Shown piece after piece: positions 1 to 64,000 of a stretch of 64,000 nucleotides of DNA. The number at the start of each line of letters is the position of its first letter. Within the stretch, counting starts at the first letter, position 1. The notes under the pieces were generated by a model that worked only from the letters and a program-made list of their open reading frames with translations, had not been told where the DNA came from and searched no databases. Location: sequence record MG592456.1; one strand, given 5' to 3'. The translations under genes were made by a program, and so were the position numbers.

Positions 1-357
1 ATCGAACATTTTACCTGTACCCTTGCGCTGAATACGCATAGACACAGCATTGGCACGAGTTTTCAACATGAAATCTTGAACAACCTTGACGATTGTTTCT
101 TGGAATTTCTGTGGGTTCTTAGTTTCGCGTATAGTAATGCCGCCTTTCTTGCCGCGCATTGCTGATACAGTACAGAACCAAGCACGTTTACCGCGATTCG
201 CTACGTCTGATTTTGTTTTATTCGTGAACGTAACGACCACATCCCTTGATTCGCCGTTCATGTCGACAACAAAGAACTTGTTTTCTTTCGTCGAGCGAGC
301 CGGATAGTAATCGTAGGTATCGCCCATGCTTTCATTTAGTTGTTGAAATCCAATCAT
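1..357 (-). CDS. Partial CDS running off the window edge; Alt-like N-terminal domain, putative internal head protein
   Basis: Not in ORF track. Open minus frame from ATG 357: MIGFQQLNESMGDTYDYY...KGGITIRETKNPQKFQETIVKVVQDFMLKTRANAVSMRIQRKGTGKMFD, resembling by eye the T4 Alt N-terminus; late-like CATAAATA upstream. Confidence 0.6.
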   Translation of the reverse strand, partial: MIGFQQLNESMGDTYDYYPARSTKENKFFVVDMNGESRDVVVTFTNKTKSDVANRGKRAWFCTVSAMRGKKGGITIRETKNPQKFQETIVKVVQDFMLKTRANAVSMRIQRKGTGKMFD

Positions 358-389
358 TTTAGACTCATCTCCAGTGTAATTTATAAGTG

Positions 390-397
390 TATTTATG
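390..397 (-). promoter_or_regulatory. T4-type late promoter (CATAAATA; second TATAAATT at 378-385)
   Basis: 1 mismatch to TATAAATA, upstream of minus-strand CDS. Confidence 0.6.
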
Positions 398-437
398 CGG
401 TTTGTATTGAGCAATTAAAAAAAAATGTAAAAAGTGG

Positions 438-467
438 TTGCGTCTTTCACCAAATGGCGATTACTAT
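438..467 (+). promoter_or_regulatory. sigma70-type early promoter
   Basis: TTGCGT-18bp-TACTAT, followed by TCGAAAC leader. Confidence 0.55.
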
Positions 468-507
468 AACTACATCGAAACGAGACATTCAACGAAGCGA
501 GAAAATT

Positions 508-1008
508 ATGACAAATCTAAAAGCAAAAGCAACAACAATGACACCTGAGCAAATCGCAGCACACTTTGACATGACTGTTATGTCAAACGGTTTTCAAGCA
601 ATCGATAAAAACAATCGTATGCACTTCTTATCAGATTTACGCTCACAGCTTCGCAAAGCATCGTCTAAGAAAGCAAACAAGAAAGCTGTATTGCCAACTG
701 CTCAAGAGAACATCATGCGCTTAAACGCTGATTTTAGCGAGTACAATTGGTTTATTCGCGACACACAGCCTGGCTTAGATATTGAAAAACTTGGTTTACG
801 TTTATACTTCATCGGTGGTGTTAACGTTCATCAGCTAAACATTCGTTCAACGTTGTTCAGCACGAAAGAATTGAACAAGATGTTTGAGAGTAATAAAGTA
901 CTGAAAAATCATACCGGCAAGGGTTCTGTGACTATTGGCTCACTTTCATACGATGAAGTTGTTCATATAACTAACAAAATCATCTTTGAGAGTAAAGAAA
1001 TGCAATAA
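508..1008 (+). CDS. Hypothetical early protein (start re-assigned to ATG 508)
   Basis: GAGAAAATTATG initiation context downstream of promoter; the track start lies upstream of the promoter. Confidence 0.75.
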   Translation: MTNLKAKATTMTPEQIAAHFDMTVMSNGFQAIDKNNRMHFLSDLRSQLRKASSKKANKKAVLPTAQENIMRLNADFSEYNWFIRDTQPGLDIEKLGLRLYFIGGVNVHQLNIRSTLFSTKELNKMFESNKVLKNHTGKGSVTIGSLSYDEVVHITNKIIFESKEMQ

Positions 1009-1033
1009 TTTTGGTTATTTAGTGAATCGGGTA

Positions 1034-1062
1034 TTGACAGTAACATCGAAATACCCGATAAT
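1034..1062 (+). promoter_or_regulatory. sigma70 promoter within a 10-bp inverted repeat
   Basis: TTGACA-17-GATAAT; ATCGGGTATT 1026-1035 / AATACCCGAT 1050-1059. Confidence 0.8.
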
Positions 1063-1112
1063 AAACACATCAAGTCGAGACAGACTTACTAATCAACTTA
1101 AAAGAGAACATT

Positions 1113-1913
1113 ATGACTATCACTAAAGCAGAAATGAACAAAATCGCACTAGACATCATCGGTGGCAACAACTTGCTTAAACGTGACTTGCTTGCAGAAG
1201 GTTGGACATTCACTTTCTCTAAGAGAAAATCTGCTTTAGGTGATTGTAGTTACGGAAAAAAGGTTATTCGTCTTTCTGAAGTTTATTTGAATGCACGTAC
1301 TAAAGACGAGCAAATCAACACAATCACTCACGAAATGGCACACGCTATTTCGTTCACAGACAACAGAGAACGTGGTCACGGGGCGGGATGGAAGCGTATT
1401 CATCGCTCACTTGGTGGCGATGGTCAGCGTTGTTCTGATGTGTCTAATCCTGAAGCAGTTAAAAGCAAGTATGTTGCTTTTTTCGAAAACTCAAACGGCG
1501 AGCTTGAAATTCTTGCTAACGTTGATAAACGCACTCGCAAGTTTCACCCACAGCATATTCATCACATTTATGTGAAGGGTCGTAAAGCTGAAACTCAAGG
1601 TAAAATTCGTCTTGTAGCCTCTGAGACTTTCGAAATTCTTCGTTCTGAAGCGACTCAACAGCCAGTCAGAGAGCCGATTCAGAAAGTAGAAGCGAAGAAA
1701 GTAGAAAAGAAAGCTGCACCTGCTAAGAAAGCAACTGTACGTGGCGAAGCGGGTCGACTAGAAATTGCTGCTCAAGCTGCTGCGATACTTAACTTCACTA
1801 ACATCAGCTTTGACCGTCGTGGCAAGTATCAAGACTGGTACATCAATGCTACTGTTAACGGGGCTGAGTTTAATCAACGTCTAGACACTTTCAAGAAAAA
1901 ACATAGCTTCTAA
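1113..1913 (+). CDS. SprT-like zinc metalloprotease
   Basis: LGDC..KKVIRLS, TITHEMAHA (HExxH), GHGAGWKRI. Confidence 0.85.
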   Translation: MTITKAEMNKIALDIIGGNNLLKRDLLAEGWTFTFSKRKSALGDCSYGKKVIRLSEVYLNARTKDEQINTITHEMAHAISFTDNRERGHGAGWKRIHRSLGGDGQRCSDVSNPEAVKSKYVAFFENSNGELEILANVDKRTRKFHPQHIHHIYVKGRKAETQGKIRLVASETFEILRSEATQQPVREPIQKVEAKKVEKKAAPAKKATVRGEAGRLEIAAQAAAILNFTNISFDRRGKYQDWYINATVNGAEFNQRLDTFKKKHSF

Positions 1914-1929
1914 GCTAACGAATTACATT

Positions 1930-1955
1930 AAGCCACTCGATTGAGTGGCTTTTTT
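1930..1955 (+). terminator. Intrinsic terminator
   Basis: AAGCCACTC-GATT-GAGTGGCTT plus T-run. Confidence 0.85.
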
Positions 1956-1963
1956 CGGTCTCC

Positions 1964-2040
1964 GAAAAATACCGTCTCACTTTAGTAATATTAGGGACTT
2001 TAGTGTTATTAGTAATATTAGGGACTTTAGGGTTATTAGT
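1964..2040. repeat. TTAG 9-nt-period array, copy 1 (includes 2 x 27-bp tandem repeat)
   Basis: TTAG at 1982, 1991, 2000, 2009, 2018, 2027, 2036; leader GAAAAATACCGTCTCACTTTAGTA. Confidence 0.9.
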
Positions 2041-2067
2041 TTAACAAAACGCATTGTACGCTATAAT
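2039..2067 (+). promoter_or_regulatory. GTTTA-class promoter
   Basis: GTTTAA-17-TATAAT. Confidence 0.65.
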
Positions 2068-2087
2068 ACAGCCACAAGGAGACATGA

Positions 2088-2327
2088 ATGATAACGATAT
2101 ACACTATCCCTAACTGTGACGGGTGTCGTCACGCTATCGCATTCTGCAAGTTTAAGAAAATCCCCTATGACGTAGTCGAGTTAACTACTCAAGACGCTGT
2201 CGACAAACTTCATGTCAAGCTTGGTCAAAACATGAATGTGCGTGTTCCACTCATCATGCATGAAGATACATTAATTGGTCATCTGCCTGAGTTAAAGAAA
2301 TGGGTTAATGACAACTTGTATAAATAA
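2088..2327 (+). CDS. Glutaredoxin (NrdH/NrdC-like)
   Basis: IYTIPNCDGC (CxxC), VPLI, thioredoxin-fold size. Confidence 0.85.
   Translation: MITIYTIPNCDGCRHAIAFCKFKKIPYDVVELTTQDAVDKLHVKLGQNMNVRVPLIMHEDTLIGHLPELKKWVNDNLYK
2319..2326 (+). promoter_or_regulatory. T4 late promoter TATAAATA
   Basis: Exact consensus upstream of gp24-like gene. Confidence 0.85.
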
Positions 2328-2380
2328 AAGAAATCACAAACATTCTCCGCTGAAATGCGGCAATAAATTAAGGAAATAAC

Positions 2381-3277
2381 ATGACAATTTCTATTGGTAA
2401 TGGCTTACCAGACATTGTTTCTGTTCAAAAGCGTCTATATCCATTGATTTTTACGCATATCGTATCAGAACAACCAACGTCGCAGCCAGTTGCTACTGCG
2501 TTTGGATTTAAGTCACAGACTGAAGCCGACGACGGCAGTGGTTGGAAACTATTAGGGTTCTCACTCGATCGTTGGTTTACTAATGTAAAAGCTAGTAAAT
2601 TAAAAACTGAAATCTCAATCGAAGCAATTCAAGATCTCGCTGCACTTGGTATGGGCGATGACATCATCACAACGAACCTAGCTGATTCAATCGCTGATGA
2701 CATTAACACTGATATCATTACATCGCTCAATGCAATCTCTCAGGTCGGTGCACCCCTGACTCTTTTAGGTGCGACTGATGGCGACAAGTCGTGGGACTTG
2801 TACACTAAAGTGCATGTGGCAGCGGCTGCTCTTGAGAAAGAAACAGGGTGTCATGCATCTTACGCTGTGGCAGGTGGTGACATATTTGGGATGTTAACGG
2901 GGTCGGGGTATGTCTCACAAATCGGTGACAGTAGCATATACGTTTCTGTAGCGGGATTGACCATCGTTCATGATAAGTATTCAACGACTGATTACTTCAC
3001 AGTCGGTGTTAAAAAAGATCTTGGTGAATTTGAACTTTCGAGCTTAGTATTCAGTCCATACAATTTTGATGGTGAATTTGATTCAGGTATTGCATATCAG
3101 CAATTGGCTATTGATCCATCATCATTTAATCCGACTGTGGGTGTTATTGCTCGTTATGCTCTAACTGTTGCCCCTCTAGATTCATCGCAAAAAGGCGCAG
3201 TCGAAATCGACTGGGACAATTTAGGTGCATTAGCCAACAGTTCAAAACTTTCTGTGACATACGACGTTACGGTATAA
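2381..3277 (+). CDS. 24: Capsid vertex protein gp24-like (gp23 family)
   Basis: YPLIFTHIVSEQPTSQP, KLKTEISIEAIQDL, VFSPY, PTVGVIARYAL resemble gp23/24 motifs; late promoter. Confidence 0.7.
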   Translation: MTISIGNGLPDIVSVQKRLYPLIFTHIVSEQPTSQPVATAFGFKSQTEADDGSGWKLLGFSLDRWFTNVKASKLKTEISIEAIQDLAALGMGDDIITTNLADSIADDINTDIITSLNAISQVGAPLTLLGATDGDKSWDLYTKVHVAAAALEKETGCHASYAVAGGDIFGMLTGSGYVSQIGDSSIYVSVAGLTIVHDKYSTTDYFTVGVKKDLGEFELSSLVFSPYNFDGEFDSGIAYQQLAIDPSSFNPTVGVIARYALTVAPLDSSQKGAVEIDWDNLGALANSSKLSVTYDVTV

Positions 3278-3286
3278 GGTTATATT

Positions 3287-3802
3287 ATGAATAATCATTA
3301 TGTAGATAATAAAGCTCTGTACGCATCGCTATGCGAATGGAAAGATGAAATGAAGAAAGACTCCGACGTATCTGTGCCCGTGCCGGACCTAGTGGCAGTA
3401 AGCATCATGAAGATTAGCGAGAATTTAACTCGTCGTTACAACTTCAGCGGTTACACGCTAACGTGGAAAGAAGAAATGGTCGGGGATGCGATTGAGCACT
3501 GCTTGCGCTACATCAAAAATTTCGATACTGATAAATATAACAATCCACACGCTTATATCACCCGGATTTGTTTTAATGCGTTTGTGCAACGTATTAAGAA
3601 AGAACGTAAAGATACTGCGATTAAATATAAAGTATTCTTGTGCGATTCGTCAAATTACATCACTGAGGGCGAAGAGGAAGCGGATTTTGAGTTTCTTCAA
3701 CAAATGCTTGAGCGAGTCAACTCTTACGAATCTGGCAAAGCACCGAAGGTCTCTGCTGAAGATAAGAACGAGCCACTTAACTTACAAAAATTTTACGATT
3801 AA
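3287..3802 (+). CDS. 55: Late-transcription sigma factor gp55
   Basis: HYVDNKALY, NFSGYT..WKEEMVGDAIE, NPHAYIT..CFNAFVQRIKKE. Confidence 0.95.
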   Translation: MNNHYVDNKALYASLCEWKDEMKKDSDVSVPVPDLVAVSIMKISENLTRRYNFSGYTLTWKEEMVGDAIEHCLRYIKNFDTDKYNNPHAYITRICFNAFVQRIKKERKDTAIKYKVFLCDSSNYITEGEEEADFEFLQQMLERVNSYESGKAPKVSAEDKNEPLNLQKFYD

Positions 3803-3811
3803 GGAATAAAC

Positions 3812-5254
3812 ATGATAGGTAACTTTGACTCATTTTTGAGTGCAAATCGCCGCGGAACGCAGGGTGGTAAAATCTACCCTAAATTCGGTCAGGTTGTCGT
3901 TGAGCTGGGTACTAAAGCCACAGCGTTCAGCAAAGACAAAGGCGCTGAAACAACAATACGTATGATGGAAAAGGCGAACGAGCTAAAATCTATCATGCAA
4001 ACTAAATTAATTGAAGACGCTAACGTAAATCACTCGGAATTTGATATCAATTTGAGTGAAAATGTCAGCGTTGCCAACTTACTAATGGAACTTGAATTCG
4101 CTGCAATGCCAGCGCATGAATTGTATCAAGTTAAGTCGTTTATCATGTGTCATGAATCTCGTTTGCCGAGTATCGTGATTAAAGGTGGTGAACTGTCAGA
4201 CATTGTTAACGAAGCTGTGAAGCTTGGCTATAAGAAGAAAGACATTCACGTCGTATTCCCTATGGATGAAATGATTATTGACCTTGCTGACAGTGACAAG
4301 TTGATTATTGAATCACTGTCGTTTGACGGTCAGTCGGCGTCGGATGTACTATCAATGGCGAAAGATATCGAGCTTGGTGATGTTTACGTAACTATGAATC
4401 GTGTGGCATCAGATGCGAAATTATCTGAAATGACTGAGCTGAAGATCAAATCTGGCACGAAAGAGCTTAGTATCGGTTTATTGAATCGTCATATCATGGA
4501 CAATTTCATTGTTAAGCCAGCCGCGGATGTTTCTTACGCTCGTGTGATTGAGAGTCACACAGATCGCCCTATGCTTGAAGGCTTCAAAGCTTACGATTGG
4601 CGTCGTAACATGACCCTGCTTGAATCGAAGCAAAATATCTTTGCGGGTTATCAAACAAAGGCACCGATGACTGCTACATCATGGAGAAATCTAGTTGATG
4701 TGCAAGAATCGTATTTCACCAATGGTTGGAAATTAAAGCATAACAACAAAAGTATCGTTCTTACAAATGCTGAAAACGCTATGAGAGGCGGTCAAGTGTG
4801 TGAAGAATATCGAGTTGAGCTGTCAGAATCTGGCTATCCGATTCTTGACGTAGTTGCAATGCTTGAGTCAGCCGGAACTTCGATGACTTGTGCTGAATTT
4901 GCCAAAGCCATGATGAAACTTGATGGTCTAGTCACGCCAGAACGCCAGACAATCACTGCATTTGTGACGGAGTCTGCAAGTAATCGCGTGTACCACCCAC
5001 AGGCAATGCTTGGGTTGCGTCCCGTTGTTGAAGCCGTGGATGACGTCAATTCATTAATTAAAGCTATTTCGAATGGTCAATTTAGTCAATTCAGAGTGAA
5101 TCAATCTTTTGCAGACACTATGTTAGACCAAGAAACTTTAAATTCAATGATGGAACACATCGTATCTGATGGTATTGATGTTAGCGTCGATGGCGATATG
5201 GTTGAGTTCAAAGTAAACGAAACCAAATACGTGATTAAGACCGACATTAAGTAG
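3812..5254 (+). CDS. Hypothetical 480-aa protein, possible prohead core or internal protein
   Basis: Long ORF with RBS; many [ILVM]-x-E-[SAG] motifs. Confidence 0.6.
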   Translation: MIGNFDSFLSANRRGTQGGKIYPKFGQVVVELGTKATAFSKDKGAETTIRMMEKANELKSIMQTKLIEDANVNHSEFDINLSENVSVANLLMELEFAAMPAHELYQVKSFIMCHESRLPSIVIKGGELSDIVNEAVKLGYKKKDIHVVFPMDEMIIDLADSDKLIIESLSFDGQSASDVLSMAKDIELGDVYVTMNRVASDAKLSEMTELKIKSGTKELSIGLLNRHIMDNFIVKPAADVSYARVIESHTDRPMLEGFKAYDWRRNMTLLESKQNIFAGYQTKAPMTATSWRNLVDVQESYFTNGWKLKHNNKSIVLTNAENAMRGGQVCEEYRVELSESGYPILDVVAMLESAGTSMTCAEFAKAMMKLDGLVTPERQTITAFVTESASNRVYHPQAMLGLRPVVEAVDDVNSLIKAISNGQFSQFRVNQSFADTMLDQETLNSMMEHIVSDGIDVSVDGDMVEFKVNETKYVIKTDIK

Positions 5255-5261
5255 GAAGCAC

Positions 5262-5984
5262 ATGAAAACTTTTAACACTTTTTTCGAGACGCTGCATGAA
5301 GCTGCGGCTGAAGTAGAGGGGCAATACCCAGCCCCATTTGACTATAAATTTCACAAATACACAGCCGATGCTAAATTCACATCCGCTGCAACTAGTATTA
5401 ACAGCAAAGTAAACGCCGGTTTCTTATCTGCCGTTGCTTCGCACTTCAAACCCGGCTCTACGGTCATCGACTACGGTGCGGGTAAATACGGTCGTGTTGC
5501 TCAAGCATTGCGTGAGCAGGGATTCAGAGTGTTTGCGTATGATCCGTATAACGGCAAAGCAGGCGCTGATGGGTGGACTGACGTGTCGAAGACGTTACCG
5601 AATGGTATTAAATTCGATCATGGATTTAGTTCATTTGTGTTAAACGTTGTGGATTACGACGTTCAGGCTCACATTGTTAAAGAGCTTGAGAGTTACGTTA
5701 CCGGTACTAAAATTCACATCGTACGTGGTTCGGACATTGTAGACACGCTGGTCAAAGTTGTTACTGGCAAATCAAAGAACCCGTATGTTATGGGTTACGT
5801 TGAATTGCATTATCCTGACTTGTTGCAGAAAATTGTAAACGGTCACGGTACAAAAGCTGATGCGAAATGGCTTGCTCAACATGGTGTTGCGACGAAATTA
5901 GATTCGTTCCAACGCTGGCCTGACTTATCGGAGATGGGCTATAAACGCTCTGGCCCCGCTGCGTCGAGCATGTGGATCAAGTAA
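5262..5984 (+). CDS. Class I SAM-dependent methyltransferase-like protein with capsid-targeting-like N-terminus
   Basis: VIDYGAGKYG motif I, VFAYDPY, FSSFVLNVV; N-terminus MKTFNTFFETLHEA. Confidence 0.75.
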   Translation: MKTFNTFFETLHEAAAEVEGQYPAPFDYKFHKYTADAKFTSAATSINSKVNAGFLSAVASHFKPGSTVIDYGAGKYGRVAQALREQGFRVFAYDPYNGKAGADGWTDVSKTLPNGIKFDHGFSSFVLNVVDYDVQAHIVKELESYVTGTKIHIVRGSDIVDTLVKVVTGKSKNPYVMGYVELHYPDLLQKIVNGHGTKADAKWLAQHGVATKLDSFQRWPDLSEMGYKRSGPAASSMWIK

Positions 5985-5988
5985 AAAC

Positions 5989-6017
5989 AAAGGGTTGACT
6001 TCGGTCAGCCCTTTTTT
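5989..6017 (+). terminator. Intrinsic terminator (UUCG loop)
   Basis: AAAGGGTTGAC-TTCG-GTCAGCCC-T6-GTGTCTG. Confidence 0.9.
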
Positions 6018-6040
6018 GTGTCTGAAATTCAAGAAAGTGG

Positions 6041-6069
6041 TTGTGTTCATGCTCGATAAAGCCTATTAT
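6041..6069 (+). promoter_or_regulatory. sigma70 early promoter
   Basis: TTGTGT-17-TATTAT, then TATCGAAAC leader. Confidence 0.65.
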
Positions 6070-6098
6070 AGCTCTATCGAAACGAATTGGAGAATATT

Positions 6099-6344
6099 AT
6101 GACTACATTAGCTATTGGTACTAAAGTTCGAAGCTTTGATTTTTTCTCACGCAACGATTGTTACATTGATGGTACAATCTGTGCTGTCGATGAAAATCGC
6201 GGCTTGTATACGCTCGATGGTGCTACTCGTATATGGGAAGGCGAAGTTTTTCCACACTACGAAAAAGTCGAATGTCAGATTAATAACATGTTTGATGACC
6301 TGTTTCATGCTGAATTTGGTACTAATATGGTAACTGCACTCTAG
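6099..6344 (+). CDS. Hypothetical protein
   Basis: GGAGAATATTATG start. Confidence 0.7.
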   Translation: MTTLAIGTKVRSFDFFSRNDCYIDGTICAVDENRGLYTLDGATRIWEGEVFPHYEKVECQINNMFDDLFHAEFGTNMVTAL

Positions 6345-6353
6345 GAAAATATT

Positions 6354-6635
6354 ATGAGTAAATTAGACTGGTCGAAAAAGTTAGTTCTAGACGCAATGGC
6401 AGATCCAGAACTAATGAAAAAGTTTTGGTCTGAAGAGTTTTTAATCGTGCCTGACGAAGATCTTGTAATCAGCGGCAATACGTGTTCAGCAACGTTTCAT
6501 TTGAATCGTACAGTCGAAGTGACTGTGTTTTTGGATGACACGCTTGAACGTCTTGAACATCTGTTCGGTATCGAGTTACGCAAATCTGTCGCTATGATCC
6601 GTGCAAGACATGCAACTGCACTCGATTACGTATAA
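6354..6635 (+). CDS. Hypothetical protein
   Basis: ORF with AGGA RBS. Confidence 0.7.
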   Translation: MSKLDWSKKLVLDAMADPELMKKFWSEEFLIVPDEDLVISGNTCSATFHLNRTVEVTVFLDDTLERLEHLFGIELRKSVAMIRARHATALDYV

Positions 6636-6638
6636 ACT

Positions 6639-6667
6639 GTTTAAAAATTGTATCGTCGTGATACAAT
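6639..6667 (+). promoter_or_regulatory. GTTTA-class promoter with inverted repeat
   Basis: GTTTAA-17-TACAAT; ATTGTATC/GATACAAT. Confidence 0.6.
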
Positions 6668-6692
6668 ACATTCAACTTATGAGAGAAATATT

Positions 6693-7172
6693 ATGACATT
6701 TATCGAAATTAGCGACATCCTTTCTGATGACACTCTTGGTTTTGCTATGGCTGGTGTCCAAAACATCGAAGCTCTTAGTGCGAAAGAGCGCGATACCGTC
6801 TTAAACAAGGCGATTGAAGTCAAGCTCTACGAGAAACTACCAGCAACTACACTATTTGATGACGTGCTTTCTTCTAAAACTCCAATCACCGTGATTTTAA
6901 GTGACATCGAGCCAATTGCTGCACAGCAACAAGCTTGGATTTCTGCTGTAGAAGCGCACGCTAAACTAACAATCCCTACTATTCGATTTGCTGACATTGA
7001 AACTATCGAAGGTGATTTAATGATTGCGAGTCGTTCATCAGCGCTTATTAAGCACGGTGCACGTGGCGGTCGAGTCTTAGCATTTTCAACACACACACAA
7101 TTCCCATTCATTATTGACAAATTAAGTGAGCAATCATGCAACCAACCGCCCCAATTGAAAACGACGGCTTAA
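6693..7172 (+). CDS. Hypothetical protein (start re-assigned)
   Basis: GAGAGAAATATTATG context. Confidence 0.7.
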   Translation: MTFIEISDILSDDTLGFAMAGVQNIEALSAKERDTVLNKAIEVKLYEKLPATTLFDDVLSSKTPITVILSDIEPIAAQQQAWISAVEAHAKLTIPTIRFADIETIEGDLMIASRSSALIKHGARGGRVLAFSTHTQFPFIIDKLSEQSCNQPPQLKTTA

Positions 7173-7495
7173 TCAAAGACGTACAAGCCGACCCAGAAGT
7201 CATGGAATACATGGATACCATGCGTGAACAGCGCGACGCGATGGTTAAAAAAGAAGCCAATCGTCGTATTAAGAAAAATCAACGTGAGATCACACGTCTA
7301 CGCAAACATGCTGAAGAATGTCTGATCTCTAATAACAAAGCGGGTTACATCTACGCAATTGGTAAACTACGTGCATTCACGGGTCAATCTGTTGCTGAAG
7401 ACGTGCTTGAAGTGCTGTGGACGACTAGTCGTGAGCAAGTCATGAGTATTGTCACTAACTTTTCGGAAGCACGCGACGCTCACTTTGAGGGCTAA
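7136..7495 (+). CDS. a-gt.4: T4 a-gt.4-like conserved protein
   Basis: KKEANRRIKKNQREITRLRKHAEE..NNKAGYIYAIGKLR. Confidence 0.7.
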   Translation: MQPTAPIENDGLIKDVQADPEVMEYMDTMREQRDAMVKKEANRRIKKNQREITRLRKHAEECLISNNKAGYIYAIGKLRAFTGQSVAEDVLEVLWTTSREQVMSIVTNFSEARDAHFEG

Positions 7496-7497
7496 TT

Positions 7498-7959
7498 ATG
7501 GATATTAAGTCAGGGAATGGCTACCCCGCTAGTGCTCTGTCAAACTTCGCACCTCATGCATTTACATTGCATGGGGTGGAATGCGCTTCAATGGAAGGCT
7601 TTTTGCAAGGTCTGAAGTTCAAAAACCCCGAAATGCAACGCGAAGTCTGTACACTAACGGGCAAAGTTGCTAAAGCTCGTGGTGCAAAGAAGAACTGGCA
7701 ACGAACACAAACCCTTTATTGGCAAGGTACGCCAATTCAACGCAACTCAGTTGGATATCAGACGTTACTTGACGATGCATTTGCGGCATTGGCTGAAAAT
7801 GTTAAGTTTCAAAAAGCTTTGCTTGCAACTGGAGATGCTAACCTTACGCATTCAATCGGGCGTAAGAAGCAATCTGAAACGGTATTGACTGTGCAAGAAT
7901 TTTGCAGTCGATTGATGACAATTCGAGATTGGGTGAAACAACTTGATGAATATAGTTAA
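7498..7959 (+). CDS. 30.3: NADAR-family ADP-ribosylhydrolase (T4 gp30.3-like)
   Basis: YPASALSNFA, MEGFLQGLKFKN, TLYWQG, KALLATG..LTHS, LTVQEF. Confidence 0.8.
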   Translation: MDIKSGNGYPASALSNFAPHAFTLHGVECASMEGFLQGLKFKNPEMQREVCTLTGKVAKARGAKKNWQRTQTLYWQGTPIQRNSVGYQTLLDDAFAALAENVKFQKALLATGDANLTHSIGRKKQSETVLTVQEFCSRLMTIRDWVKQLDEYS

Positions 7960-8449
7960 ACTCGCACTCAACGCAGTGTATCGAGCACAGAAGACAGATA
8001 AGCCAATTCTATACTTTGATATGGATAACGTTCTTATCGACTTTCAGAGTGGCATTGACGCACTCTCTGTTAGCGAACGACAACGTTATGCTGGCAAATT
8101 AGATGAAGTTCCGGGGATTTTTGCTCATATGCGCCCAATGAATGGTGCAGTTGCTGCATTTCATTTGTTGAACAAGCACTTTGATTGCTATATACTGTCT
8201 ACTGCGCCATGGGACAATCCGGGAGCATGGCAAGATAAACGCAACACTGTTGAAATGTTCTTCGGTGAAGCAGCACGCAAGAAACTCATTCTATCTCATA
8301 ATAAGAATCTGAACTTTGGTCATTATCTTATTGACGATCGAACCGCTAATGGTGCAGGTGAGTTCATGGGTGAACACATACATTTCGGGACTGACAGATT
8401 CCCAGATTGGCCATCTGTAGTTTCATATCTTTTGAAGGAAATAAAATGA
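7946..8449 (+). CDS. 5'(3')-deoxyribonucleotidase, HAD family
   Basis: ILYFDMDNVL, YILSTAPW, YLIDDR. Confidence 0.85.
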   Translation: MNIVKLALNAVYRAQKTDKPILYFDMDNVLIDFQSGIDALSVSERQRYAGKLDEVPGIFAHMRPMNGAVAAFHLLNKHFDCYILSTAPWDNPGAWQDKRNTVEMFFGEAARKKLILSHNKNLNFGHYLIDDRTANGAGEFMGEHIHFGTDRFPDWPSVVSYLLKEIK

Positions 8450-9486
8450 AAGTTGCATTTATAGGCGACACACATATCGGCATTCGTGATGACGATCTGT
8501 GGATTCAAGCATATCAGAAAAAATTCTTCGAGTTCTGCTTTGCGGAAATGGAAGCGCGTGGTGTTGATAAGATAGTACAGACGGGCGATTGGTTTGATGT
8601 TCGTCGTGGTCTATCTCAAGACACATTGAAATTTCAACGTGAAGTCTTGAACCCGATGTTTAACAAGTATGAAACTCATGTACTCGTCGGGAATCATGAT
8701 GCTCACTTGAGAGAATCATTGACCCCTAATTCATGTACTGAAGTTTTAGGTCAGCATGGCTACTATGTCATCCATCAATCGCCATCGACGGTCGACTTTG
8801 ATGGTGTTAAACTCGACATCATCCCATGGATTTGTAAAGAAAACGAAGCTGAGGTTGCCGAGTTCATTGAAAATTCAACTAGTGAATACTGTGTAGGTCA
8901 CTTTGAATTAAATGGATTTGAGTTCCATAAGGGTCAGAAAGCGACGGGTTGTCTTGATTCTGGCTTCTTGAAGGGTTACAAGCAAGTTTGGTCTGGTCAC
9001 TTCCACACTCAATCTGATGCTGGTAATATTCGCTATCTCGGTACACCGTATACGCTAACGCTCGGTGATGCTGATGACAAACGTGGATTCTGGATTTTCG
9101 ACACTGAAACTCATGAAATGGAGTTTATTGAAAACCCTGATTGTTGGCACACCAAGATGTATTTTGATGCTGCTACGTTTGACACGAAGACAATTGATTC
9201 ATACGCTAATAAAAACGTTAAAATCATTGTGGAGCGTCGTTCGTGTGATACTCGAAAGATCTCTTTTGATGTAGTCGAAGATCGAATTGCAAGTATTGCT
9301 CATGCTTGTCAAACTTTAGACGAACTGGACATTATCTCAGATGTGTCGAATGATGTCAAATCGATCAAAGATATTAATGAATACGTGGCTGACTATGCGG
9401 ATACGCTTGAAGAGTCGACTGAAGTTCGCGAAAAGATTAAAGTGATCTTTGCTGCCCTACGTAATGAAGCCTTGGAGAACGCATAA
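8446..9486 (+). CDS. 47: Recombination nuclease subunit gp47 (Mre11/SbcD-like)
   Basis: GDTHIG, GDWFD, GNHD, GHFH; start re-assigned to ATG 8446. Confidence 0.95.
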   Translation: MKVAFIGDTHIGIRDDDLWIQAYQKKFFEFCFAEMEARGVDKIVQTGDWFDVRRGLSQDTLKFQREVLNPMFNKYETHVLVGNHDAHLRESLTPNSCTEVLGQHGYYVIHQSPSTVDFDGVKLDIIPWICKENEAEVAEFIENSTSEYCVGHFELNGFEFHKGQKATGCLDSGFLKGYKQVWSGHFHTQSDAGNIRYLGTPYTLTLGDADDKRGFWIFDTETHEMEFIENPDCWHTKMYFDAATFDTKTIDSYANKNVKIIVERRSCDTRKISFDVVEDRIASIAHACQTLDELDIISDVSNDVKSIKDINEYVADYADTLEESTEVREKIKVIFAALRNEALENA

Positions 9487-11717
9487 TGATTCGGTTCAAA
9501 GATGTGACATATAGTAATATTATGTCTGTTGGTAATACGCCAATTACAGTTGATCTCGCAGCGTGGAATAAGACGTTGATTACAGGCACGAATGGTGCTG
9601 GTAAGTCTACATTCATTGAGGCTGTTTGTTACGCGCTATACGGTAAGCCGTTTCGTGATATCAAAAAGACTCAAATTGTAAACTGTGTCAACAAGAAAAA
9701 GATGCTAGTTGAGATTAATTTCCAAGACAATAAGCACGTTTACAAGGTGATTCGTGGCATTAAGCCAAACAAATTCGAAATCTGGAAAGATGATGAGTTA
9801 ATTCCTCAAGACGCATCGACGGCTGAGTATCAAGCAAGACTCGAAAAGAACATTTTGCAAATGAGCTTGAGTACGTTCAAGCAGATTGCAGTACTAGGAA
9901 CCGCGGGTTTCACACCATTCATGCTACTTCCAGCGGCTAAACGTCGTGAAATTGTCGAAGATCTACTGGATATCGGCATTTTCAGTGACATGGCAGCGTT
10001 GAACAAAATTGAGCAGAAAAAGCTCAATGAGAAAATCAAAGACACTGAAGCAGATATCGAAAAGCGAATGAGTGAACTTAGACTACACGTCGAGTTCCAA
10101 AAAGAGCAAAAAGAAAATCGTGATGGTGATTTGCAGCTTCTTGAAGATCGCAAGGCAACTGCTGAAAAAGACCTGAGTGCGCTCAATGAGCCGATGTCAT
10201 GTGCTGAAGAACAGATTTTTGCTGATACGAAGGTGTTGAAAGAACTGGAAAGCACTCTTGCTGCGTCTCTAGCCGCTGCTAAAGAGCTTCAATTGATTGC
10301 GGGTACACTTTTAACTGACAAGCACAATGCGCTTGTCACAGAGCTAGACACGAAGCATACGACGATCATGCATGACCTTAGTGTATTGCAAACGACCGAA
10401 CAAAATGCCATGGACTCATTGCACGAAGACGAGTTGCTTGAAAAAGATCGTGAAAATGCGCAGAAAGTTGTAGATCATGACGCTGAAACGAGTGATAATA
10501 CTCCAGCGAAGAACGACGATGAAATCGGCGAGTTATCAGCGACTATCATGTCGAACAAAATGGAACTGGGTAAGCTCAAAGAAAACCGTAAGTTCTATGA
10601 AGATCACACTGATTGTCCATGTCCGACTTGTCACCAAAGCATTTCAGCGAAATTTGCCGGTGAGTTCTTAGAACTTGCAAACAAACAGATTGATGAAATG
10701 ACGGCAGAGACGAATGCGGCAGGTAAAGCGCTTAAAGCTGCTATGGCAGATAAAGCTGCTCGTAAAACGTATATTGAAGACCGTGCTAACGACCGTAGAT
10801 TGTTGGAAACATCTAACAGCGCTGACCGGGCTACATTAGTTAAGTCTCATGCTGCTGCTAGACGTGCGATGATTGACAGTCAACAACTTGCTACATCGAC
10901 TGCACGCGCGGCTAATAACTCTGAAATGGACGAGCTTCGTGCAGTCAATTTGAGTGAGATAACGGCTCTTCGTGAAGAACATGCTGCAACTAATGAAGCC
11001 ATCACCACTGCTGACGTGAAAACGCGCACTGAAATCGCTGAGTGTATTGCAAACGATCGGGCTGAACTTGCTACTATGACAGCAAATTCGACTAGTTTGA
11101 CTCGTACAATTGCTACAATAGAAGCAGATCTGGCAGATGTTAAGATGAAGGCTAGCGCGGAAGACCGTTCTGAATTGATTAAGTCTCTTACGAAAGAAGT
11201 TAAGGACGTGAAATCGGCTTTAGCAGTCGACATGCAGACCAAGCACTGTCGTAATATTGTCGGTACGCTGTTGAAAGATGATGGTGTGAAATCGATGATT
11301 GTTCGTCAATACATCCCGATGATCAACAAGTACATCAATGAGTATTTGAAGACAATGGGCGCAAACTATAACTTTGTCCTTGATGAAGAGTTCAACGAGA
11401 CGATTAAGTCACGTGGACGCGATGATTTCAGTTATACGTCATTCAGTCAAGGTGAACGTTGTCGTATTGATTTGGCATTGTTGTTCTCTTTCCGAGATTT
11501 GGTAAGTGCTCGAACGGGTTCAATGACTAACTTGCTAGTATTCGATGAAATCTTAGATGGTCCAAGCGACGTAGATGCAGTCGAAGCATTCAACATGATT
11601 CTGGACAACGTTGATTCAAACGTATTCGTAATCTCCCACAGTGATAAGCACGATCAATCGTCTTATGACAAACACATTAATTTTGTCAAAAAAGGCAACT
11701 TTACAAGAGAATCCTAA
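9486..11717 (+). CDS. 46: Recombination ATPase gp46 (Rad50/SbcC-like)
   Basis: GTNGAGKS, CPCPTC zinc hook, FSQGE, VFDE, VISH. Confidence 0.95.
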   Translation: MIRFKDVTYSNIMSVGNTPITVDLAAWNKTLITGTNGAGKSTFIEAVCYALYGKPFRDIKKTQIVNCVNKKKMLVEINFQDNKHVYKVIRGIKPNKFEIWKDDELIPQDASTAEYQARLEKNILQMSLSTFKQIAVLGTAGFTPFMLLPAAKRREIVEDLLDIGIFSDMAALNKIEQKKLNEKIKDTEADIEKRMSELRLHVEFQKEQKENRDGDLQLLEDRKATAEKDLSALNEPMSCAEEQIFADTKVLKELESTLAASLAAAKELQLIAGTLLTDKHNALVTELDTKHTTIMHDLSVLQTTEQNAMDSLHEDELLEKDRENAQKVVDHDAETSDNTPAKNDDEIGELSATIMSNKMELGKLKENRKFYEDHTDCPCPTCHQSISAKFAGEFLELANKQIDEMTAETNAAGKALKAAMADKAARKTYIEDRANDRRLLETSNSADRATLVKSHAAARRAMIDSQQLATSTARAANNSEMDELRAVNLSEITALREEHAATNEAITTADVKTRTEIAECIANDRAELATMTANSTSLTRTIATIEADLADVKMKASAEDRSELIKSLTKEVKDVKSALAVDMQTKHCRNIVGTLLKDDGVKSMIVRQYIPMINKYINEYLKTMGANYNFVLDEEFNETIKSRGRDDFSYTSFSQGERCRIDLALLFSFRDLVSARTGSMTNLLVFDEILDGPSDVDAVEAFNMILDNVDSNVFVISHSDKHDQSSYDKHINFVKKGNFTRES

Positions 11718-12160
11718 TGAAAATAGTCCCTATGACAGTGGACTTCAGCCGAGATATTTACACGATGTGTGAATATCTCATTAAGGTTGATGCATATCCA
11801 AATTGTCCCGAAGTAAAAATCGGTCGATTCATGCTTGGAAGAGCAACTGGCCACACCACCGCGGTTATCGCTGCTGCTGAACGTCTCAGAAGTGAAGGTA
11901 AAGTCGTACACCTTGTGCTGCATACAAGTACACTGACTCGCGAACTGCGACATCACGCTGACAATTTCAGCCTGAATTCGTATAGCGTTGATGTGATGCA
12001 CGGGTGTCGTGAGAGCTGCGTACCTGATATTATCATATTTGATACGTGGACGTGTATGCAGCGTGGAAATCACAGGAAAGCGGATGAGATCGAAACTCAT
12101 ATGCTCCCTGCATTGCATTCACATTTTAAGAAAAAAACTGCAATGTTATTCGTTCAATAA
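11717..12160 (+). CDS. Hypothetical protein (degenerate P-loop-like GRATGHTT)
   Basis: TAATG coupling to gp46. Confidence 0.6.
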   Translation: MKIVPMTVDFSRDIYTMCEYLIKVDAYPNCPEVKIGRFMLGRATGHTTAVIAAAERLRSEGKVVHLVLHTSTLTRELRHHADNFSLNSYSVDVMHGCRESCVPDIIIFDTWTCMQRGNHRKADEIETHMLPALHSHFKKKTAMLFVQ

Positions 12161-12161
12161 G

Positions 12162-12190
12162 TTTAAAACTTTAAATACTAGTGCTAAAAT
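12162..12190 (+). promoter_or_regulatory. GTTTA-class promoter with inverted repeat over -10
   Basis: (G)TTTAAA-17-TAAAAT; GTGCTAA/TTAGCAC 12181-12196. Confidence 0.6.
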
Positions 12191-12214
12191 TAGCACAGCT
12201 TTTGAGGAAACAAC

Positions 12215-12424
12215 ATGAACTTAGATAATCACGTGTCAATGCCTGATGTAAAACATTGGGTTATAATCGACTCATTCACTGGCGAAGAAAAGATTCTGCC
12301 TGAGTCTCAACTTAAAGAAGCGTTCTCACCTGACCGATGGTTGAAAATCACTTCTGGGCTAGACGACTACTTTACAGCTTACGAGTATAATTACGATTTT
12401 AAAGCTCGTAGCTTTAAACTTTAA
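12215..12424 (+). CDS. Small protein, positional and size equivalent of T4 45.2
   Basis: Between 46 and 45; GAGG RBS. Confidence 0.55.
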   Translation: MNLDNHVSMPDVKHWVIIDSFTGEEKILPESQLKEAFSPDRWLKITSGLDDYFTAYEYNYDFKARSFKL

Positions 12425-12461
12425 CTGAACAATATATCATAACAATTCTGAAGGTAAAATA

Positions 12462-13127
12462 ATGAAAATTAACAAGTCTACAATCGAAGTATTAAAGAAC
12501 TTTGCTGGTATCAACAACGGCATGGTAATCCATGCGGGTAATCGTCTACGTACACAAGATAATCTAAACAAGCAAATCGCATATGCTGACATCGAAGATT
12601 CATTTCCTGCTGAATTCGCAGTGTATGATCTGGGTGAATTCTTGAGCGCATTGGCGTTGCTTGAAAACGCAGAACTCGATTTCAAAGAGAGCTATGTGCT
12701 TGTTACGGGTGATGGTGGTACTAAGCTGACATTCCAGTATGCAAACGCTGAATTCGTAACCGAAGCGCCAGATAAAGTCAACTTCCCGACCGACTTGGCT
12801 GGTGGTGCGGACTTTGACTTGAAGGGCGAAGATTTACAGCGCGTCAAGAAAGCGTCGGCGACGCTTGGTCTTTCTGACATCTGTGTTCGCACTGAAGTTG
12901 GAAGTGCGGATATCATTCTATCTGCTACTGATGCACAAGGCACAAGTAAGCACACGTTCGAAATTGTTGTGGGTACGGCTGCGGAAGACGATGAACACAA
13001 ATTCTTCTTCAAGTCAGAGCGTTTGAACATCGTTGACCAAGACTACAAGGTGCAGATTCACCCGGCTGGGATTTCTCGCTTTACCGGTCTTTCGATTGAA
13101 TATTTCATCGCGACTGAGTGTTTATAA
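12462..13127 (+). CDS. 45: Sliding clamp gp45
   Basis: MKINKSTIEVLKNFAGIN, FAVYDLGEFLS; synteny. Confidence 0.92.
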   Translation: MKINKSTIEVLKNFAGINNGMVIHAGNRLRTQDNLNKQIAYADIEDSFPAEFAVYDLGEFLSALALLENAELDFKESYVLVTGDGGTKLTFQYANAEFVTEAPDKVNFPTDLAGGADFDLKGEDLQRVKKASATLGLSDICVRTEVGSADIILSATDAQGTSKHTFEIVVGTAAEDDEHKFFFKSERLNIVDQDYKVQIHPAGISRFTGLSIEYFIATECL

Positions 13128-13143
13128 AATCATTCATGTGCTT

Positions 13144-13167
13144 GGGGCTTAATCAGCCCCTTTTTTT
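13144..13167 (+). terminator. Intrinsic terminator
   Basis: GGGGCT-TAATC-AGCCCC plus T-run. Confidence 0.8.
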
Positions 13168-13193
13168 GACTAAATTATAATGGGAAATACACA

Positions 13194-14150
13194 ATGGCAA
13201 TCGCATCAGTAGCAAATGAACTTCTTTGGGAACAAAAATATCGTCCTGTCTCAATCAAAGACTGCGTTTTACCCGAACGAGTTCGTAAAATATTCACTAA
13301 GATGGTAGACGACGAGCAAATTCCGAACATGCTTTTGACTAGTTCATCACCTGGAACAGGTAAAACTACGGTTGCACGTGCCGTACTTGCCGACATGGGT
13401 TATGATGTGTTATTCGTCAATGCATCAGCCGACAACGGGATTGGGTTCATCAGAGATCGACTACCGGCATTCTGTTCAACTGTATCATTCTCGGGTAAGC
13501 CGAAAGCGGTCATTCTAGATGAAGCAGATAACATGTCTGTTGACGCACAAAAAGCACTGCGCGGCATGATTGAGCAATACAGTAAAAACGTTCGTTTCAT
13601 TTTAACGTGCAACTACGCACAAAAAATCTTAGGTCCGATTCGTTCACGTCTGCAAGAATTTGAGTTTGTATACAGCAAAGAAGAGCAATTATCTTGCATC
13701 AAGCAAATGATTGTGCGTTCTATGCATATCTGCAAGCAGGAAGGCATTCCGGTTCAAAACGCGATGGTTCTAAAAGAGCTAGTGAAACGCAATTATCCTG
13801 ATAACCGCAAATGCATCGTTTCACTGCAAAATTATTCACGCAATGGTGTCATTGATGAAGGTATTTTGTCAGAAATCACGGCAAACGATGATATCTCGAA
13901 AATGATTTCAGCGCTGAAAACGAATGATTTTAAAGCGGTTAGAGCACTGATTCCGAACTACACTGGCGACCTTGCAGCATTTTTACACAATCTATACAAA
14001 GCTGCATACACGGATTTAGATCCAAATAGCATTCCCGTTTTCATTCAGATTGTAGGTGAAGCGAACAACAACGCAACATCGTGCATCGATACTGAAATCT
14101 TACTGGCGTACACGCTTGTGCAAATCATGCTTGAGTGTAAGTTCGTATAG
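13194..14150 (+). CDS. 44: Clamp loader large subunit gp44
   Basis: LWEQKYRP, PGTGKTT, ILDEAD, IRSRL. Confidence 0.95.
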   Translation: MAIASVANELLWEQKYRPVSIKDCVLPERVRKIFTKMVDDEQIPNMLLTSSSPGTGKTTVARAVLADMGYDVLFVNASADNGIGFIRDRLPAFCSTVSFSGKPKAVILDEADNMSVDAQKALRGMIEQYSKNVRFILTCNYAQKILGPIRSRLQEFEFVYSKEEQLSCIKQMIVRSMHICKQEGIPVQNAMVLKELVKRNYPDNRKCIVSLQNYSRNGVIDEGILSEITANDDISKMISALKTNDFKAVRALIPNYTGDLAAFLHNLYKAAYTDLDPNSIPVFIQIVGEANNNATSCIDTEILLAYTLVQIMLECKFV

Positions 14151-14158
14151 GGGTGATT

Positions 14159-14656
14159 ATGGATATTTTTGAAATGTTGGCAAAAGGTGAGGCGGCACAA
14201 GTCGCTCACGATGCCGAAGTGGCTGAAGATGAGTTGCTGGTCAAAAGTGCGAAGCGTAAGAAAATGTCTCCGTTCGATGCACTAACTGGCATTACCATGA
14301 AGAAATATGGGTTGAACTTACCGGAAGATGTTCGTGATTACGAAGGTGTGAAGTTCATGGTCAATCGTGGTCTGTCGCAAGAAGTTGATACACTCGTTCA
14401 TGCTTATATCATGTCGACTAGTGGCGCGAATCTACCACCCGAAATGCATTATGATTACTATTATCATGCGGTTCGAAAGGGTAAGCGATACACGAAGTGG
14501 GCTAAGGCAGACAAGTATGAGAATGTCGACTTAATCATTGAGATTTATCAAGTTAGTAAGCCAAAGGCAATTGCCATCCTTGATCGTCTTACTGACGAAG
14601 ACTTGACCCGTCTTGTGACTTGGTATGAGTCAAGATCGGGGGGCTTAACACGATAA
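14159..14656 (+). CDS. 62: Clamp loader small subunit gp62
   Basis: FMVNRGLS, HYDYYYHAVRKGKRYTKWAK; synteny. Confidence 0.85.
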   Translation: MDIFEMLAKGEAAQVAHDAEVAEDELLVKSAKRKKMSPFDALTGITMKKYGLNLPEDVRDYEGVKFMVNRGLSQEVDTLVHAYIMSTSGANLPPEMHYDYYYHAVRKGKRYTKWAKADKYENVDLIIEIYQVSKPKAIAILDRLTDEDLTRLVTWYESRSGGLTR

Positions 14657-14689
14657 TAAATACTGTTTTATTGCTGTTGAGATTTAATC

Positions 14690-15070
14690 ATGGATATTAT
14701 AAACAAACTAAAGGTTCAGCTTGTCGATGACGAGTCGTTTCTGAAAATTAGAGAAACGCTGACGCGAATCGGCATTGCGAACAACAAGACCAGTACTTTG
14801 TATCAGTCTTGTCATATACTCCAGAAGCGTGGTGTTTACTACCTCGTCCATTTTAAGGAGCTGCTAGCCCTTGATGGTCGTTGTGTCGAGATCACATCCG
14901 AAGACATTGAACGTCGAAACAACATAGCGAAGCTGCTCGAAGACTGGGGATTGTGTGTTATTGCACATCCGGAATCTCACGATTTTTCGGGTGATAATAA
15001 ATTTCGCATTATCTCTTTCCGTGAGTCGAAGGACTGGACACTCAGATATAAGTACAAAATAGGCGGGTAA
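14690..15070 (+). CDS. regA: Translational repressor RegA
   Basis: FLKIRETLTRIGIAN, LYQSCHILQKRG.YYLVHFKEL. Confidence 0.97.
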   Translation: MDIINKLKVQLVDDESFLKIRETLTRIGIANNKTSTLYQSCHILQKRGVYYLVHFKELLALDGRCVEITSEDIERRNNIAKLLEDWGLCVIAHPESHDFSGDNKFRIISFRESKDWTLRYKYKIGG

Positions 15071-15195
15071 CTATGATCACAAACGAAGAACTATGGGATT
15101 AATTAATATGATTATTAGACCAGTTCACATTGATGAGCACGACCGTGGTGGATTTTGCGGTGATGACCAAGGTTTAGACTACTTGAGTTGATATT

Positions 15196-15217
15196 AGGGG
15201 CTTTCGGGCCCTTTTTT
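15196..15217 (+). terminator. Intrinsic terminator (UUCG loop)
   Basis: AGGGGCT-TTCG-GGCCC-T6 with G-U pairs. Confidence 0.75.
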
Positions 15218-15231
15218 GAGGGAAATATATT

Positions 15232-15753
15232 ATGAATGACCAACAATTTAAAGAACAATTAGAAAAGGGTGGTAAGTTCGAAGATGCCGCTGAGCCGTTA
15301 ATTGCTAGACTGTTCACTCGTCAAGATGAACACGCAATGATCATCAACACTGCCACTTCCAAAACAGATCAAAAACATAAACGCGGTCAGCGTCTTATGT
15401 ACTGCCAAGACACATCCGCTAGTTACATGCTCCCTGACGTATTCATTTTCTCTAACGGGAAACAGCTCTGCATCGAAATCAAATACAAAAACAAATTTTA
15501 CCGACACACCGATGGTGAACTGTATGGGTACATCGACACGTACAAAGTCGAAGAGTACGAAGAAGCCGTCAAGAAGATGGGTTTTGATGGGATTTACTAC
15601 GTGTTTGGTGAGAAAACGGACCGTAATGTGTATTTCGGTAGTCCAGTTCAGGCAGTCGACATGGTAATTCCTCAATTTGCTGAATATAAGAACCCAAAGG
15701 GATTGTTTAATTGCTGGAAAATTTCTGAATTGCATACAATCGGGAAATGGTAG
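15232..15753 (+). CDS. PD-(D/E)XK-type nuclease-like protein
   Basis: GGKFED, LPDVFIF, CIEIKYK. Confidence 0.65.
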   Translation: MNDQQFKEQLEKGGKFEDAAEPLIARLFTRQDEHAMIINTATSKTDQKHKRGQRLMYCQDTSASYMLPDVFIFSNGKQLCIEIKYKNKFYRHTDGELYGYIDTYKVEEYEEAVKKMGFDGIYYVFGEKTDRNVYFGSPVQAVDMVIPQFAEYKNPKGLFNCWKISELHTIGKW

Positions 15754-15782
15754 TTTAATCATAAGCATATCTTTGTTATCAT
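15754..15782 (+). promoter_or_regulatory. GTTTA-class promoter for gp43
   Basis: (G)TTTAAT-17-TATCAT. Confidence 0.6.
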
Positions 15783-15822
15783 TCATATCGAAGCATATTT
15801 AAAATACAGCGAAAGGAATATC

Positions 15823-18381
15823 ATGGCAATTTATACATCAGTCGAACGAATTGGGTCTAAACTTTGTGAGCGCTATGTCGATGACGACGGCAAAGAGCAT
15901 ATGAGGAAAGTCCCATATACGCCGACACTATTCATGCACTGCAACGAAGAAACAGGTTATACCGACATTTACGGGCGCAACTGTCGACCGAAGTTATTTG
16001 ATACGATGGGCGACGCAAGTCTTTATATGAAAGAAACGAAGCAATATCATGACGTACTTGGCATGGATGACTTCGTTGTATCGTATATCTCAGATGTTTA
16101 TAAAGATCGCAACTTCGATATGAAACAAATTCGCATCGCTAATATCGATATCGAGACGCCTTCTGTTGAATTCCCCGAAGCGAAAGACGCTCCTGTTCCA
16201 ATCACTTCGATTGGTCATTATGACAACATCGACGACATATTTTACGTGTATGGGATTCCGAGTAACTGTGAATGGTCACGCACTGCATCAAACGTCAAGC
16301 CTGAGTTGCTTGAAAAGACGGTGTACATTCGATGTGAAACCGAAAAAGAACTGTTGATCAAGTATCTGCAATTCTGGCGTGAGAAAACTCCTGCAATCGT
16401 TACTGGGTGGAACATTGAATCGTTCGATATGCCATACATTGTCAATCGATACAAGAACCTATTCGGTGAAAAGGTGATGAACAGCTTATCTCCTTGGGGT
16501 AAAGTTCATATTTCAAACACAGTGAACGACTACGGTCAAGAAATCTGTAAAGTCAACATCGTTGGCGTGTCGGAGCTTGATTACATTCAGTTGTATAAGA
16601 AATTCACTTACATCACTCGCCCATCATATCGCTTAGATTACATTGGTGAAGTTGAACTAGGTGAAAATAAAGTTGAATTCTCTCAGGCGAACTATCTTGA
16701 TTTTTACAATGAAGATTATCAGACCTTTATTGATTACCAGATTCAAGACGTGAATCTAGTCAAACGACTGGACGAAAAGCTTCAATTGCTGATGCTGACT
16801 GTTACAATGGCGTATTACGCTGGGATTAACTATCAGACCGTTCTTGGGACAATCAAGCCGTGGGATGCCATCATCTTCAACTCTCTGAAGTTGCAGAAAA
16901 AGGTAGTTCCTATGATGCAGTCTCATGAAGGTGGTCGATTCATGGGTGCGTTTGTTAAAGCACCGCAGGTTGGATATCACCGTGGTATTGGCTCTTTCGA
17001 TTTTACGTCACTATACCCAAAAATCATTGGCGAATGTAACATTTCTCCTGAGACTATCGTGGATCAACTCGATTACAACGGTACATTAGAAGATAGAATT
17101 GACAAAATTGTCGATTATGCTGTATCATTTGAAGCAGATGAGTTGTCCAACAGTGCTAACGGCATGCAATATCGCAAAGACGCACTTGGTGTGATTCCCA
17201 TTGAAATTGACAAAGTATTCAATCAGCGTAAAGCGAACAAGAAGAAGTCATTCGAATACAAGAAACAAGCACTTGATCTCCAACATGCGATTGAGCGTGG
17301 TGAGCGTGAAGATGATGGCGCAGCACAAGCTGAGTTCGACGAGCTGATGCATCAATCAAAAGTATACGATGTTCAGCAAATGGCAAGAAAAATTTTAATT
17401 AACTCATTGTATGGTGCGTTGGGTAATCAGTACTTTAGATTCTATGATTTGCGTAATGCCGAAGCTGTTACAGCTTACGGTCAGCTTGCAATCAAATGGG
17501 TTGCTCGTGATGTAAATATCTGGCTGAACAAGGCATGCAAATCGACTGACGTTGACTACGTGATTTATGGCGATACCGATTCGATTTACGTGAATTTCGA
17601 CCCGTTACTTGAAAAACTTGGTATTAACAAGCTAGAAGGTGACAAATATACTGATAATTTCAGTAAAGTGTGTGAGACTGTTGAAGCGAAAGTGATCAAC
17701 CCGTCTTGTATCTCTCTGCATGAGTATATGAACACGTATCAGCGTGGTATGTTCATGGATCGTGAAGTTCTAGCACGTACTGGGTTCTTCTTAGCTAAGA
17801 AGCGTTACGCGCTCGACGTGCAAGATAACGAAGGCATTCGTGAGGGTAAGCTTAAAATCATGGGAATTGAAACCCAGCGTTCAAGTACCCCGCCACTTGC
17901 TCAAAAAGGGTTGAAAGAATCCATTCGATTGATTCTTCAGAAGGGTCAAGATGAACTTCAGACATACGTGAAAGGGTATGAGACCGAGTTCAAGCGTGCT
18001 CCATATCAAGAAATTTCATTCGTTTCGAGTGCTAATAACTTGAAGAAGTACTCTGATGCTAAGGGAAATCCCGGTAAAGGTTGTCCCGGGCACGTTAAAG
18101 GCGCGTTGTATTACAACAAACTTGCTGAACAGCACGGATTTGACAAGATCAACGAAGGTGATAAAATAGCGGTTGTGTTCTTGACTCGAAACAAGCATGA
18201 TATTGATCGCATTGCATACCCGAGTGGTGGCAAATTGCCTGATTCAATTTCATATTTGCTTGAGCACATCGATTACAATCGCTTGTACGATGAGAAGTTC
18301 ATCAAGCCACTATCGGGAATCTCAGACGCTATTAAGTGGGATTATAAGAAAACATTTACACTGGAGAGTTTCTTCGGTTAA
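15823..18381 (+). CDS. 43: Family B DNA polymerase gp43
   Basis: DIET exonuclease, [28 protein letters not shown]; C-terminus TLESFFG. Confidence 0.98.
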
Positions 18382-18387
18382 TTTAAA

Positions 18388-18414
18388 GAGCGGCAGAATC
18401 TGTCGCTCATTTTT
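18388..18414 (+). terminator. Intrinsic terminator
   Basis: GAGCGGCAG-AAT-CTGTCGCTC then ATTTTT. Confidence 0.7.
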
Positions 18415-18426
18415 GAGGAATACATC

Positions 18427-19581
18427 ATGTTGAACAAAGAAACAATCGAATTGTACTCGAACTTGATGGCATTGACTGCATCAGCGGAAGGTAAGTTCTA
18501 TTTCAACGACCACGTATCGCCGCAGGGTGAGACGTTCCGAGTGTTTGCATATCACATTGCATCATACTCAGATTGGTTGATCCCTGACGCGCTTGAAGCT
18601 CGTGGTATCATGTTCTTAATTGAGCCGGATGGTACATTGCTGGATATTGTGTCACGCCCAATGGAAAAATTCTTCAATCTGGGTGAAAATCCATTCACGA
18701 TGGGTCTGGATTTGACGAAAACTGTATCTTTAATGGATAAAGCTGATGGTTCGCTGATCAGCACGTACTTGACAGGTGACGTATTTGCGCTGAAGTCAAA
18801 GACCTCAATCTATTCAGAGCAAGCAGTTGCAGCAAATCGATACATTAAATTACGTGAACATCGTGATCTATGGGAATTCTGTGATGATTGTTCACAAGCA
18901 AAGTGGACAGTGAACATGGAATGGTGCTCACCTCTGAATCGCATTGTTCTTGAGTACACCGAGCCAAAGCTAATCATCTTGAATATTCGCCACAATATCA
19001 CCGGTGAGTACATGGATCTAGCCGACATCCCATCAGGGACGTTTTCGCGAGTTGCGAAGTATTTCGTCGATGAATTCGACCCGACTGTTGCACATGCTGA
19101 TGACTTTGTCGATGTATTGCGCGAAAAGAAAGGTATCGAAGGCATGATCGGTCGCTTGGAGAATGGTCTTTCTTACAAGATCAAGACTCAGTGGTATGTT
19201 GATTTGCATTGCCAGAAAGATTCTGTGAATGTTCCGAAGAAGTTGGTAACGACTATCTTGAACAACAATCACGATGACCTCTATGCATTGTTTGCAGATG
19301 ACAAGCCAACGATTACGCGCATTCAAGAGTTCGATTCGCATATCTCTGAGAGTTTGCGTGTTGCTCTACAAGACGTTGTTACGTATTACCGTGATAATCG
19401 TCATAAGAGCCGTAAAGACTTCGCTATCGACGGTCAGAAAGCGCTAGACCCATGGTTATTTGGTTCAGTTATGATTGCATATCAAAATCAGTCAACATCC
19501 GGTGTGTTTGAGAACCTGAAAACGATGTTTTTGAAGAAGCCAGAGTTATTAATCCCTGAAAAATATTTAAACGAGGTGTAA
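18427..19581 (+). CDS. rnlA: RNA ligase 1
   Basis: RPMEKFFNLGEN, KADGSLI, GIEG, KIKT.WY. Confidence 0.93.
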   Translation: MLNKETIELYSNLMALTASAEGKFYFNDHVSPQGETFRVFAYHIASYSDWLIPDALEARGIMFLIEPDGTLLDIVSRPMEKFFNLGENPFTMGLDLTKTVSLMDKADGSLISTYLTGDVFALKSKTSIYSEQAVAANRYIKLREHRDLWEFCDDCSQAKWTVNMEWCSPLNRIVLEYTEPKLIILNIRHNITGEYMDLADIPSGTFSRVAKYFVDEFDPTVAHADDFVDVLREKKGIEGMIGRLENGLSYKIKTQWYVDLHCQKDSVNVPKKLVTTILNNNHDDLYALFADDKPTITRIQEFDSHISESLRVALQDVVTYYRDNRHKSRKDFAIDGQKALDPWLFGSVMIAYQNQSTSGVFENLKTMFLKKPELLIPEKYLNEV

Positions 19582-19583
19582 TA

Positions 19584-19835
19584 ATGCAGGTTAATCAAGG
19601 CCAGCCAATGATGGACCCGAATCTATTTGTCACTAAGTTCAATGATGAATTCTTACCGAAACTGCAAGCTGCACTAGCTGCTGACTCGCGTGGGGGTCAA
19701 ATCACGTATGTTGGTAATAGTCGTTGTCCATCAGTGCAAGGTATAGACGTCGACATTGAAGACAAGAACGGAATAACGTCGTCATTTTACTTAGATCCAT
19801 TCACGTGGACGTTCTCCGCAGTGTTTAATCGCTGA
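19584..19835 (+). CDS. Hypothetical protein
   Basis: GAGG RBS, in operon. Confidence 0.65.
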   Translation: MQVNQGQPMMDPNLFVTKFNDEFLPKLQAALAADSRGGQITYVGNSRCPSVQGIDVDIEDKNGITSSFYLDPFTWTFSAVFNR

Positions 19836-19868
19836 TAAATACCCCTGTAGTCAAATACAGGGGTATTT
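19834..19868 (+). promoter_or_regulatory. Late promoter (GATAAATA) in the 5' arm of a 13-bp RBS-sequestering hairpin
   Basis: AAATACCCCTGTA 19837-49 / TACAGGGGTATTT 19856-68. Confidence 0.7.
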
Positions 19869-19870
19869 TT

Positions 19871-20254
19871 ATGTTTGCACAATACAAATTATATTTTATA
19901 GCTGCGTCTGTGGCTATTGCACTTGGTACAATCGGGTACCTAAAGTTCAAAAACATGAATCTTGAAACGACGATTCTTGAACAGACACACACCATTCAGC
20001 GTCTCACTGACAGAACGCATGAATTAGAGGCGGTTATTGTTAGTAAAGACACCACCATTGATTCTTGGAAGACAGTTTACGTCGAGCAAGAGAAGTTCAG
20101 AAAAGACCTGCAATTTGAACTCGACAAGAAAACGGCATTGATTGAGGGCTATAAAGGTCGTCAACACATAGTGTTTGCCAAACCGACGTTAGTCGAGCGC
20201 ATGGAACAAACTGCACTTAATAAGTTTTTCGAGGAGGTGCGTGATGCGAAATAA
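19871..20254 (+). CDS. pseT.3: Inner-membrane spanin (pseT.3-like)
   Basis: N-terminal TM plus coiled coil; overlaps lipoprotein gene; between rnlA and pseT. Confidence 0.8.
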   Translation: MFAQYKLYFIAASVAIALGTIGYLKFKNMNLETTILEQTHTIQRLTDRTHELEAVIVSKDTTIDSWKTVYVEQEKFRKDLQFELDKKTALIEGYKGRQHIVFAKPTLVERMEQTALNKFFEEVRDAK

Positions 20255-20597
20255 AGCCATTTTAGCCATACTAATGTGTTTTACACTATCGTCGTGTGCG
20301 CTATTCGCCAAGCCAGAGCCGGAGATTGTCTATGTGGAAAAGAAGGTCAGTCTAGCTCATCCATCTATGCCAACCCCGCCTGATGATCCGGGTGTGAAAA
20401 TTCGTGTCATCACAACTGATACCATCAAACAAGACCGAGCTTATGTTGGGTTTGAGTATGATGTGTGGCTGGAGTTTGCACAGTGGATGCATACGTATAA
20501 GGCACACCAATCGGATTTGCTGGAAGTCATCAGGTTGTACAAAGAACAAGATGAGACTTTATATCCGGTTGTCGAAAAAGAAATCGAAAAAAACTAA
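20244..20597 (+). CDS. pseT.2: Outer-membrane spanin lipoprotein (pseT.2-like)
   Basis: Lipobox LSSC, Pro-rich segment, GAGGAGG RBS. Confidence 0.8.
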   Translation: MRNKAILAILMCFTLSSCALFAKPEPEIVYVEKKVSLAHPSMPTPPDDPGVKIRVITTDTIKQDRAYVGFEYDVWLEFAQWMHTYKAHQSDLLEVIRLYKEQDETLYPVVEKEIEKN

Positions 20598-20599
20598 AA

Positions 20600-20634
20600 A
20601 AAGGGTTGCTTATGGCAGCCCTTTTCTATATCAT
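20600..20634 (+). terminator. Terminator overlapping a sigma70 promoter
   Basis: AAGGGTTGC-TTATG-GCAGCCCTT; TTGCTT-17-TATCAT; TATCGAAAC leader. Confidence 0.75.
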
Positions 20635-20674
20635 TCTCTTATCGAAACAAAACACAGACGAAAGAGAGAACATT

Positions 20675-20995
20675 ATGACTATTCAATTCAAACGCATTAA
20701 CCTATGTCCTGATTCAAAATACCCACTTTATTCTTACGACGCTGTCGATGAATTTGAATCTGAGGATGTAATCAAGCAGTGCGACGATTTCAACTTCGTA
20801 AGTTGTATTGTTGCAGATGCTCGTTCTTTGCGAATTTGCAAAGAAGCGGACGGTAAAACGTGGATGCTTCGGGCTAGCAATTCTTATAACCCGAGCGAAT
20901 GGTTCATGTTAAACAAAGTTCAAGGTAATTTCAAGACAAAGAAAGAAGCGATTGAATATGCAAATCAAATGTTCAGAAACGAACAAACTAACTAA
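20675..20995 (+). CDS. Hypothetical early protein (start re-assigned)
   Basis: GAGAGAACATTATG. Confidence 0.7.
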   Translation: MTIQFKRINLCPDSKYPLYSYDAVDEFESEDVIKQCDDFNFVSCIVADARSLRICKEADGKTWMLRASNSYNPSEWFMLNKVQGNFKTKKEAIEYANQMFRNEQTN

Positions 20996-21006
20996 GTGAG
21001 CAAATA

Positions 21007-21915
21007 ATGAAATTGATCTTAACAGTAGGCGTCCCTGCGTCGGGTAAAACAACATGGGCTGAAGAGTATTGCCGACTGAATCAAAATACAGTCAACATTA
21101 ATCGCGATGATACTCGCCAAGCTCTATTCGGGCCGTTCAAACCCGGTGAATATCTATACAAGAAAGCTGATGAAGCACTTGTCACGAAAGCTAACAAAGA
21201 CAAAGCACTAGTTGCATTGGGTCGTGGTCAAGACGTTATCATTTCTGACACTAACTTGACACCAGATCGTCGTCAAGTATGGGAGAGTATTGCTGAACAG
21301 TACGACGCTGAGTACGAAATGCGTTTATTTCACATCAGTTTTGATGAAGCAAGTCGTCGTGATCAAGCTCGGGAAATGAAAGTCGGCAACAAAGTACTGC
21401 AAAACATGTTCAAAACGTATCATTCTCAGAATCGTGACTTGATTGTCGCTGATTTCAAACTTAAACTTGAAAACACGTGGGTAATTAACGACAAACCTTG
21501 TGTTTTGTCTGATATCGACGGCACAGTAGCAGAAATGCACAAAGGTCAACCGGGTAAGCGTTCTCCGTTTGAATGGTTACGTGTGGGTGAAGATACACCA
21601 CGTCCGAACGTTCTAAACGTGCTACGTTTGCTATCTGAAGAATATCCGATCATCTTCATTAGTGGTCGTGATGGGGTATGCGTACATCAGACTTCAGACT
21701 GGCTTGGTCACTATGCTGAGTATTACGAAACACTAGTGATGCGCGGTGCGGGTGATAGTCGCCCAGATTGGGTAATTAAGCTCGAATTACTACGTGATTT
21801 AGCGCTAGATGGTTGGTCAAAACCAACTATTATGTTCGATGACCGTGATCAAGTCGTCAATACCATGCGTGATGTTGGTATCGAGGTCTTCCAAGTCCAA
21901 CCAGGTAACTTTTAA
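21007..21915 (+). CDS. pseT: Polynucleotide 5'-kinase/3'-phosphatase
   Basis: GVPASGKTT, INRDD, SDIDGT, FDDR. Confidence 0.95.
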   Translation: MKLILTVGVPASGKTTWAEEYCRLNQNTVNINRDDTRQALFGPFKPGEYLYKKADEALVTKANKDKALVALGRGQDVIISDTNLTPDRRQVWESIAEQYDAEYEMRLFHISFDEASRRDQAREMKVGNKVLQNMFKTYHSQNRDLIVADFKLKLENTWVINDKPCVLSDIDGTVAEMHKGQPGKRSPFEWLRVGEDTPRPNVLNVLRLLSEEYPIIFISGRDGVCVHQTSDWLGHYAEYYETLVMRGAGDSRPDWVIKLELLRDLALDGWSKPTIMFDDRDQVVNTMRDVGIEVFQVQPGNF

Positions 21916-21943
21916 ACACTTTTAAACTTTTGAGGGAAATACA

Positions 21944-22585
21944 ATGGAATTAATGACAATTGGTATCATCGCTGGGGCTGTATTCGTAATATTAATCGGC
22001 ATTGCAATCTATCACAGTACAAAACTCCCGAATCAATCTGCCGCTGAAAAAGCGAAAGACCTAGCAGAAGTCAAACAGCGAAAGATTGCTGAAGACGCTA
22101 TTCGTCGTATGCCGACGATTCCGCCAGAGGCGATCCGAACAACTCAGCCGCATAATCGACATGCCGCCCCGCGCACTCGACGTAACAATCGAGATCAGGG
22201 TCACCATGCTAGTCGTACCAATGATATTGACGCGGTCGACGTAATGGTAGCAGGTGTTGTAGTCAATAGCTTGCTTGGTGACGATGAAATCGCAGATGAT
22301 TGGGAGCCAACTGGGTATCGCCAAGACTCAGTTGATGAACGAGTCGAGCCTGTTTGGGAGCCAACTCTATCTGGCGAAACTCCTGTTGCTGACCCTACCC
22401 CAGTTTATGAAGCGCCTGAGCCAACTCGTTCTTCATATCGTGAGCCTGAGCCGACTTACGAAGCGCCTACTTACACGCCAGAGCCGAGTTCAAGTTACAG
22501 CTCTAGTTCTAGTTACAGCTCTAGTTCAGACTACAGCTCAAGCAGTGACTACAGCTCTAGCTCTAGTTCAAGTAGCTGCGATTAA
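21944..22585 (+). CDS. Membrane-anchored protein with Pro/Glu-rich region and Ser-rich tail
   Basis: N-terminal TM; SSSYSSSSSYSSSSDYSSSSDYSSSSSSSSCD. Confidence 0.75.
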   Translation: MELMTIGIIAGAVFVILIGIAIYHSTKLPNQSAAEKAKDLAEVKQRKIAEDAIRRMPTIPPEAIRTTQPHNRHAAPRTRRNNRDQGHHASRTNDIDAVDVMVAGVVVNSLLGDDEIADDWEPTGYRQDSVDERVEPVWEPTLSGETPVADPTPVYEAPEPTRSSYREPEPTYEAPTYTPEPSSSYSSSSSYSSSSDYSSSSDYSSSSSSSSCD

Positions 22586-23100
22586 TGATTACGGCAGAGA
22601 TATACGGCGACTTAGTCGCCACTCTGCGATCAGTAATCGCAGAGCCAAAATGGAACAAGCCATTCTTGATGGCGCAGGGATGCAACTGTTTTATTGCTCA
22701 AGGTAGCGGGATTGCAGGTCAATTGCGCGAATTCCCTGAAGTCTATCAAGCTGACATCGACTATGGGCGCAAGGGTGACGTCACCAAACTTGGTGAATTA
22801 TCAGTTGCATTATTTGCAGATAACACGCCCGGGCATCTAGACGCTGCTGTGTTCAACTTGTATACTCAATTCAGCATGGGAACTAACAAGCAACATGCTG
22901 AATACGCTGCTATCAAGATGGCGGTTGAAGCCATGTGTCGTGATGCTTACGCTGCTCACAATCCGATTTATGTGCCATTAATTGGTGCTGGTCTTGCTGG
23001 GGGTGACTGGGAGCTAATTCGTCAGATTATAGATAAAGCTAGCGGGACGACTGAAATTATCATCGTTCATTTCGATAAAGGTACAATAATCGACTGGTGA
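22585..23100 (+). CDS. tk.4: Macrodomain protein (T4 Tk.4-like)
   Basis: QGCNCF..GSGIAGQL, FNLYTQF, PLIGAGLAGGDW. Confidence 0.88.
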   Translation: MITAEIYGDLVATLRSVIAEPKWNKPFLMAQGCNCFIAQGSGIAGQLREFPEVYQADIDYGRKGDVTKLGELSVALFADNTPGHLDAAVFNLYTQFSMGTNKQHAEYAAIKMAVEAMCRDAYAAHNPIYVPLIGAGLAGGDWELIRQIIDKASGTTEIIIVHFDKGTIIDW

Positions 23101-23104
23101 TTCT

Positions 23105-23242
23105 ATGTTACTTGTTTTATTAATTCTGTTTTTTGCAATAGCGGGGGGTGTGCTCGTATACTATTTCCATATGCACAACTTAAAACAATTCCATCGGAGA
23201 CATAAATATTTGCAAGCGAGGGCAAAAAAGAGACTACCGTAA
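23105..23242 (+). CDS. 45-aa single-TM microprotein (not in ORF track)
   Basis: MLLVLLILFFAIAGGVLVYYFHMHNLKQFHRRHKYLQARAKKRLP; TAATG-coupled to next gene. Confidence 0.55.
   Translation: MLLVLLILFFAIAGGVLVYYFHMHNLKQFHRRHKYLQARAKKRLP
23201..23208 (+). promoter_or_regulatory. Late promoter-like CATAAATA
   Basis: 1 mismatch to consensus. Confidence 0.55.
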
Positions 23243-23472
23243 TGGGATTCAGATTTAATAAAAAGCTAGCAGATGCTGTGGATGAGTGGCGAATCGTTCC
23301 ACGTATCTTAGTTGGCATGTATTGCTATTTGCTTTACTATACCGCGATGTGGTTTATGGCTTTGCCAGACCCATCCGGAACTCAGGCGGCTTTTGTGTCT
23401 ACTATTGTAGGTGCAGCAGCCGCTATTTTCGGTTTATATACAAACGCAGGCAAAAACAAGTCTGGCGAATAG
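23242..23472 (+). CDS. Two-TM membrane protein, holin-like
   Basis: WRIVPRIL..two hydrophobic helices..FGLY, basic tail; late promoter upstream. Confidence 0.5.
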   Translation: MGFRFNKKLADAVDEWRIVPRILVGMYCYLLYYTAMWFMALPDPSGTQAAFVSTIVGAAAAIFGLYTNAGKNKSGE

Positions 23473-23480
23473 GAAGAAAA

Positions 23481-24953
23481 ATGAAAAAAAGATTTTCAGA
23501 ATTTTACGCTGAAGTTGAAGAAACTCAGATATTCGAAGTGTCAGATCGGTCAAACGTCCCCATCACATGGCACGATCCTTTGAATGCTACATTTAGTGCA
23601 GGTGGCGAGAAAGTCGCCGTTTCATTGGATGACGATCAAGATGGTGAGTTTACCATTATGTTCTCCAACAATGGGTCATATTCCCAATCCGGTCAAAGCA
23701 AAGGCGCCGCCGCGATATTCTCGGGGGTTTTGACTACTCTGCGTGAATTCACCGAAACATATGAAGAAGAAGTGGGTCTGAAGCCATATCAATACACGTT
23801 TTCAGCCGCATATGAGTTGCCGATGGGACATCCACACAAAAGGGACATCATTTCCCTGTCAGTTGGAAATTCAACGCTCAGTCTCGATGAAAAGAAAGCA
23901 GTATTCAAAGATTTGATATCCAGACCGATGTTGTATTACGCACTGTCATTGACGTTTGGTGCTTCGTATGGTTACAAGACTGACATGAACGACATCTATT
24001 TACTGAAACTAGCGGGTGGTGCTAATGATTTTCGTTCAGTTCGTCGCAATGTAAACAAATCGATTGCTGACCTGTCTGAAGACCAAATGGACCGCCTGTT
24101 TGTTAGTATGAAGGGTTCAGTTCATTTCAAATTGACGAATGCAAGTACAAGCAGTAGCGACTACGACGGTGCTTATATGGATAGTGAACTCAGCCTTGAA
24201 GACAATATCGACGATGCGAGTGATGAACAGCTAGAAGATTGGATCAACGCTGGACGCGAAGCCGATATCATTGAATATGCTGGCTGGCAAACACTTGTTA
24301 GGATTGCTGGCATGGAATATATGCATAGTAATTTAATAACCCATTCTGACAAAGACGTCCGTGACGCAGTAATCCAATCAGATCCCGACATGGTAGATGA
24401 ACTGATTGATTCAGAACACCCAGAAATGCGTGCTCATGCTGCTGAGTACGGTGCGGGTATTGAGAAACTAATCACTGATGACGAAGAAGAAGTTCGTGAC
24501 GCTGCGTGGGACTACGCAACTGAGAACTATGACTTCGATCAACGCATACCGCTGATGAAGTACGTAATTCGTAACGGCGATGAAGAACAAATCGACGCGA
24601 TGGCTGAGTGGGTGATCGACTACGGTCATTGGCAAGAGCGTTTATTCCTTGCAGAAGAAGGTCGAAACATAGAGAAATTGATGATTGACGCATCGGAAGA
24701 AGTTCGTCAAGGTGCTATCAACTCGGTGTTTAGTCAAATGGGGTTTGAGGGCGAAGAAGCCGCTAGCTATATTTCTGATGTGTCGGCTAATACCGACTAC
24801 AGTCAGGAAAACTTTGAATACGCGATGGAAGGCAACTTCGGGTCGGACTTCGAAGATAAGCTGCTTGAACTTGCACGAGACGAAATGCTTGACGTTAGCA
24901 AGTACTCACCCGACGAAGATGAAGACGAAGATGAAGACGACATATATTCGTAA
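23481..24953 (+). CDS. Acidic protein: CTS-like N-terminus, paralogous domain, HEAT-like C-terminal repeats (start re-assigned)
   Basis: MKKRFSEFYAE; repeats such as LIDSEHPEMRAHA, LITDDEEEVRDAA, LMIDASEEVRQGA; AGGA RBS. Confidence 0.75.
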   Translation: MKKRFSEFYAEVEETQIFEVSDRSNVPITWHDPLNATFSAGGEKVAVSLDDDQDGEFTIMFSNNGSYSQSGQSKGAAAIFSGVLTTLREFTETYEEEVGLKPYQYTFSAAYELPMGHPHKRDIISLSVGNSTLSLDEKKAVFKDLISRPMLYYALSLTFGASYGYKTDMNDIYLLKLAGGANDFRSVRRNVNKSIADLSEDQMDRLFVSMKGSVHFKLTNASTSSSDYDGAYMDSELSLEDNIDDASDEQLEDWINAGREADIIEYAGWQTLVRIAGMEYMHSNLITHSDKDVRDAVIQSDPDMVDELIDSEHPEMRAHAAEYGAGIEKLITDDEEEVRDAAWDYATENYDFDQRIPLMKYVIRNGDEEQIDAMAEWVIDYGHWQERLFLAEEGRNIEKLMIDASEEVRQGAINSVFSQMGFEGEEAASYISDVSANTDYSQENFEYAMEGNFGSDFEDKLLELARDEMLDVSKYSPDEDEDEDEDDIYS

Positions 24954-24961
24954 ATAAACCG

Positions 24962-25006
24962 TTGACAATAGCTCACAATTAGATTATTCTAACTGTGAGC
25001 TTTTTT
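24962..25006 (+). promoter_or_regulatory. sigma70 promoter whose -10 lies in a terminator-like hairpin
   Basis: TTGACA-17-TATTCT; GCTCACAATTAGA/TCTAACTGTGAGC plus T6. Confidence 0.75.
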
Positions 25007-25024
25007 ATGAACTAAGGAAAACAC

Positions 25025-25306
25025 ATGGGAACTTTACCAAACGAACTATTTATCGGATTTCATCCGGGCTATGATGAAGACAATGCTATGGATCGAATCG
25101 AAGCAACAATCGATCGTGACGACATTGAAGGTATCATGCTGCCGTTTGCTCAAGGTGTTAGTATCTTCATTCACGATGCACCAGAAGACCTTGACGTTGA
25201 AGCATACAAAGCTCACGTGACGGCTGCACTTACGGCAGAATTCGGTGACGAAATGTCAATGCCACCACAATTTATTCACAGAGGAGAAACTCCAGAATGC
25301 GATTAG
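25025..25306 (+). CDS. Hypothetical acidic protein
   Basis: AAGGA RBS. Confidence 0.7.
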   Translation: MGTLPNELFIGFHPGYDEDNAMDRIEATIDRDDIEGIMLPFAQGVSIFIHDAPEDLDVEAYKAHVTAALTAEFGDEMSMPPQFIHRGETPECD

Positions 25307-25923
25307 AAACACACATCAAATCATCAATGGTTGAATTTGCGTTAATATTCCCAACTCGTTTTTCAGTGTTAGAGCACATGTTTGCTGTTAACGGCAACGG
25401 ACTGGAAATCAATAAAGACGGGTTTCTTGATGAACATCGTGAAAAAATCTACAATCGCGATGAAGTGACCCTGATCGTGGCTGGCTCGTACCAAAGTCAG
25501 GCCGACATGTATGCTGAGTTTATTAGTGAACTTGAACTCGACGAACAAGAACTTGACCCCGACGAGAAGATTTCGAATTATTATGCCCGAGCGCTTGATG
25601 ACCTCCGCGTTGAATCCGAAGCTGAAATCGATCGTCTCACTGACATCGACGCTGCATATGCGGTCGACCCTGACTTCGATGATTTGTCCGTGTACGGGTG
25701 GGGTTCTAATAAAGATTACATCCCGTTTTACAAGTTTGAAAATGCAAAATACGAAGATCTAGTTGAGCAACTTGAGTACTTCCGTGATTGTATCATGCAA
25801 GCTGCGGAGCTCCCGGTCCCTGAAAATGCCAGTTTCATTGATCAGTATCGCCCGGAAGCACTTGCTGACTGGAAAGCAAACATCGGTGAATTGAACGCAT
25901 TTATCGAGAAAGTGAAACAATAG
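25297..25923 (+). CDS. Hypothetical acidic protein
   Basis: GAGGAG RBS; FPTRFSVLEHMFAVNGNG. Confidence 0.7.
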   Translation: MRLETHIKSSMVEFALIFPTRFSVLEHMFAVNGNGLEINKDGFLDEHREKIYNRDEVTLIVAGSYQSQADMYAEFISELELDEQELDPDEKISNYYARALDDLRVESEAEIDRLTDIDAAYAVDPDFDDLSVYGWGSNKDYIPFYKFENAKYEDLVEQLEYFRDCIMQAAELPVPENASFIDQYRPEALADWKANIGELNAFIEKVKQ

Positions 25924-25926
25924 TTG

Positions 25927-25965
25927 TTTAAAACCCCGAAAAGTGAAACTATAGTTTCACTTTTC
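25927..25965 (+). promoter_or_regulatory. GTTTA-class promoter with perfect 28-bp palindrome centred on -10
   Basis: TTTAAA-17-TATAGT; GAAAAGTGAAACTATAGTTTCACTTTTC 25938-25965. Confidence 0.7.
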
Positions 25966-25984
25966 AACATAGAGAGGGAATGTA

Positions 25985-26206
25985 ATGAGTTGGCAACCGA
26001 GAGTTGTATACACGAAGAATCAAGAATACGTAATCCGTGATGTTTATGTCACAGATGAAGGCACCATCGACGGGTCTAGTAAGAATCTAGCTGCATTTGG
26101 TTCAACAAAAGCTGAACTTGCAGCCGATTTCAATCGAATGGCTGCTGCATTTAAGGAAAAAATTGTCATAGAAAATGACGATGAATCACTGGTGATTGGT
26201 AAATAA
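25985..26206 (+). CDS. Hypothetical protein
   Basis: GAGGG RBS. Confidence 0.65.
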   Translation: MSWQPRVVYTKNQEYVIRDVYVTDEGTIDGSSKNLAAFGSTKAELAADFNRMAAAFKEKIVIENDDESLVIGK

Positions 26207-26213
26207 TAGACCT

Positions 26214-26240
26214 AAAAAAGGGAGCTAATTGCTCCCTTTC
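26214..26240. terminator. Bidirectional terminator between convergent genes
   Basis: AAAGGGAGC-TAATT-GCTCCCTTT. Confidence 0.8.
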
Positions 26241-26242
26241 TT

Positions 26243-27286
26243 CTATGAACGATATATAACGTTATTAGTGCCGAGTGTATCCCAATCTCCTGCACGAATC
26301 TTGTCACGCATAGCAGCATCAAAGGCAGAGTCGTTTTTGAACGCTGTGAGCGGTATAGTTATCGTGCCGCTTGTTTTAATCGCTAGCAGCTCTAGTTGCT
26401 CAAGCAAAGCACGATACTTATGCCCGTCATACTCAAACTTGCTAAACCAATACCCCATCGCTGAATACTTCGAGTCTATTGTAAAATCGACATCAAATCC
26501 ACGTAAGGCTCGCTTCAAATCACTCGGTTTACCATGAAATTTCTTTCTAGATGCGCTATGTTCAGCACCAGCACGTGCTAAAAGTCGTTTTTGTTGGTCT
26601 GCGGGGATATCATCCCACCCCTCGAAATTATCTCGAAATGCGTCCATGAAGATGTTGCCCTTCACGTGCGTTCTGAAGCGTGCTTTGGTGTCCGCAATGG
26701 CTTGTGTATAACGTGCGTTGATCTCATGTGAGTAGTTCATATACTCTTCGTGTGATGCTTGTGTGCCGTTGACGACATGGTCAAGCATTTTCTTGTCGAC
26801 CCATGCGTTATTCTTACCACGCAAAGTCTTAGTCCCTACTTGTATATCTTCATTATCGCCACTACGCCAGTTGTCATACGCATGTTGTAACTCATGACTT
26901 AGAGTACTTTCCATTGCCATTCGCTCGAAATCGAACATACCAGAGAGGGATTCTATGTCGCTCACGCCTGCCACGTTGAACGATAACTTAATCGATCCGA
27001 CGGCAGTTGGATGTGGGTTTGCAATTCGGCTGAGCCATGCGCCAAGTTCCATGTCACTTCCTGACTCGTCTAGTTTCATGAATACAGCGATGCCGGCTTC
27101 TAATAGTGAATTCAGTTCACGTTCTGTTGTTCTTATATTCAAGCGACTTGTGTTGACGGCAAGTCCTTGTTGTGAGAAGTCACCTGTTTGGATTGCTTGG
27201 TCTAATCGACGACTTAGCGCGTCCATGATTTCACGCGAAGCCTGTTCTATCGCGGCTTGTGATTGTACGTTTTCGAATATTATCAT
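26243..27286 (-). CDS. Zincin-like metalloprotease, minus-strand (late orientation)
   Basis: LSHELQHAYD (HExxH), downstream HEINAR; TCTAAATA upstream. Confidence 0.7.
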   Translation of the reverse strand: MIIFENVQSQAAIEQASREIMDALSRRLDQAIQTGDFSQQGLAVNTSRLNIRTTERELNSLLEAGIAVFMKLDESGSDMELGAWLSRIANPHPTAVGSIKLSFNVAGVSDIESLSGMFDFERMAMESTLSHELQHAYDNWRSGDNEDIQVGTKTLRGKNNAWVDKKMLDHVVNGTQASHEEYMNYSHEINARYTQAIADTKARFRTHVKGNIFMDAFRDNFEGWDDIPADQQKRLLARAGAEHSASRKKFHGKPSDLKRALRGFDVDFTIDSKYSAMGYWFSKFEYDGHKYRALLEQLELLAIKTSGTITIPLTAFKNDSAFDAAMRDKIRAGDWDTLGTNNVIYRS

Positions 27287-27303
27287 TATTTTCTCTAAAT
27301 GAC

Positions 27304-27332
27304 TTGACTGGATGATGTATTTAGATTAAGAT
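27304..27332 (+). promoter_or_regulatory. sigma70 promoter overlapping a divergent late-like TCTAAATA (27318-27325, minus)
   Basis: TTGACT-17-TAAGAT. Confidence 0.7.
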
Positions 27333-27361
27333 GTTCGCATCAGAAACAAAAAGAGAAAATT

Positions 27362-27979
27362 ATGCAAGTATCACTACAACAATTTCTATACGACTGCTTA
27401 GTTCCTAAAATTAAACCGCCATTCATATGTGAAGATCGACTAGCTGAAGCGAAACTTGCCGCAAATCCACCTAGAACACTTTATCACTTGATATTCGGTA
27501 CGACAAATGAAGAAGATTACAAGGTGCAGCGAGCACAGGAACGGATTGACCGTTATGAAGCAGAGATTGCATCATATGAAGCGTTTAAGGCAAAACCGGT
27601 AGATGCGTATACGTTTGAAAACGTCAATGAACCCGCGTTGAAGATCATTGATAAAATGCTCAATCAACAAAATCGATTCAGCGTGGTGTCTGAATTGCAA
27701 ACCCACGGATATCCATTATCGCAGCGCGTAATGGTTATTATAGACAAAGACACGAATGTTAAATTTGTCGGGAAAGTTGCAATGAACTCGAATGGCAATG
27801 TATATGCGGCTGCGGTAGTATTGCCGTCGTGTTTTACTCATGACGAGCAGATCGTAATCACACACGCAATGGATACAATTATCAACGATACTAGAGACGC
27901 ACGCGCTGAAAAGGCACGCAAAAAAGAAGATGATCTCACTGCGAAACATCGCCAAGAACTTTCAGACCTCTATTCATAA
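27362..27979 (+). CDS. Hypothetical protein
   Basis: GAGAAAATTATG. Confidence 0.75.
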   Translation: MQVSLQQFLYDCLVPKIKPPFICEDRLAEAKLAANPPRTLYHLIFGTTNEEDYKVQRAQERIDRYEAEIASYEAFKAKPVDAYTFENVNEPALKIIDKMLNQQNRFSVVSELQTHGYPLSQRVMVIIDKDTNVKFVGKVAMNSNGNVYAAAVVLPSCFTHDEQIVITHAMDTIINDTRDARAEKARKKEDDLTAKHRQELSDLYS

Positions 27980-27988
27980 GGAATCATT

Positions 27989-28378
27989 ATGTCATATACA
28001 ATCCGTAACGGTAAACTCGTTAAAGAAAAGAAAGCTGGAAACCCAGAAAAGAAAGCTGAACAACAGTGGGCTGAACAAGAGCGTGTTTTGAAGCGTTGGA
28101 ATGAGCGTCAAGAGATTGATCGTATGGGCACTATGGATCGCCACAACGCAATGTATAAGCTTGCTGAACGCAATGAGCGCAAAGGTAAGAAAGGCGGTGA
28201 TTGTAACGTCACTCAGTGCCAGAAACCCGGTGCTAGCTGCTGGAATCCGCCGATGCGCGCATGGTACTGCTACGAATGTGCTTCGGATATTCGTGAAAGC
28301 TCTATTCGATTTGGGGATGAGCCGTTCATTCGCCCACAAGATCTACACTGCGACCACCACTTCAAGTACGAGGGGTAA
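27989..28378 (+). CDS. Hypothetical zinc-finger protein
   Basis: CNVTQC...WYCYEC. Confidence 0.7.
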   Translation: MSYTIRNGKLVKEKKAGNPEKKAEQQWAEQERVLKRWNERQEIDRMGTMDRHNAMYKLAERNERKGKKGGDCNVTQCQKPGASCWNPPMRAWYCYECASDIRESSIRFGDEPFIRPQDLHCDHHFKYEG

Positions 28379-28380
28379 CT

Positions 28381-28611
28381 ATGATTGTATTATCATTATT
28401 TGGGCTTGCGTCATTCCTCATTGGATTTGGAACATCAATAGAAGTCGATGCACGTGACCCCGGGAAACAAACGACATTCCGTGGGCTATGGGAATACGCG
28501 ACGCGAGTGCAACAAATGATGTTAGTAGTCGGGTTCGTTGGGACGATGACCAGCATGTTTGCTTCTCAAATAGAACGACTTTTAAAATCGGATTGGAATC
28601 ATAAAAAATAG
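28381..28611 (+). CDS. Small membrane protein
   Basis: Two hydrophobic segments; GAGGGG RBS. Confidence 0.55.
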   Translation: MIVLSLFGLASFLIGFGTSIEVDARDPGKQTTFRGLWEYATRVQQMMLVVGFVGTMTSMFASQIERLLKSDWNHKK

Positions 28612-28619
28612 GGCTTGCC

Positions 28620-28802
28620 ATGACTGAATATATTCTCAGAGAAAAAATCACCAAAGCTGGGTTTGAGTATGACTACCAACTGAATGAGTATAACGAAACT
28701 CGACATCAGTTAATCAAAGACGGGAAGGTTATTTACGAATCGTATAATGGGTATTGCGTGGAAGCATTCATTGCAGGTATTGCATTTGCAACTAGTAATT
28801 AA
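28620..28802 (+). CDS. Hypothetical protein
   Basis: Short ORF ending at terminator. Confidence 0.55.
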   Translation: MTEYILREKITKAGFEYDYQLNEYNETRHQLIKDGKVIYESYNGYCVEAFIAGIAFATSN

Positions 28803-28823
28803 GCGCCTTTTGGCGCTTAATTA
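28796..28823. terminator. Bidirectional terminator
   Basis: TAATTAAGCGCC-TTTT-GGCGCTTAATTA. Confidence 0.8.
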
Positions 28824-28832
28824 CTCTTTTCA

Positions 28833-30305
28833 TTACTCTTTTCGAATGCGCAAACCGTTGATGTACCCCGTTGTTGAACCAACTTCAGCTTCAATAGTTA
28901 GCAATAGTGTACCAATTTCACCCACAGTGACGCCCGTGAATGTTAATATCTCGGGGATTGCTGGGTCAAGTAGATCAACAGCACATTGTATGTTCCCACT
29001 TTGTGCACCAACCGTGTACTTCCCAACACGGGTAGTTGACGTGCTATAAGCTCGACTGCCCGTCATAGAAACTTCATAACTTGCTGATGGGTCAAGCCCG
29101 TCGACTAACGTCACGTGCGCCATATCAGTCGAACAGTTTTCTTTATTCAGAGCATAGTTAAGTAATGAAATATCACTACTTGAGTGTCCGGCATACCCAT
29201 TTTTTCCACCAAAAAATCCATCATCAATTTCTAATGTCGCACCGGTGACTTTCGTCCCGTTGCGATTATAAAGTTCAATCGGCGTATTAGCAGCGCTAAT
29301 ACTGTTGCGGTGACGCCCCATCCATTTTGAGTGATATGCGCCAGAGTTAAATCGAACAACGACATCTTCAATATATTGTGTTTCTGGAATTGTTTGCTCA
29401 ATTCGATCACATATCAAATCGACAATATCACTACCTGCGACCAATCGCCCGGGGTCCGTCATATGTATGCCATCTAAATTGTATTCAGGGTGTTCGAATG
29501 TCCATTTGTGTAAGTTATATACAGGCTGACCGTCCTCAACCCAATTAGGGGTCAATTCTTGTATAGCGGGCAGCATATGATTGCTATTATACTCTTCCGC
29601 TGGCATTGACGCTGGTGGAATTCGATAACTGATTGGCGATGCTAAAACTTCAAACTGTGCAGCTAGCCCAGCTTGAATAATACCGCGGAAATTTGCCTCC
29701 ATCGAAGCTGCCGCTGTTGGGTACCCTTCAAATGCACTTGTTAGATCATTGCCGTTTGTATGCACAGTCATGAAATTCACACCATCACGTTGTTGTACTT
29801 CAGCGATGTGAGTTGACAAGGTCGACAGTGTAGTTGCTGATTTAGTTCCGCCAACAGCGCGGTCAAAAATCTTCGCATAAACACCTTTAGCAGCGAATAA
29901 ATCTTCAAGATGTTCTTCGTTGTCATATATTCCATGTTGAATTGACGCACCGACAGCTAGTATATTCAATGGTCCCGTTATCTGCATCTTTGGAGAATTA
30001 ACCACAACCTTGATTCGAAAAAATCGACTGTTGTGTGATTCTCGAATAAGCAGAGAATTATCACCGAATTGCGCACTTGACATCACTTCTTTAACCCAGT
30101 CTGGGGCATCTAATGTGATTTCTCGGGGAAGTTGTGATATAGTATGGTATGATTCTTGTATATTTGCGTATTTTTCAGCAATTCGAGTAAATGAAGTTGT
30201 CCTCATTGAATATCGGGGAAATCCCTGTATAATAAACGAATTGAGTACATCAGATGGCATCGTAAAATCAATAATATCCATTTCTTGATTGATAGGAATA
30301 GTCAT
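28833..30305 (-). CDS. Late protein with SGNH/GDSL hydrolase-like domain and C-terminal beta-rich domain
   Basis: ILAVGASIQ (block I variant), AVGG, HTNGND (block III), DGIHM (block V); exact late promoter. Confidence 0.7.
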   Translation of the reverse strand: MTIPINQEMDIIDFTMPSDVLNSFIIQGFPRYSMRTTSFTRIAEKYANIQESYHTISQLPREITLDAPDWVKEVMSSAQFGDNSLLIRESHNSRFFRIKVVVNSPKMQITGPLNILAVGASIQHGIYDNEEHLEDLFAAKGVYAKIFDRAVGGTKSATTLSTLSTHIAEVQQRDGVNFMTVHTNGNDLTSAFEGYPTAAASMEANFRGIIQAGLAAQFEVLASPISYRIPPASMPAEEYNSNHMLPAIQELTPNWVEDGQPVYNLHKWTFEHPEYNLDGIHMTDPGRLVAGSDIVDLICDRIEQTIPETQYIEDVVVRFNSGAYHSKWMGRHRNSISAANTPIELYNRNGTKVTGATLEIDDGFFGGKNGYAGHSSSDISLLNYALNKENCSTDMAHVTLVDGLDPSASYEVSMTGSRAYSTSTTRVGKYTVGAQSGNIQCAVDLLDPAIPEILTFTGVTVGEIGTLLLTIEAEVGSTTGYINGLRIRKE

Positions 30306-30347
30306 GTGTGACCCTCTGTTAATAATTGTATCGAGTTTGATACAAGT

Positions 30348-30355
30348 TATTTATA
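30348..30355 (-). promoter_or_regulatory. T4 late promoter TATAAATA
   Basis: Exact consensus on minus strand; divergent ACTAAATA at 30371-30378 (+). Confidence 0.85.
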
Positions 30356-30378
30356 TGAATAGTAAAAGAGACTAAATA

Positions 30379-30663
30379 ATGGTAGTAAATCTGTCTAATC
30401 ATTCATACGACGTCTACATCGGCCGCGGCTCCTCATACGGAAATCCATACAAAATCGGGGTTGATGGCACAAGATCAGAAGTCATTGAGCTATATCGAAT
30501 ATGGTTACGCCACAAGCTTAATGACCCTGAGTTCATGGAATTGTTTCTCACACTTAGAGGTAAGATTCTCGGGTGTCACTGCAAACCTAAAGCTTGTCAT
30601 GGTGACGTGATTGAAGAGGAGTTGAGTCGATTAGGCAGCCCATTAAACAATTTTATAGGTTAA
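30379..30663 (+). CDS. DUF4326-like protein
   Basis: YDVYIGRGSSYGNPY..G.DGTR, LGCHCKPKACHGDV. Confidence 0.8.
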   Translation: MVVNLSNHSYDVYIGRGSSYGNPYKIGVDGTRSEVIELYRIWLRHKLNDPEFMELFLTLRGKILGCHCKPKACHGDVIEEELSRLGSPLNNFIG

Positions 30664-30665
30664 TT

Positions 30666-31613
30666 ATGAAATTTTCAACATACACTAATGAAACACAGTC
30701 GCTAGACGAAGCGATGGACAGAGCAGCACATTTTGTGTGGGATCAGAGTAGTAATCGATGGTGGCTAGCAAACTTCCGAGTCAGTGGGGTTGAGTATCAT
30801 ACTGTAGTGATTCGCTCTGAATACCAACACGCAAGTGGTTATCAATATGAAAACGCGGAAGTGTCGTTTCAAGTCAGAGACGCTACCGGTACGTGGTCTC
30901 ATAAACTGGTAAAGGGAAACTCCGCTGATGCAATGACAGTACTTGCTACTGTACTCGCAAGCACATTTGATTATATCGATACGAATAAACCAGAACGTGT
31001 TGAGTACACCGCATATCAAGATGCTGACCCAGCCGACGCCAAAAAGCGCTTGAGATTGTATGAGACGATGACGAGGCGTGGTATCAAAGGCACTGATTAT
31101 GAATATACTCGCAATGGAAATAAATTTGTCGTAGTACGTAAAGGCTTCGCGCAGCGTGTTGCTGATGCAGTTGGTAGCAGTATAGAGCCAGTTGGGATGC
31201 GAACGACGGGAAGATCAGGCATATCGATTAACATTGCGCAGGCGAACGCCGCAGCATTTGCGACCGCGTTTGACGCCTTAGATAGCAAGAAATCGGGCCG
31301 TCTGGCGCAAGGTAGAGCCGCAGTTGGTGCGGGTTCATACGGACAACTACAGGCTGAATTACTCACGCCCCGTGGCGAGCGAGTACCAATGACAGACGAG
31401 TTTAGCTGGAAACAGGTATTAGTACATCCAATATGGACGTTTGACGACGACACTCCTGACACGAAAGACCCGTATTATATGGTGGGTGAATTTCAAGGCA
31501 CGTACGTTGTTCTCGATGATGGCCTTTTAAGAGTGTTCAATGATGAGACGTTTTTCATTAGATATATAACTCCCGGGAGTGGTGCTAAACTACGTAATAG
31601 GAACGAGATATGA
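30666..31613 (+). CDS. CTS-bearing paralogous protein
   Basis: MKFSTYTNETQSLDEA; LVKGNSADAMTVLATV...KKRLRLY. Confidence 0.75.
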   Translation: MKFSTYTNETQSLDEAMDRAAHFVWDQSSNRWWLANFRVSGVEYHTVVIRSEYQHASGYQYENAEVSFQVRDATGTWSHKLVKGNSADAMTVLATVLASTFDYIDTNKPERVEYTAYQDADPADAKKRLRLYETMTRRGIKGTDYEYTRNGNKFVVVRKGFAQRVADAVGSSIEPVGMRTTGRSGISINIAQANAAAFATAFDALDSKKSGRLAQGRAAVGAGSYGQLQAELLTPRGERVPMTDEFSWKQVLVHPIWTFDDDTPDTKDPYYMVGEFQGTYVVLDDGLLRVFNDETFFIRYITPGSGAKLRNRNEI

Positions 31614-31909
31614 GACAAGTCATCGAATTGCTCAACAAGACAAAACTATCCTACACTGACATCAGCGCATTTGGTCAGCCTTGCATATACGTACACGCAG
31701 GGGTGGAGACTATTCTGCGTGTAACATACAACGAGGACTGTTTTTCATTTTATGATTATCGAAGTCAGTATCTATACGAAGAACAGTCGGTTGACGATCT
31801 TGAACTACACTTAAAATCAATTGACGTAGGTCTACCGAACGATATCGTTCTAAACCTGAACGGAAATATTGACAGAGACACCATTCCTCATGGGGCATTT
31901 TTAAAATGA
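31610..31909 (+). CDS. Hypothetical protein
   Basis: ATGA overlaps on both sides. Confidence 0.65.
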   Translation: MRQVIELLNKTKLSYTDISAFGQPCIYVHAGVETILRVTYNEDCFSFYDYRSQYLYEEQSVDDLELHLKSIDVGLPNDIVLNLNGNIDRDTIPHGAFLK

Positions 31910-32745
31910 AATTTTCAGAATATCAAGAACTCAATGAAGCATTTGATCGAGCAGCACCTGACTTGGTGATTAAACGCAATAGAAGCAAATTCAGTGTTGA
32001 TGGTCAAGAATACGTGGTTAGTACTTCTATTGGGTTGTCACGTACGGCCATGTCGGTTGCATTTTCGGCTATTGACGAAGACGGAACTCCCAGCTATGAG
32101 CTAGTTAAAGGTGATGCCCGCACAGCCATGACTGTGTTCGCCACCGTGATTAAAGTCGTACAGCATCACATTGAGAAATACGACTTAATTCGCGTACATT
32201 TTTCGGCATATGCTGACGACATTACATCCGACGCGAAGAAACGAAAGCGACTGTACACGTCATTGACCAAACGTTATGCCGAACAAATGGGATGGGAATG
32301 GGAAGAAGTCGGCGGGGATTTCAGCATCAAAGCTCCAGTGGTCAAAGAAGAGCCAGCGGGATATTCTACAAGTTGGGGTACTGAGTCTCTAGATTTGTTC
32401 GAAGTGAATGCAGCAGCGGTGATTAAAGCAGCGAATGATATTAACATGCGATGGGATTTGTATGATGGCGCGGTTTTGGAAATTATCACTGCAAGTGGCA
32501 GAGCCAGATTGTCTACTGGCTCGATTAATAGCGTAGACTCATGGGCAGACGCATTTGCGCCCCTTATATGGGGCCCGGGGGAGTTTGAGGGAGTGGACGA
32601 CATGCAGAGAATTGCAAGAATTGCAGGTAAGATCTGGGTCCAAGGTGATATGGAAGTGACAATCTATAAAAATATCGAGCACTTCGAGCGTGACGCTGAA
32701 AATCCGGTGTCATCTGAGACAAAATTGATATTAGACCTGATGTAA
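31906..32745 (+). CDS. CTS-bearing paralogous protein
   Basis: MKFSEYQELNEA; LVKGDARTAMTVFATV...KKRKRLY. Confidence 0.75.
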   Translation: MKFSEYQELNEAFDRAAPDLVIKRNRSKFSVDGQEYVVSTSIGLSRTAMSVAFSAIDEDGTPSYELVKGDARTAMTVFATVIKVVQHHIEKYDLIRVHFSAYADDITSDAKKRKRLYTSLTKRYAEQMGWEWEEVGGDFSIKAPVVKEEPAGYSTSWGTESLDLFEVNAAAVIKAANDINMRWDLYDGAVLEIITASGRARLSTGSINSVDSWADAFAPLIWGPGEFEGVDDMQRIARIAGKIWVQGDMEVTIYKNIEHFERDAENPVSSETKLILDLM

Positions 32746-32749
32746 AAAC

Positions 32750-32777
32750 AAAAGGTTAGCTTCGGCTAACCTTTTTT
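32750..32777 (+). terminator. Intrinsic terminator (UUCG loop)
   Basis: AAAAGGTTAGC-TTCG-GCTAACCTTTT. Confidence 0.9.
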
Positions 32778-32798
32778 CGGTCTAAAACAAAGAAAAAC

Positions 32799-32827
32799 TT
32801 TACAACAACCCAGAAATCGCCTATTAT
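32799..32827 (+). promoter_or_regulatory. sigma70 early promoter
   Basis: TTTACA-17-TATTAT; TATCGAAAC leader. Confidence 0.75.
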
Positions 32828-32859
32828 AGCTCTATCGAAACAACAGAGAGAGATATCAC

Positions 32860-33165
32860 ATGAACGTAACAGCAACTTTAAAATTAATCGAAACAGATTT
32901 TGTTCGAGCGGCTATGAGCAGAAGAAAGACGCATTGTCTTTACGCGAAAATCATGGGTGACTCACTAGGTCGTTTCGATTCGGGTGACACCATCTTCACA
33001 TCAAACGTCGAACGTGTTGAAGTCATCAACGATGTCGTATACGCAATTACTCATACAGGTAGTGTGTATCAGCTTGAAGGTGTAAATCAAGCAACGGTAG
33101 ACGGGATGTGTGAACGTGCAGCCTTAAATGGTATAACAATCATGCGCATGACATCTACTGTTTAG
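32860..33165 (+). CDS. Hypothetical protein
   Basis: GRFDSGDTIFTS..VYAITHTGSVYQL. Confidence 0.7.
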   Translation: MNVTATLKLIETDFVRAAMSRRKTHCLYAKIMGDSLGRFDSGDTIFTSNVERVEVINDVVYAITHTGSVYQLEGVNQATVDGMCERAALNGITIMRMTSTV

Positions 33166-33218
33166 AAATATTTCAGAAGTAACAATCATTCATCGAATTC
33201 ATTAGAGAGAAAATCATT

Positions 33219-33548
33219 ATGTCGACAACAATCGTTAACGTTACTGCTGCAATCGAACTTACTTCTAAATTTTTAGTTAAAGATGGCCGAATTGAAGGTC
33301 GTTTTTATAATTCACGTCTTGGTCATGAGAATGGCGAAGTCGGCTTAACTCAGCCAATCCAATCATACAAAGTCGTTGATAGTAAAGTATATGCTGAAAC
33401 TACATGTTGTGTATTTCACTTGCGTAATCTATCAGCGAATCAATTAAACGAATTCAATTCAAACAATGTTTTCGTTCACGTTAAGAAAAAAGATCCGAAG
33501 GGTGACGAACTAATTCGCAGTGCGCTATTCGCATCATTCGAAGTTTAG
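33219..33548 (+). CDS. Hypothetical protein, possible paralogue of preceding gene
   Basis: GRFYNSRLGHENGEVGLT..VYAETTCCVFHL. Confidence 0.7.
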   Translation: MSTTIVNVTAAIELTSKFLVKDGRIEGRFYNSRLGHENGEVGLTQPIQSYKVVDSKVYAETTCCVFHLRNLSANQLNEFNSNNVFVHVKKKDPKGDELIRSALFASFEV

Positions 33549-33599
33549 TTTTTATCGAATATAAGTATATCGGATTTTCATCAATTTAAGAGAAATAAC

Positions 33600-34514
33600 A
33601 TGAAAAGTACAATGTTCCTGCAAAATATCAGCGTAATAGACCACGCATATGTCTGCGACGAAGGTAAAATCAACGGCATGAGCTACAACTTGTGTGTTGA
33701 AATCACAGGTGAAGTAGACGAAACCGAGCAAGTCGTCATTGACTTCAGCGGTTGTAAGAAAGCAATCAAAAATTTAGTCGATGAATCAGAGCACGCGATT
33801 GATCACAAACTTGTAATCATCGACGGCTACAGCAAAGCACATCTTGATACAGTCGAAAATCGCGACCGAACTAAGATCACATCACCTGAGTTTATCGCCG
33901 TTGCATCAGTTGAAGACTGGTTCAAAGTTGTCGAAAACATCACTATGTTCGAAGATAAGCATCAAATTCCATCAGATGTGAAGTACATGAACTATCTGAC
34001 GCAATATCTTGAAGATATGCTAGTAGAACAGCTTCGAGCACTGGGATATCCCGTCACTGAAGTGCTTGTAGAGCTGTCAGAGAAGTTTGATCTGCCATCA
34101 TGGGCAAACGCTCACGCTGAGTTTAACTACGCTCACGGGCTGCGTTCAAGCACGTCTTACGGGTGTCAGAACATTGCTCACGGTCATCGTTCGTTTATTG
34201 CGGTAGATGTACACTTAGGTACGAATGGTCGCAAGGTACTGAAGCGCATTGCAGAAGAAATGACCGGGTATTTCGCATGGTCAGAAAACATTCGATCTGA
34301 TGATGGCGCTGTATCGTATACGTCACAGCGTGGCAATTTCCACTTGCAAATACAAGACCCAATCATCATCCCGACTGAAACTACAGTTGAAAATTTAACA
34401 GCATTCATTGCCGACAAATACATGAATGAACTTCAAGACATGGGTGTTGAGCGTCTGTGGGTTTCTGAAGGGTTATCAAAAGGTGCGGTAATCAATATTC
34501 CACTAAGGAAATAA
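33600..34514 (+). CDS. queD: QueD / 6-pyruvoyl-tetrahydropterin synthase-like, tandem T-fold
   Basis: DHA, VIDF..KK..K..DHK; AH..HGH; ETTVENL; adjacent to folE/queC/queF. Confidence 0.8.
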   Translation: MKSTMFLQNISVIDHAYVCDEGKINGMSYNLCVEITGEVDETEQVVIDFSGCKKAIKNLVDESEHAIDHKLVIIDGYSKAHLDTVENRDRTKITSPEFIAVASVEDWFKVVENITMFEDKHQIPSDVKYMNYLTQYLEDMLVEQLRALGYPVTEVLVELSEKFDLPSWANAHAEFNYAHGLRSSTSYGCQNIAHGHRSFIAVDVHLGTNGRKVLKRIAEEMTGYFAWSENIRSDDGAVSYTSQRGNFHLQIQDPIIIPTETTVENLTAFIADKYMNELQDMGVERLWVSEGLSKGAVINIPLRK

Positions 34515-34515
34515 T

Positions 34516-35205
34516 ATGACTGTGATTTACATAGACGAAGTTCTTGGTGGGTTTGACATTGGGTACACGAAAGGTACGCACAGCGGCAAATGTACGTCAT
34601 TCACATGTGGCGAGTGGGGTACAGATTTCCCATTCATCACTGATGAACATCAATTTCGTCAGCAATTGAATGCGTCTATGTTATCACATGATAGTTCTAT
34701 CTATATTACCGGTAAAGAAACATATGTGTGTGATGATACGTTCGACAACGTTGTTGCGATAGTCAAAAAGACACTAAACGACACAAATTACAGGTTGCAA
34801 TGTGAATGTGTCATTGATGGTGCTGAGTTGAAACGACGCACTGAAGCCGCGAAACACCCGATTAAGGTGTTGACTACAGTCAAGGGTGAAGTCAAAAAGG
34901 TTTGGCCTTACCTGACTGCTGACGGTCGATGTGCAATGCGTAATATGAATCAGTATCATACTAGTGGCGGGTTCTTGGGCATACCTCAGACAATGCAGCC
35001 AAATCACCCATCTGAAGTAACTCAAGATTTAAAAATGTTCGATGGTGATGTCTATAAAGAAGGCACGGCTAATTATCTAAATCGCCCACAATCGAGCTTA
35101 TTCGTTCTACCTACGATAGAACTCCCTGATGCAGAAGTCATCAACATGTTGCAGGGGAACATTAGCAATCCAAACGATACAGGATTGCTTGCCTTTTTCG
35201 GGTAA
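34516..35205 (+). CDS. Unknown protein in deazaguanine locus; C-terminus LLAFFG
   Basis: AAGGA RBS; coupled to queD. Confidence 0.75.
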   Translation: MTVIYIDEVLGGFDIGYTKGTHSGKCTSFTCGEWGTDFPFITDEHQFRQQLNASMLSHDSSIYITGKETYVCDDTFDNVVAIVKKTLNDTNYRLQCECVIDGAELKRRTEAAKHPIKVLTTVKGEVKKVWPYLTADGRCAMRNMNQYHTSGGFLGIPQTMQPNHPSEVTQDLKMFDGDVYKEGTANYLNRPQSSLFVLPTIELPDAEVINMLQGNISNPNDTGLLAFFG

Positions 35206-35221
35206 CAATCTGAATAACAAG

Positions 35222-35250
35222 TTTAATAGCACGCGGTTGCGTGCTATTAT
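35222..35250 (+). promoter_or_regulatory. GTTTA-class promoter with 10-bp inverted repeat
   Basis: (G)TTTAAT-17-TATTAT; AATAGCACGC/GCGTGCTATT. Confidence 0.7.
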
Positions 35251-35276
35251 TGTTTCTAGTCAATGAGGAAAATTAA

Positions 35277-35951
35277 ATGTTAGACACGAAAAAAACCGAC
35301 GCTGTATTAGGCGCTCAAGTAGAAGCACATTTACAATCAATCGGCATGAATACGCCGATGATGGAACACAACATACACACCGATGCAAGTAAAAAGCGCA
35401 TCTTAGAAGTGAAGTTTGCAGAAATCATGGAAACTCTTGGTCTTGACCTTGACGATGACTCGCTAGCAGACACACCACGTCGTTGGGCTAAGATGATGGT
35501 TGAAGACTTAATGTCGGGCTTATCGCCAGATATGTTCCCGAAGTGTACGACTGTTGATAATAAAATGAATTATGATCAAGTAGTTTGTGAAAAAGGCATT
35601 TCGGTCATGTCACAATGTGAGCATCACATTCAAACTATCGACGGCTTTGCGACTGTTGCTTACATTCCTAAAAATAAAGTGCTCGGGTTATCTAAAATGA
35701 ATCGCATCGTTGAGTATTTTTCTCGTCGACCGCAGATTCAAGAACGATTAACGGTTCAAATCGCTGAAACGCTCAAGTTTATTCTTGATACTGAAGACGT
35801 TGCGGTTATGCTAGATTGCAAACATTATTGCGTGAAAGCACGTGGTGTTGAAGACTCGGGATCAACGACGGTTACAAGTCATCTATCTGGTGCCTTCCGA
35901 AACGAATCAAGTTGCCGAGCTGAGTTCATGGGTCTGGCGGCACGTTCATAA
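35277..35951 (+). CDS. folE: GTP cyclohydrolase I
   Basis: SQCEHH, LGLSKMNRIV, RPQIQERLT, CVKARGV. Confidence 0.97.
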   Translation: MLDTKKTDAVLGAQVEAHLQSIGMNTPMMEHNIHTDASKKRILEVKFAEIMETLGLDLDDDSLADTPRRWAKMMVEDLMSGLSPDMFPKCTTVDNKMNYDQVVCEKGISVMSQCEHHIQTIDGFATVAYIPKNKVLGLSKMNRIVEYFSRRPQIQERLTVQIAETLKFILDTEDVAVMLDCKHYCVKARGVEDSGSTTVTSHLSGAFRNESSCRAEFMGLAARS

Positions 35952-36118
35952 TGAAGAACGAGCAATGTTGCAGCAGAAATTGTGACAACACGGTAGACGT
36001 CCCTGATGATTTTGAATTTCAGGGATGTTGCTCTGGGTTTGAATGTGGGTGTATGGGAATGATGATCAATCCCGTATTCTGTGATGAATGTATTAAACAA
36101 TACGAAGGAACCGCATGA
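35951..36118 (+). CDS. 55-aa Cys-rich microprotein (9 Cys; not in ORF track)
   Basis: MKNEQCCSRNCDNTVDVPDDFEFQGCCSGFECGCMGMMINPVFCDECIKQYEGTA; TAATG and ATGA overlaps. Confidence 0.75.
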   Translation: MKNEQCCSRNCDNTVDVPDDFEFQGCCSGFECGCMGMMINPVFCDECIKQYEGTA

Positions 36119-37671
36119 TTATTGAATATGTTATGTCTGCTACGGGTCATGCTCGTATTGGCGCGGCACACAAGCTAATGAACGTAGTAGATACCAAGTA
36201 TCTTAGAGACGTTCTAGACGCAGCGCAAGACATGGACGGCGTTCACAAGATCAGTATGCTTTATAACGCCTACACTGAGAAAAAGGTTGGTATTCAAATC
36301 AACGAATTGTTCGGTGATAGCGTATATAAAGTTCATGTTGACTCGGGTGGACTGCAAATCGTCAACTTAGGTTTAGAGAACACACCAGAGTTACGTCAGG
36401 CTGTCTACGAAAATCAGGCAGCGTCTGGTGACATTGGGATGTGTTTCGACGAAATCCCGCTTCATAATGAAGCAAAGGGTGGTGGTTCAGCTCGTATCAA
36501 CACCAAAGATAAAGTGTTCATGTACGATCTCGCGTTCGAGTACGGACGTAAGACGGGTCAGAACATTCGCGCTCAAATCGAAACATACATCGCGACTAAG
36601 AGTGAGTGCAAACCGTATATCATTTTGCAAGGCAACTCTGATGACGATTTCATTGCATTCAGTGATGGGATTATGTCTGAACTCAATGGGTTAGAAGACT
36701 ATATTGCGGGTTGTGCTGCTGCCGATACATGTATTGGGAATGGTGTTCGCGAATCTATTGACATGATGTCAGTAATTCGCAAGCTGAACATACCAGAAAA
36801 GGCAAAGAAATCAGTGCATTTACTGGGTGTTGGGTCAGTTAAACGTCTCTTGCCGGCTGTTGCGCTCGTGCGTAGTGGTTATTTTGGTGAAGATTTCCAT
36901 ATGAGCTATGATTCGTCAACTCATACGGGTTGTTTAACCAATCGCGAATACACTGATAAGCTAGGTCGCCGTAAGAAGATTTCAGGTCATGGTATTATGC
37001 GCAATGGCATTAAACAGCCATCGCGTGAATTAGATGAAATGCTCGACGAAGTATGGGGACGATTTGGTCACGTATTGCCACGTTCTAAGGTTGAGTTCAA
37101 AGAGTTCGCAACTCGATTGTGGTTGAAGGACTTAGACAAAGAAACGATGACTGATGACGATATTGTGTTTGAAGTTGCGTGTAACTTGTGTATAATCTTA
37201 TCTCAAGTCAACAACTTCCAATCGATTATCTCTGAAACATTCGATTTGAACACCCCAAAGGCAGTTGATTTATCAGCATTCTTTGGAAACGCGGTTGAAG
37301 CTAAAGAATCCCAAGAAGGGTTCAAGAAATGGTCAGCGATTCGTCGTCTTGATGTTCTTGACAAGCTGCTTGATATTGACACAGTTGAAGGTTACAATCG
37401 CTGGCATACGAGTTATGTTGATCGACTACCGTCAATGCGTATTCGTCGCGGCTTAACAACCGATTTCCCTGCGTTTAAAGTCGCAGAGAAAGACGTTGTT
37501 GAAGACGTTGTTGAAGACGTTGTTGAAGACGTTGTTGAAGACGTTGACGCTATCAAATATAAGCTCAAGTTGAAAATACTAGAGTTTAAGCAACTGCATG
37601 GTAGTAACATGGTAGAAAAGAAAGCTACTGTATTAGCCGAAATCAATGAGCTGAAAGCAAAATTAGGGTAA
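36115..37671 (+). CDS. dpdA: TGT-fold 7-deazaguanine DNA transglycosylase (DpdA-like)
   Basis: VDSGG, MCFDEIP, ILQG, HLLGVG, SYDSS in TGT order; locus context. Confidence 0.75.
   Translation: MIIEYVMSATGHARIGAAHKLMNVVDTKYLRDVLDAAQDMDGVHKISMLYNAYTEKKVGIQINELFGDSVYKVHVDSGGLQIVNLGLENTPELRQAVYENQAASGDIGMCFDEIPLHNEAKGGGSARINTKDKVFMYDLAFEYGRKTGQNIRAQIETYIATKSECKPYIILQGNSDDDFIAFSDGIMSELNGLEDYIAGCAAADTCIGNGVRESIDMMSVIRKLNIPEKAKKSVHLLGVGSVKRLLPAVALVRSGYFGEDFHMSYDSSTHTGCLTNREYTDKLGRRKKISGHGIMRNGIKQPSRELDEMLDEVWGRFGHVLPRSKVEFKEFATRLWLKDLDKETMTDDDIVFEVACNLCIILSQVNNFQSIISETFDLNTPKAVDLSAFFGNAVEAKESQEGFKKWSAIRRLDVLDKLLDIDTVEGYNRWHTSYVDRLPSMRIRRGLTTDFPAFKVAEKDVVEDVVEDVVEDVVEDVDAIKYKLKLKILEFKQLHGSNMVEKKATVLAEINELKAKLG
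37490..37546 (+). repeat. In-frame 12-bp tandem repeat (AAGACGTTGTTG x4.75) encoding (DVVE)n
   Basis: Direct reading. Confidence 0.9.
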
Positions 37672-37673
37672 GT

Positions 37674-38585
37674 ATGAGCGAAAATTATGATAAAGTCTCT
37701 GCCATTGCGGCAGAGCATTTGGGCAAGAAAGCAGGCGATTATAGTGATTTCGTCGATATTAAAGACGTAAAGTCTGATTTACTCGTGGCAATCCCGCGTG
37801 AATTAAATCGCGTGGACTATAACATTGATAACGACACATTCGTCGGGATTGATGCATGGCATGGCTTTGAAGTATCTGCACTGACTAAAAACGGGTTGCC
37901 TGTATCAGGTATGGTTAAAGTTGTATACCCAAGCAACTCACCCAACATCGTTGAAAGTAAATCAATGAAGTTGTACTGGAATAGCTTCAACATGGCTAAG
38001 ATTGCAGACAACAGCCGCGATATACGCGCTGAAATCGAGCGAATCGCTACTGCTGATCTATCAGAATGTATGCAAGCGCCTGTACAAGTGACGTTCTTCA
38101 CTGAGCGCGTGGGTCAGCCACACGGTATGAACGGATTTGCTGAAATGAGTAAGTACCTTAGCCCTGATCTTGTATTTGATGCAGACGGTGCAGACACGGG
38201 CTTGCTTGTGAGCGCAGGTCGTGGTGGACAGCTTAAAGTGATGACCAACAACTTGCGTTCTAATTGTCGCGTGACACATCAGCCAGATTTTGGTGATTTG
38301 TACATCGATATGATTGGCACTGACGTGCCGACGATTGATAGCTTGATGCAATACATCGTGTCATTCCGCAAAGAGAATCATTTCCACGAAGAATGTGTTG
38401 AAATGATTTACAAGGCATTACAAGATACGTTTGAGCCATCCGGATTGATGGTCACTGCACTGTACACACGTCGTGGTGGTTGGAACATCTGTCCAAGCCG
38501 CGCATCACATGAAAGTTTGTTACCTGATACACTCAAAAGTGCATCAGTCTCGCACACTAACGGAAGTTGTTTATTCCGTCAGTAA
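37674..38585 (+). CDS. queF: PreQ0 reductase QueF (two-domain type)
   Basis: IVESKSMKLY, SNCRVTHQPDFG (catalytic Cys), FHEECVE, LYTRRGG. Confidence 0.93.
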   Translation: MSENYDKVSAIAAEHLGKKAGDYSDFVDIKDVKSDLLVAIPRELNRVDYNIDNDTFVGIDAWHGFEVSALTKNGLPVSGMVKVVYPSNSPNIVESKSMKLYWNSFNMAKIADNSRDIRAEIERIATADLSECMQAPVQVTFFTERVGQPHGMNGFAEMSKYLSPDLVFDADGADTGLLVSAGRGGQLKVMTNNLRSNCRVTHQPDFGDLYIDMIGTDVPTIDSLMQYIVSFRKENHFHEECVEMIYKALQDTFEPSGLMVTALYTRRGGWNICPSRASHESLLPDTLKSASVSHTNGSCLFRQ

Positions 38586-38620
38586 TAAGCGTATAATGAG
38601 TGCTTGTCGTGAGCACTCAT
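38569..38620 (+). promoter_or_regulatory. GTTTA-class promoter with downstream 9-bp inverted repeat
   Basis: GTTTAT-17-TATAAT; ATGAGTGCT/AGCACTCAT. Confidence 0.6.
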
Positions 38621-38638
38621 ATATTGAGAGGAATTAAA

Positions 38639-39355
38639 ATGAAAGTAGTATCAGTACTAAGCGGTGGCTTGGACAGCACCATATTGACGTACAAACTAGT
38701 AGAATCATTCGGAGCTGAAAACGTCTTCGCGTTGTCATTCTACTACGGTCAAAAGCAATCAATTGAGCTTGAAAAGGCTAAATTGACTTGTTCCAAGCTC
38801 GGTATCGAGCATCGTCTTATCGACATTTCATTTCTTGGTGAAGTAGTTGCACCTGTGTGTGCAAATATCGCTGGATCAGACGTTGCAATGCCAACCATCC
38901 AAGATGTTCTCGGAGATCCTCAGCCACCGACTGAAGTCCCATATCGCAATATGCTATTGAATACAATTGCATTTTCATTTGCTCAAGCGAATGGCTGTGA
39001 GCAAGTATTCACCGGTATTCAAGTGCATGACGCTTACGGCTATTGGGATTGCACTCAAGATTTTCTTGACAATATGAATGCTATATCAGCATTGAATCGC
39101 CAACATGAAATCAAACTTCGAGCGCCATTCGCTCATATGTCAAAGGCAGATGAAATTGCAATTGGTGTCGAGTTAGGTGTTCCATTTGAAGATAGCTTAA
39201 CATGTTACGATCCGAATGCAGCAGGCGAAAGTTGTGGTGTCTGTCCGTCATGTGCTGAACGTATCATGAATTTCGGTAAAGCAGGGATAATCGATCCTGC
39301 ACCATACTCTAAGCACATCCCATGGGATGTTGTCATGAAAAGGAATGGTCACTAA
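38639..39355 (+). CDS. queC: 7-cyano-7-deazaguanine synthase QueC (start re-assigned)
   Basis: LSGGLDS, YGQK, VPYRN, TCY..CGVCPSC. Confidence 0.96.
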   Translation: MKVVSVLSGGLDSTILTYKLVESFGAENVFALSFYYGQKQSIELEKAKLTCSKLGIEHRLIDISFLGEVVAPVCANIAGSDVAMPTIQDVLGDPQPPTEVPYRNMLLNTIAFSFAQANGCEQVFTGIQVHDAYGYWDCTQDFLDNMNAISALNRQHEIKLRAPFAHMSKADEIAIGVELGVPFEDSLTCYDPNAAGESCGVCPSCAERIMNFGKAGIIDPAPYSKHIPWDVVMKRNGH

Positions 39356-39954
39356 TGTGCGGATTATTTGCAGCTAAATCGAAAGAAGATCTGCTTGAAC
39401 TCGCGAAACTGAACATTCACCGCGGCTCGCGTACTCATTCAGTGAGTACGTTCGTCGGCGGCGAACTCACCATTGCAAAGTTCGATGGTGAGTTTAATGC
39501 AGAGAATGTGCCTGATAAAGCAGATTACTATATTTGTCACATTCAAGCACCGACTAGTCAGAGCGCGAAAGCGCATCCTGCAATAGTGGGGCCGATAAAT
39601 GGCAAATGTTCACACGTTTGGCACAACGGCATTCTAAAATCAGACTACATGAATGATTGTTCATTCAAGTGGGACACTGCTCATATTGCAGAAATGATGT
39701 ATCATGATCGTGATATCGGCACACTCGATGGGTCATTTGCTTGCTTTCACTATCAGGACGGCAAATTAAATGTGTTTCGCAATGAGATCAGCCCGTTATT
39801 CGTGGGCACGGACGGTCAATTCAGTAGCACGAAGACTAAACTCACTCCTGTTGCATTAGATGCAAATAAAGTGTTTAACATCGAGCTTTTCCCGTTTACA
39901 CTCACAGTCGTTAAAGAGTTCAAAACTTTGAATAATCCATATTTTTTCATGTGA
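39355..39954 (+). CDS. Stand-alone class II (Ntn) glutamine amidotransferase-like protein
   Basis: Start re-assigned by TAATG coupling: MCGLF, HRG, HPA, WHNG, WDT, DGSFA. Confidence 0.8.
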   Translation: MCGLFAAKSKEDLLELAKLNIHRGSRTHSVSTFVGGELTIAKFDGEFNAENVPDKADYYICHIQAPTSQSAKAHPAIVGPINGKCSHVWHNGILKSDYMNDCSFKWDTAHIAEMMYHDRDIGTLDGSFACFHYQDGKLNVFRNEISPLFVGTDGQFSSTKTKLTPVALDANKVFNIELFPFTLTVVKEFKTLNNPYFFM

Positions 39955-39961
39955 GGTACCA

Positions 39962-40249
39962 ATGATAGAAGTTAACATTGACGACTGTTTACAAAACGGT
40001 AAAGTTGAGTTTACATTTGAAAAGGCTGACGGGACAGTAAAGACCGTAACCGGAACTCGAAATTTCGATTTTATCCCGGTTGAGTTTCACCCTAAGCCTA
40101 AAGCCCCGCTAGCCGAAGGTGAAGTTGCACCAGAGCCTAAGCCTAAAACTGAAGCACAACTGGCAACTTGTCGTTATTTCGACTTAGATGCTCTGGGTTG
40201 GCGTTCGTTCAAGCGTGGCAACTTACGCGAAATCGTGCATTTCGAATAA
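39962..40249 (+). CDS. WYL_2/DUF2693-like SH3-fold protein
   Basis: VEFTFEKADGTVK..GT, YFDLDALGWRSFK. Confidence 0.65.
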   Translation: MIEVNIDDCLQNGKVEFTFEKADGTVKTVTGTRNFDFIPVEFHPKPKAPLAEGEVAPEPKPKTEAQLATCRYFDLDALGWRSFKRGNLREIVHFE

Positions 40250-40303
40250 TACAATGGCACGCATGTCGTGCCACATAAATCAACTGTTCGTGAGTACTAT
40301 ATA

Positions 40304-40507
40304 ATGGCTACAACTAAAGAAATTTCTGATGACGTGAATAACTATTGGATTGGATGGGATCAGCGTGGCCCTGAATATCGTGAGTACGACGTATCAGATG
40401 GTGAAATGAGAGCAAAATGCCGTGAGTTCGAGAAGCGCAAAGCAGAAGTGGACGCACGAGTACTTGAATTTGAAAAGTTACGAAACAAATATAAAAAGCG
40501 AGATTAA
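40304..40507 (+). CDS. Hypothetical protein (start uncertain)
   Basis: Charged small ORF. Confidence 0.55.
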   Translation: MATTKEISDDVNNYWIGWDQRGPEYREYDVSDGEMRAKCREFEKRKAEVDARVLEFEKLRNKYKKRD

Positions 40508-40509
40508 AA

Positions 40510-40851
40510 ATGACATTAGAAGTAATTGCACTAGGTGAGCAGATCATCATCGATACCAAAGCCATTAAAGAGGGTGAAGAAGTCAAATCAGCCGGTGGTA
40601 TTGTGATCGGGCGTGCAACTGAGGGTGAAGTCCCACTTCATGGTATTGTAATTGCAGTTGGTGAAGAAGTCAATACTGACATCATCAATATCGGTGACAA
40701 GGTGTTACTACCTCAAGGTTCTATTAGAAATGTCCCTGATCCGCGCATTATTGCGGGTGAAATGTCACAAAATGACAATAATCGAGTATTGTGGGTAAGT
40801 ACACATTACAAAAACATCACAGCGGTTTACCGCGAAGCCACAGAGGTTTAA
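40510..40851 (+). CDS. 31: Co-chaperonin gp31 (GroES-like)
   Basis: ALGEQII, KSAGGIVIG, GIVIAVG, GDKVLLP. Confidence 0.88.
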   Translation: MTLEVIALGEQIIIDTKAIKEGEEVKSAGGIVIGRATEGEVPLHGIVIAVGEEVNTDIINIGDKVLLPQGSIRNVPDPRIIAGEMSQNDNNRVLWVSTHYKNITAVYREATEV

Positions 40852-41241
40852 ATGAACGAAAACGTAAGATTACTCGAAATTACAGCGACTGGACATTACA
40901 GCGATGCTACGGCAGCTCAAACATGTTGGGTTACTCAAGAATTCGTTGAGAAATATGAAGAGCCAATCGGCGAGTGGTCATTCACTTTCAGTGAGCTTGA
41001 CGGCAAACACTCTGAAACTGAAGGTGAGCTGTTTATCCACTCAACCCCACGTGACATGGCTCTTGCTTGGAGCGTATCGCAAGGTGAGCACTGGGCATTC
41101 ACTGAAGACATGTTTGACCATGAAGAATTCGAATCAGCCGACGTGTCAGAAATGATTTCGCTGAATGAAGACTTGAACAGCATGATTGATGTGAAGACAG
41201 AAACGATTATCACTATCGGTGATCATCGCATCGTAGTCTAA
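40852..41241 (+). CDS. Hypothetical acidic protein
   Basis: GAGG RBS. Confidence 0.7.
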   Translation: MNENVRLLEITATGHYSDATAAQTCWVTQEFVEKYEEPIGEWSFTFSELDGKHSETEGELFIHSTPRDMALAWSVSQGEHWAFTEDMFDHEEFESADVSEMISLNEDLNSMIDVKTETIITIGDHRIVV

Positions 41242-41246
41242 ACCAT

Positions 41247-41274
41247 AAAAAGCCGACATTTAGTCGGCTTTTTT
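41247..41274. terminator. Bidirectional terminator
   Basis: AAAAAGCCGAC-ATTTA-GTCGGCTTTTTT. Confidence 0.85.
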
Positions 41275-41281
41275 GTGTCTG

Positions 41282-41785
41282 TTATTCAGCAGACTCTCCA
41301 TATTTCCCATTATCGAAGTCGCAGCGTGGATCATCTAAGAAACTCTTGCGATACAGCTTCTCTAAGTCGGCTTTCTTGCACTTTTCTGGATATTTGATAC
41401 CCAAGCTAGTTAAATGATCTTTTTGCTCTTGTAGCTTCAGTCTCGCGAAGATTTTAGTCTGGTCTTTCGGATGCTGTGGGTGGAAGTCGTTATCGCTGTA
41501 GTCTGCTTCAAGGTAATCAACTAAATTTCTCAGCCACTGCACGTAGTTGATGCCGCGACCTTTGAGTCCAGACCTCCCAAACTTGTGAATAACCACGCCC
41601 TCGTAAGTATTGCACCCCCGGCAGAGAACCCCGCGTATGTGTCCCGTGTTGTGATCGTGGTCGGTATGCGGTGTGCTAGTCTCTTCACTTAGCTTGCAGT
41701 TACACAACACACATCTATCAAGTTGACCCATTATTAAATCGTTACGTGTCTCTACCAAATCTGATTGTTTTAGTTGTTTGCTCAT
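41282..41785 (-). CDS. 49: Endonuclease VII (Holliday junction resolvase)
   Basis: CVLC, HTDHDH..GHIRGVLCRGCN..EG; late-like TATAAACA at 41816-41823. Confidence 0.88.
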   Translation of the reverse strand: MSKQLKQSDLVETRNDLIMGQLDRCVLCNCKLSEETSTPHTDHDHNTGHIRGVLCRGCNTYEGVVIHKFGRSGLKGRGINYVQWLRNLVDYLEADYSDNDFHPQHPKDQTKIFARLKLQEQKDHLTSLGIKYPEKCKKADLEKLYRKSFLDDPRCDFDNGKYGESAE

Positions 41786-41802
41786 GTTTTTCTCAAAATA
41801 GG

Positions 41803-41831
41803 TTGCTTGAACTCTTGTTTATATGTAAAAT
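41803..41831 (+). promoter_or_regulatory. sigma70 promoter (divergent from gp49)
   Basis: TTGCTT-17-TAAAAT. Confidence 0.7.
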
Positions 41832-41860
41832 AATCCCACTAACACGAAACGGAGAACAAC

Positions 41861-42382
41861 ATGTTATCTTCAACAGAATATGTGAAAATGTTTACACAAA
41901 CTCAAGAAAAAGATGCTTTGCAGAAAGCAAAAATGAACCCAGATTCGACAATACGGCTCATTAATAAACTTGAGCACGATTTAAAAGTCTGTATCGACCG
42001 AGCAAATGAGAACGCCCCTATGCTAATCGAGTATATGATCGCCATTAAAGACGAATCGCCGACGTTCAAAAAGCTGGATTTCAGTGGGTGGGGTAACAAC
42101 CATGAAATCAGCAATATTGAAGTCACGGTCAGTGATGATACGTTCTTAATCACATATGATTCTGAGTACACGGGGCGACACAGCGAGGGAACTGTTGAAT
42201 ACTACTCGATGGTTGTTCCGTTCGAAGCAATCGACGACCGAGAAAAACACGTGTTACGTCGTAATTTCGAGTTTGTGACTGAACAAGCGGCTGATATCGA
42301 TGCAGATATAATCGATATCAGCAACAAACTGACAGAATTAAACACAAAACGAGATAAATTAAGGGAAGATTATGGAATTTAG
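41861..42382 (+). CDS. Hypothetical protein
   Basis: GGAGAA RBS. Confidence 0.7.
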   Translation: MLSSTEYVKMFTQTQEKDALQKAKMNPDSTIRLINKLEHDLKVCIDRANENAPMLIEYMIAIKDESPTFKKLDFSGWGNNHEISNIEVTVSDDTFLITYDSEYTGRHSEGTVEYYSMVVPFEAIDDREKHVLRRNFEFVTEQAADIDADIIDISNKLTELNTKRDKLREDYGI

Positions 42383-43373
42383 AAAATATTCATCACTAGA
42401 GAACAGCTACCGCGAAGCATTCGTGGCTCGCTGTCATGGACTCGCACGCACCGAATGGGTAGCGCTAGAGAAGATTCATGGAGCTAATTTCAATTTCACT
42501 ATGGAATTTGACGTCGAGCAAGATGAAATGTTCAACGTGACCGTCGGAAAGCGCACTCAAGCGATTAGTCCGAACGCGACTGGTGATTACTCATTCTACG
42601 GCTGTACTTCGGTCGTGGAACAGCATATGCTACCGCTGCGACGACTTAATAACTACTTATGGGCACGTGGTTACATCCAAGGCGATGAAACCATCATTGT
42701 CTATGGCGAATTGGCAGGGAAAGGCACACTCAAGACATCGATCAATTACGGTGAGAAGTGCTTCATCGCATTTGACATATATTCACCATCCCGTGACATC
42801 TATCTTCCGTGGGATTTAGTCAAAGAAGCGTGCGAATACGCAGAAATTCGTCATGTGAAAGAGCTTGGACGTGGCACGTTAGACGAAATGCTAGCTATCT
42901 CGCCTGAGTTTCGAAGCCTTGAAACGCCTGAAGATCACGTTGGTGACAATCTTGCTGAGGGATTCGTGGTCAAGCAGTTGCGTGGCGAAATGTTCTTGCC
43001 TACTGGTTCGCGTGCTTGCCTCAAGGTGAAAAGCGAGAGTTTTCAAGAAAGAAAGCAAAATCGTTCTAAGGTGAAAAAAGCTCCAGGTGCTTTCACTGAA
43101 GAGCAGAAAGAATTGCACGCAGAATTCACCTTATACTTGACTCCTAACCGTTTGAGTAACGTACTAAGTAAGATTGGAAAGGTTGAAGCAAAGCAGTTCG
43201 CGATGGTAAGCGGAATGCTTATGCAAGATGCCAAAGCGGAGTTCGAGCGTGATGAACTCAACGAAGTGCCAATCAAACGCAGTGAGTGGGATGCAGTCAA
43301 ACGCTCTTTAAACAATGTAGCCAACGAACTCATACGTAAGGACTGGCTAAACATAGTCGACGGGAATTTCTAA
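42372..43373 (+). CDS. rnlB: RNA ligase 2
   Basis: FRKYSSLEN, WVALEKIHGANF, YGELAG, AEGFVVK, KVKSESF. Confidence 0.95.
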   Translation: MEFRKYSSLENSYREAFVARCHGLARTEWVALEKIHGANFNFTMEFDVEQDEMFNVTVGKRTQAISPNATGDYSFYGCTSVVEQHMLPLRRLNNYLWARGYIQGDETIIVYGELAGKGTLKTSINYGEKCFIAFDIYSPSRDIYLPWDLVKEACEYAEIRHVKELGRGTLDEMLAISPEFRSLETPEDHVGDNLAEGFVVKQLRGEMFLPTGSRACLKVKSESFQERKQNRSKVKKAPGAFTEEQKELHAEFTLYLTPNRLSNVLSKIGKVEAKQFAMVSGMLMQDAKAEFERDELNEVPIKRSEWDAVKRSLNNVANELIRKDWLNIVDGNF

Positions 43374-43375
43374 TA

Positions 43376-43558
43376 TTGAAAAAAAGAACTAGCTTTGCAA
43401 TACTTTGTGTCATCGGGGCGATCATTTACTTGGGAAGTCTATTCTCAGTGGTGTGGTGGGTAGCTGGTTCAGTAACAACAGCGTTATTTTTCATAATTGC
43501 TCTGATAATTGCTCTTTTAAATAGTATAAGAGCAGCCATCGAATACGATGAGCAATAA
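43376..43558 (+). CDS. Small two-TM membrane protein (TTG start, uncertain)
   Basis: Hydrophobic ORF filling the gap before a terminator. Confidence 0.5.
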   Translation: MKKRTSFAILCVIGAIIYLGSLFSVVWWVAGSVTTALFFIIALIIALLNSIRAAIEYDEQ

Positions 43559-43562
43559 CAAC

Positions 43563-43587
43563 AAAAGCTCCTTCGGGAGCTTTTTTT
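43563..43587 (+). terminator. Intrinsic terminator (UUCG loop)
   Basis: AAAAGCTCC-TTCG-GGAGC-T7. Confidence 0.9.
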
Positions 43588-43600
43588 ATGGGGTGATTAA

Positions 43601-44140
43601 ATGGCGTTTATTAGTAAAGAAATCGAAACAAAGAACATGACTGAAAAAGACATGCAATACGCAATCGCCGTACAGAGCGTGTGGATCAACAAGCGATACA
43701 GTGCAATCATACCAAACTGTTACACTCAATACGACAATGAAGCCGACTTATTTGCAATTCGCCCAAGTGGGCTGTGTGACGAGATAGAAATCAAGGTATC
43801 GAAAGCAGATTATCGAGTTGACGAGCAGAAATCGGTCAAAGTCATCAATGAGAACTCAAAATCACGTCGATATCCATACACAGACGTTCCTAAACGCTCT
43901 GCATTGCAAGATGGTAAGATGACGAACTACTTCTGGTATGCGTTTCCGAAAGGGCTTGTAGACCACGCTGACGTCCCAGAGTGGGCTGGTATCATTGAAG
44001 TGGATGGGTACTTGAACGCAAGGGAAGTCAGAATGCCCAAACGACTACATGGTGGTAAGATGACTGCTGAAGAGCAGATCAAGCAGATCAAGAAGCTCGG
44101 CTATCGATTCTGGAACTTATTAACAAAGGTACGAGCATAA
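43601..44140 (+). CDS. MmcB-like PD-(D/E)XK nuclease
   Basis: EADLFAI..G..EIEIKVSKADY, NYFWYAFP, VPEWAGII. Confidence 0.7.
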   Translation: MAFISKEIETKNMTEKDMQYAIAVQSVWINKRYSAIIPNCYTQYDNEADLFAIRPSGLCDEIEIKVSKADYRVDEQKSVKVINENSKSRRYPYTDVPKRSALQDGKMTNYFWYAFPKGLVDHADVPEWAGIIEVDGYLNAREVRMPKRLHGGKMTAEEQIKQIKKLGYRFWNLLTKVRA

Positions 44141-44227
44141 TGACTAAAGAACAAGAAGATTTCTTGCGGCTCATGAATAAAATGCAAGAGTACCGAGATA
44201 TCGCAAAAACATTGGTTTAAAATGATG

Positions 44228-44257
44228 AAAAGGGTTGACATTAGTCAGCCCTTTTTT
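44228..44257 (+). terminator. Intrinsic terminator
   Basis: AAAAGGGTTGAC-ATTA-GTCAGCCC-T6-GTGTCTG. Confidence 0.85.
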
Positions 44258-44303
44258 GTGTCTGGAGGAAAATCAAGCGAAGCGGCAGGATCTGTCTGTG
44301 GCG

Positions 44304-44370
44304 GAAAAATTCCGTCTCATCTTAGTAGAATTAGTGATTTTAATGGTATTAGAGAAATTAGAAATATTAG
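44304..44370. repeat. TTAG 9-nt-period array, copy 2
   Basis: Leader GAAAAATTCCGTCTCATCTTAGTA; TTAG at 44322, 44331, (TTAA 44340), 44349, 44358, 44367. Confidence 0.85.
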
Positions 44371-44386
44371 AGAAAATGATTTTTTG

Positions 44387-44415
44387 TTGACTTGTGATTG
44401 ATTGTCGTTTATCAT
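44387..44415 (+). promoter_or_regulatory. sigma70 early promoter
   Basis: TTGACT-17-TATCAT. Confidence 0.8.
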
Positions 44416-44444
44416 CTGTCACGTTAACTCAATAAGGAATAGAC

Positions 44445-44972
44445 ATGAGTAGTATTAAACAACTTGAAATTGAACTAGCTGATATGCATATGGAGTCGGT
44501 AGATGACTATGATTGTGCCGTAACCGTATCTTGTAAAGGTATGAGCCGAACATACACAGTCGACGTACTATCCTTTGAACAGTTCATCAACTTGAACGAT
44601 GATGCTGAGTATTGTGCTTTTGAATGGCATGGTATTCATGAGTCGTTGCATGATGAAGAGCTTGATTTCCGCGCAATCAACGAATGGGCATCACTTGACG
44701 ACGACGAACGCGAAGTCGTTGAAGCACTGATGGATCATAACGTCTGTATGAGTGTTGAAGATGCAGTCGAGAAGATGTCTGATGTTCAGTTGTTCACTGG
44801 CTCGAAAGAAGCATATGCTCAAGATCAGTTTGAAACTAGTGGTATCCTCATAGCCGACCTGCCGTATATGGTCAGACATAACATCGACTGGGATGCGGTA
44901 TACGACGACTTAGAAGCTAGCGAACACATCATTGAACTTGCGAATAACCGTCGACTAACGGTGATTGGATGA
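44445..44972 (+). CDS. ardA: ArdA-like antirestriction (acidic DNA mimic) protein
   Basis: Very acidic; EWHG, INEW..LDDDERE.VEAL, LP..V..NIDWDAV..DL resembles ArdA C-terminus. Confidence 0.6.
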   Translation: MSSIKQLEIELADMHMESVDDYDCAVTVSCKGMSRTYTVDVLSFEQFINLNDDAEYCAFEWHGIHESLHDEELDFRAINEWASLDDDEREVVEALMDHNVCMSVEDAVEKMSDVQLFTGSKEAYAQDQFETSGILIADLPYMVRHNIDWDAVYDDLEASEHIIELANNRRLTVIG

Positions 44973-45535
44973 GTAGTACAAATCAAACAGTCAACAAAGA
45001 CGACTATTACGCAACACCAACATGGATCGTAGAAGAGTTTTTCGAGCGGTTCGTTCGCGAGTACTCATTAAACATCAGCAATATGAACATACTTGACCCA
45101 TCAAGTGGTGGTTGTGCTAATCATGCAGCGGCTTATCCTATTGTACTTAAAGAGTCTTATGGTGTTAGTGCAGCAACAATGGACATAAGGGAAGATAGTC
45201 ACGCTCAAGTAATAGCTGATTATCTTCAAACACCCGTTGCCATCAACTATTACGACATGATTGTGACTAATCCGCCATTCAGCTTATCAGTTGACTTCGC
45301 GACTAAAGCAATCAATGAAGTGAAAGACGACGGGTATGTGGTCATGCTACAGCGCTTGAATTGGCTAGGTACTCAGAAACGCAAACCGTTCTGGGACGCA
45401 ATGCCACTGAAATCAGTGATGGTTCACCACAAGCGACCGTCATTTCATGGCACAAAGGGCACAGACTCGATAGAGTATGCGCATTTCGTATTCCAAAAGG
45501 GATACGCAGGTACAGCAGAGATTGTGATTATATGA
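44969..45535 (+). CDS. N6-adenine DNA methyltransferase-like protein
   Basis: DDYYATP, ILDPSSG, IVTNPPF, TDSIEYAHF. Confidence 0.8.
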   Translation: MSSTNQTVNKDDYYATPTWIVEEFFERFVREYSLNISNMNILDPSSGGCANHAAAYPIVLKESYGVSAATMDIREDSHAQVIADYLQTPVAINYYDMIVTNPPFSLSVDFATKAINEVKDDGYVVMLQRLNWLGTQKRKPFWDAMPLKSVMVHHKRPSFHGTKGTDSIEYAHFVFQKGYAGTAEIVII

Positions 45536-45741
45536 TATCAAAAATGAAATACTACAGCGCTATACTTGATACTCCAGAAGCGGACACTCCAGATATGACA
45601 GTTGACGGTGTAGTGCTTTATTACTTGTGGGGTCATCAGATCATGAAGCGCAAGGTTAAATTCTTGCTAACAACCGTAGTCGTCGCTGAAGATATACCTG
45701 TCGGTAGCGTCTGCATGTGGAAAATAGTGAAAGAAGTATGA
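45532..45741 (+). CDS. Hypothetical protein (start re-assigned)
   Basis: ATGA overlaps on both sides. Confidence 0.55.
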   Translation: MISKMKYYSAILDTPEADTPDMTVDGVVLYYLWGHQIMKRKVKFLLTTVVVAEDIPVGSVCMWKIVKEV

Positions 45742-46121
45742 GCAGTTTATTAAGGAAAGTTATGAAACAATTGAGTGTAAGCACGGGTAATTCTGTGAAA
45801 ATCAACGGGCAAACTTTTAAAGGTAACAACGTATCAATCTCTAATGGGCGTGTTATTGTTGATGGGGTCGAACAGACCTCCGAGCAGCAATACAAATTTG
45901 AAATCACGGTCAATGGTGATGTTGATAAGCTCGAATTAGAGTCGGGTACAGTTGTGGTCAAAGGTAATGTTAACTGTTCGTTGAACACCACAAACGGCGA
46001 TGTCGAGTGTGGTGATGTATCGGGTGATGTAAAGACTACCAATGGTGATGTCGATTGCGATAATGTCGCGGGTCGTGTTTCTACCATTAATGGCAATGTT
46101 AAGCATAGAGGTACGAGATAA
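45738..46121 (+). CDS. Beta-solenoid (DUF4097-like) protein
   Basis: Repeated TTNGDV.CG.V.G. Confidence 0.7.
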   Translation: MSSLLRKVMKQLSVSTGNSVKINGQTFKGNNVSISNGRVIVDGVEQTSEQQYKFEITVNGDVDKLELESGTVVVKGNVNCSLNTTNGDVECGDVSGDVKTTNGDVDCDNVAGRVSTINGNVKHRGTR

Positions 46122-46414
46122 TGGCAACTACAAATCCTGATAACATGATGATGAATGAATATATCGATTATATCATTGCAGGTATCGAAGCGGGTGAAAC
46201 ACAATCGTTCTGTGTGTTGAAATACACTCCGTCCGAGATTGTCAAACGTATGGAAGAGCGTGGCTACAGTTATGAAATGGAAACAAACGGCTGGCAGTGT
46301 GATTTCTGGATTGAATTTAGAAAAGACGACTGCAAGGTCATTCAGTTGAATGGTTGCTGGTACTACGGGCAAGCTCAGATGGAATGGGCTGAAGAGCCAC
46401 ACTTCAATGTTTAG
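46121..46414 (+). CDS. Hypothetical protein
   Basis: TAATG coupling. Confidence 0.65.
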   Translation: MATTNPDNMMMNEYIDYIIAGIEAGETQSFCVLKYTPSEIVKRMEERGYSYEMETNGWQCDFWIEFRKDDCKVIQLNGCWYYGQAQMEWAEEPHFNV

Positions 46415-46425
46415 AAAATAACCGC

Positions 46426-46454
46426 TTGACAACGCATGTCCCGTATGTAATAAT
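46426..46454 (+). promoter_or_regulatory. sigma70 promoter for rII operon
   Basis: TTGACA-17-AATAAT with TG extension. Confidence 0.7.
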
Positions 46455-46481
46455 GAGTCTCGAATCAACAAGGAGAACATT

Positions 46482-46619
46482 ATGATAGACAATATGATAC
46501 GCGACATGCTTGAATCTGAATACAGCTATGCTGATATTCTTGATCGACTTGTGTATGAACTTGAAATGCCATTTTCTGATGCATATGATGCATTGCATGA
46601 AATAATTCGAGAAATGTGA
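46482..46619 (+). CDS. 45-aa acidic microprotein (not in ORF track)
   Basis: AGGAGAACATTATG; MIDNMIRDMLESEYSYADILDRLVYELEMPFSDAYDALHEIIREM. Confidence 0.65.
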   Translation: MIDNMIRDMLESEYSYADILDRLVYELEMPFSDAYDALHEIIREM

Positions 46620-46626
46620 GAAATAT

Positions 46627-48702
46627 ATGATTATACAAACACCAGAATCTACTGTCCAAACCAGCGGGAAAATGCGTACTGCTGGTTTTAAAATGAAAGC
46701 CAGCGCAAAAGGCTTCCGCATTATTTCAACCACGCTTTACAAAGATCCGATCTTAGCGATCGTACGTGAAATCACGTGTAATGCATGGGATGGTCATCAA
46801 GCCAACAAAAACACGGATACTCCAATTCAAGTTCATTTACCGAATGCACTTGAGCCATGGTTTAGTGTGAAAGATTTCGGTTGTGGTATGTCGGATGATG
46901 AAATCTTCGGTGTGTATACAACTGTGTTCGACTCAACCAAAGACGGCGATAACGACGCTATTGGTGCGATGGGACTTGGTTCCAAGACGCCATTTAGCTA
47001 CAACAACGGTCAATCGTTCACTGTCAAGTCAATTAAAAACGGATTAAAAGCTGTTTACTCTGCCTATCTTGACAGAGGTGAGCCAGCAATCACGTGTATG
47101 TCGGAGCCAACTCCCACCGATGAACCAAATGGTGTGGAAGTCATAGTTCCTGTGCGTGCTGATGACTTCGGTCGATTCCAACGCTGTGCTGAAGCAGTAC
47201 TGCCGTACTTTGAATCGCCTAGCGTTGAATGCAACTATGACATGCCAGATCTTAATTTCACTGAAATGAATGGTTATAAAACGCGAGAACGCTGGTCTGG
47301 TACTGCTGTATATGCGCTGATGGGAAATGTGTGTTATCCGTTGAACAGCGACTACATCAAAGACATGAGCCGGACGCGCAATTATTTCCGAAGCACTGGC
47401 ATATACATCGAATTTCCGATTGGCGATCTAGATGTGTCTGCGTCTCGTGAAGAGCTTCACTATGACGATCGCACGATCGCTAACATCAATGCCCGTGTTT
47501 CTGCTATCAATGAGAGTTTCATCGTTGATTCGCAAGCTTGGGTAGACGATCAGAATTTTGAGCACGAATCTAATGCATATCGCGCAATACAGAGACGATT
47601 CAGTGCCTATGTTGTCGGTGAGTTGATGTACAACGGGAACCCAGTGAACGATTATCGTGACGCGATGATGAAACATTTCGAGTTGCAAGGTAAAGTCGTT
47701 ATCTACCGACCGGCGCGTGATACTATCGAAGGTGCCCGACGCAGAACTAGCTTCAGTCGCACAAGTTGTATATTGAGTGCTGAACATGATTATATCAAGG
47801 ACCCACTGAAAATCATTGTTGATGATTTGAAAACAGGTGGTGTTGGCATTACCAAGACATATGTCAAAAACACTGGGACCAGTTGCTACTATCATCATGA
47901 CGGCAAACCGTCAACAACTGGTACATTAGAGCTATTGACTGAACGTTTGCGACCTGAAGAGTTCACGATACTCAAGACGAGTGACTTAAAAGCCGAATAC
48001 TCACCGCCAAAAAAGGTGCGCGTACAGGCTCCAGTATCACCAACGATTCAACTGTACAAGTATACACTTGACGATGGACTTCGAACGGCTAACGTTGATC
48101 GTAATGTATTGAAGAATGATAATATTGTGTACGTGAGTATGTTCCGCGATATTATTGAACGGACGGTCGGTAGAGAACATGGCCCTACCCTATCTAGCAC
48201 TCAAGCTATGATGAGTACTATCATGGAGATGCGTGGTATTGATGTGATTTATGTTGCTCGACGCTCTGAGATTAAAACACTTGTTGGGAACAAAAACGCA
48301 GTGAATTTCTTCGATATGAAGTTTAACAAGGCGGAATTGCGTAGTAAAATCAACTGGAAATCATACATACTTTCTCGTGGGCTGTCATATCATTCATACA
48401 GTTTGCGACATAATGATGCATGGCGTAATAGTGAAGTGCGAAAACACTTTGGTTATGGACGTTCTCATCAAAGCCGACATCAAGAGCGCGGTAATCTAGA
48501 CTTATGCTGTGATTACTTCTCAGATATTAAAGCGATGCGAGAAGTCGTCGAGCCACAAATCGATGAGAAGATTTGCAAAATTGAGAAACAACCAAAATAT
48601 GAACTGCTGTTCCGTCTAGTTGACGATGACACTCGCGACACAGATGCAGCAGAATTGATTACTATATTAAAAGGAAGACGCAATGGTAAACCTACCAATT
48701 GA
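46627..48702 (+). CDS. rIIA: rIIA protein
   Basis: LYKDPILAIVREITCNAWD (GHKL), DFGCGMS, IGAMGLGSKTPFSY, SREEL. Confidence 0.92.
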   Translation: MIIQTPESTVQTSGKMRTAGFKMKASAKGFRIISTTLYKDPILAIVREITCNAWDGHQANKNTDTPIQVHLPNALEPWFSVKDFGCGMSDDEIFGVYTTVFDSTKDGDNDAIGAMGLGSKTPFSYNNGQSFTVKSIKNGLKAVYSAYLDRGEPAITCMSEPTPTDEPNGVEVIVPVRADDFGRFQRCAEAVLPYFESPSVECNYDMPDLNFTEMNGYKTRERWSGTAVYALMGNVCYPLNSDYIKDMSRTRNYFRSTGIYIEFPIGDLDVSASREELHYDDRTIANINARVSAINESFIVDSQAWVDDQNFEHESNAYRAIQRRFSAYVVGELMYNGNPVNDYRDAMMKHFELQGKVVIYRPARDTIEGARRRTSFSRTSCILSAEHDYIKDPLKIIVDDLKTGGVGITKTYVKNTGTSCYYHHDGKPSTTGTLELLTERLRPEEFTILKTSDLKAEYSPPKKVRVQAPVSPTIQLYKYTLDDGLRTANVDRNVLKNDNIVYVSMFRDIIERTVGREHGPTLSSTQAMMSTIMEMRGIDVIYVARRSEIKTLVGNKNAVNFFDMKFNKAELRSKINWKSYILSRGLSYHSYSLRHNDAWRNSEVRKHFGYGRSHQSRHQERGNLDLCCDYFSDIKAMREVVEPQIDEKICKIEKQPKYELLFRLVDDDTRDTDAAELITILKGRRNGKPTN

Positions 48703-49774
48703 AGTAAAACAAGCGATTGTTCGTGATGCAGCGAATGGTATGACTCAGAAAGACAACGCAGCGAAGAATGGTACATCGTGTACCACGCTTCGACGTGTAT
48801 TAGCAGAGCATCGCGAAGGCAAATTCAGCTTGAATACTGCAAAAAACGTTGCTTTGGCTGCTAAGTCGAAGCGAAAGGCGAAATCTCCTAAAGCCTCGAA
48901 GCCTAAGTCGAAGCGAAAGGCAAAGGCGAAAGCAGTTCCGTCGGCCGTTGCTGAAGCGTCGGATCAGTTCAATAAGAACTTAGCAGCAATGATTGCAGAG
49001 CCAAAGTCCGATACTGTTGCTGAAGTGTCTGCTAATATTGTTGACGATACGAAAGAGCCGGTCGAGAAGTTTGCATACGTGATTACGCCAATGAATGTGT
49101 CGTTTACCGTCGATGGTGATGCGTATTCTGCTGACATCACGACCAAGAACTATCAAGACATTGTGCTTGCATTACTGTCTGGCGACGGTGCAGGGGCGAT
49201 TGCATTACTTGATATTGCTACTGGCATTGAAGAATTCATGCAAGGTCACGTGAGTGTTAAAGGTGGTGTGGTCAAATACAGAAATCTAGCCGTTGATGGC
49301 GGCATGACAGGTCGTATTCTCGAAGCAATGGCAGCAGGTGATGAGACAAAGGTTGCAGTTATGGTTAAGTTCTTCGAGAACTTGATTCAGAATCCATCTG
49401 AGCGTGCTATTAACGAGCTGTATGGGTTCTTAGAAGCTACGGACATCGAATTGACTGATGATGGTCACTTCTTAGCGTTCAAGCGTGTTAGAGACAATTA
49501 CACTGACGTTCATAGTGGTAAGTTTGACAACTCACCGGGTCAAACTGTGTGGATGCAGCGACATCATGTTGATGACAACAAAGAACAGACTTGTTCAAGT
49601 GGGCTGCATGTATGCGCGAAGAGCTACTTGCCGTACTTCAGTGGTGCTCGTGTTGTCATGTGCAAGGTCAACCCGCGTGATGTAGTGTCTGTACCCGTCG
49701 ATTACAACAACGCGAAGCTCCGCTGTAATGAGTACACCGTGACTCATGAATGCAAGCCAAGCGAATACGCATAA
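48683..49774 (+). CDS. rIIB: rIIB protein
   Basis: FFENLIQNPS, ELYGFL, DGHFLAFKRV, CSSGLHV, PRDVVSVP. Confidence 0.93.
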   Translation: MVNLPIEVKQAIVRDAANGMTQKDNAAKNGTSCTTLRRVLAEHREGKFSLNTAKNVALAAKSKRKAKSPKASKPKSKRKAKAKAVPSAVAEASDQFNKNLAAMIAEPKSDTVAEVSANIVDDTKEPVEKFAYVITPMNVSFTVDGDAYSADITTKNYQDIVLALLSGDGAGAIALLDIATGIEEFMQGHVSVKGGVVKYRNLAVDGGMTGRILEAMAAGDETKVAVMVKFFENLIQNPSERAINELYGFLEATDIELTDDGHFLAFKRVRDNYTDVHSGKFDNSPGQTVWMQRHHVDDNKEQTCSSGLHVCAKSYLPYFSGARVVMCKVNPRDVVSVPVDYNNAKLRCNEYTVTHECKPSEYA

Positions 49775-49784
49775 GCAATATATT

Positions 49785-49821
49785 AAAAAGGTTGACTTCG
49801 GTCAACCTTTTTGCGTATTAT
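49785..49821 (+). terminator. Terminator containing the -35 of the next promoter
   Basis: AAAAAGGTTGAC-TTCG-GTCAACCTTTTT; TTGACT-18-TATTAT. Confidence 0.85.
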
Positions 49822-49851
49822 GCGTTATCGAAATCAAATGAGAACAATATT

Positions 49852-50382
49852 ATGACAGCAACAGAGCAACGTAGAGCTAATAGAGCGAACAAAACGGCTG
49901 AGACATACAATCACCTTCAACGTCAGTATATCGCTATGAAAGAGCGTTGTGCAGAGCTTGAAGCACAGCTTGAAGCACAGCTTGAAGCACAGTCTGAGTT
50001 CAGCCCATCGACATTCGACATCAACTTGCTTGATAGTGATGATCCACGTGTGCATATTCAAATGCTGCGCACTCTTATGGAAGAAAATCGTGAATTGCAA
50101 TCTACAATTGCCTATGAAGGTGTCGTTGAAGCGCATCATCAGACACTAATTGCCCAATTAAAGGCTGAGGTGAAATCGCAGAAGGCAGACCATGAGTTTT
50201 GGTTTGATGCTTACACGCGCTATCGTGAGAAAACAGATAGGTTGGAAAGTATTGAAAAGATCCTGACGCGACGTTGTTACGAACTGCAATCAGACGTTGA
50301 GGCGAACAACACCAAGAACATCTTTGGTGCGCTTGTTGCTTCTAGCATAACTGCTGTTGTAATGTTCTTTATTATGAAATAA
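49852..50382 (+). CDS. Coiled-coil protein with C-terminal TM (start re-assigned)
   Basis: GAGAACAATATTATG; AGCTTGAAGCAC x3 at 49955-49990. Confidence 0.7.
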   Translation: MTATEQRRANRANKTAETYNHLQRQYIAMKERCAELEAQLEAQLEAQSEFSPSTFDINLLDSDDPRVHIQMLRTLMEENRELQSTIAYEGVVEAHHQTLIAQLKAEVKSQKADHEFWFDAYTRYREKTDRLESIEKILTRRCYELQSDVEANNTKNIFGALVASSITAVVMFFIMK

Positions 50383-50395
50383 TTTCAGAAAGTGC

Positions 50396-50425
50396 TTGCT
50401 ATTATCATCATGATAGATGATAATA
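50396..50425 (+). promoter_or_regulatory. sigma70 promoter within a 10-bp inverted repeat
   Basis: TTGCTA-17-GATAAT; TATTATCATC/GATGATAATA. Confidence 0.75.
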
Positions 50426-50466
50426 GCTCTGTCGAAACAAAACAACTACTTAAAAGTGAGAAAAAT

Positions 50467-50796
50467 ATGACTTCAATCAATACTGTAAAACAACTTATCG
50501 TTGCTGATGACGCTGCAATTGTTAATCAATCTGAATTTCGCATTGCATTTGCATTTGCATTCGGTTGTATGACCGAATCAGATCGTACTGTGTTTGTTGA
50601 TATTCATAAGCCACTACTTGTTGAATATTTCTGTCCAAGTTACTGCACATCCGATGAAGTCGTATTGAGTTCTGACGCTGTACTTGATGCGATTGCTTAC
50701 ATCAAAGAATGTCTAACCATTCATGACTATGCGCTTCTTAAAACCGACTTTCAATTCAACATCGCACAGCTAACAGGTGAATTCAATGAAGTTTAA
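50467..50796 (+). CDS. Hypothetical protein (start re-assigned)
   Basis: GAGAAAAATATG. Confidence 0.7.
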   Translation: MTSINTVKQLIVADDAAIVNQSEFRIAFAFAFGCMTESDRTVFVDIHKPLLVEYFCPSYCTSDEVVLSSDAVLDAIAYIKECLTIHDYALLKTDFQFNIAQLTGEFNEV

Positions 50797-51445
50797 GTCA
50801 TACGATAGCTTCGGTGTTGTTGAATACAACATTGGGATGATCTTTGCTGGGCTGATGGCTTTATCATTCACAATCGCACTGACAGCAGCATCATTGCTAT
50901 ATCGATTTGAATCTGGGGCTGATGGTTCGAACATCAACAGCGCTGGAGACGCTCTGTGGACGATTTGGATGTCAATGAGTACGATTGGGTTCGGGGATCA
51001 TTATCCCGTCACTGTGGGTGGCAGAGTCATCGTAGGGTCTATGTTTGCAGTCGGTGCTACTCTAATCGGGTTAAACATTGGTATTGCATCGGCATGGGTG
51101 ACATCTAAGTTCGACAAGAGCGTTCAAAATCGCGTGTTGAAGCTGCAAAGCGATACATTGATACAGAAGATAGATCGTCTTGAGACATTCTTGAATGTAG
51201 ATCAGACCGTTTACTTTGGCCCTGATGCTCATGGGATAGATGAAACTCTTAAACAGAAGCAATTTGACGTTTCGCAAGGTAAAGCGATTGTTACGCTTGG
51301 ACGTGATGACGGTGGCAGATTCATTGTAGCTACTAATACACAGACTGACAGCGGAAGAAACAAGCTGAAATGGATCAGTTACTTGAAATTTGACGACGCA
51401 TTAGACTTTTACAATGACGTAGCTGTCGAATTAGACGCAGTCTAA
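50786..51445 (+). CDS. KcsA-like 2-TM potassium channel
   Basis: TM1, pore helix GDALWTIWMSMS, filter TIGFGD, YPVT..GR, TM2, coiled coil. Confidence 0.9.
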   Translation: MKFKSYDSFGVVEYNIGMIFAGLMALSFTIALTAASLLYRFESGADGSNINSAGDALWTIWMSMSTIGFGDHYPVTVGGRVIVGSMFAVGATLIGLNIGIASAWVTSKFDKSVQNRVLKLQSDTLIQKIDRLETFLNVDQTVYFGPDAHGIDETLKQKQFDVSQGKAIVTLGRDDGGRFIVATNTQTDSGRNKLKWISYLKFDDALDFYNDVAVELDAV

Positions 51446-51450
51446 CAAAT

Positions 51451-51484
51451 CGCAGACAGTAAAAAGGAGTCCGAAGACTCCTTT
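51451..51484 (-). terminator. Minus-strand intrinsic terminator
   Basis: Minus strand: AAAGGAGTC-TTCG-GACTCC-TTTTT-ACTGTCTG. Confidence 0.8.
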
Positions 51485-51554
51485 AGTGAAAGCGCGACGA
51501 TGTTTAACCAATCGCAGTGACCGACTACTGCTTTCGCATAGTCGAACTCTCACT
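51461..51554 (-). ncRNA. Candidate structured small RNA (three-way junction plus terminator)
   Basis: P1 AGUGAGAG/CUUUCACU; P2 CGACUAUGC-GAAA-GCAGUAGUCG; P3 GCGAU..AUCGU; no ORF. Confidence 0.5.
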
Positions 51555-51663
51555 TATATTTAGAACTATTGTACGCCCTATTACTCATAAAGAAGTACAA
51601 TAATGAGACGTTCGCACTGAAAATTAACTGAAGTGCTTGAAAAACAACTAAAGGAAAAAAATC

Positions 51664-52089
51664 ATGACACCGAAATCAATCTTACGCGCCGCTAACACCG
51701 TAGTGAAAGAGATCAAAGTCTTTCAAGGCGAGCGCACCACTACAGTAGTGGGTCGTGCGGGATGTGGTAAGAACGCAATGCTAATGGGAATGCTGTGTCA
51801 ACGCGGTGCTAAAGATTCAGTGTGGATTTCAACTGAACAAACACCCCTGCAAGTAGCACCAAAGCTGCCGAAGGACAACATCGTGGTCGGCGCTAATGAC
51901 CCATCATTAGAAAGTATAATCAAGGCTGTCATGATCGCATTGTCGACGGGTCGTAAGTATATCTTCATCGAGCACATGGTCTCTTACCGTGAACTGAATG
52001 TATTAGAAGTATTAGAAGCAATCGTGCCTAACGATGTACAATTGTTCATCGGCATGGCAGCAAACAGAGACGGGAGCGTCAAATTATGA
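51664..52089 (+). CDS. P-loop-like protein (possible NrdC.10-like)
   Basis: VVGRAGCGKN; adjacent to nrdC.11-like gene. Confidence 0.55.
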   Translation: MTPKSILRAANTVVKEIKVFQGERTTTVVGRAGCGKNAMLMGMLCQRGAKDSVWISTEQTPLQVAPKLPKDNIVVGANDPSLESIIKAVMIALSTGRKYIFIEHMVSYRELNVLEVLEAIVPNDVQLFIGMAANRDGSVKL

Positions 52090-53135
52090 AAGTACTATTC
52101 CAGAGCCTATTTGGTTCTAAATTATATGGCTGCGACACGCCAGAGTCCGATACTGATTACAAAACCATCTATCAGCCTGAACTATGTCTGCTATTGCGCG
52201 GACGTGACATCAAAAACAGTGTTGTGAGTACGGGCAACTCGAAAGGCAAGAACACTGTCGATGACGAAGACCAAGAGTTTATTCCGGTTCAGGTGTTCAT
52301 GCGTGATTTCCTTGGTGGTCAATCGTATGCTATTGAGCTTGCGTTCAATGCATTGTCAAACCCTAATGATTGTAATGATACGTTCCTACAGTTATGTCAA
52401 GAACTTACAAGCAATTACCTGACGTCGAATGTGAAATCCATGGTTGGATATGCGATCAATCAGGCTCAGAAGTATGGTATCAAAGGCACTCGACTTAATA
52501 GTCTGATTGAATTCAAGACACTAGTCGATGAACATGCAGGTGATATGAACCAAAAGCTTAAAGATAACACAGCTCTGTGTCAGAAGTTGCATGAGTTAGT
52601 CGAGACTGACCAACATGTTGAGTTTCTTCACTATCATGGGCCACTAACGACGGATCCTGCACACCTGTTAGACCCTGCTTTCTCTGTGCTTGGGAAAGTA
52701 TTCGGACTTGAAATTGACTTTACTGAAGCGACCAAACGTCTTGACAATATGGTAGGTAAGTATGGTAGTCGTGCGAAGCAAGCTCGTGTATCATCTGGCA
52801 ATGACTGGAAAGCGATCTCACATGCGGTTCGTGTCATCGATCAGGCGATTGATATCTTAGATCGCCAAGAACTTGTGTTCCCGTTGCGCAACGCTGAGTT
52901 TTATCGAGACATTAAGCTTGGTAAGTATGAGTGGGAATACATTTCAGAGGTGTTATCCGCGCGTATGCGTGTACTCGAAGCAAGCCAGCTCACAAGCACA
53001 TTGCCTGTTCATTCGCCAGAACTCGTTGCTGATTTCTATGAGTGGCATGACAGAAAACTTGCCATAATGTACGCTCCCGTTGACACGTTGCAGGAATACT
53101 TCGACGCGAAAGAAGAAGACGAGTTTAACTATTAG
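52086..53135 (+). CDS. nrdC.11: Pol-beta-superfamily nucleotidyltransferase, T4 NrdC.11-like
   Basis: FGSKLYGCDTPESDTDYK, KYGIKGTRL, YGSRA, DWKAISHAVR. Confidence 0.85.
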   Translation: MKVLFQSLFGSKLYGCDTPESDTDYKTIYQPELCLLLRGRDIKNSVVSTGNSKGKNTVDDEDQEFIPVQVFMRDFLGGQSYAIELAFNALSNPNDCNDTFLQLCQELTSNYLTSNVKSMVGYAINQAQKYGIKGTRLNSLIEFKTLVDEHAGDMNQKLKDNTALCQKLHELVETDQHVEFLHYHGPLTTDPAHLLDPAFSVLGKVFGLEIDFTEATKRLDNMVGKYGSRAKQARVSSGNDWKAISHAVRVIDQAIDILDRQELVFPLRNAEFYRDIKLGKYEWEYISEVLSARMRVLEASQLTSTLPVHSPELVADFYEWHDRKLAIMYAPVDTLQEYFDAKEEDEFNY

Positions 53136-53177
53136 TGTATTCGAATTTGAATACACTATTATCGAAGTGTATTCAAA

Positions 53178-53185
53178 TATAAATA
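53178..53185 (+). promoter_or_regulatory. T4 late promoter TATAAATA
   Basis: Exact consensus. Confidence 0.85.
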
Positions 53186-53210
53186 CGTTAAACTAACAAT
53201 GGAGTTTAGG

Positions 53211-53456
53211 ATGAAAGGTTTTAACGATTATCACAAGAAAGGCGAAGTCAAGCTTCAAGAAACTGAACAAGAGTTTCATGAACGTGTAGTCAAGCATCGT
53301 CAAGTGGACAGCAAACGCTATCCAAAAGTACAAGGTCTTGAGGGCCCGTACACTGACTTGAATGGCAAAGTGTACTACTATGATCCACGCGAGGGGCTTT
53401 ATTATGACCCAGACACGGACATTTACTTGAAAGCTAAAGACTTGCGCTTACCATAA
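53211..53456 (+). CDS. Small late protein with OCRE-like aromatic repeat (start re-assigned)
   Basis: MKGFNDY; YYYDPREGLYYDPDTDIY; GGAG RBS. Confidence 0.75.
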   Translation: MKGFNDYHKKGEVKLQETEQEFHERVVKHRQVDSKRYPKVQGLEGPYTDLNGKVYYYDPREGLYYDPDTDIYLKAKDLRLP

Positions 53457-53469
53457 GCGGTAAATCAAC

Positions 53470-53495
53470 AAAAAGCGCTTAATTGCGCTTTTTTT
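53470..53495 (+). terminator. Intrinsic terminator
   Basis: AAAAAGCGC-TTAATT-GCGC-T7-GTGTCTG. Confidence 0.8.
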
Positions 53496-53519
53496 GTGTC
53501 TGAAATATGAGGTGAGTGT

Positions 53520-53903
53520 ATGTTTAACCCGCGTGTGGTTGTAACAGGGGGCAGAGACTATAAAAACAGAAAACTTGTTTATGCAGCGCTCGATCGAATA
53601 TATAATAGTAACTACATAGGGCGTATGACGCTCATTGAGGGCGGTGCACTTGGCGCTGATAGATTTGCTCAAGACTGGGCTAAACAAGCTCACATCGACG
53701 TTACGCTGCTTACAATGGATGCTGATTGGGACAAATACGGTGACAGTGCTGGATTTCGTCGCAATGTCGACATGGTGAATCAATGTCCGGACATATGCAT
53801 AGCATTTAAAGGTGGCAAGGGAACGAAGGGCATGGTAGATCTATGTCGTGAGCGAAAGATCAGAACACATTTAATCGGATGGAGCTATCGAGCTTTATCC
53901 TAA
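53520..53903 (+). CDS. SLOG-family (DUF2493/YspA-like) protein
   Basis: VVTGGRDY, EGGALGAD, ADWDKYG..AG..RN, AFKGGKGT. Confidence 0.85.
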   Translation: MFNPRVVVTGGRDYKNRKLVYAALDRIYNSNYIGRMTLIEGGALGADRFAQDWAKQAHIDVTLLTMDADWDKYGDSAGFRRNVDMVNQCPDICIAFKGGKGTKGMVDLCRERKIRTHLIGWSYRALS

Positions 53904-55180
53904 CTCGTGAGGACTACAAATTGGGATTAACTAACTGCCAAGAGGGTGCATTGAATGCATTCATGGAATCTGAAGGCAACATGACCATTTCCGGGCCCGC
54001 TGGGTCAGGTAAAACATACTTGATGAAATCTATTTTAGAGGCATTGAAATACGAAAACGTTGCCATGGTAGCGCCAACACATCAGGCAAAGAACGTACTG
54101 CACAAAATGACTGGCTGTGAAGTGTCAACGATTCATAGCTTGCTAAAGATTCACCCTGACACATACGAAGACCAGAAGCATTTCAAGCAAGCTGGTGAAG
54201 TAGAAGGGCTAGAAGACATCGACGTGCTAATCGTTGAAGAAGCGAGTATGATCGATGATGAAATCTATAAGATCATGGGCGATACAATGCCACGCAAGTG
54301 TCGGATACTCGGTGTTGGTGATAAGTATCAGCTACAGCCTGTGAAGCATGACCCGGGTGTGATATCACCTATGTTTACTCGTTTCGATTGCTTTGAAATG
54401 ACTGAAGTTGTACGTCAAGCTAAAGACAATCCACTGATTCAAGTGGCTACTGAAGTGCGCGAGGGTGGTTGGTTACGTTCGAACTGGTCTAAAGAGAGAA
54501 AGCAAGGTGTTTTGCGTGTGCCAAGCGTCACTAAGATGCTTGACACCTATCTGTCCAAGATTAAAACTCCTGAAGATCTCATGGACTATCGCATACTAGC
54601 GTACACCAATGACTGTGTTGATACGTTCAATGGCATCATTCGTGAGCACATCTACAAAACATCAGATCCGTTTCATGTTGGCGAATATGTTGTTACGCAA
54701 GCACCCGTGATGGTTAGTGGTGGCAAATTTCCCGTGTGTGTCATTGATAACGGTGAAGTGGTTAAGATTCTCAACATCAGACAAGAAACAGTATCGGGCG
54801 GGTTGCCGGTTGTCGATGATGAAGTGTTCGACGTTGCTGTATTGACGATTGAAAAAGACTGCGGTAGCGTGTTTGAATTCACAGTGCTGTGGGACGATCT
54901 ACAGAAAGAGCGTTTTGCTCGTTATCTGTCTATCGCTGCGGGTACGTACAAGTCAACACGTGGTAATACTAAACGTTACTGGCGTGCGTTCTGGGCATTG
55001 AAAGAACAAATGATCGAGACTAAGTCACTTGGTGCATCGACTATTCACAAATCGCAAGGTTCAACAGTCAAAGGCGTGTGTATCTACACACCAGACATGG
55101 GATACGCTGACCCAGAGCTAGTTCAGCAACTTGCATATGTTGGACTGACTCGACCAACTGATTGGGCACTCTATCATTAA
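53879..55180 (+). CDS. dda: SF1B DNA helicase Dda
   Basis: GPAGSGKT, APTHQA, VEEASM, GDKYQL, VRQA, TIHKSQGST. Confidence 0.95.
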   Translation: MELSSFILTREDYKLGLTNCQEGALNAFMESEGNMTISGPAGSGKTYLMKSILEALKYENVAMVAPTHQAKNVLHKMTGCEVSTIHSLLKIHPDTYEDQKHFKQAGEVEGLEDIDVLIVEEASMIDDEIYKIMGDTMPRKCRILGVGDKYQLQPVKHDPGVISPMFTRFDCFEMTEVVRQAKDNPLIQVATEVREGGWLRSNWSKERKQGVLRVPSVTKMLDTYLSKIKTPEDLMDYRILAYTNDCVDTFNGIIREHIYKTSDPFHVGEYVVTQAPVMVSGGKFPVCVIDNGEVVKILNIRQETVSGGLPVVDDEVFDVAVLTIEKDCGSVFEFTVLWDDLQKERFARYLSIAAGTYKSTRGNTKRYWRAFWALKEQMIETKSLGASTIHKSQGSTVKGVCIYTPDMGYADPELVQQLAYVGLTRPTDWALYH

Positions 55181-55193
55181 TGTGAAATAATGC

Positions 55194-55233
55194 TTGACTG
55201 GATCGATATGAGGCTGTAATATGTCTCATATCG
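55194..55233 (+). promoter_or_regulatory. sigma70 promoter with -10 in the loop of an inverted repeat
   Basis: TTGACT-17-TAATAT; CGATATGAG/CTCATATCG. Confidence 0.8.
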
Positions 55234-55252
55234 CTTCACAACAGAGAATAAT

Positions 55253-55570
55253 ATGAAACTTCCAAAATTAAACTTAACCGAACGTCTTGAAGACGCGAGT
55301 ATCTACTTTGATATGGCGATGGAACACAAGAAGAAATTAATCTTCGTGCTTTTACTGTGTGTCGCTGCAATCTACGGTGCATACACTCGTATCCCAGTGC
55401 TACTATCATGCACATGGACGGCTGTTGTCGTTCAATCCGTCCCGTCCGATCTATGGCGTCACAATGCACTTGACAACACATGTCAGTATTATAATGGCAC
55501 ACGTTGGATTGACTTGAAGAAAGTCATGGACGTCGGGGTTGGTACAGACGAGCTTGAGGACGTACTATAG
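55253..55570 (+). CDS. Membrane-anchored hypothetical protein
   Basis: GAGAATAATATG; one TM. Confidence 0.7.
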   Translation: MKLPKLNLTERLEDASIYFDMAMEHKKKLIFVLLLCVAAIYGAYTRIPVLLSCTWTAVVVQSVPSDLWRHNALDNTCQYYNGTRWIDLKKVMDVGVGTDELEDVL

Positions 55571-55634
55571 CGTCATAAATTTGACGTAAGTCAACAAAAG
55601 CATAACATTCACTAAACATTGAGAATAAATAACT

Positions 55635-56405
55635 ATGAAGAACACTAAAATCACGACCGCTATCGGCCATCGCTTCGGCATGTTCGTTGAATCAATTACT
55701 ACTGGCATTCAAGGCACAGTCGTTGGCATCACCCAGTGTATTGCTGGCTGTGAAATCTTAGAGATTAAAGTCAAGAACGACAAAGGTGCAATGAAGTCAA
55801 ATTATCTTAGCTCTAAGCTAGTTAAGATCATTAACAGTGACAAAGTCGCTGAGTATGAAAAGCTATTTGCGCAAACGAGTCATGACATGCCATTTCGTCT
55901 TGGTGATGTAGTCACTGACACTGTGAGTGAAGTCACTGGTACGATTGGTGAGATTCAATACAGTGTGAACACTGATCCGGGCGTACTTCTAATCAAGAAG
56001 TGGTCTGAAGACGACGTTGAGGTGTATGAAACAGCTCGTGTTATGAGCTGTACATCAACGGGTCAGTCAATTCATGACCAACTGCTTGAAAACCGAAAGA
56101 AACGCGAACGTGGTGAGCTTAAAGTTGAGACGCTTCAACGTGCTCGATGCATGGCAACAGGTGTGACTGGCTTGATTACAAGCGTATTCAATCAAGCATC
56201 TGGTACGATATCAGTTGGGATTCAACCAAAAGGCGCACAAGGAAAGTTGCTTGAGTCTCACTTCACTGACATCGAACTGGTTGAAGTTCTTGAAGAAAAA
56301 ACGAAAGAGAATGTTCAAACGAAAAAGGCACGCAAAAAGCCAAGTGGCTGTGTGCGTTCTCATGAACTCTCATGTATGAAACGCAAAGGAATGCGTGCAG
56401 TGTAA
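55635..56405 (+). CDS. Hypothetical protein with three internal repeats of a small beta domain
   Basis: TTGIQGTVVGI / VSEVTGTIGEI / ATGVTGLITSV. Confidence 0.7.
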   Translation: MKNTKITTAIGHRFGMFVESITTGIQGTVVGITQCIAGCEILEIKVKNDKGAMKSNYLSSKLVKIINSDKVAEYEKLFAQTSHDMPFRLGDVVTDTVSEVTGTIGEIQYSVNTDPGVLLIKKWSEDDVEVYETARVMSCTSTGQSIHDQLLENRKKRERGELKVETLQRARCMATGVTGLITSVFNQASGTISVGIQPKGAQGKLLESHFTDIELVEVLEEKTKENVQTKKARKKPSGCVRSHELSCMKRKGMRAV

Positions 56406-56445
56406 TTAGCGACCTCGTTGGTTACGTCTGCACAGAGGTAATACA

Positions 56446-56910
56446 ATGAAGACTCTACTATTTTTAGCACTACTGATATGTTCAGCAACAGCAACAGCGC
56501 ATTTACACGAAGATTGGGCAACTGTCCATCGTGTAAATGCAAAAACACATGAACTCATTCACACTGCAAGCACTAGCAGCTCAAATCGACTTGCAGTGCT
56601 TACATTGTCGTGTGATAAAACGCTCACTATGCACGAAACACGCACTCACTCTCAAACTCAACAGGTCGAAACGTTCTGGTACTCTGTTGATGGTGAGTTC
56701 TACAAAAAGATCCCGAATGAAAAGACGTTAAACGAGTACAGCACTATTCGGATTCAAAGCAATTCAGATAAAGTCGTTGCTAATCTTGAAGATGGGCGGG
56801 ATCTTCGCGTCCTTGTACGTGGACTCAATGATGGTGAGCACTCATACACCTTCAGCCTACGTGGCATGAACGATGCATACCACACGCTAGGGCTATTATG
56901 TAAGTGGTAA
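56446..56910 (+). CDS. Secreted/periplasmic hypothetical protein
   Basis: Signal peptide MKTLLFLALLICSATATA. Confidence 0.75.
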   Translation: MKTLLFLALLICSATATAHLHEDWATVHRVNAKTHELIHTASTSSSNRLAVLTLSCDKTLTMHETRTHSQTQQVETFWYSVDGEFYKKIPNEKTLNEYSTIRIQSNSDKVVANLEDGRDLRVLVRGLNDGEHSYTFSLRGMNDAYHTLGLLCKW

Positions 56911-56913
56911 CTA

Positions 56914-57426
56914 ATGAAAATTATATTTTTAGATATCGATGGTGTGTTAAATAACGCAATGGATATCGACGAGCACCAAGACGTGATGTTGAATGGCGAG
57001 TATTATGGTTTCTATAGTCCTCGTTGTGTCGACCGACTCAACTCACTGACCGAGAAGACGGGTGCCAGCATTGTGTTAGGCAGTGTCTGGCGCTCCGGTC
57101 TCACCATTGATGAAATCAATGAACTGTTCACGAACATGGGGATCAACGCTAAGTGTATCGGTAAGACGGATGAACTGCACCAACGCTGGGCGTTTCGTGG
57201 TAATGAGATACACAAGTGGATGATCGATAACAAAGAATTGATTGGGTCATACTATGACTTTCGTTCATATGTTATCTTAGACGATGATACTGACATGCTA
57301 ATGTGGCACAATAATAACTATGTTAACTGTGATCCAGAGATTGGTATGACAGACCGCACAGTTTCAAAGGCACAAGCCATACTAAACCATGCGCCATGTC
57401 ACGATGCAGGTCAAGAATTCATTTAA
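56914..57426 (+). CDS. HAD-like 'Swiss Army Knife RNA repair' family phosphatase
   Basis: IIFLDIDGVLN, SVWR, RGNEI..W, YVILDDD. Confidence 0.8.
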   Translation: MKIIFLDIDGVLNNAMDIDEHQDVMLNGEYYGFYSPRCVDRLNSLTEKTGASIVLGSVWRSGLTIDEINELFTNMGINAKCIGKTDELHQRWAFRGNEIHKWMIDNKELIGSYYDFRSYVILDDDTDMLMWHNNNYVNCDPEIGMTDRTVSKAQAILNHAPCHDAGQEFI

Positions 57427-57430
57427 ACTG

Positions 57431-57467
57431 TTTACAACGCAAGACGAGCGTGTGATAATACACGCTC
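57431..57467 (+). promoter_or_regulatory. GTTTA-class promoter with -10 as the loop of an 8-bp inverted repeat
   Basis: (G)TTTACA-17-GATAAT; GAGCGTGT/ACACGCTC. Confidence 0.8.
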
Positions 57468-57498
57468 AAACAATCACTGACAAAATGGGGAGTCCAAT

Positions 57499-58536
57499 AT
57501 GTCAACTAAACAAAACACTGCTATTTTTATCGGAAGATTTCGCCCGTTCCATCGCGGACATCTATCTGCAATCACTCAAGCATTTGCTGAACTCAACCTC
57601 GATCGCATGACGATTCTAGTTGGCTCAAGCAATCGCCATCGCTCACCTAAAAATCCATTCAACTTCGATGAAGTATTCGAAATGATGACTGCATCAATCC
57701 CAAAAGAGCTATTGAACAAGATTCACTTCGCTCCGCTGTCTGATCATGCGAAAGATGATGCATGGGCAGCACAAGTGCGCGAACGTGGTAATCATGCAAC
57801 ACACATCGTCGGCTATGACAAAGACGAGTCGAGCTATTACTTGAAGATGTTCCCTGAAATGAAACTGTTTCAGCCAGTACCGTGGTCGTTACATCACACG
57901 CTGGTGAATGCTACTGACGTACGCAATCTATACTTCGATGACTATCTGTTCAATTGTAATGGTCTAATCAACATGCTACCTCAAGGAACAATTGACTTTC
58001 TTGACAAATGGCGCAGTACTGAGCACTTCGACTTGATGAAAGCTGAGTATGAAAGCTCATTGCGTGAAGTTGAAAAGCTATCTGTGTATCCGTACAAAGA
58101 TCACTTGAACATCGCTTGTGCTGATAACGTTGTGATTTGTGCTGGTCATGTGCTACTCGTTGAGCGTAAGTTCTCACCGGGCAAAGGCTGTTTAGCAATC
58201 CCGGGTGGTCATAAGTCTGAGCATGAAACGTTCTTGACTGCGGCTGTTCGTGAGTTGCAAGAAGAAACAAGCATCAAAGTGCCAGAGAAAGCACTGCGTG
58301 GCTCTGTTGTTGGTGAGAAGATGTTCGATGACCCTAAGCGCTCATTCCCACATACTCGTATCTCAATGGCATATCACTATGATATTAAGCTGAACCCAGA
58401 TGGTACGTTGCCAAAAGTGACTGCTGGTGATGACGCAATGTCTGCACGATGGTACACGTTGAGTGATGTCACTGCTATGCAGTCAAACATATATGACGAT
58501 CACTATCAAATAATTCAGCATTTCACTGGCATTTAG
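57499..58536 (+). CDS. natV: Bifunctional NMN adenylyltransferase / Nudix hydrolase
   Basis: IGRFRPFHRGH, NATDVR, PGG...AAVRELQEET Nudix box. Confidence 0.92.
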   Translation: MSTKQNTAIFIGRFRPFHRGHLSAITQAFAELNLDRMTILVGSSNRHRSPKNPFNFDEVFEMMTASIPKELLNKIHFAPLSDHAKDDAWAAQVRERGNHATHIVGYDKDESSYYLKMFPEMKLFQPVPWSLHHTLVNATDVRNLYFDDYLFNCNGLINMLPQGTIDFLDKWRSTEHFDLMKAEYESSLREVEKLSVYPYKDHLNIACADNVVICAGHVLLVERKFSPGKGCLAIPGGHKSEHETFLTAAVRELQEETSIKVPEKALRGSVVGEKMFDDPKRSFPHTRISMAYHYDIKLNPDGTLPKVTAGDDAMSARWYTLSDVTAMQSNIYDDHYQIIQHFTGI

Positions 58537-58537
58537 G

Positions 58538-58580
58538 TTGCAATCATAAGTCAGTGTGTTAATCTATACACACTGACTTA
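58538..58580 (+). promoter_or_regulatory. sigma70 promoter with -10 in the loop of a 13-bp inverted repeat
   Basis: TTGCAA-16-TAATCT; TAAGTCAGTGTGT/ACACACTGACTTA. Confidence 0.7.
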
Positions 58581-58598
58581 CTGACTACCGAGAACAAT

Positions 58599-58832
58599 AT
58601 GACTATGCAAACTGAATTCGTTGTTATGACTGATGACCAACAATACCTTTACCTTGACATGGGATTTCTCATGTCGTCAATTGATATTCGCCCAAGATGG
58701 GTTCGCTCTACACTCGAAGACGCGAAGAAACTCGTAATTCGATACGAAAAAGCACGAGCGAAGCACTCTGACTTCTATCAAGGTGAGATACACGTTTATG
58801 AAATCATCAAACAAATGAAAAAGGTGGCATAA
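58599..58832 (+). CDS. Hypothetical protein
   Basis: GAGAACAATATG. Confidence 0.65.
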   Translation: MTMQTEFVVMTDDQQYLYLDMGFLMSSIDIRPRWVRSTLEDAKKLVIRYEKARAKHSDFYQGEIHVYEIIKQMKKVA

Positions 58833-58833
58833 T

Positions 58834-59379
58834 ATGACTTCAACTCAAGAAATCTACTCAGTCATCCCAGCACCAATCCTCAAAGACCTGTTTAGTACTT
58901 TCAAACTAGACATCAAAGGCGGCACTCATGGCTTTGCTCATTGGGCACGTGTCATCGACAACGGTCTGTTGTTAGCTAAAACAAATCATGCAAATCGTAA
59001 AGTCATCATCGCATTTGGTCTGTTTCATGACATTTGTCGCGAGAATGACAAAGTAGACCCTGAGCATGGCGCTCGTGGTGCTGCACTGATGCTTAAAATG
59101 CGCAATCTAATCAACTTAACACCAGACGAAATAGCAACTGCTGCTATCGCTTGCATCGGTCATACTAACGGGCAAGTCGACCGTGCTAACGTAACGATTG
59201 GGACGTGTTGGGACGCAGACCGTCTTGACTTATGGCGTGTGGGTGTATTCCCATCAACTGAGTTCATGAGCAATGAAATCAGTGAACCGCTGCTCGACGA
59301 AGCAAGTGATCGAGCTGAAGCAAAACACATGAGTGAATGGGCTATTGAACTCGCTGCTGACTTACATTTGGAATTATAA
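58834..59379 (+). CDS. HD-domain metal-dependent phosphohydrolase
   Basis: HGFAHWARV, FHD, EHG, DADRLD. Confidence 0.85.
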   Translation: MTSTQEIYSVIPAPILKDLFSTFKLDIKGGTHGFAHWARVIDNGLLLAKTNHANRKVIIAFGLFHDICRENDKVDPEHGARGAALMLKMRNLINLTPDEIATAAIACIGHTNGQVDRANVTIGTCWDADRLDLWRVGVFPSTEFMSNEISEPLLDEASDRAEAKHMSEWAIELAADLHLEL

Positions 59380-59380
59380 T

Positions 59381-60001
59381 ATGAATACTTATGCACTTTT
59401 GAGAAAAATGGAAGCCGTCGTCGATAGCTGTGAAACTGAGGCGCAATGTCGTTCAGCACGCAACTATCTCAATCAAGCAATCAAATACATCTATGCGCAA
59501 GACGCAGTGTGGATGTGGCTGCTTGAAGACATTGACCGTCTTGATAATGTACTGACTAACAAGATCACTGAAGTCTCAACAGAGCGTGGTGCTTACACGT
59601 TAGAGACGGGATTGATTAAGCTTGGACTAGACATCCATGGTGTGATTGATCGAGCACCAGAGTTGTTCACGTTGATTAGTCAGTTACCCGTCGAGATTCA
59701 TATCATTACTGGCATTAAAGAAGAACTCGACAAAGAAGTCCCTGAGGGATTGCGTTATGACCATTGGTTTAGCATTCATCAGCAGTGTGAAGACGAAGGG
59801 ATAGACATCACTATCGACGAGAACGGTCGCCCATGGGTTGATGAAGAAGTATGGAACAACAAGAAAGCTGAGTACTGCAAGCGTGAGAACATCACAATGC
59901 TTATAGATGACTCACCGTTCTATGCTCCTACGTTCGTTGGTCATGACACGCTATATCTCCAGTTGACGAACACTATTCGTGACACATGGAGACGCAAATG
60001 A
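59381..60001 (+). CDS. Hypothetical protein with C-terminal HAD-like domain (start re-assigned)
   Basis: LGLDIHGVID, LIDDS. Confidence 0.65.
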   Translation: MNTYALLRKMEAVVDSCETEAQCRSARNYLNQAIKYIYAQDAVWMWLLEDIDRLDNVLTNKITEVSTERGAYTLETGLIKLGLDIHGVIDRAPELFTLISQLPVEIHIITGIKEELDKEVPEGLRYDHWFSIHQQCEDEGIDITIDENGRPWVDEEVWNNKKAEYCKRENITMLIDDSPFYAPTFVGHDTLYLQLTNTIRDTWRRK

Positions 60002-60068
60002 CACAATAAGAGTATTGTGTTATGACTGAATATGAAAATAAAGCGCATATGTATTGCGAGGGAGAGAT

Positions 60069-60386
60069 ATGAAACAAACACCAGATGCGTTCAGCAAGTA
60101 TTGTGTTGAGATCACAGCACGCTTTCAAGTAAGCTTTGGCGGGGATACTGAGTGGAAGCGCAATGTTGAAAGGCAATACAGCGATGAACTTGATGAACTG
60201 CACGACTTTGAGTACCGTCGAAACTGCGATACAACAGTCGAGTATTTTATGCAGACAGTTGAGTTAGTACCAACCATTGTGCGTACTCCCGTCGACTCTA
60301 GTGGACATACTGAAGCGATGCGTAAAGAAATCGAAAAGACGATTCGATACGAGAAGTACCTTGAAATGAAAAAAGAGTTCGAATAA
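60069..60386 (+). CDS. Hypothetical protein
   Basis: GAGGGAGAG RBS. Confidence 0.7.
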   Translation: MKQTPDAFSKYCVEITARFQVSFGGDTEWKRNVERQYSDELDELHDFEYRRNCDTTVEYFMQTVELVPTIVRTPVDSSGHTEAMRKEIEKTIRYEKYLEMKKEFE

Positions 60387-60388
60387 TG

Positions 60389-60427
60389 AAAAAAGGGTTG
60401 ACATCAGTCAGCCCTTTTCTGTATCAT
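60389..60427 (+). terminator. Terminator containing the -35 of the next promoter
   Basis: AAAAGGGTTGAC-ATCA-GTCAGCCCTTTT; TTGACA-18-TATCAT; TATCGAAAC leader. Confidence 0.8.
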
Positions 60428-60456
60428 TCTCTTATCGAAACAAAACAGAGAATATT

Positions 60457-60651
60457 ATGACATCAGTAGAATGGAAACTTTGGTTAGACAGCGGCACGCT
60501 TAGTCAAGTTGGTAAGTCTCATGCGTTTGATGAAGACACGGGCAAGACAATGTGTGGTCGTGAAGTCCCTCGCAATGCAGAAGCAGATTATGGTAGCTTC
60601 TCAATCAACTGCAAAGCATGTCAAAAAGCTATTGCTAAACGTGACCTATAA
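60457..60651 (+). CDS. Small zinc-ribbon-like protein
   Basis: SH..MCG..CKAC. Confidence 0.65.
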   Translation: MTSVEWKLWLDSGTLSQVGKSHAFDEDTGKTMCGREVPRNAEADYGSFSINCKACQKAIAKRDL

Positions 60652-60659
60652 GGATTATT

Positions 60660-60974
60660 ATGTTCTTAACAACTATGTTAGTCGTCGCACTCGCGGCAAT
60701 CGCGTATGAACGTTATCAAGCACATTTGAAATACAAACGTCTCGTGGAAACTGTATTCGACTTACGTCATGAGTTGAGGGATGCCAATGAACGATGCATC
60801 GAGTATATCCGTGCTCAGGTTACTCATGACGCTGAACAAGCAGAATGGCTTGAGCAAGCCGCACAAGCAAATGATGAAATCAATGCACTGACTGAAGCAC
60901 TCAACGAATCAGAGAAGCTTATTCGCAAACTCGAACATGAACTTGACCGGGAGCCAAACACTAATGAATATTAA
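60660..60974 (+). CDS. TM-anchored coiled-coil protein
   Basis: AAGGA RBS. Confidence 0.7.
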   Translation: MFLTTMLVVALAAIAYERYQAHLKYKRLVETVFDLRHELRDANERCIEYIRAQVTHDAEQAEWLEQAAQANDEINALTEALNESEKLIRKLEHELDREPNTNEY

Positions 60975-61380
60975 CAATGACGTGAAAATTATCCTCAAAG
61001 GTCTTGGCGCAATCGTGCTGTTTGTAACACTAATGTGGCAAGCACTAGGCTTCTTCATGCCGAAAGCACAAGACGGCGATGACTATTACATCATTGACCA
61101 TAACTATGGCACAGTTCAGTCAATCGCTAACTGTCAATCAGGCAGGCATTCTTATCGATGTGATGTGACAACTGACCGTTCGCAGTATCGTCTTGACCTA
61201 AGCCGATGGCCACATGATACTGTCAGTATTGGCGATAAACTACGTTATAGCACTATCGTGTATGAAGAACGTGGAACGTATAGCACTCGCAACTGTAATG
61301 AAAACTACTGCACCGGTGTCGGTACATGCTCATGGGCAATGCCATGCTGGGACAAACGACCTATTCAACGGGATCACTAA
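60964..61380 (+). CDS. Membrane protein with Cys-rich exterior domain (start re-assigned)
   Basis: TM plus six Cys. Confidence 0.7.
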   Translation: MNINNDVKIILKGLGAIVLFVTLMWQALGFFMPKAQDGDDYYIIDHNYGTVQSIANCQSGRHSYRCDVTTDRSQYRLDLSRWPHDTVSIGDKLRYSTIVYEERGTYSTRNCNENYCTGVGTCSWAMPCWDKRPIQRDH

Positions 61381-61820
61381 TGAATATTGAAGAATACAAC
61401 GCAATGATCAATCTAATCGATAACAACGTCAGGCGCATAGGCGAGGCTATTGCTAAACATGTGTTTGACTTGAATGGAAGCACCATGCTTGCAATGCGAG
61501 ATACGCCCATCAAGTATGACAGCTATCAGTATTCCACCGATGATGGTACTATCGTGATGACATTCGCTACCAACGGCAGCGACCACACATACGATATTAA
61601 TATCGTGAACGTGCTAACTGATGAATCAGTCGAACAACAGATTGCATTCTTGAACATACTCGCTGGCGTGAGACGTGATCGAATGGTCGAACACATTAAC
61701 CAAGCGATGAAGTCTAAAATAAATCCATCAGTCGCTAACTGTACTAAATGTGGCGGCAAAGGGTTCTTGACCACACCCACTGGATGTTATATCAAAAGCT
61801 GCCCTTGCAGAAGGAAATAA
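61380..61820 (+). CDS. Hypothetical protein with C-terminal CTKCGGKG zinc motif (start re-assigned)
   Basis: TAATG coupling. Confidence 0.7.
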   Translation: MNIEEYNAMINLIDNNVRRIGEAIAKHVFDLNGSTMLAMRDTPIKYDSYQYSTDDGTIVMTFATNGSDHTYDINIVNVLTDESVEQQIAFLNILAGVRRDRMVEHINQAMKSKINPSVANCTKCGGKGFLTTPTGCYIKSCPCRRK

Positions 61821-61821
61821 A

Positions 61822-62097
61822 ATGAACAGTAAAAAAATAATGACAGCGTATCAAGACATGCAAATGAACATATTTGCTATCGTTGCTATCAAATTAGAAA
61901 AGCAACATGGTATCAACAAACGCAAATTCGATCACGTCACATCATTTGAATACAACACAAACACGAAGGAATTCGAAGTCACGTGTCAGTGTCTTGTAAG
62001 AGAGAACAGACACGAGTTGATCACTGTCTATGTCAATCACCCAGAACTCGATCGCTATGTCAATCAACAACAACTGTATCTGGTGACTAATGGATGA
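61822..62097 (+). CDS. Hypothetical protein
   Basis: AAGGA RBS. Confidence 0.65.
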   Translation: MNSKKIMTAYQDMQMNIFAIVAIKLEKQHGINKRKFDHVTSFEYNTNTKEFEVTCQCLVRENRHELITVYVNHPELDRYVNQQQLYLVTNG

Positions 62098-62230
62098 TCT
62101 ACGTTGCAGTAGCTGCCAGACTCATGTAGCATGGATGTCTGACTGTGGCCCACATGGCTATGTGATGTGTGACGAATGTTACGCATGGGAACAAGAACAA
62201 GAAGCAGAGGAAGATGATGAACATAGTTGA
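62090..62230 (+). CDS. 46-aa zinc-finger microprotein with acidic tail (not in ORF track)
   Basis: MDDLRCSSCQTHVAWMSDCGPHGYVMCDECYAWEQEQEAEEDDEHS. Confidence 0.6.
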   Translation: MDDLRCSSCQTHVAWMSDCGPHGYVMCDECYAWEQEQEAEEDDEHS

Positions 62231-62429
62231 AATCGTTGCAGCTCATGAACGACTGCGACTCGCTGTGCTTGAACTCGCAAATCAACGAATTGAATCGTAC
62301 GAGCACGCTGAAAGCTTCACTATGGACGAAGACCACGAATGGTTTCTCGTTAAAGTGTATTACCTTAATCGCCATTTACGTAACATAACCGTTACCTTTC
62401 AATCAATCGAAGCAAGGATGAACAAATGA
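62214..62429 (+). CDS. Hypothetical protein (start re-assigned)
   Basis: GAGG RBS. Confidence 0.65.
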   Translation: MMNIVEIVAAHERLRLAVLELANQRIESYEHAESFTMDEDHEWFLVKVYYLNRHLRNITVTFQSIEARMNK

Positions 62430-62647
62430 ACTTACTTCAAGTAATCGAACTCAATGAAAAGATTCTCAATACTGTGTATGATATCGCTGCACATCATATT
62501 AGCCCTGCTGAATACATTGAAGATATATTATGGGACGAAGACAAATATAATGTCGTAATCGCAGACGATCCGTTTGACGGCTGCCCACCCGAGACACGTG
62601 TACTCGTAATCTCTCTTGAACAAGTCGAAAGGGAAATTGAACTATGA
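62426..62647 (+). CDS. Hypothetical protein
   Basis: AAGGA RBS; N-terminus resembles preceding gene. Confidence 0.65.
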   Translation: MNLLQVIELNEKILNTVYDIAAHHISPAEYIEDILWDEDKYNVVIADDPFDGCPPETRVLVISLEQVEREIEL

Positions 62648-62829
62648 CAAAGAACTTACCTTCCTACCTGCAACATCTAACTGTCGTCGACGGCAATAAA
62701 GTTATTGTCTCGTGTCACATGGACGACTGTCTGTTGCGCGAGTGGTTGAATACAAGCAAAACAAAGTTCACCACACACAGCCCATTCGGGAACACGTGTG
62801 TTACATTCACTATTAAATGGAAAAGCTAA
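62644..62829 (+). CDS. Hypothetical protein
   Basis: ATGA overlap. Confidence 0.55.
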   Translation: MTKNLPSYLQHLTVVDGNKVIVSCHMDDCLLREWLNTSKTKFTTHSPFGNTCVTFTIKWKS

Positions 62830-63389
62830 TGGAAAAGCTAATCAACTGGAAAGACGCAAGCAACTTAGGGCTGATGTATCGCATCAACAATGAAATACTA
62901 CACCCACTCGGGTTTGCAGTGAGTCGTAACGAAGATGGATCAAGCTCAGGGTTATTACAGAACGTGACCATGAACGAACCAATCTCTTACGATGAACATG
63001 TTCACTCGAAGTACAGCACGAATGTAATGGATAACTTACTGAAGAGCGAAACATCTATTCGCACACAAATCGGTAAGATGTTCGACCTGCCTGAACTATG
63101 GCACAATCTAGCTAATGAAACAAACGCAAGACTGTTTATCAACTCACAAGCATGTAGTGTCGATGAACTCACACCAGAATTCCTTGCTAGCATACGTGAG
63201 TTTACATATGCAGATACCGACCAAAACATCATCAACGGCGAATGCTACTCATGTGATGTCTATGGCACATCAGCATGGCTAAGCAAAGACAAACAGTACT
63301 TGTTGTTCGTTGCAGACGGATGCGGCAATCGCGATATGTATATCTTCCGTACCGCAAACATCGTAACAGAAGATTTAGAACAACACTAA
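62829..63389 (+). CDS. Hypothetical protein (alternative start 62817 from a 12-bp duplication)
   Basis: ATGGAAAAGCTA x2; TAATG coupling. Confidence 0.7.
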   Translation: MEKLINWKDASNLGLMYRINNEILHPLGFAVSRNEDGSSSGLLQNVTMNEPISYDEHVHSKYSTNVMDNLLKSETSIRTQIGKMFDLPELWHNLANETNARLFINSQACSVDELTPEFLASIREFTYADTDQNIINGECYSCDVYGTSAWLSKDKQYLLFVADGCGNRDMYIFRTANIVTEDLEQH

Positions 63390-63394
63390 AACGC

Positions 63395-63423
63395 TTGACT
63401 CCCCTCCCAAACAATGTAATAAT
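63395..63423 (+). promoter_or_regulatory. sigma70 early promoter
   Basis: TTGACT-17-AATAAT with TG extension; GTCGAAAC leader. Confidence 0.7.
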
Positions 63424-63453
63424 CTCTCTTGTCGAAACACAAGAGAGAATATT

Positions 63454-63681
63454 ATGCATATCACATTACTATCAACACTCGTTATTGCTATCATCTTATT
63501 AGCAATGACCCAACTTAACTTACGCTCAAGCGACGAATTAGAAGCGTTGACTGATGAGATCCACCCAACCACAATTCGTCCAATGACATTACTCGTTATC
63601 GCATTAGCAATGCAAGTCGGTCTAACGTGTATCATCTTCTTACTCGAAACAAAAATCGAAACACTAATGGGAATGAACTAA
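63454..63681 (+). CDS. Small membrane protein
   Basis: GAGAGAATATTATG; two hydrophobic segments. Confidence 0.7.
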   Translation: MHITLLSTLVIAIILLAMTQLNLRSSDELEALTDEIHPTTIRPMTLLVIALAMQVGLTCIIFLLETKIETLMGMN

Positions 63682-63842
63682 TGGAACATATCACTGGCAG
63701 CTTAATCATCATCACGCTAATTGTATTGGCACTGGCATTCAATCACGTCAAAACATACATGAGCAAATTCGTATATGAATTGACTATGGCTCTTCTAGTA
63801 GGCTGTCAACTCGGACTAACCATCAGAGTACTAATGTCATGA
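63681..63842 (+). CDS. Small two-TM membrane protein (start re-assigned)
   Basis: TAATG coupling. Confidence 0.6.
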   Translation: MEHITGSLIIITLIVLALAFNHVKTYMSKFVYELTMALLVGCQLGLTIRVLMS

Positions 63843-63976
63843 CCTATCTGACCATCCTCTTTATACTAACTCTATTCTGTCTCGTCATCGGCACAGTCAA
63901 TATAATCGTTATCCTGCTAATGACTAAAGAAGAAAAGAAAATTCACTTAAACCTAGACTTAGAGGAAAACTCATGA
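63839..63976 (+). CDS. 45-aa single-TM protein (not in ORF track)
   Basis: ATGA overlaps; MTYLTILFILTLFCLVIGTVNIIVILLMTKEEKKIHLNLDLEENS. Confidence 0.6.
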   Translation: MTYLTILFILTLFCLVIGTVNIIVILLMTKEEKKIHLNLDLEENS

Positions 63977-64000
63977 TACCCATTGCCATCGCATTCGCTA

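Follow-up and report, generated by a model that had tools for sequence, protein, structure and literature searches.

The DNA-acting enzymes of 7-deazaguanine modification in Vibrio phage 1.081.O._10N.286.52.C2 appear to carry the peptide with which the DNA polymerase gp43 docks on the sliding clamp gp45, and judging by these sequences DpdA and the orphan protein ORF134 are probably held on loaded clamps by it. This suggests, short of proof, that DNA is modified by enzymes riding on the replication clamp. The phage is a KVP40-like Schizotequatrovirus with a genome of 239 kb (record MG592456.1), of which a stretch of 64,000 nucleotides, the window, was analysed.

Polymerase-type peptides in the deazaguanine locus

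The features of the window on which the argument is built are the following.

3287..3802, + strand: gp55, late sigma factor, 171 aa (PHROG 234, E 6.6e-57)
3782-3799, + strand: C-terminal end of gp55, LQKFYD (read from the translation)
12462..13127, + strand: gp45 sliding clamp, 221 aa, on which the peptides would dock (Pfam gp45-slide_C, E 3.4e-31; PHROG 223, DNA polymerase processivity factor, E 4.7e-64)
15823..18381, + strand: gp43, family-B DNA polymerase, 852 aa (PHROG 262, E 4e-303)
18358-18378, + strand: C-terminal tail of gp43, TLESFFG, the reference clamp-binding peptide (read from the translation)
30379..30663, + strand: DUF4326 protein, 94 aa, ending in SPLNNFIG (nt 30640-30660; Pfam DUF4326, residues 4-79)
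33600..34514, + strand: QueD-like protein with a PTPS domain, without tail (Pfam PTPS, E 9.3e-11)
34516..35205, + strand: ORF134, orphan of 229 aa between the QueD-like gene and folE (no family match)
35182-35202, + strand: last seven residues of ORF134, GLLAFFG (read from the translation)
35277..35951, + strand: FolE, GTP cyclohydrolase I, without tail (Pfam GTP_cyclohydroI, E 3.8e-58)
36115..37671, + strand: DpdA, DNA guanine transglycosylase of the DpdA2 subfamily, 518 aa (homology to VH7D and nt-1 DpdA2; TGT fold)
37252..37305, + strand: flexible loop inserted in DpdA, residues 380-397 (alignment and AlphaFold2)
37270-37290, + strand: DLSAFFG, DpdA residues 386-392, carried by this loop
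37489..37671, + strand: C-terminal extension of DpdA, residues 459-518, an acidic (VVED)4 repeat followed by a helical hairpin (alignment and model)
37674..38585, + strand: QueF, preQ0 reductase, without tail (Pfam QueF_N and QueF)
38639..39355, + strand: QueC, without tail (Pfam QueC, E 5.6e-53)

The tail of T4 gp43, EKASLDFLFG, binds gp45 (PMC6212786, PMC2988020), and in T4-type gp55 the clamp-binding epitope is the hydrophobic-acidic C-terminus (PMC2988020). In the window phage gp33 ends in DLGEWV. The initial annotation had listed five clamp-type motifs, in gp43, ORF134, DpdA, the DUF4326 protein (LNNFIG) and gp55, and all five were found as described. Its placement of DLSAFFG in the C-terminal extension of DpdA was incorrect, the motif being located in the internal insertion.

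Across the whole phage proteome (389 ORFs, 75,278 aa) the pattern L..FFG has three matches, gp43, ORF134 and DpdA, at the C-terminus in the first two and internally in DpdA. By chance about 0.66 matches are expected anywhere in the proteome and 0.0034 at a C-terminus. A second match at a C-terminus, that of ORF134, is thus unlikely to be fortuitous, while the internal DLSAFFG of DpdA, taken on its own, lies within chance expectation.

Over residues 1-458 DpdA is 84% identical to VH7D DpdA2 and 59% to nt-1 DpdA2, both experimentally characterised enzymes (PMC10516641), and it matches PHROG 10773 with an E-value of 3e-224. Its AlphaFold2 model (mean pLDDT 85.7) has a TGT fold, with Foldseek matches to tRNA-guanine transglycosylases and to DpdA 7ui4 (probability 1.00, E ~4e-7). 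The residues D76-S-G-G-L-Q81, D112 and D266 are invariant in the alignment, a conservation which by itself is compatible with a conserved active site. The three phages have in common a cluster of QueD-like, FolE, DpdA, QueF, QueC and GATase genes, and in the window phage dpdA is flanked by genes for preQ0/preQ1 synthesis, QueE being annotated outside the cluster. In DNA these genes are expected to yield dPreQ1, possibly accompanied by additional 7-deazaguanines. None of the enzymes synthesising the free base has a clamp-type tail.

The insertion in DpdA, about 15–20 residues long and located in the helical C-terminal domain, was confined to Schizotequatrovirus DpdAs among 59 aligned homologues. 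Residues 380-397 are modelled with a pLDDT below 50, the remainder of the model being confident. In the eight phages compared the motif keeps D, L, F and F throughout, with variation at its x positions and in the flanks. The DpdAs of Schizotequatrovirus and nt-1 have lost the ancestral C-terminal tail and end in TTAEFPAFKEQE; in the alignment nt-1 DpdA has neither this tail nor the internal motif and its insertion. The C-terminal extension is unique to the window phage, being absent in KVP40, VH7D, F86, D527, ValKK3, D483 and L119, and the repeat and coiled coil that it forms likewise distinguish the enzyme from nt-1 DpdA2. Two helices are predicted in it (477-493 and 500-517), and its DNA contains a perfect 12-nt tandem repeat of 4.8 copies (37490-37546).

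ORF134 had no match in searches of Pfam, PHROG and NCBIfam, and neither 50,697 phage records nor 5.8 billion clustered proteins yielded a relative. A single relative (P0003, E 1.9e-13) was found among 1.84 billion cluster representatives; it occupies the equivalent gene slot, shares 29% identity over the full-length alignment (34% over residues 1-145) and ends in SLSRFFQ. ORF134 was not found in KVP40 and most relatives. Structure prediction gave no usable model (pLDDT 0.33 and 42.9), and in a poor model the C-terminal 85 residues are disordered. In nt-1 the slot of ORF134 is held by ArcS2. Identity of ORF134 with ArcS2/DUF5591 was rejected, given the missing Pfam match and a BLASTP E-value of 0.84 against nt-1 ArcS2 (VPFG_00169).

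Clamp-type tails on DpdA2 homologues and other modification enzymes

Other T4-like phages supplied 58 distinct DpdA2 homologues, of which 45 end in S/T-L-E/D-x-L/F-F. This pattern ([ST]-L-[ED]-x-[LF]-F followed by zero to two residues) is a strict regular expression written post hoc, with the data already seen, and since the homologues share descent the 45 are not independent events. The 58 proteins have a median pairwise identity of 42%, and the tail, preceded by a variable proline-rich linker, is kept down to 24% pairwise identity beside hypervariable linkers. Conservation across homologues, on which the initial annotation had made its proposal depend, was thus observed in the tails of DpdA2, in the sole homologue of ORF134 and in the loop anchors of DpdA.

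The distribution of the tail is nearly exclusive. In the DpdA2 loci just 19 out of 1,173 neighbouring ORFs have it, namely gp43, a glycosyltransferase-like protein of ~455 aa adjoining dpdA, which probably acts on DNA, and one protein of 340 aa. Three complete genomes (214–256 ORFs each) contain exactly three tailed proteins: gp43, DpdA and the member of the ~455-aa family. The DpdA tail moreover matches that of the cognate gp43 (SLDDFF with DLEDFF, SLESLFG with SLEELFG, SLDDLFE with TLDELFE), and the type of polymerase tail, FF or LF, was predicted correctly from the DpdA tail in three out of three cases (BUCT-ZZ01, ACP17 and Moby). Besides the window phage, gp45 is encoded in all ten other DpdA2-bearing genomes searched. 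A further modification enzyme, nt-1 ArcS2 (DUF5591, E 3.3e-11), which makes dG+ in DNA (PMC10516641), ends in SLANFF.

Proposed clamp tethering and alternative readings

The sequences and models show the motifs, which are conserved, nearly exclusive to a few proteins, placed in disordered segments and co-varying with gp43; we infer binding to gp45, together with any influence on how fast or when modification occurs or on the selection of phage DNA. The window phage would display the peptide twice, on the free C-terminus of ORF134 and on the flexible loop of DpdA2. Both copies probably bind the hydrophobic pocket of gp45 and would thereby keep DpdA and ORF134 attached, while phage DNA is being replicated or shortly afterwards, to the clamps loaded on it. 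In E. coli, with gp45 absent, VH7D and nt-1 DpdA2 modify plasmid DNA with preQ1 or preQ0 (PMC10516641); catalysis thus does not need the clamp, which would assist, as a helper and not a cofactor. The claim that base exchange is tethered to the clamp and so coupled to replication is therefore supported in a restricted form. The comparative tests (the tail as the norm in DpdA2, its confinement, the co-variation with gp43, the homologue of ORF134 and the precedent of T4 ligase) were all in favour of tethering, but replication coupling would stand only as clamp-assisted, not clamp-dependent.

Several points count against tethering. Published 7-deazaguanine levels in DpdA2-encoding phages are below 0.1% of Gs for the subfamily, with mdPreQ1 at 0.01% of Gs in phi-Grn1 and phi-ST2 and tens to hundreds of 7-deazaguanines per million nucleotides in nt-1, which is not the obvious outcome of a processive modifier riding on the replisome. 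The loss of the C-terminal tail in Schizotequatrovirus and nt-1, in the latter without an internal motif, also weighs against it, as does the fate of a similar proposal for T4 alpha-glucosyltransferase, discussed below.

It is unlikely that the loop motif of DpdA is a chance or non-functional feature and ORF134 the sole clamp binder, perhaps with no part in deazaguanine chemistry (a nuclease, say, or a mobile-element gene inserted at this site). Chance allows one internal L..FFG per proteome, nt-1 DpdA is active though devoid of the insertion (PMC10516641), and the restricted occurrence of ORF134, its lack of a recognisable domain and its unusable models fit an unrelated protein. The loop is, however, a lineage-specific disordered insertion whose anchors are fixed between varying neighbours, and the T4 ligase loop is a precedent for a functional internal motif. 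The insertion occurs in the clade in which the ancestral tail has decayed, yet nt-1 lost the tail and gained no loop.

A partner other than gp45, such as another component of the replisome or of a nucleotide-metabolism complex, or a contact of DpdA with itself or a partner, is quite unlikely; the likeness to gp43 would then reflect a common hydrophobic-acidic type of interaction. This reading draws on the DpdA1 of the unrelated phage 9g and its relatives, which ends in ...QDLFDE, QELF or QGFF despite a different tail on the 9g polymerase, so that the LF tail may be a gp45-independent feature of DpdA. The gene adjoining dpdA in 9g was, however, annotated as replicative clamp by the depositors, and the DpdA1 tail may therefore be a clamp motif as well. 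In T4-like genomes the DpdA tail equals and co-varies with that of gp43, whose partner is gp45 (PMC2988020, PMC6212786), and the non-homologous ORF134, ArcS2 and glycosyltransferase-like family have this type of tail in common, which argues against a different partner. That the whole pattern is a functionless coincidence or a compositional bias at C-termini is very unlikely. Short motifs do recur by chance and the regular expression was post hoc, but the frequency in DpdA2 contrasts with that in the neighbouring ORFs, where nearly all of the tailed proteins are gp43 or one other family. The three tailed proteins per complete genome, the correct forward predictions and the persistence of the tail in strongly diverged homologues argue against coincidence too.

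Relation to known clamp clients

Tethering of DpdA and ORF134 to gp45 would resemble known T4 systems. The epitopes of T4 gp43, gp33 and gp55 are short, hydrophobic-acidic and C-terminal, follow variable flexible linkers and can be swapped between proteins (PMC2988020), and tails of similar appearance occur on ORF134, nt-1 ArcS2, the glycosyltransferase-like family and most DpdA2. The T4 proteins, however, serve replication and late transcription, whereas the DpdA-type clients would serve DNA hypermodification. For the loop the closest parallel is T4 DNA ligase, in which the internal sequence EPEGLDFLFD binds gp45 (PMC6212786, Shi et al. 2018). As in DpdA, a flexible loop inserted inside the catalytic domain copies the C-terminal clamp peptide of the polymerase; EPEGLDFLFD stands to EKASLDFLFG in T4 as KAVDLSAFFGNA stands to TFTLESFFG in the window phage. 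The ligase complex has been solved and measured, whereas binding of DpdA to gp45 is predicted from sequence. The ligase is moreover a replication enzyme and DpdA a base-exchange enzyme, and most DpdA2 peptides are C-terminal instead of in a loop.

A DNA-modifying phage enzyme acting on the sliding clamp during replication was also envisaged for T4 alpha-glucosyltransferase. To our knowledge no gp43-like tail has been reported for that enzyme; the case of DpdA differs in resting on an explicit, conserved and co-varying motif. The older claim of gp45 binding by the glucosyltransferase (reference 20 in bioRxiv 10.64898/2025.12.06.692756) could not be repeated, either in vitro or in vivo (bioRxiv 10.64898/2025.12.06.692756, 2025).

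In eukaryotes, DNMT1 and UNG2 bind PCNA through a PIP box, a short linear motif which recruits DNA-modifying or base-excising enzymes to newly made DNA. The clamp family, the motif and the chemistry are different from those of DpdA and the likeness is an analogy only. Our literature search did not find DNA-hypermodification enzymes among gp45 clients, nor a description of a clamp tail on DpdA systems. Hutinet et al. 2019 and 2023 (PMC6884629, PMC10516641) regard insertion as taking place freely after replication, with no mention of the clamp or of a C-terminal motif.

Clamp tethering could, tentatively, be a general and unrecognised principle of phage DNA hypermodification, including the DpdA2, ArcS2, glycosyltransferase-like and ORF134 families and perhaps 9g-like DpdA1 through its own clamp. 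If so, a copied polymerase peptide would lead these enzymes exclusively to freshly replicated phage DNA. This could explain the targeting of phage over host DNA and the low levels in heterologous assays without a clamp.

The DUF4326 protein is a weaker candidate for a clamp client. Its tail, which lies outside the Pfam domain as this ends at residue 79, is conserved in KVP40 and VH7D, the nt-1 version being PLNSFIG.

Motif occurrence in the phage genome

The window is 100% identical to MG592456.1 (Straboviridae, Schizotequatrovirus, KVP40-like), the record of Vibrio phage 1.081.O._10N.286.52.C2; a window position equals the record position minus 62,000. It carries a T4-type replication block, which includes a clamp loader, and a 7-deazaguanine block.

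Genes of the two blocks (window positions)
3287-3802: gp55, PHROG late sigma factor, replication block
12462-13127: gp45, sliding clamp (Pfam gp45-slide_C, E 3.4e-31), replication block
15823-18381: gp43, DNA polymerase, replication block
33600-34514: QueD-like gene, 7-deazaguanine block
34516-35205: ORF134, orphan protein of 229 aa, 7-deazaguanine block
35277-35951: FolE, 7-deazaguanine block
36115-37671: DpdA, DNA guanine transglycosylase (DpdA2 subfamily, 518 aa), 7-deazaguanine block
37674-38585: QueF, 7-deazaguanine block
38639-39355: QueC, 7-deazaguanine block
39355-39954: GATase-like gene, downstream of QueC, 7-deazaguanine block

Outside the window, QueE is encoded separately (record 175179-176030). 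A second small cluster at record 154068-157300, far from the main deazaguanine locus, is annotated in the record as a COG0603 (QueC-like) protein and an aldolase-type TIM-barrel protein.

The whole genome of 239,318 bp was rebuilt from the public record and its 389 ORFs (75,278 residues) were scanned. The motif L..FFG was found exactly three times, at the C-terminus of gp43 (TLESFFG, the reference clamp-binding peptide), at the C-terminus of ORF134 (GLLAFFG) and inside DpdA (DLSAFFG). Given the residue frequencies, chance alone would yield 0.66 occurrences at any position and 0.0034 at a C-terminus, so the ORF134 tail is unlikely to be due to chance. The occurrence in DpdA is by itself not improbable, and other evidence is therefore needed. 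The initial annotation had listed these motifs along with those of gp55 and a DUF4326 protein. All of them were found in the sequence, which confirms its observation except on one position: it placed the DpdA motif in a C-terminal extension, whereas residues 386-392 lie in an internal insertion.

Gp55 of this phage ends in LQKFYD and gp33 in DLGEWV. The DUF4326 protein (30379-30663) has a 15-residue tail beyond the Pfam domain, ending in PLNNFIG and kept in the related phages KVP40, VH7D and nt-1 (PLNSFIG). For DUF4326, a rhodanese-phosphatase-type activity on ADP-ribose products has been predicted (PMC9503650).

Clamp-type tails of DpdA2 homologues and their neighbours

With a profile from five DpdA2 proteins, 80 loci on viral contigs were collected, yielding 58 distinct complete DpdA homologues (median pairwise identity 42%, minimum 24%). 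Conservation across homologues, proposed as a check by the initial annotation, was borne out, with a gp43-type C-terminal tail, [S/T/D/N]-L-[E/D]-x-[L/F/M]-F followed by 0-2 residues, in 45/58, although these counts are not independent events because the homologues share descent. Within the tail, L never varies and F hardly does, and a variable proline-rich linker precedes it. Only 19 of the 1,173 other ORFs in the DpdA loci carry the same tail, these being gp43, a protein of ~455 aa and a protein of 340 aa. As whole-genome controls, three complete T4-like viral genomes (238, 256 and 214 ORFs) were scanned; in each, gp43, DpdA and the member of the ~455-aa family are the only proteins with the strict tail, three in all. 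Gp45 is encoded in all ten DpdA2-bearing genomes searched.

The independent evidence is provided by non-homologous clients, by co-variation and by three predictions. The tail types, LF or FF, were compared between the polymerase and the putative client proteins. In phages with an LF-type gp43 the clients were LF or MF in 8/8, and FF clients occurred only in phages whose gp43 is of the FF type. For three further phages the polymerase type was predicted from the DpdA tail before gp43 was fetched, and was right in 3/3.

C-terminal tails of gp43 and DpdA (BUDD, BUCT-ZZ01, ACP17 and Moby are isolated phages; L071 and L020 are loci of genomes G003 and G001)
L071: gp43 GSLDDFF; DpdA TDLEDFF
BUDD: gp43 SLESLFG; DpdA QSLEELFG
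L020: gp43 ATLEGLFS; DpdA MSLEDLFA
BUCT-ZZ01: gp43 TLDDFFS; DpdA ASLDSFFD; FF predicted
ACP17: gp43 SLDDLFE; DpdA TTLDELFE; LF predicted
Moby: gp43 SLEDLFGW; DpdA NSLDDLFG; LF predicted

In T4-like and cyanophage-like genomes, dpdA is usually directly preceded by the gene of the ~455-aa family (L020:8625-9992, L071:8629-9996, L108:1153-2496 and relatives in alignment A5); in one of the three control genomes this gene does not adjoin dpdA. The endings of the family are of the gp43 type (SSLESLFA, NLDAFFG, SLEDFFND). Pfam Glycos_transf_1 matches one member, and in the PDB the family profile has weak hits to GT-B enzymes (WlaC, E 2e-4). The proteins resemble GT-B glycosyltransferases and could glycosylate DNA while tethered to the clamp. 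No homologue was found in this phage. In two viral contigs (L032:9710-10732, L035:6782-7804) the gene of the 340-aa protein follows dpdA at a distance of 644 nt; the protein ends in PSLEDLFS and gave no Pfam match.

DpdA and ORF134 in the Schizotequatrovirus and nt-1 clade

DpdA of this phage is 84% identical to VH7D DpdA2 and 59% to that of nt-1. An AlphaFold2 model based on a 59-sequence alignment (mean pLDDT 85.7, pTM 0.79) matches tRNA-guanine transglycosylases and the bacterial DpdA 7ui4 (Foldseek E about 4e-7). The main product is likely dPreQ1, given that the phage encodes QueF and that preQ1 is the preferred substrate of VH7D DpdA2 (PMC10516641). Among the 59 aligned homologues, an insertion of 15-20 residues at the motif site is confined to the Schizotequatrovirus DpdAs. 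In the model, helices 347-375 and 401-409 flank residues 380-397, a loop whose pLDDT stays under 50. Its sequence in eight Schizotequatrovirus-type DpdAs is D-L-[S/T]-[A/S]-F-F-[G/D]; D, L, F and F do not vary, unlike the x positions and the next eight residues. The true C-terminal extension comprises the 60 residues 459-518 (37489-37671) and is present in this phage alone; a perfect 12-nt tandem repeat of 4.8 copies (37490-37546) encodes (VVED)n, after which a helical hairpin is predicted.

In the Schizotequatrovirus and nt-1 DpdAs the ancestral tail has decayed to ...RRGTTAEFPAFKEQE, aligning at the position of ...SGKPTDLEDFF in other DpdAs. Within this clade the motif reappears at three sites: DpdAs of the KVP40 type carry it in the inserted loop, and both nt-1 ArcS2 and ORF134 end with it. 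The nt-1 ArcS2 (VPFG_00169, DUF5591), shown to make dG+ in DNA (PMC10516641), ends in SLANFF, and ORF134 sits in the ArcS2 slot in this phage. Within one locus, the same tail is thus borne independently by proteins that are not homologous.

ORF134 was considered as a diverged ArcS2, which was rejected as it has no similarity to that protein. It gave no match in Pfam, PHROGs or NCBIfam, by tblastn against phages or in a word-based search of 5.8 billion clustered proteins. Its sole relative among 1.84 billion cluster representatives, protein P0003 (29% identity over the full-length alignment, 34% over residues 1-145), is encoded in the same slot on a KVP40-like contig from a metagenome; its tail is SLSRFFQ. 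With the ESM Atlas model of ORF134 (pLDDT 0.33), the only structural matches were weak ones of the ASKHA/RNase H-like kind, and an AlphaFold2 model from a two-sequence alignment (pLDDT 42.9) was too poor for a fold search. DpdM (DUF3109, PF11307), considered as a further possible carrier of the tail, gave no Pfam-model match in VH7D, KVP40, nt-1 or this phage.

Proposed tethering to the sliding clamp

The comparative evidence supports the interpretation of the initial annotation: the gp43-like peptides probably tether the deazaguanine DNA-modifying enzymes to gp45. DpdA2 and its DNA-acting partners would load, via the putative clamp-binding peptide, onto gp45 that stays behind on phage DNA after replication. 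Both placements of the peptide have precedents: the T4 gp43 tail EKASLDFLFG binds gp45, and T4 DNA ligase binds it via a flexible loop inserted in the NTase domain (EPEGLDFLFD), the structure of the ligase peptide-clamp complex having been solved (PMC6212786). Gp43, gp33 and gp55 have similar hydrophobic-acidic C-termini, which serve as clamp-binding epitopes and can be exchanged for one another (PMC2988020). An older claim that T4 alpha-GT binds gp45 was not reproduced (10.64898/2025.12.06.692756). VH7D and nt-1 DpdA2 are active in E. coli without gp45 (PMC10516641), so any role of the clamp is assistance and not necessity. The modification levels reported for DpdA2 phages are low.

7-Deazaguanine DNA modification is currently described as free post-replicative base exchange. 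A full-text literature search for DpdA or deazaguanine together with 'sliding clamp' found nothing relevant, and neither of the two main DpdA2 papers mentions a clamp. The novelty would be an additional client class for a known clamp-peptide system, the gp45 tool-belt. The candidate peptide offers a concrete mechanism by which DpdA may find its substrate, and suggests that co-expressed clamp and clamp loader could give higher heterologous activity. The gp43-like tail may also serve as a simple sequence rule to spot DNA-acting modification enzymes in T4-like phage genomes, with ORF134 and the ~455-aa glycosyltransferase-like family as candidates.

Related endings were seen elsewhere. The UvsX/RecA-like recombinase (record 32016-33116, outside the window) ends in EIDDLFD, which is hydrophobic-acidic and resembles the SLExLF type. 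The GATase-like protein ends in TLNNPYFFM (TLENPYFFM in KVP40, TLENPYFFL in nt-1), that is TLE...FF plus two extra residues; since the same stretch is not C-terminal in pf16, it is probably not a clamp tail but belongs to the fold. In the unrelated siphovirus Enterobacteria phage 9g (KJ419279), DpdA1 (3007-3960) lies directly upstream of a gene annotated by the depositors as replicative clamp, an annotation not confirmed by a Pfam scan of that gene, followed by a polymerase gene. This DpdA1 ends in RLQDLFDE and its relatives (L157-L173), down to 40% identity, in HDLFD, QELF, PGLF or QGFF; these endings may be a motif that binds another clamp.

Follow-up and report, generated by a model that had tools for sequence, protein, structure and literature searches.

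A 9-nt TTAG repeat array and its adjoining hairpin in a dispersed cis element of KVP40-like vibriophages

Does a run of TTAG motifs spaced nine nucleotides apart in AT-rich intergenic phage DNA reflect base composition, or does it belong to an element that the phages maintain, and what might such an element do? We address these questions for positions 44304–44370 of a 64,000-nt window, the whole stretch of DNA analysed here, which derives from Vibrio phage 1.081.O._10N.286.52.C2 (MG592456.1; 239,318 bp), a KVP40-like, T4-type phage (Straboviridae, Schizotequatrovirus); record coordinates are those of the window plus 62,000. Among large lytic phages those of the T4 type are the best studied, and to our knowledge little is established about origin choice, transcription-unit insulation or post-transcriptional gene regulation among T4 relatives; the genome paper of KVP40 reportedly identified no early- or middle-mode control features.

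The array in the window and its surroundings

The leader, GAAAAATTCCGTCTCATCTTAGTA, occupies 44304–44327 and runs into the array, in which TTAG starts at 44322, 44331, 44349, 44358 and 44367 and TTAA at 44340, exactly as given in a preliminary description of this DNA; sequence and scans delimit six contiguous 9-nt units at 44322–44375 (+ strand). The other array in the window, copy 1, lies on the same strand, in keeping with the co-orientation reported earlier, and the 21 of 24 leader matches claimed between the two are found at 1964–1987, with three mismatches. Copy 1 is a divergent variant at an nrdH-like gene: a terminator hairpin (1930–1951, + strand) is followed by a leader with a CGGT...ACCG stem and then TCTCACT (1956–1981, + strand), and by seven 9-nt TTAG units (1982–2044, + strand) that continue into the -35 region of the promoter of that gene.

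Both the leader and the 44304–44370 array are far beyond chance expectation. The leader with up to three mismatches is present at these two places only, where shuffles lead to an expectation of 0.01, and TTAG-N5-TTAG-N5-TTAG occurs six times in the window (expected 0.01), always on the + strand and always within the two arrays. Five of six TTAG motifs in register were never seen in random 64-kb sequences with the array's own composition; the best in-register counts in composition-matched random sequences are two to three, with four in one of 200 runs, and a comparison of periods 5 to 14 in the real window gives runs at period 9 only. The preliminary description had allowed that similar 9-nt registers might arise as often in shuffled AT-rich sequence; this objection fails because neither the shuffles nor the composition-matched simulations reach the array. 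A chance origin in low-complexity sequence, to which only the AT richness of phage intergenic DNA lends any plausibility, is negligibly probable given these simulations and the conservation in 51 phage records described below.

The location between a terminator and an early promoter is also borne out. The upstream unit, comprising an ORF at 43601–44140 and a 26-aa ORF, is closed by an intrinsic-terminator-like hairpin at 44227–44258 (+ strand; 13-bp stem, loop AUUA, T tract), recognized from RNA folding and sequence; a simple terminator scan missed it, probably because the A/T ends of the stem consume the T tail. A GCGAAGC heptamer follows at 44277–44283 (+ strand), and then a second hairpin, GGCGGAA-AAA-TTCCGTC, at 44300–44316 (+ strand), which alignments and pair counts resolve into seven pairs, including one G.T/G.U, and a 3-nt loop; it is made from the first 13 nt of the leader and the 4 nt preceding it. 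The alignments also define the linker TCATC (44317–44321, + strand), which joins this hairpin to the first unit. Downstream of the array, a promoter scan returned a sigma-70-type (early-type) promoter, TTGACT-17-TATCAT (44387–44415, + strand), serving an operon that begins with NVP1081O_148 (44445–44972, + strand; annotated, with a weak ArdA-like match in protein comparison) and continues with a Dam-like methyltransferase (44969–45535). The proposal that leader and array form a unit is supported, and the putative functional unit is larger, taking in the GCGAAGC motif and the structure-conserved hairpin as well.

Among the 63,947 duplexes of 54 bp across the window, stability is lowest for the array at 44322–44375, which falls 3.7 standard deviations below the mean; the array of copy 1 ranks 178th for instability. 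As RNA, the 44304 array is essentially unstructured (-4.5 kcal/mol, z -1).

Distribution and anatomy among KVP40-like phages

When 1.4 kb around the array (43600–45000) was used as a megablast query, only query positions 677–776 (window 44276–44375) still matched KVP40, nt-1 and most relatives, with 82–87% identity at two to five places in each record; of the two flanking genes, the upstream one gave a match in a single lineage, at 78%, and the downstream one gave none. The non-coding stretch is thus better conserved than the genes surrounding it, and the leader is more conserved across genera than the coding DNA around it. As shown by these and the following comparisons, the array is part of a strand-specific element of about 120 nt, which its conservation marks as a selected cis element of KVP40-like vibriophages.

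A sequence profile run over ten whole phage records gave matches of 47–80 bits, against 14 bits for the next best. KVP40, nt-1, D480, VH7D, K566, VS2, QD01 and phi-Grn1 have six copies each, F86 has five, and copies continue beyond the window in 1.081.O to a total of seven, the seventh being a tandem duplicate at gene 1. BLAST places the element in 51 phage records at 291 places, all of them in Vibrio phages and evidently within the KVP40-like group. The copies fall at six syntenic loci, upstream of nrdH, an ArdA-like/Dam operon, the lipoprotein gene KVP40.0252, gene 1, wac and uvsY, with copy 1 of the window at the nrdH locus and the 44304 copy at the ArdA-like/Dam locus. Three copies lie at the ends of late clusters: that at gene 1 (dNMP kinase) follows gp3, that at wac follows gp12, and that at uvsY follows gp35. 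At each of the six loci the genes to either side are encoded on the strand of the element. The loci are 26–64 kb apart (minimum about 26 kb) in genomes of 239–255 kb, which is more even than random placement predicts (P = 0.004–0.009 for the minimum gap and 0.003–0.008 for the standard deviation), and because the loci are syntenic this statistic represents one evolutionary observation rather than seven.

Outside the phage records, six true copies were recovered on six contigs from marine metagenomes, two of them identical in sequence, and these include a new locus type in which the element abuts an ATG. A leader-anchored scan of IMG/VR returned no copies besides those of KVP40 and VH7D, and a generic scan of IMG/VR for TTAG arrays of 9-nt period returned only perfect tandem or coding repeats, mostly in giant-virus bins; no family member was found in bacterial and archaeal genomes, one each of 185,579 species. 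The covariance models of Rfam 15 gave no family at the element at four loci with E up to 1. Literature searches by name and by exact sequence strings led only to work on PeSLs (promoter-early stem-loops; Arbiol et al. 2010, PMC2839356; Comeau et al. 2014, PMC4122927), in which neither text nor figure legends describe the array; within the literature and databases covered, the element apparently is undescribed.

Alignment of all copies gives a constant order of an optional GCGAAGC, the hairpin GGCGGAA-AAA-TTCCGYC, the linker and the contiguous 9-nt units. In 33 of 60 copies the heptamer is present, 40–47 nt ahead of the first TTAG; d(GCGAAGC) folds into an unusually stable DNA mini-hairpin. The linker (T/A)TCATC is invariant, and the distance from hairpin to array is fixed in all copies. 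The unit consensus is TTAG-T-R-R-W-W and almost free of C: over 351 units in 60 copies, successive positions are T, T, A (C in 17 units), G, T over A over G, a purine (97%), R over T, T over A, and A over T, for an overall content of 1.8% C and 23.5% G. The 9-nt register has no frame break in any of these units. Six units per copy is the mode (44/60) and 13 copies have five, with close relatives differing by whole 9-nt steps.

The context in which the element is found is less uniform. A canonical intrinsic terminator is located upstream in 40 of 60 copies; the lipoprotein locus lacks one, as does the dam locus in KVP40 and nt-1, and there the upstream ORF stops just before the hairpin. At five loci there is a T4-type early promoter (-35 GTTTAC, GTTTAA or TTGACA) between 0 and about 45 bp past the last unit, and the arrays at nrdH and uvsY abut the -35. 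The wac locus has the late TATAAATA downstream, and the promoter downstream of the gene 1 copy in 1.081.O is Mot-box-like. There is no promoter at the lipoprotein locus, where unit 5 (TTAGGAGTA) constitutes the Shine-Dalgarno sequence and, in most of the phages examined, unit 6 contains the start codon. Between the terminator and the array, no sigma-70, Mot-box or late promoter was seen. Because its context varies in these ways, the element is a module in its own right rather than a component of one promoter class.

Hairpin pairing and concerted change

In a 30-copy alignment the seven named pairs of the hairpin are formed in 84% of cells, against 34–54% when the 3' partner is slid, and RNAalifold returns the same helix. 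Compensatory changes convert CGG/CCG to CCC/GGG: the hairpin reads GGCCCAA-AAA-TTGGGCC at the gene 1 locus of KVP40, VH7D and phi-Grn1 and also at the dam locus of VH7D and phi-Grn1, other copies keep CGG/CCG, and the two forms coexist within one genome. The F86 variant GCTCGA/TTGGGC pairs with two wobbles, one pair is G.T in 14 copies and G-C in 11, T.G is found in three copies, and the stem is broken in one metagenomic copy. The one-sided changes are mostly G.T/G.U wobbles, which pair on the top strand only; the folded strand is therefore the sense strand, either as RNA or as single-stranded DNA. With few independent events, the indication that the hairpin is kept for its pairing rather than for its sequence is real but modest.

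Copies within one genome are more similar to one another than to their own orthologues. K566 and D480 are 97–98% identical overall, and 99–100% identical over the 250 nt that flank each locus to the left and to the right, but at five of the six loci units 2–4 of K566 are replaced by one patch (TTAGTGATC TTCGAGATA TTCGAGATA). Judged from these alignments, the shared patch is the product of gene conversion between copies at separate loci, perhaps under selection for a match to a single trans factor. D480 and K566 have the same small terminase, gp16, although their arrays differ; a search for a trans factor co-varying with the array in this pair found many ORFs that differ, among them tail fibres, the CCA-adding enzyme region and ORFans, and singled out none.

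These exchanges bear on the preliminary suggestion that the copies in the window reflect maintained function rather than recent duplication, since their spacers differ. Maintained function is supported by cross-genome conservation; the spacer argument is weak, because copies within a genome are homogenised and copy 1, at the nrdH locus, is the outlier. The remaining five copies of 1.081.O are nearly identical to copy 2, the 44304 array. It is the comparison between genomes that provides the evidence pointing to selection on the element.

Candidate functions of the element

In its architecture the element recalls several known kinds of cis element, by analogy an iteron, an operator or a repeat-RNA platform, embedded in a PeSL cassette. 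We consider it most likely to be a protein-assembly site and possibly a replication origin. The strict register, the modal six units, the position-specific unit sequences and the fixed distance from hairpin to array make it probable that the element is a nucleoprotein assembly site for several copies of one sequence-specific protein, in which the hairpin would be a structured nucleation point and about six protomers (or three dimers) would bind side by side on the units.

What such an assembly would do is less clear, and our tentative proposal is a directional, origin-like site of replication initiation and a recombination hot-spot, acting at the DNA level. The AT-rich array would melt most easily, exposing the top (non-template), C-poor strand as a single strand that would fold the hairpin; an initiator or primosome-loading factor would then assemble on the repeats, and forks would exit in the direction of transcription. 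If initiation and repair were frequent at these sites, that would account for the homogenisation of the copies by each other; T4 origins are recombination hot-spots. The even spacing, the easy melting, the homogenisation and the intergenic positions largely outside the main transcripts all favour an origin, as does the copy at the uvsY locus: it immediately precedes the uvsY promoter, and the annotation of T4 has oriF at the 5' end of uvsY, firing in the uvsY direction. The placing of three copies at late-cluster ends offers a further parallel. In T4 at least five early origins are distributed around the genome, most of them in late-gene regions; they have no common motif, and oriF and oriG require an AT-rich unwinding element (PMC3016281). 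The element is similar to oriF and oriG in offering an easily unwound, AT-rich stretch of about 50 bp, in being co-oriented with genes, in having a copy upstream of uvsY and in occurring at several dispersed sites, but differs in that the T4 promoter fires into the unwinding element, whereas here the promoter is downstream and none is seen upstream, and in that the six sites are homologous (PMC3016281).

Several observations keep the origin-like reading at this tentative level. The recognisable promoter is downstream and fires away, and none directs transcription into the array, as happens at T4 oriF and oriG. Iteron origins of the Rep_3 or lambda O type have a cognate initiator encoded nearby; here no initiator gene was seen next to the six loci or within the first 50 kb annotated in QD01, and initiator-plus-iteron origins are not known from T4-type phages. 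Contiguous 9-bp repeats are atypical for iterons, and two loci lie inside operons and have no terminator. The Shine-Dalgarno sequence and start codon in units 5 and 6 of the lipoprotein locus fit an RNA operator better, and the top-strand wobbles and lack of C suit RNA no less than single-stranded DNA. The 'iterons' of T4 oriE were considered as a precedent and set aside, being 12 nt long at 24-nt spacing inside gene 5 and looking like a coding repeat. Both iteron (Rep_3/pi) origins and the hairpin-repeat Rep origins of circoviruses, geminiviruses and parvoviruses share with the element the tandem direct repeats, adjacent hairpin and AT-rich region, and the repeat variants common to all copies in a genome, but the contiguous 9-bp units contrast with 17–22 bp helical-phase iterons and 4–6-nt Rep repeats, and there are six copies per genome. 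Nor does the hairpin correspond to an HUH Rep origin, as its loop is only AAA and there is no conserved nick nonamer. The more specific form of the proposal, that the six sites are sequence-defined replication-initiation or primosome-loading sites and recombination hot-spots read by a phage factor, is possible but somewhat doubtful; if true, it would represent origin specification unlike that of T4, where the origins have no motif in common and do without an initiator.

Two other readings would also have a protein coat the units. One places the assembly on RNA: the hairpin would nucleate a cooperative, oligomeric RNA-binding protein on six UUAG units in read-through or polycistronic transcripts, so as to control translation or RNA stability or to mark RNase E-type processing beside a protective stem-loop. 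The element is always on the sense strand, its hairpin changes are compensatory or G.U wobbles valid solely on that strand, and its array is C-poor and essentially unstructured as RNA; moreover it lies inside mRNA at the lipoprotein locus and at the terminator-less dam locus of KVP40 and nt-1, with the translation start within the units at the former and an abutting ATG at the metagenomic locus type. Many unit junctions also resemble, by eye, the RNase E preference consensus RAUUW / RN-WUU. The regularly spaced UAG units on unstructured, C-poor RNA beside a structured nucleation element are reminiscent of the targets of TRAP (11 (G/U)AG repeats) and HutP (UAG repeats) and of the T4 gene 32 operator (a structured element with a periodic AU-rich tract), and at one locus the tract ends at a Shine-Dalgarno sequence and AUG. 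However, 40 of 60 copies directly follow a strong intrinsic terminator and five of six loci precede the promoter of the next gene, so that the main transcripts to either side would leave most copies out; the element showed no promoter of its own, the even genomic spacing is without rationale, and there is no Rfam match. The 9-nt spacing also departs from the 5–7 nt of the TRAP, HutP and gene 32 targets, and where TRAP and HutP recognize (G/U)AG triplets 2–4 nt apart in a leader, here UAG recurs every 9 nt and the element is in a leader at one or two of six loci. We rank the RNA reading slightly below the origin-like one. Slightly less likely again is a DNA operator or roadblock, in which a phage or host DNA-binding protein coats six tandem 9-bp sites and either shuts the adjacent early promoter or forms a polar barrier that insulates it from read-through. 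Precedents are the ribbon-helix-helix proteins on omega heptads and MetJ boxes, and mycobacteriophage stoperators as barriers; these too are contiguous short direct repeats upstream of promoters or dispersed intergenic sites in one orientation, but the element differs in its 9-bp unit, its attached hairpin and its total of only six sites, each an array. At five of six loci a T4-type early promoter follows the array at 0–45 bp, with the array abutting the -35 at nrdH and uvsY. The orientation of the array is fixed relative to transcription, its contiguous repeats keep a strict register, and the genome-specific variants common to all copies are as expected if they match one trans factor. An operator nonetheless leaves the pairing-conserved hairpin and the even spacing unexplained, the promoter stands at varying distances and is missing at one locus, the promoters that follow belong to different classes (early-type, Mot-box-like and late), and no candidate regulator was found.

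PeSLs are intergenic and combine an A3-4G3-loop-C3T3-4 terminator, an AT-rich stretch and a sigma-70-like promoter (PMC2839356, PMC4122927), are repeated in the genome, act as recombination substrates and are reported for nt-1 and KVP40 (PMC4122927). The 44304 locus has the terminator stem-loop and a promoter of the TTGYVH-N17-TAWWAT kind, with the array as its AT-rich region. The array could then be an AT-rich cassette part that gene conversion keeps alike and that serves only as a homology patch for modular recombination; the fit of terminator stem, AT-rich stretch and promoter to the nt-1/KVP40 description (PMC4122927, PMC2839356), the evident gene conversion, the tandem duplicate at gene 1 of 1.081.O and the differing phylogenetic affinity of the genes on the two sides of the 44304 copy would all agree with this. 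It is nevertheless improbable, as homology patches need no 9-nt register, invariant TTAG and TCATC or compensatory hairpin changes, and the leader is better conserved across genera than nearby coding DNA. Furthermore, the second hairpin, the TCATC linker and the TTAG register are absent from the text and legends of the PeSL descriptions (PMC2839356, PMC4122927), and PeSLs are described there as concentrating in hyperplastic regions by variable genes, whereas the element occupies six fixed, syntenic loci, several of them beside the core genes uvsY, gene 1 and wac in the ten genomes; it also occurs without a terminator (two loci) or without a promoter (one locus). Lastly, a packaging-initiation or nicking site, either a pac-like array wrapped by a small terminase ring or a hairpin-plus-repeat nickase site, would fit the directionality, the even spacing and the recombination-driven homogenisation. 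Recognition regions of terminases and of Rep/nickase proteins typically have short direct repeats close to a structured site. Such a site is very improbable, as gp16 is the same in D480 and K566 despite their differing arrays, T4-type packaging is regarded as sequence-independent headful packaging, and the hairpin loop has no conserved nick motif.

The element indicates that the 'AT-rich region' of some PeSL cassettes conceals a separate functional module, and it clearly exemplifies how cis elements scattered over a lytic phage genome can evolve in concert. Because the hairpin is structure-conserved and the repeat register-locked, the element provides a concrete, easily mutated handle on origin choice, insulation or post-transcriptional control, and a natural bait for the protein that reads it.

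Two further candidates were considered. A MotA-type promoter in the leader would have its box about 12 bp upstream of TAGAAT/TAGTAT in unit 1; the -10-like hexamer is generic to every unit, and the putative MotA 'box' coincides with the hairpin, whose sequence co-varies. A coding repeat (Leu-x-x in the TTA frame) or micro-ORF is rejected, being at odds with indels that shift the frames, with in-frame stops in D480 and with the lack of a conserved start codon; the frames are open in KVP40 and nt-1 where D480 has stops, and small ORFs span the leader in some copies. We note that small CDSs are annotated over the element in D480 and 6E35.1a.

Genes and motifs around the dam-locus array

The gene immediately 3' of the array at the dam locus (window 44445-44972) matches the ArdA antirestriction family with an E-value of 2e-4 and a score of 22.5 bits, below the 27-bit cut-off for this match, and is followed by a gene coding for a Dam-like methyltransferase (44969-45535). 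Because a sub-threshold ArdA match is succeeded by a Dam-like methyltransferase, the pair looks like an early anti-restriction operon. On the other side of the array, the open reading frame at 43601-44140 has a weak match to MmcB-like proteins, and an unannotated 26-codon open reading frame in the plus orientation (44140-44220) overlaps the stop codon of that upstream gene (TAATG) and ends just 5' of the terminator.

A conserved GCGAAGC heptamer lies about 20 nt 5' of the element hairpin (window 44277-44283) and occupies the same position in 33 of the 60 copies. The oligonucleotide d(GCGAAGC) forms a DNA mini-hairpin of unusual stability. Metagenomic copies of the element have an extra GTGCC-GAA-GGCAC hairpin beside the heptamer.

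Variation and annotation of the element in KVP40-like phages

In MG592456.1, gene 1 (dNMP kinase) is preceded by two complete tandem copies of the element, at a distance of 164 nt from each other and located outside the window on the minus strand (record 207131-207362; stretches L010, L011, L033 and L048). This is the only locus, and MG592456.1 the only phage, in which a duplicated element was seen.

Phages K566 (L261-L273) and D480 (L248-L260) are 97-98% identical across their genomes and 99-100% identical in the flanks of the element, with all six loci compared. Despite this, one and the same patch has replaced units 2-4 in five of the six arrays, changing TTAG to TTCG and introducing a new GATC; the hairpin variant, too, has changed at the gene 1 locus.

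Small protein-coding genes have been annotated over the non-coding element in D480 (VPHD480_0302, L015:1521-1610), 6E35.1a (MYOV011v1_p0233, L214:311-430) and KVP40 (KVP40.0251, L012:1097-1516). The C-terminus of KVP40.0251 (…EKSEAE) extends into the GCGAAGCG portion of the element, and its final residues are thus set by the element.

Metagenomic copies and other periodic tracts

Marine metagenome contigs from uncultured relatives contain a further locus type, in which an ATG directly abuts the array (L338:3615-3680, L315:1509-1574, L318:770-835 and L324:4591-4657); the hairpin stem of the L324 copy contains two mismatches. On an unrelated metagenomic contig, TCATC precedes a short TTAG array but the hairpin is absent (L361:13436-13479, with an identical sequence at L310:1198-1241). 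The initial 27 nt of this array are those of the KVP40-type consensus, a likeness that could be due to chance in AT-rich DNA, and a Rep_3-family initiator gene (Pfam E-value 1e-22) is located 1.2 kb upstream.

The 'oriE iterons' of T4 (L247:6403-6570, about 79.4-79.6 kb in the T4 record, in the oriE region) are 12-nt motifs within gene 5 at a spacing of exactly 24 nt, and seem to reflect a coding repeat, not a protein-binding array. Additional short periodic tracts are present in T4-type leaders: in QD01, ATAC recurs every ~10 nt along the gene 32 leader (L245:1150-1200), and the T4 oriF/uvsY leader, which is almost devoid of G, includes a tandem pair of CCAATAACAA (L366:15330-15390, minus strand).

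What the first reader, a model, noticed from the sequence alone, without database searches (positions are those of the whole stretch)
50786..51445. Phage-encoded KcsA-type potassium channel
It has a complete pore (W..W pore helix, TIGFGD filter, YPVT..GR), a coiled coil and an extra C-terminal domain, and it is under an early promoter. K+ channels are established in algal viruses but are uncommon in phages. Possible roles are membrane-potential control, superinfection exclusion, or countering defences that sense or cause K+ efflux (inference).
Basis: partly seen in the sequence, partly recalled or inferred. Interest (0 to 1): 0.65.

Follow-up and report, generated by a model that had tools for sequence, protein, structure and literature searches.

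The report
Vibriophage KcsA-like potassium channel gene
A KVP40-like marine phage really does carry a complete small potassium-channel gene with an extra cytoplasmic domain, but this very protein was already listed as a putative phage K+ channel in 2018, and its role in infection is still untested.

Summary
Window 50786-51445 (+) is an intact 219-aa ORF with two TM helices, a pore helix, a TIGFGD filter, a long post-TM2 helix and a separate C-terminal domain. Pfam Ion_trans_2 is above threshold. KcsA is the best solved relative by sequence and by fold.

The window is Vibrio phage 1.081.O._10N.286.52.C2 (MG592456.1, Schizotequatrovirus). The protein is AUR85893.1, which Greiner et al. 2018 (PMC6163359, Fig. 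3, Table S3) list as a putative K+ channel. So it is already known as a prediction. I found no functional study.

Added here:
- The C-terminal domain (residues 153-219) is a four-strand-plus-helix fold, nearest to WGR and PUR domains by structure only. By sequence it occurs only fused to these phage channels. The nearest bacterial channels (142-183 aa) lack it.
- The whole architecture is kept in five Vibrio-phage lineages. In two it follows a Na+/Ca2+ exchanger gene.
- The gene is accessory: 18 KVP40-type genomes lack exactly this gene.
- The "early promoter" is about 965 nt upstream. It is a conserved hairpin carrying TTGACT-18-TATTAT at the head of a three-gene operon after rIIA/rIIB. Timing is inferred.
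- The database label "cAMP-dependent Kef-type transporter" is unsupported.

The parts
49784..49821 (+). Hairpin (13-bp stem, UUCG loop) just after rIIB. It carries a TTGACT -35 box in its 5' arm, followed 18 nt later by a TATTAT -10 box. Probably both the rIIB terminator and the sigma-70-type (early) promoter of the operon that ends with the channel gene.
   Evidence: Promoter scan scores 10 of 12. Fold energy is -16.3 kcal/mol with z -6.4. The same element lies at the same place in KVP40, VH7D, nt-1 and ValKK3. There are 4-6 copies per genome, all on the gene strand, and 0 control matches.
49852..50382 (+). First gene of the operon: 176-aa coiled-coil protein with a C-terminal TM helix. No homologue was seen at this position in the other Schizotequatrovirus loci examined.
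   Evidence: ORF list and GenBank CDS NVP1081O_156. Only a weak PHROG 1511 hit. No Pfam, NCBIfam or PADLOC family.
50467..50796 (+). Second gene: PHROG 14270 protein of unknown function. GenBank starts it at 50410, but homologues align from the ATG at 50467. It overlaps the channel start by 11 nt.
   Evidence: PHROG 14270 E 2.8e-27. 43% identical to KVP40.0147. It also occurs in D484-type phages that lack the channel, so it is not an obligate channel partner.
50786..51445 (+). K+ channel CDS, 219 aa (AUR85893.1).
50831..50911 (+). Outer transmembrane helix TM1 (residues 16-42).
   Evidence: AlphaFold helix 16-42. Hydropathy.
50942..50998 (+). Pore helix (residues 53-64) and selectivity filter TIGFGD (residues 66-71, nt 50981-50998).
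   Evidence: Translation. Alignment to KcsA T75-D80. The filter is invariant in 9 relatives.
51014..51106 (+). Inner helix TM2 (residues 77-107), with the invariant hinge glycine G90 aligned to KcsA G99.
51107..51190 (+). Cytoplasmic continuation of TM2 (residues 108-135). It holds the conserved D-x-S-V/I-x-N-R-x-L motif and a short heptad pattern, and is the presumed four-helix bundle of the tetramer.
   Evidence: Continuous helix 77-135. Full-length KcsA 3eff aligned over 130 columns. D110, N115 and L118 are invariant, also in the short bacterial-type relatives.
51242..51442 (+). C-terminal cytoplasmic domain (residues 153-219): four antiparallel strands plus a helix. It is specific to the phage channels, and the conserved DAHGID motif lies just before it.
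   Evidence: Domain model pLDDT 89. Nearest folds are WGR domains, Z 7.9, with an ESM Atlas WGR cluster at TM 0.72. There is no Pfam hit. The profile search of 1.84 billion proteins found it only in channel fusions. H149, D152, Q157, T170, G172, D174 and G177 are invariant across five phage lineages.
51463..51484 (.). 9-bp hairpin 18 nt after the stop codon. The T-run is weak on the + strand and good on the - strand. It may end the operon, and it also belongs to the antisense RNA candidate noted earlier by the scan.
Evidence: Fold energies -16.2 kcal/mol (+) and -19.9 kcal/mol (-).

Best explanation
Identity (shown by sequence and fold). The gene encodes a small two-transmembrane K+ channel subunit of the KcsA type. 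The architecture is a cytoplasmic N-terminus, TM1, a periplasm-facing pore helix and TIGFGD filter, and TM2 with a glycine hinge. TM2 continues as a cytoplasmic helix.

Assembly (inferred from the family). Four subunits assemble in the host inner membrane into a K+-selective pore. The post-TM2 helices form a bundle below the gate.

C-terminal domain. A roughly 70-residue domain is found only on the phage versions. By analogy with other pore-plus-cytoplasmic-domain channels, it is most likely a regulatory or gating module. It may sense a ligand, an ion or a partner protein.

Expression. The gene is the last of a three-gene operon directly after rIIA/rIIB. A conserved hairpin-embedded sigma-70-type promoter heads the operon, so it is probably expressed early by unmodified host RNA polymerase (inferred).

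Effect on the cell (inferred from basic membrane energetics). An open K+ pore pulls the membrane potential towards the K+ equilibrium potential. It also gives an electrophoretic route for K+ re-uptake.

Most likely role. The phage controls host K+ content and membrane potential during takeover. For example, it could make good the K+ leak caused by DNA injection.

Status of the gene. It is an accessory gene rather than a core one.
For: Channel identity:
- Pfam Ion_trans_2 scores 37.8 bits against a cut-off of 22.5.
- PHROG 15627 scores E 9e-80.
- KcsA is the top PDB sequence hit, with the filter, the pore-helix Trp and the hinge Gly aligned.
- The model superposes on KcsA at rmsd 1.7 A, and full-length KcsA is the top Foldseek hit.
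- The filter, G90 and the post-TM2 motif are invariant in relatives.

Phage-specific C-terminal domain:
- It is absent from the 80 best bacterial relatives. The closest of these are 142-183 aa.
- A profile search of 1.84 billion representatives finds it only in channel fusions.
- It is conserved with invariant polar residues across five phage lineages at 25-33% identity.

Promoter and operon:
- The element lies at 49792-49821 and is conserved at the same place in four other phages.
- There is no TATAAATA late-type box in the operon.
- The channel start overlaps the upstream ORF by 11 nt.

Other points:
- Composition is like the rest of the genome: GC 0.44 against 0.43.
- Accessory status: 18 D484/6E35.1a-type genomes with a close rIIB have no channel hit, and in D484 the flanking genes abut.
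- Ion-handling context elsewhere: a TerD, Na+/Ca2+ exchanger and channel cassette occurs in phages 1.084.O and D69.
Against: - No conductance, selectivity, localisation or expression data exist for this or any vibriophage channel in the literature I could search.
- Tetramer prediction could not be run.
- No RNA run holds the sequence, so 'early' rests on a consensus match and its conservation.
- The -35 box lies inside a hairpin that may be only a terminator.
- The KcsA pH-sensor residues and E71 are not kept (M62 aligns with E71), so gating cannot be inferred from KcsA.
- The C-domain's resemblance to WGR is at the noise ceiling of the aligner (Z 7.9) and has no sequence support.
- The gene's absence from close relatives shows it is dispensable for the basic lytic cycle.
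Confidence: 0.7

Rival explanations
1. Superinfection exclusion. The early-made channel partly depolarises the infected cell, or changes its K+ gradient, so that later phages cannot complete DNA entry. This parallels the role proposed for the chlorovirus channel Kcv.
For: The location is in the early region next to rIIA/rIIB, which are membrane-associated exclusion-related genes in T4. The gene has an accessory, patchy distribution typical of competition genes. Greiner et al. note that T4 and T5 DNA entry involves K+ conductance.
Against: There is no experimental link. There are no PADLOC defence-family hits for the channel or its neighbours. Depolarisation would also cost the resident phage energy. 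The rII neighbourhood is shared by many unrelated small early genes.
Confidence: 0.15
2. Counter-defence. The channel offsets host abortive-infection systems that kill by collapsing membrane potential or K+ content, or its C-terminal domain senses a defence signal and opens the pore.
For: It is adjacent to rIIA/rIIB, which in T4 counter the Rex membrane-depolarising system (established knowledge; synteny). The phage-specific sensor-like C-domain has conserved polar residues. The gene is accessory.
Against: This is purely inferential. A passive K+ pore cannot restore a collapsed potential. There is no similarity to known anti-defence proteins. The one weak fold row to a cyclic-nucleotide sponge (9p8l, TM 0.41) is not significant.
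Confidence: 0.08
3. Virion-delivered channel that helps DNA injection, as Greiner et al. suggested by analogy with Kcv. The protein would be packaged and inserted into the host membrane at infection.
For: The suggestion is in PMC6163359. Chlorovirus Kcv is a precedent.
Against: The gene lies in an early-type operon with a sigma-70-like promoter and no late TATAAATA box. It is flanked by early-region genes (rII, dda) and not by structural genes. Tailed phages have no internal membrane to carry a channel (established knowledge).
Confidence: 0.04
4. The protein has the K+ channel fold but does not act as a K+-selective pore. It might be non-conducting, a non-selective cation leak that affects lysis timing, or a scaffold whose active part is the C-terminal domain.
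For: No functional data exist. Several viral channel-like ORFs failed functional tests in Greiner et al.. Truncated versions occur in some phages: phi-ST2 at 161 aa with 1 TM, and 2.275.O at 149 aa.
Against: The filter, the pore-helix aromatics, the hinge glycine and the post-TM2 motif are strictly conserved at 25-57% overall identity across five phage lineages. That argues for selection on a working pore.
Confidence: 0.08

Closest known systems
Putative K+ channels of KVP40-like vibriophages (phi-pp2 'putative potassium channel protein'; PHROG 15627; Greiner et al. 2018, Viruses 10:456, Table S3)
   Same: It is the same family and in fact the same protein. AUR85893.1 (219 aa, 2 TM) is listed in that table. 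It is 49-57% identical to the KVP40, phi-pp2, nt-1 and VH7D orthologues over 96% of its length, and it sits at the same place downstream of rIIB.
   Different: This phage lacks the lipoprotein gene (KVP40.0149) that overlaps the channel stop in KVP40, and also lacks the reverse-strand membrane-protein gene after it. It has an extra coiled-coil TM gene at the head of the operon. The published work gives no domain analysis of the C-terminal extension and no function.
KcsA (Streptomyces lividans pH-gated K+ channel; PDB 1k4c, 3eff)
   Same: Two-TM pore with a pore helix, a T-x-G-x-G-D filter, a glycine hinge, and a C-terminal helix continuing from TM2. It is the best solved relative by sequence (E 1e-8) and by fold (rmsd 1.7 A).
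   Different: The filter is GFG rather than GYG. Met aligns with KcsA E71. The pH-sensor residues are not conserved. An additional 70-residue beta/alpha domain follows the helix. Identity is only about 27% over the pore.
Short 2-TM channels of marine Gammaproteobacteria (Thalassotalea, Colwellia, Oceanospirillaceae, Candidatus Njordibacter), 142-183 aa
   Same: These are the closest cellular relatives, at 35-45% identity over residues 1 to about 140. They share the N-terminal D-x-x-G-x-x-x-Y motif, the STIGFGD filter, the post-TM2 D-x-x-V-x-N-R-x-L motif and the heptad helix.
   Different: They end after the helix and have no C-terminal beta/alpha domain. They are chromosomal, at the same position in three Njordibacter genomes.
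Kcv and other algal-virus K+ channels (Phycodnaviridae, Mimiviridae)
   Same: Virus-encoded minimal 2-TM K+ channels. Some are functionally proven and have been proposed to alter host membrane potential.
   Different: They are eukaryotic-virus proteins of about 80-125 aa with no cytoplasmic domains. Greiner et al. argue that the viral channels do not share a common origin.
WGR domain (Pfam PF05406; PARP1 2cr9, PARP3 2eoc, Bacteroides 2ra8) and PUR repeat
   Same: The C-terminal domain has the same four-strand-plus-helix topology. WGR domains fill four of the top five VIA-align rows (Z 7.0-7.9, 59-75 residues aligned) and form the top ESM Atlas structural cluster (TM 0.72). PUR-alpha appears in Foldseek.
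   Different: There is no sequence signal: no Pfam hit even at E up to 1, and no WGR chain in a profile search of the PDB. The W-G-R motif is absent. Z is below 8, within the range the tool reports for unrelated small folds. Many 60-90 aa phage ORFans share the fold.

Membership tests
Tetrameric K+ channel pore family (Pfam PF07885 Ion_trans_2; KcsA type) | Match to the family profile above the curated threshold | tested here: met
   37.8 bits against a cut-off of 22.5, E 1.8e-9, residues 30-105
Tetrameric K+ channel pore family (Pfam PF07885 Ion_trans_2; KcsA type) | Signature filter T-[VI]-G-[YF]-G-D preceded by a pore helix with aromatic residues | tested here: met
   T66-I-G-F-G-D71 with W58 and W61. 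It aligns to KcsA T75-D80 and W67 and is invariant in relatives
Tetrameric K+ channel pore family (Pfam PF07885 Ion_trans_2; KcsA type) | TM1, pore helix and TM2 fold, with a gating-hinge glycine in TM2 | tested here: met
   Helices 16-42, 53-64 and 77 onward. Rmsd 1.7 A to KcsA over 91 alignment columns. G90 aligns to KcsA G99 and is invariant
Tetrameric K+ channel pore family (Pfam PF07885 Ion_trans_2; KcsA type) | Homotetramer assembly | not testable with these tools
Tetrameric K+ channel pore family (Pfam PF07885 Ion_trans_2; KcsA type) | K+-selective conductance | not testable with these tools
   This needs complementation or electrophysiology. None has been published for vibriophage channels in the searched library
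'cAMP-dependent Kef-type K+ transporter' (label of PHROG 15627 and several GenBank records) | A Kef/CPA2 antiporter domain, an RCK/KTN domain or a cyclic-nucleotide-binding domain | tested here: not met
   The Pfam scan at E up to 1 finds only Ion_trans_2, Ion_trans and a chance hit. The C-terminal part alone finds none of these domains. NCBIfam finds only weak K+ channel models
WGR domain (PF05406), for the C-terminal domain | Profile match and the conserved W-G-R motif | tested here: not met
   No PF05406 hit at E up to 1. No WGR chain in the profile search of the PDB at E up to 10. There is no WGR tripeptide in the domain
WGR domain (PF05406), for the C-terminal domain | WGR fold | tested here: inconclusive
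   PARP1 and PARP3 WGR are the top VIA-align rows at Z 7.9, rmsd 2.4 A, 75 residues aligned. The top ESM Atlas cluster is WGR at TM 0.72. But Z is below 8, Foldseek E is 0.1-0.3, and the same small fold is common
T4-type early gene | Sigma-70-like promoter upstream, no late promoter, early transcription | tested here: inconclusive
   A conserved TTGACT-18-TATTAT lies at 49792-49821. There is no TATAAATA in the operon. No RNA data exist

The most novel reading that the evidence does not exclude
The phage-only C-terminal domain (WGR/PUR-like fold, with invariant His, Asp, Gln and T-x-G-x-D-x-x-G residues) may be a new kind of cytoplasmic sensor that gates a K+ pore. It could respond to a divalent cation or to a nucleotide or nucleic-acid signal. 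That would make these proteins a previously undescribed class of ligand-gated K+ channel, which vibriophages use together with Ca2+-handling genes (TerD, Na+/Ca2+ exchanger) to reset host ion balance or to answer a host defence signal.
Probability: 0.12. Interest if true: 0.7.

Novelty: already known. Interest (0 to 1): 0.33.

Why it matters
Phage-encoded K+ channels are rare. They were found in 37 of 50,697 phage records here, and none has been studied functionally. They offer a simple way to ask how a lytic phage manipulates host membrane potential and K+ content, and they are small, tractable model channels. The existence of this gene is not news, because it was published as a prediction in 2018. 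What remains open, and is now better framed, is the conserved phage-specific cytoplasmic domain. It has no sequence relatives outside the family and could be a new gating module. The channel also recurs next to Ca2+-handling genes in other vibriophage lineages. Close relatives that lack exactly this gene provide natural controls for a fitness or exclusion phenotype.

Tried and rejected
- The search for related loci with the single protein in IMG/VR found nothing. With the alignment it returned only KVP40 and VH7D.
- The word-based search on the C-terminal region returned only the query.
- The big profile search with the C-domain gave two extra hits, P0013 and P0015. These are tandem-repeat proteins whose nine and five weak stretches of 6-9 bits each add up, so I rejected them as artefacts.
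- Sequence tests for a WGR relationship failed. A search for PF05406 in five marine genomes, meant to build a comparison profile, found none, so no profile-profile test was made.
- PADLOC found no defence families for the channel or its neighbours.
- I considered the PHROG 14270 gene upstream as an obligate channel partner, because it always overlaps or abuts the channel gene. I rejected this because D484-type phages keep it without the channel.
- I rejected recent horizontal acquisition because the composition is ordinary.
- The 9 of 12 promoter-like site at 50396-50424 is not excluded, but it is at chance level for this AT-rich DNA: 19 sites found against 8.5 expected in 4 kb.

Full report
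**Where the window comes from.** The stretch 50392-51600 is 100% identical to Vibrio phage 1.081.O._10N.286.52.C2 (MG592456.1, 239 kb). This is a Schizotequatrovirus (KVP40-like T4-type phage) from Nahant seawater, and the record gives its host as Shewanella. Window position equals record position minus 62000. The neighbours fit that identity: rIIA (46627-48702) and rIIB (48683-49774) lie upstream, and an nrdC.11-like nucleotidyltransferase and a Dda helicase lie downstream.

**The observation.**
- ATG 50786 to stop 51445 is an intact 219-aa ORF (P0001). It has an AGGTG ribosome-binding site 6 nt upstream. It is identical to GenBank CDS NVP1081O_158 (AUR85893.1), which is annotated only as 'TMhelix containing protein'.
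- The sequence shows two hydrophobic helices (about 16-41 and 80-106). It also shows W58 and W61 in a pore helix, the filter T66-I-G-F-G-D71, and HYPVTVGGR after it.
- Pfam Ion_trans_2 matches above its curated threshold: 37.8 against 22.5 bits.
- KcsA chains are the best solved relatives by sequence (E about 1e-8). The filter aligns residue for residue, and G90 falls on the KcsA hinge glycine G99. M62 lies where KcsA has E71.
- An AlphaFold model (mean pLDDT 77) gives TM1 16-42, pore helix 53-64, one long helix 77-135, a poorly modelled linker 136-152, and then four strands and a helix at 153-218.
- Foldseek puts full-length KcsA (3eff) first and superposes the pore on many KcsA entries at rmsd 1.7 A over about 90 residues.

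**Already known.**
- Greiner et al. 2018 (Viruses 10:456, PMC6163359) searched virus genomes for transport proteins. [quoted passage not shown] Their Figure 3 names this phage ('Vp1'), and Table S3 lists 'Vibrio phage 1.081.O._10N.286.52.C2, 219 aa, 2 TM, AUR85893.1'.
- They note that the phage proteins are longer than the nearest bacterial one and that any function is speculative. Their functional assays concerned other proteins.
- The phi-pp2 genome paper also names a potassium-channel gene (PMC3468402).
- Several searches found no later functional study of a phage K+ channel in the held library. This is not proof that none exists.

**Distribution.**
- tblastn against 50,697 phage records finds the protein in 37 records, all Vibrio phages. 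About 30 are KVP40-like, at 49-57% identity.
- The rest belong to other lineages at 28-35% identity. They are 1.084.O (142 kb), D69/D181/D148 (187 kb), sm033 (320 kb), VPMCC14 (134 kb) and 2.275.O (349 kb, pore only).
- An alignment of nine phage proteins shows that the whole architecture, including the C-terminal domain, is kept in five lineages. The invariant residues in the C-terminal part are H149, D152, Q157, T170, G172, D174 and G177 (identity matrix).

**The gene is not core.** Forty-seven KVP40-type records have a rIIB at least 57% identical to this one. Eighteen of them (D484, 6E35.1a, K5xx and similar) gave no channel hit anywhere. In D484 the homologue of the upstream gene abuts the homologue of the gene that follows the channel in KVP40, so exactly the channel gene is missing.

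**Cellular relatives.**
- The closest bacterial proteins are 142-183-aa two-TM channels of marine Gammaproteobacteria: Thalassotalea, Colwellia, Oceanospirillaceae, Candidatus Njordibacter and Amphritea. They are 35-45% identical over residues 1 to about 140.
- They share the N-terminal D-x-x-G-x-x-x-Y motif, the filter, the post-TM2 D-x-x-V-x-N-R-x-L motif and the heptad helix. All of them stop there.
- Vibrio chromosomal relatives are more distant and longer at the N-terminus.
- The gene's composition matches the phage genome, so there is no sign of a recent transfer.

**The C-terminal domain.**
- Folded alone with five homologues, it gives a confident model (pLDDT 89) of four antiparallel strands and a C-terminal helix.
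- It has no Pfam family.
- A profile search of 1.84 billion cluster representatives finds it only in channel fusions, plus two repeat-protein artefacts.
- By structure the nearest solved folds are WGR domains: PARP1 2cr9 and PARP3 2eoc at Z 7.9, and 2ra8 at Z 7.3. The nearest ESM Atlas cluster is also WGR, at TM 0.72. Foldseek adds PUR-alpha weakly.
- BFVD shows the same fold in many 60-90-aa phage proteins of unknown function.
- Z is below 8, which the tool reports as reachable by unrelated small folds. No sequence test supports WGR membership, and the W-G-R motif is absent.
- I therefore call it a WGR/PUR-like fold of unknown function, fused to the pore only in phages. The invariant polar residues suggest a binding site. 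This is inference.

**Genomic context and expression.**
- The channel ATG overlaps the stop of the preceding ORF by 11 nt. That ORF is PHROG 14270, of unknown function, and its real start is probably 50467 by alignment with homologues.
- Before it lies a 176-aa coiled-coil, tail-anchored membrane protein gene (49852-50382).
- Between rIIB and that gene sits a 13-bp hairpin with a UUCG loop (-16.3 kcal/mol, z -6.4). Its 5' arm contains TTGACT, followed 18 nt later by TATTAT, a 10 of 12 match.
- The same hairpin-promoter element stands at the head of the equivalent operon in KVP40, VH7D, nt-1 and ValKK3. In KVP40 a reverse-strand segD gene, not rIIB, precedes it.
- It occurs 4-6 times per genome, always on the gene strand, with no control matches.
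- No TATAAATA late box lies in the operon.
Early timing is inferred from the T4 paradigm. No RNA run holds this sequence.
- A hairpin follows the stop codon (51463-51484). It overlaps an antisense RNA candidate noted earlier by the scan (s1-161479).

**Context in other lineages.** In 1.084.O and D69 the channel directly follows a Na+/Ca2+ exchanger gene (Pfam Na_Ca_ex, E about 1e-30) and TerD-domain genes. The cassette is syntenic between these two phages at 35-54% identity. In VPMCC14 the channel follows a glutathionylspermidine synthase gene. This points to ion handling rather than to any specific defence function.

**Mechanism.**
- Shown: the sequence and predicted fold are those of a KcsA-type K+ channel subunit with an intact filter and hinge, and these have been conserved under long divergence.
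- Inferred from the family: a homotetramer in the inner membrane, with the filter towards the periplasm and the N-terminus, helix bundle and C-domain in the cytoplasm.
- Inferred from membrane energetics: opening clamps the potential towards the K+ equilibrium potential and lets K+ move down its electrochemical gradient. In an energised marine cell this would mostly be inward.
- Most likely the phage uses the channel early to control K+ content and membrane potential. The C-domain would act as the regulator.
- Superinfection exclusion, counter-defence, a virion-borne injection aid and a non-conducting protein are kept as rivals with lower weights.

**Labels.** The label 'cAMP-dependent Kef-type K+ transporter', used by PHROG 15627 and several records, is not supported. 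There is no Kef/CPA2, RCK or cyclic-nucleotide-binding domain.

**Verdict.** It is already in the literature as a prediction for this very protein. The increments here are the definition of the phage-specific C-terminal domain, the accessory status of the gene, the conserved hairpin-promoter operon, and the link to Ca2+-handling genes in other lineages. Interest is moderate to low as a discovery, and higher only if the C-domain proves to be a new gating module.

Noticed in passing
window 49784-49821 and about 60397-60427; also record MG592456.1 positions 56619 and 171697; 6 copies each in KVP40 and ValKK3: There is a recurring intergenic element, GTTGAC-N4-GTCARC-N9-TATTAT. It is a strong hairpin whose 5' arm is a -35 box, followed by a -10 box. 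It always lies on the gene strand, and the reversed-pattern control found none. It looks like a combined terminator and promoter cassette of KVP40-like phages.
   Followed up: partly
L005 5977-6663 (KVP40, AY283928.2 positions 86246-86932): The KVP40 reference genome has an intact 228-aa channel ORF that is not annotated: locus tag 0148 is missing between 0147 and 0149. The phi-pp2 paper's statement that the potassium-channel gene is unique to phi-pp2 and not reported in KVP40 is therefore an annotation gap and not a real difference.
   Followed up: yes
L004 1-4636 (phage 1.084.O) and L009 250-4639 (phage D69): A conserved cassette of TerD-domain genes, a Na+/Ca2+ exchanger (Pfam Na_Ca_ex) and the K+ channel occurs in two distantly related Vibrio phages. 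It is a possible phage ion-homeostasis island.
   Followed up: partly
L005 6660-7145 and 7172-7723 (KVP40.0149, KVP40.0150): In KVP40-type phages the channel stop overlaps the start of a lipoprotein-like gene (signal peptide with an LAAC lipobox, Lys-rich tail). A reverse-strand membrane-protein gene follows. Both are missing from the window's phage, which keeps only a 218-nt spacer (51446-51663) holding the antisense RNA candidate noted earlier.
   Followed up: partly
window 48880-48903 (inside rIIB): The GenBank record annotates a 24-nt 'CRISPR spacer 1' match inside the rIIB gene. This presumably marks a host spacer that targets the phage.
   Followed up: no
window 50410-50466: The annotated start of NVP1081O_157 (50410) is probably too far upstream. 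Homologues in KVP40, VH7D and D484 align from the ATG at 50467. That leaves room for the weak promoter-like site at 50396-50424.
   Followed up: partly
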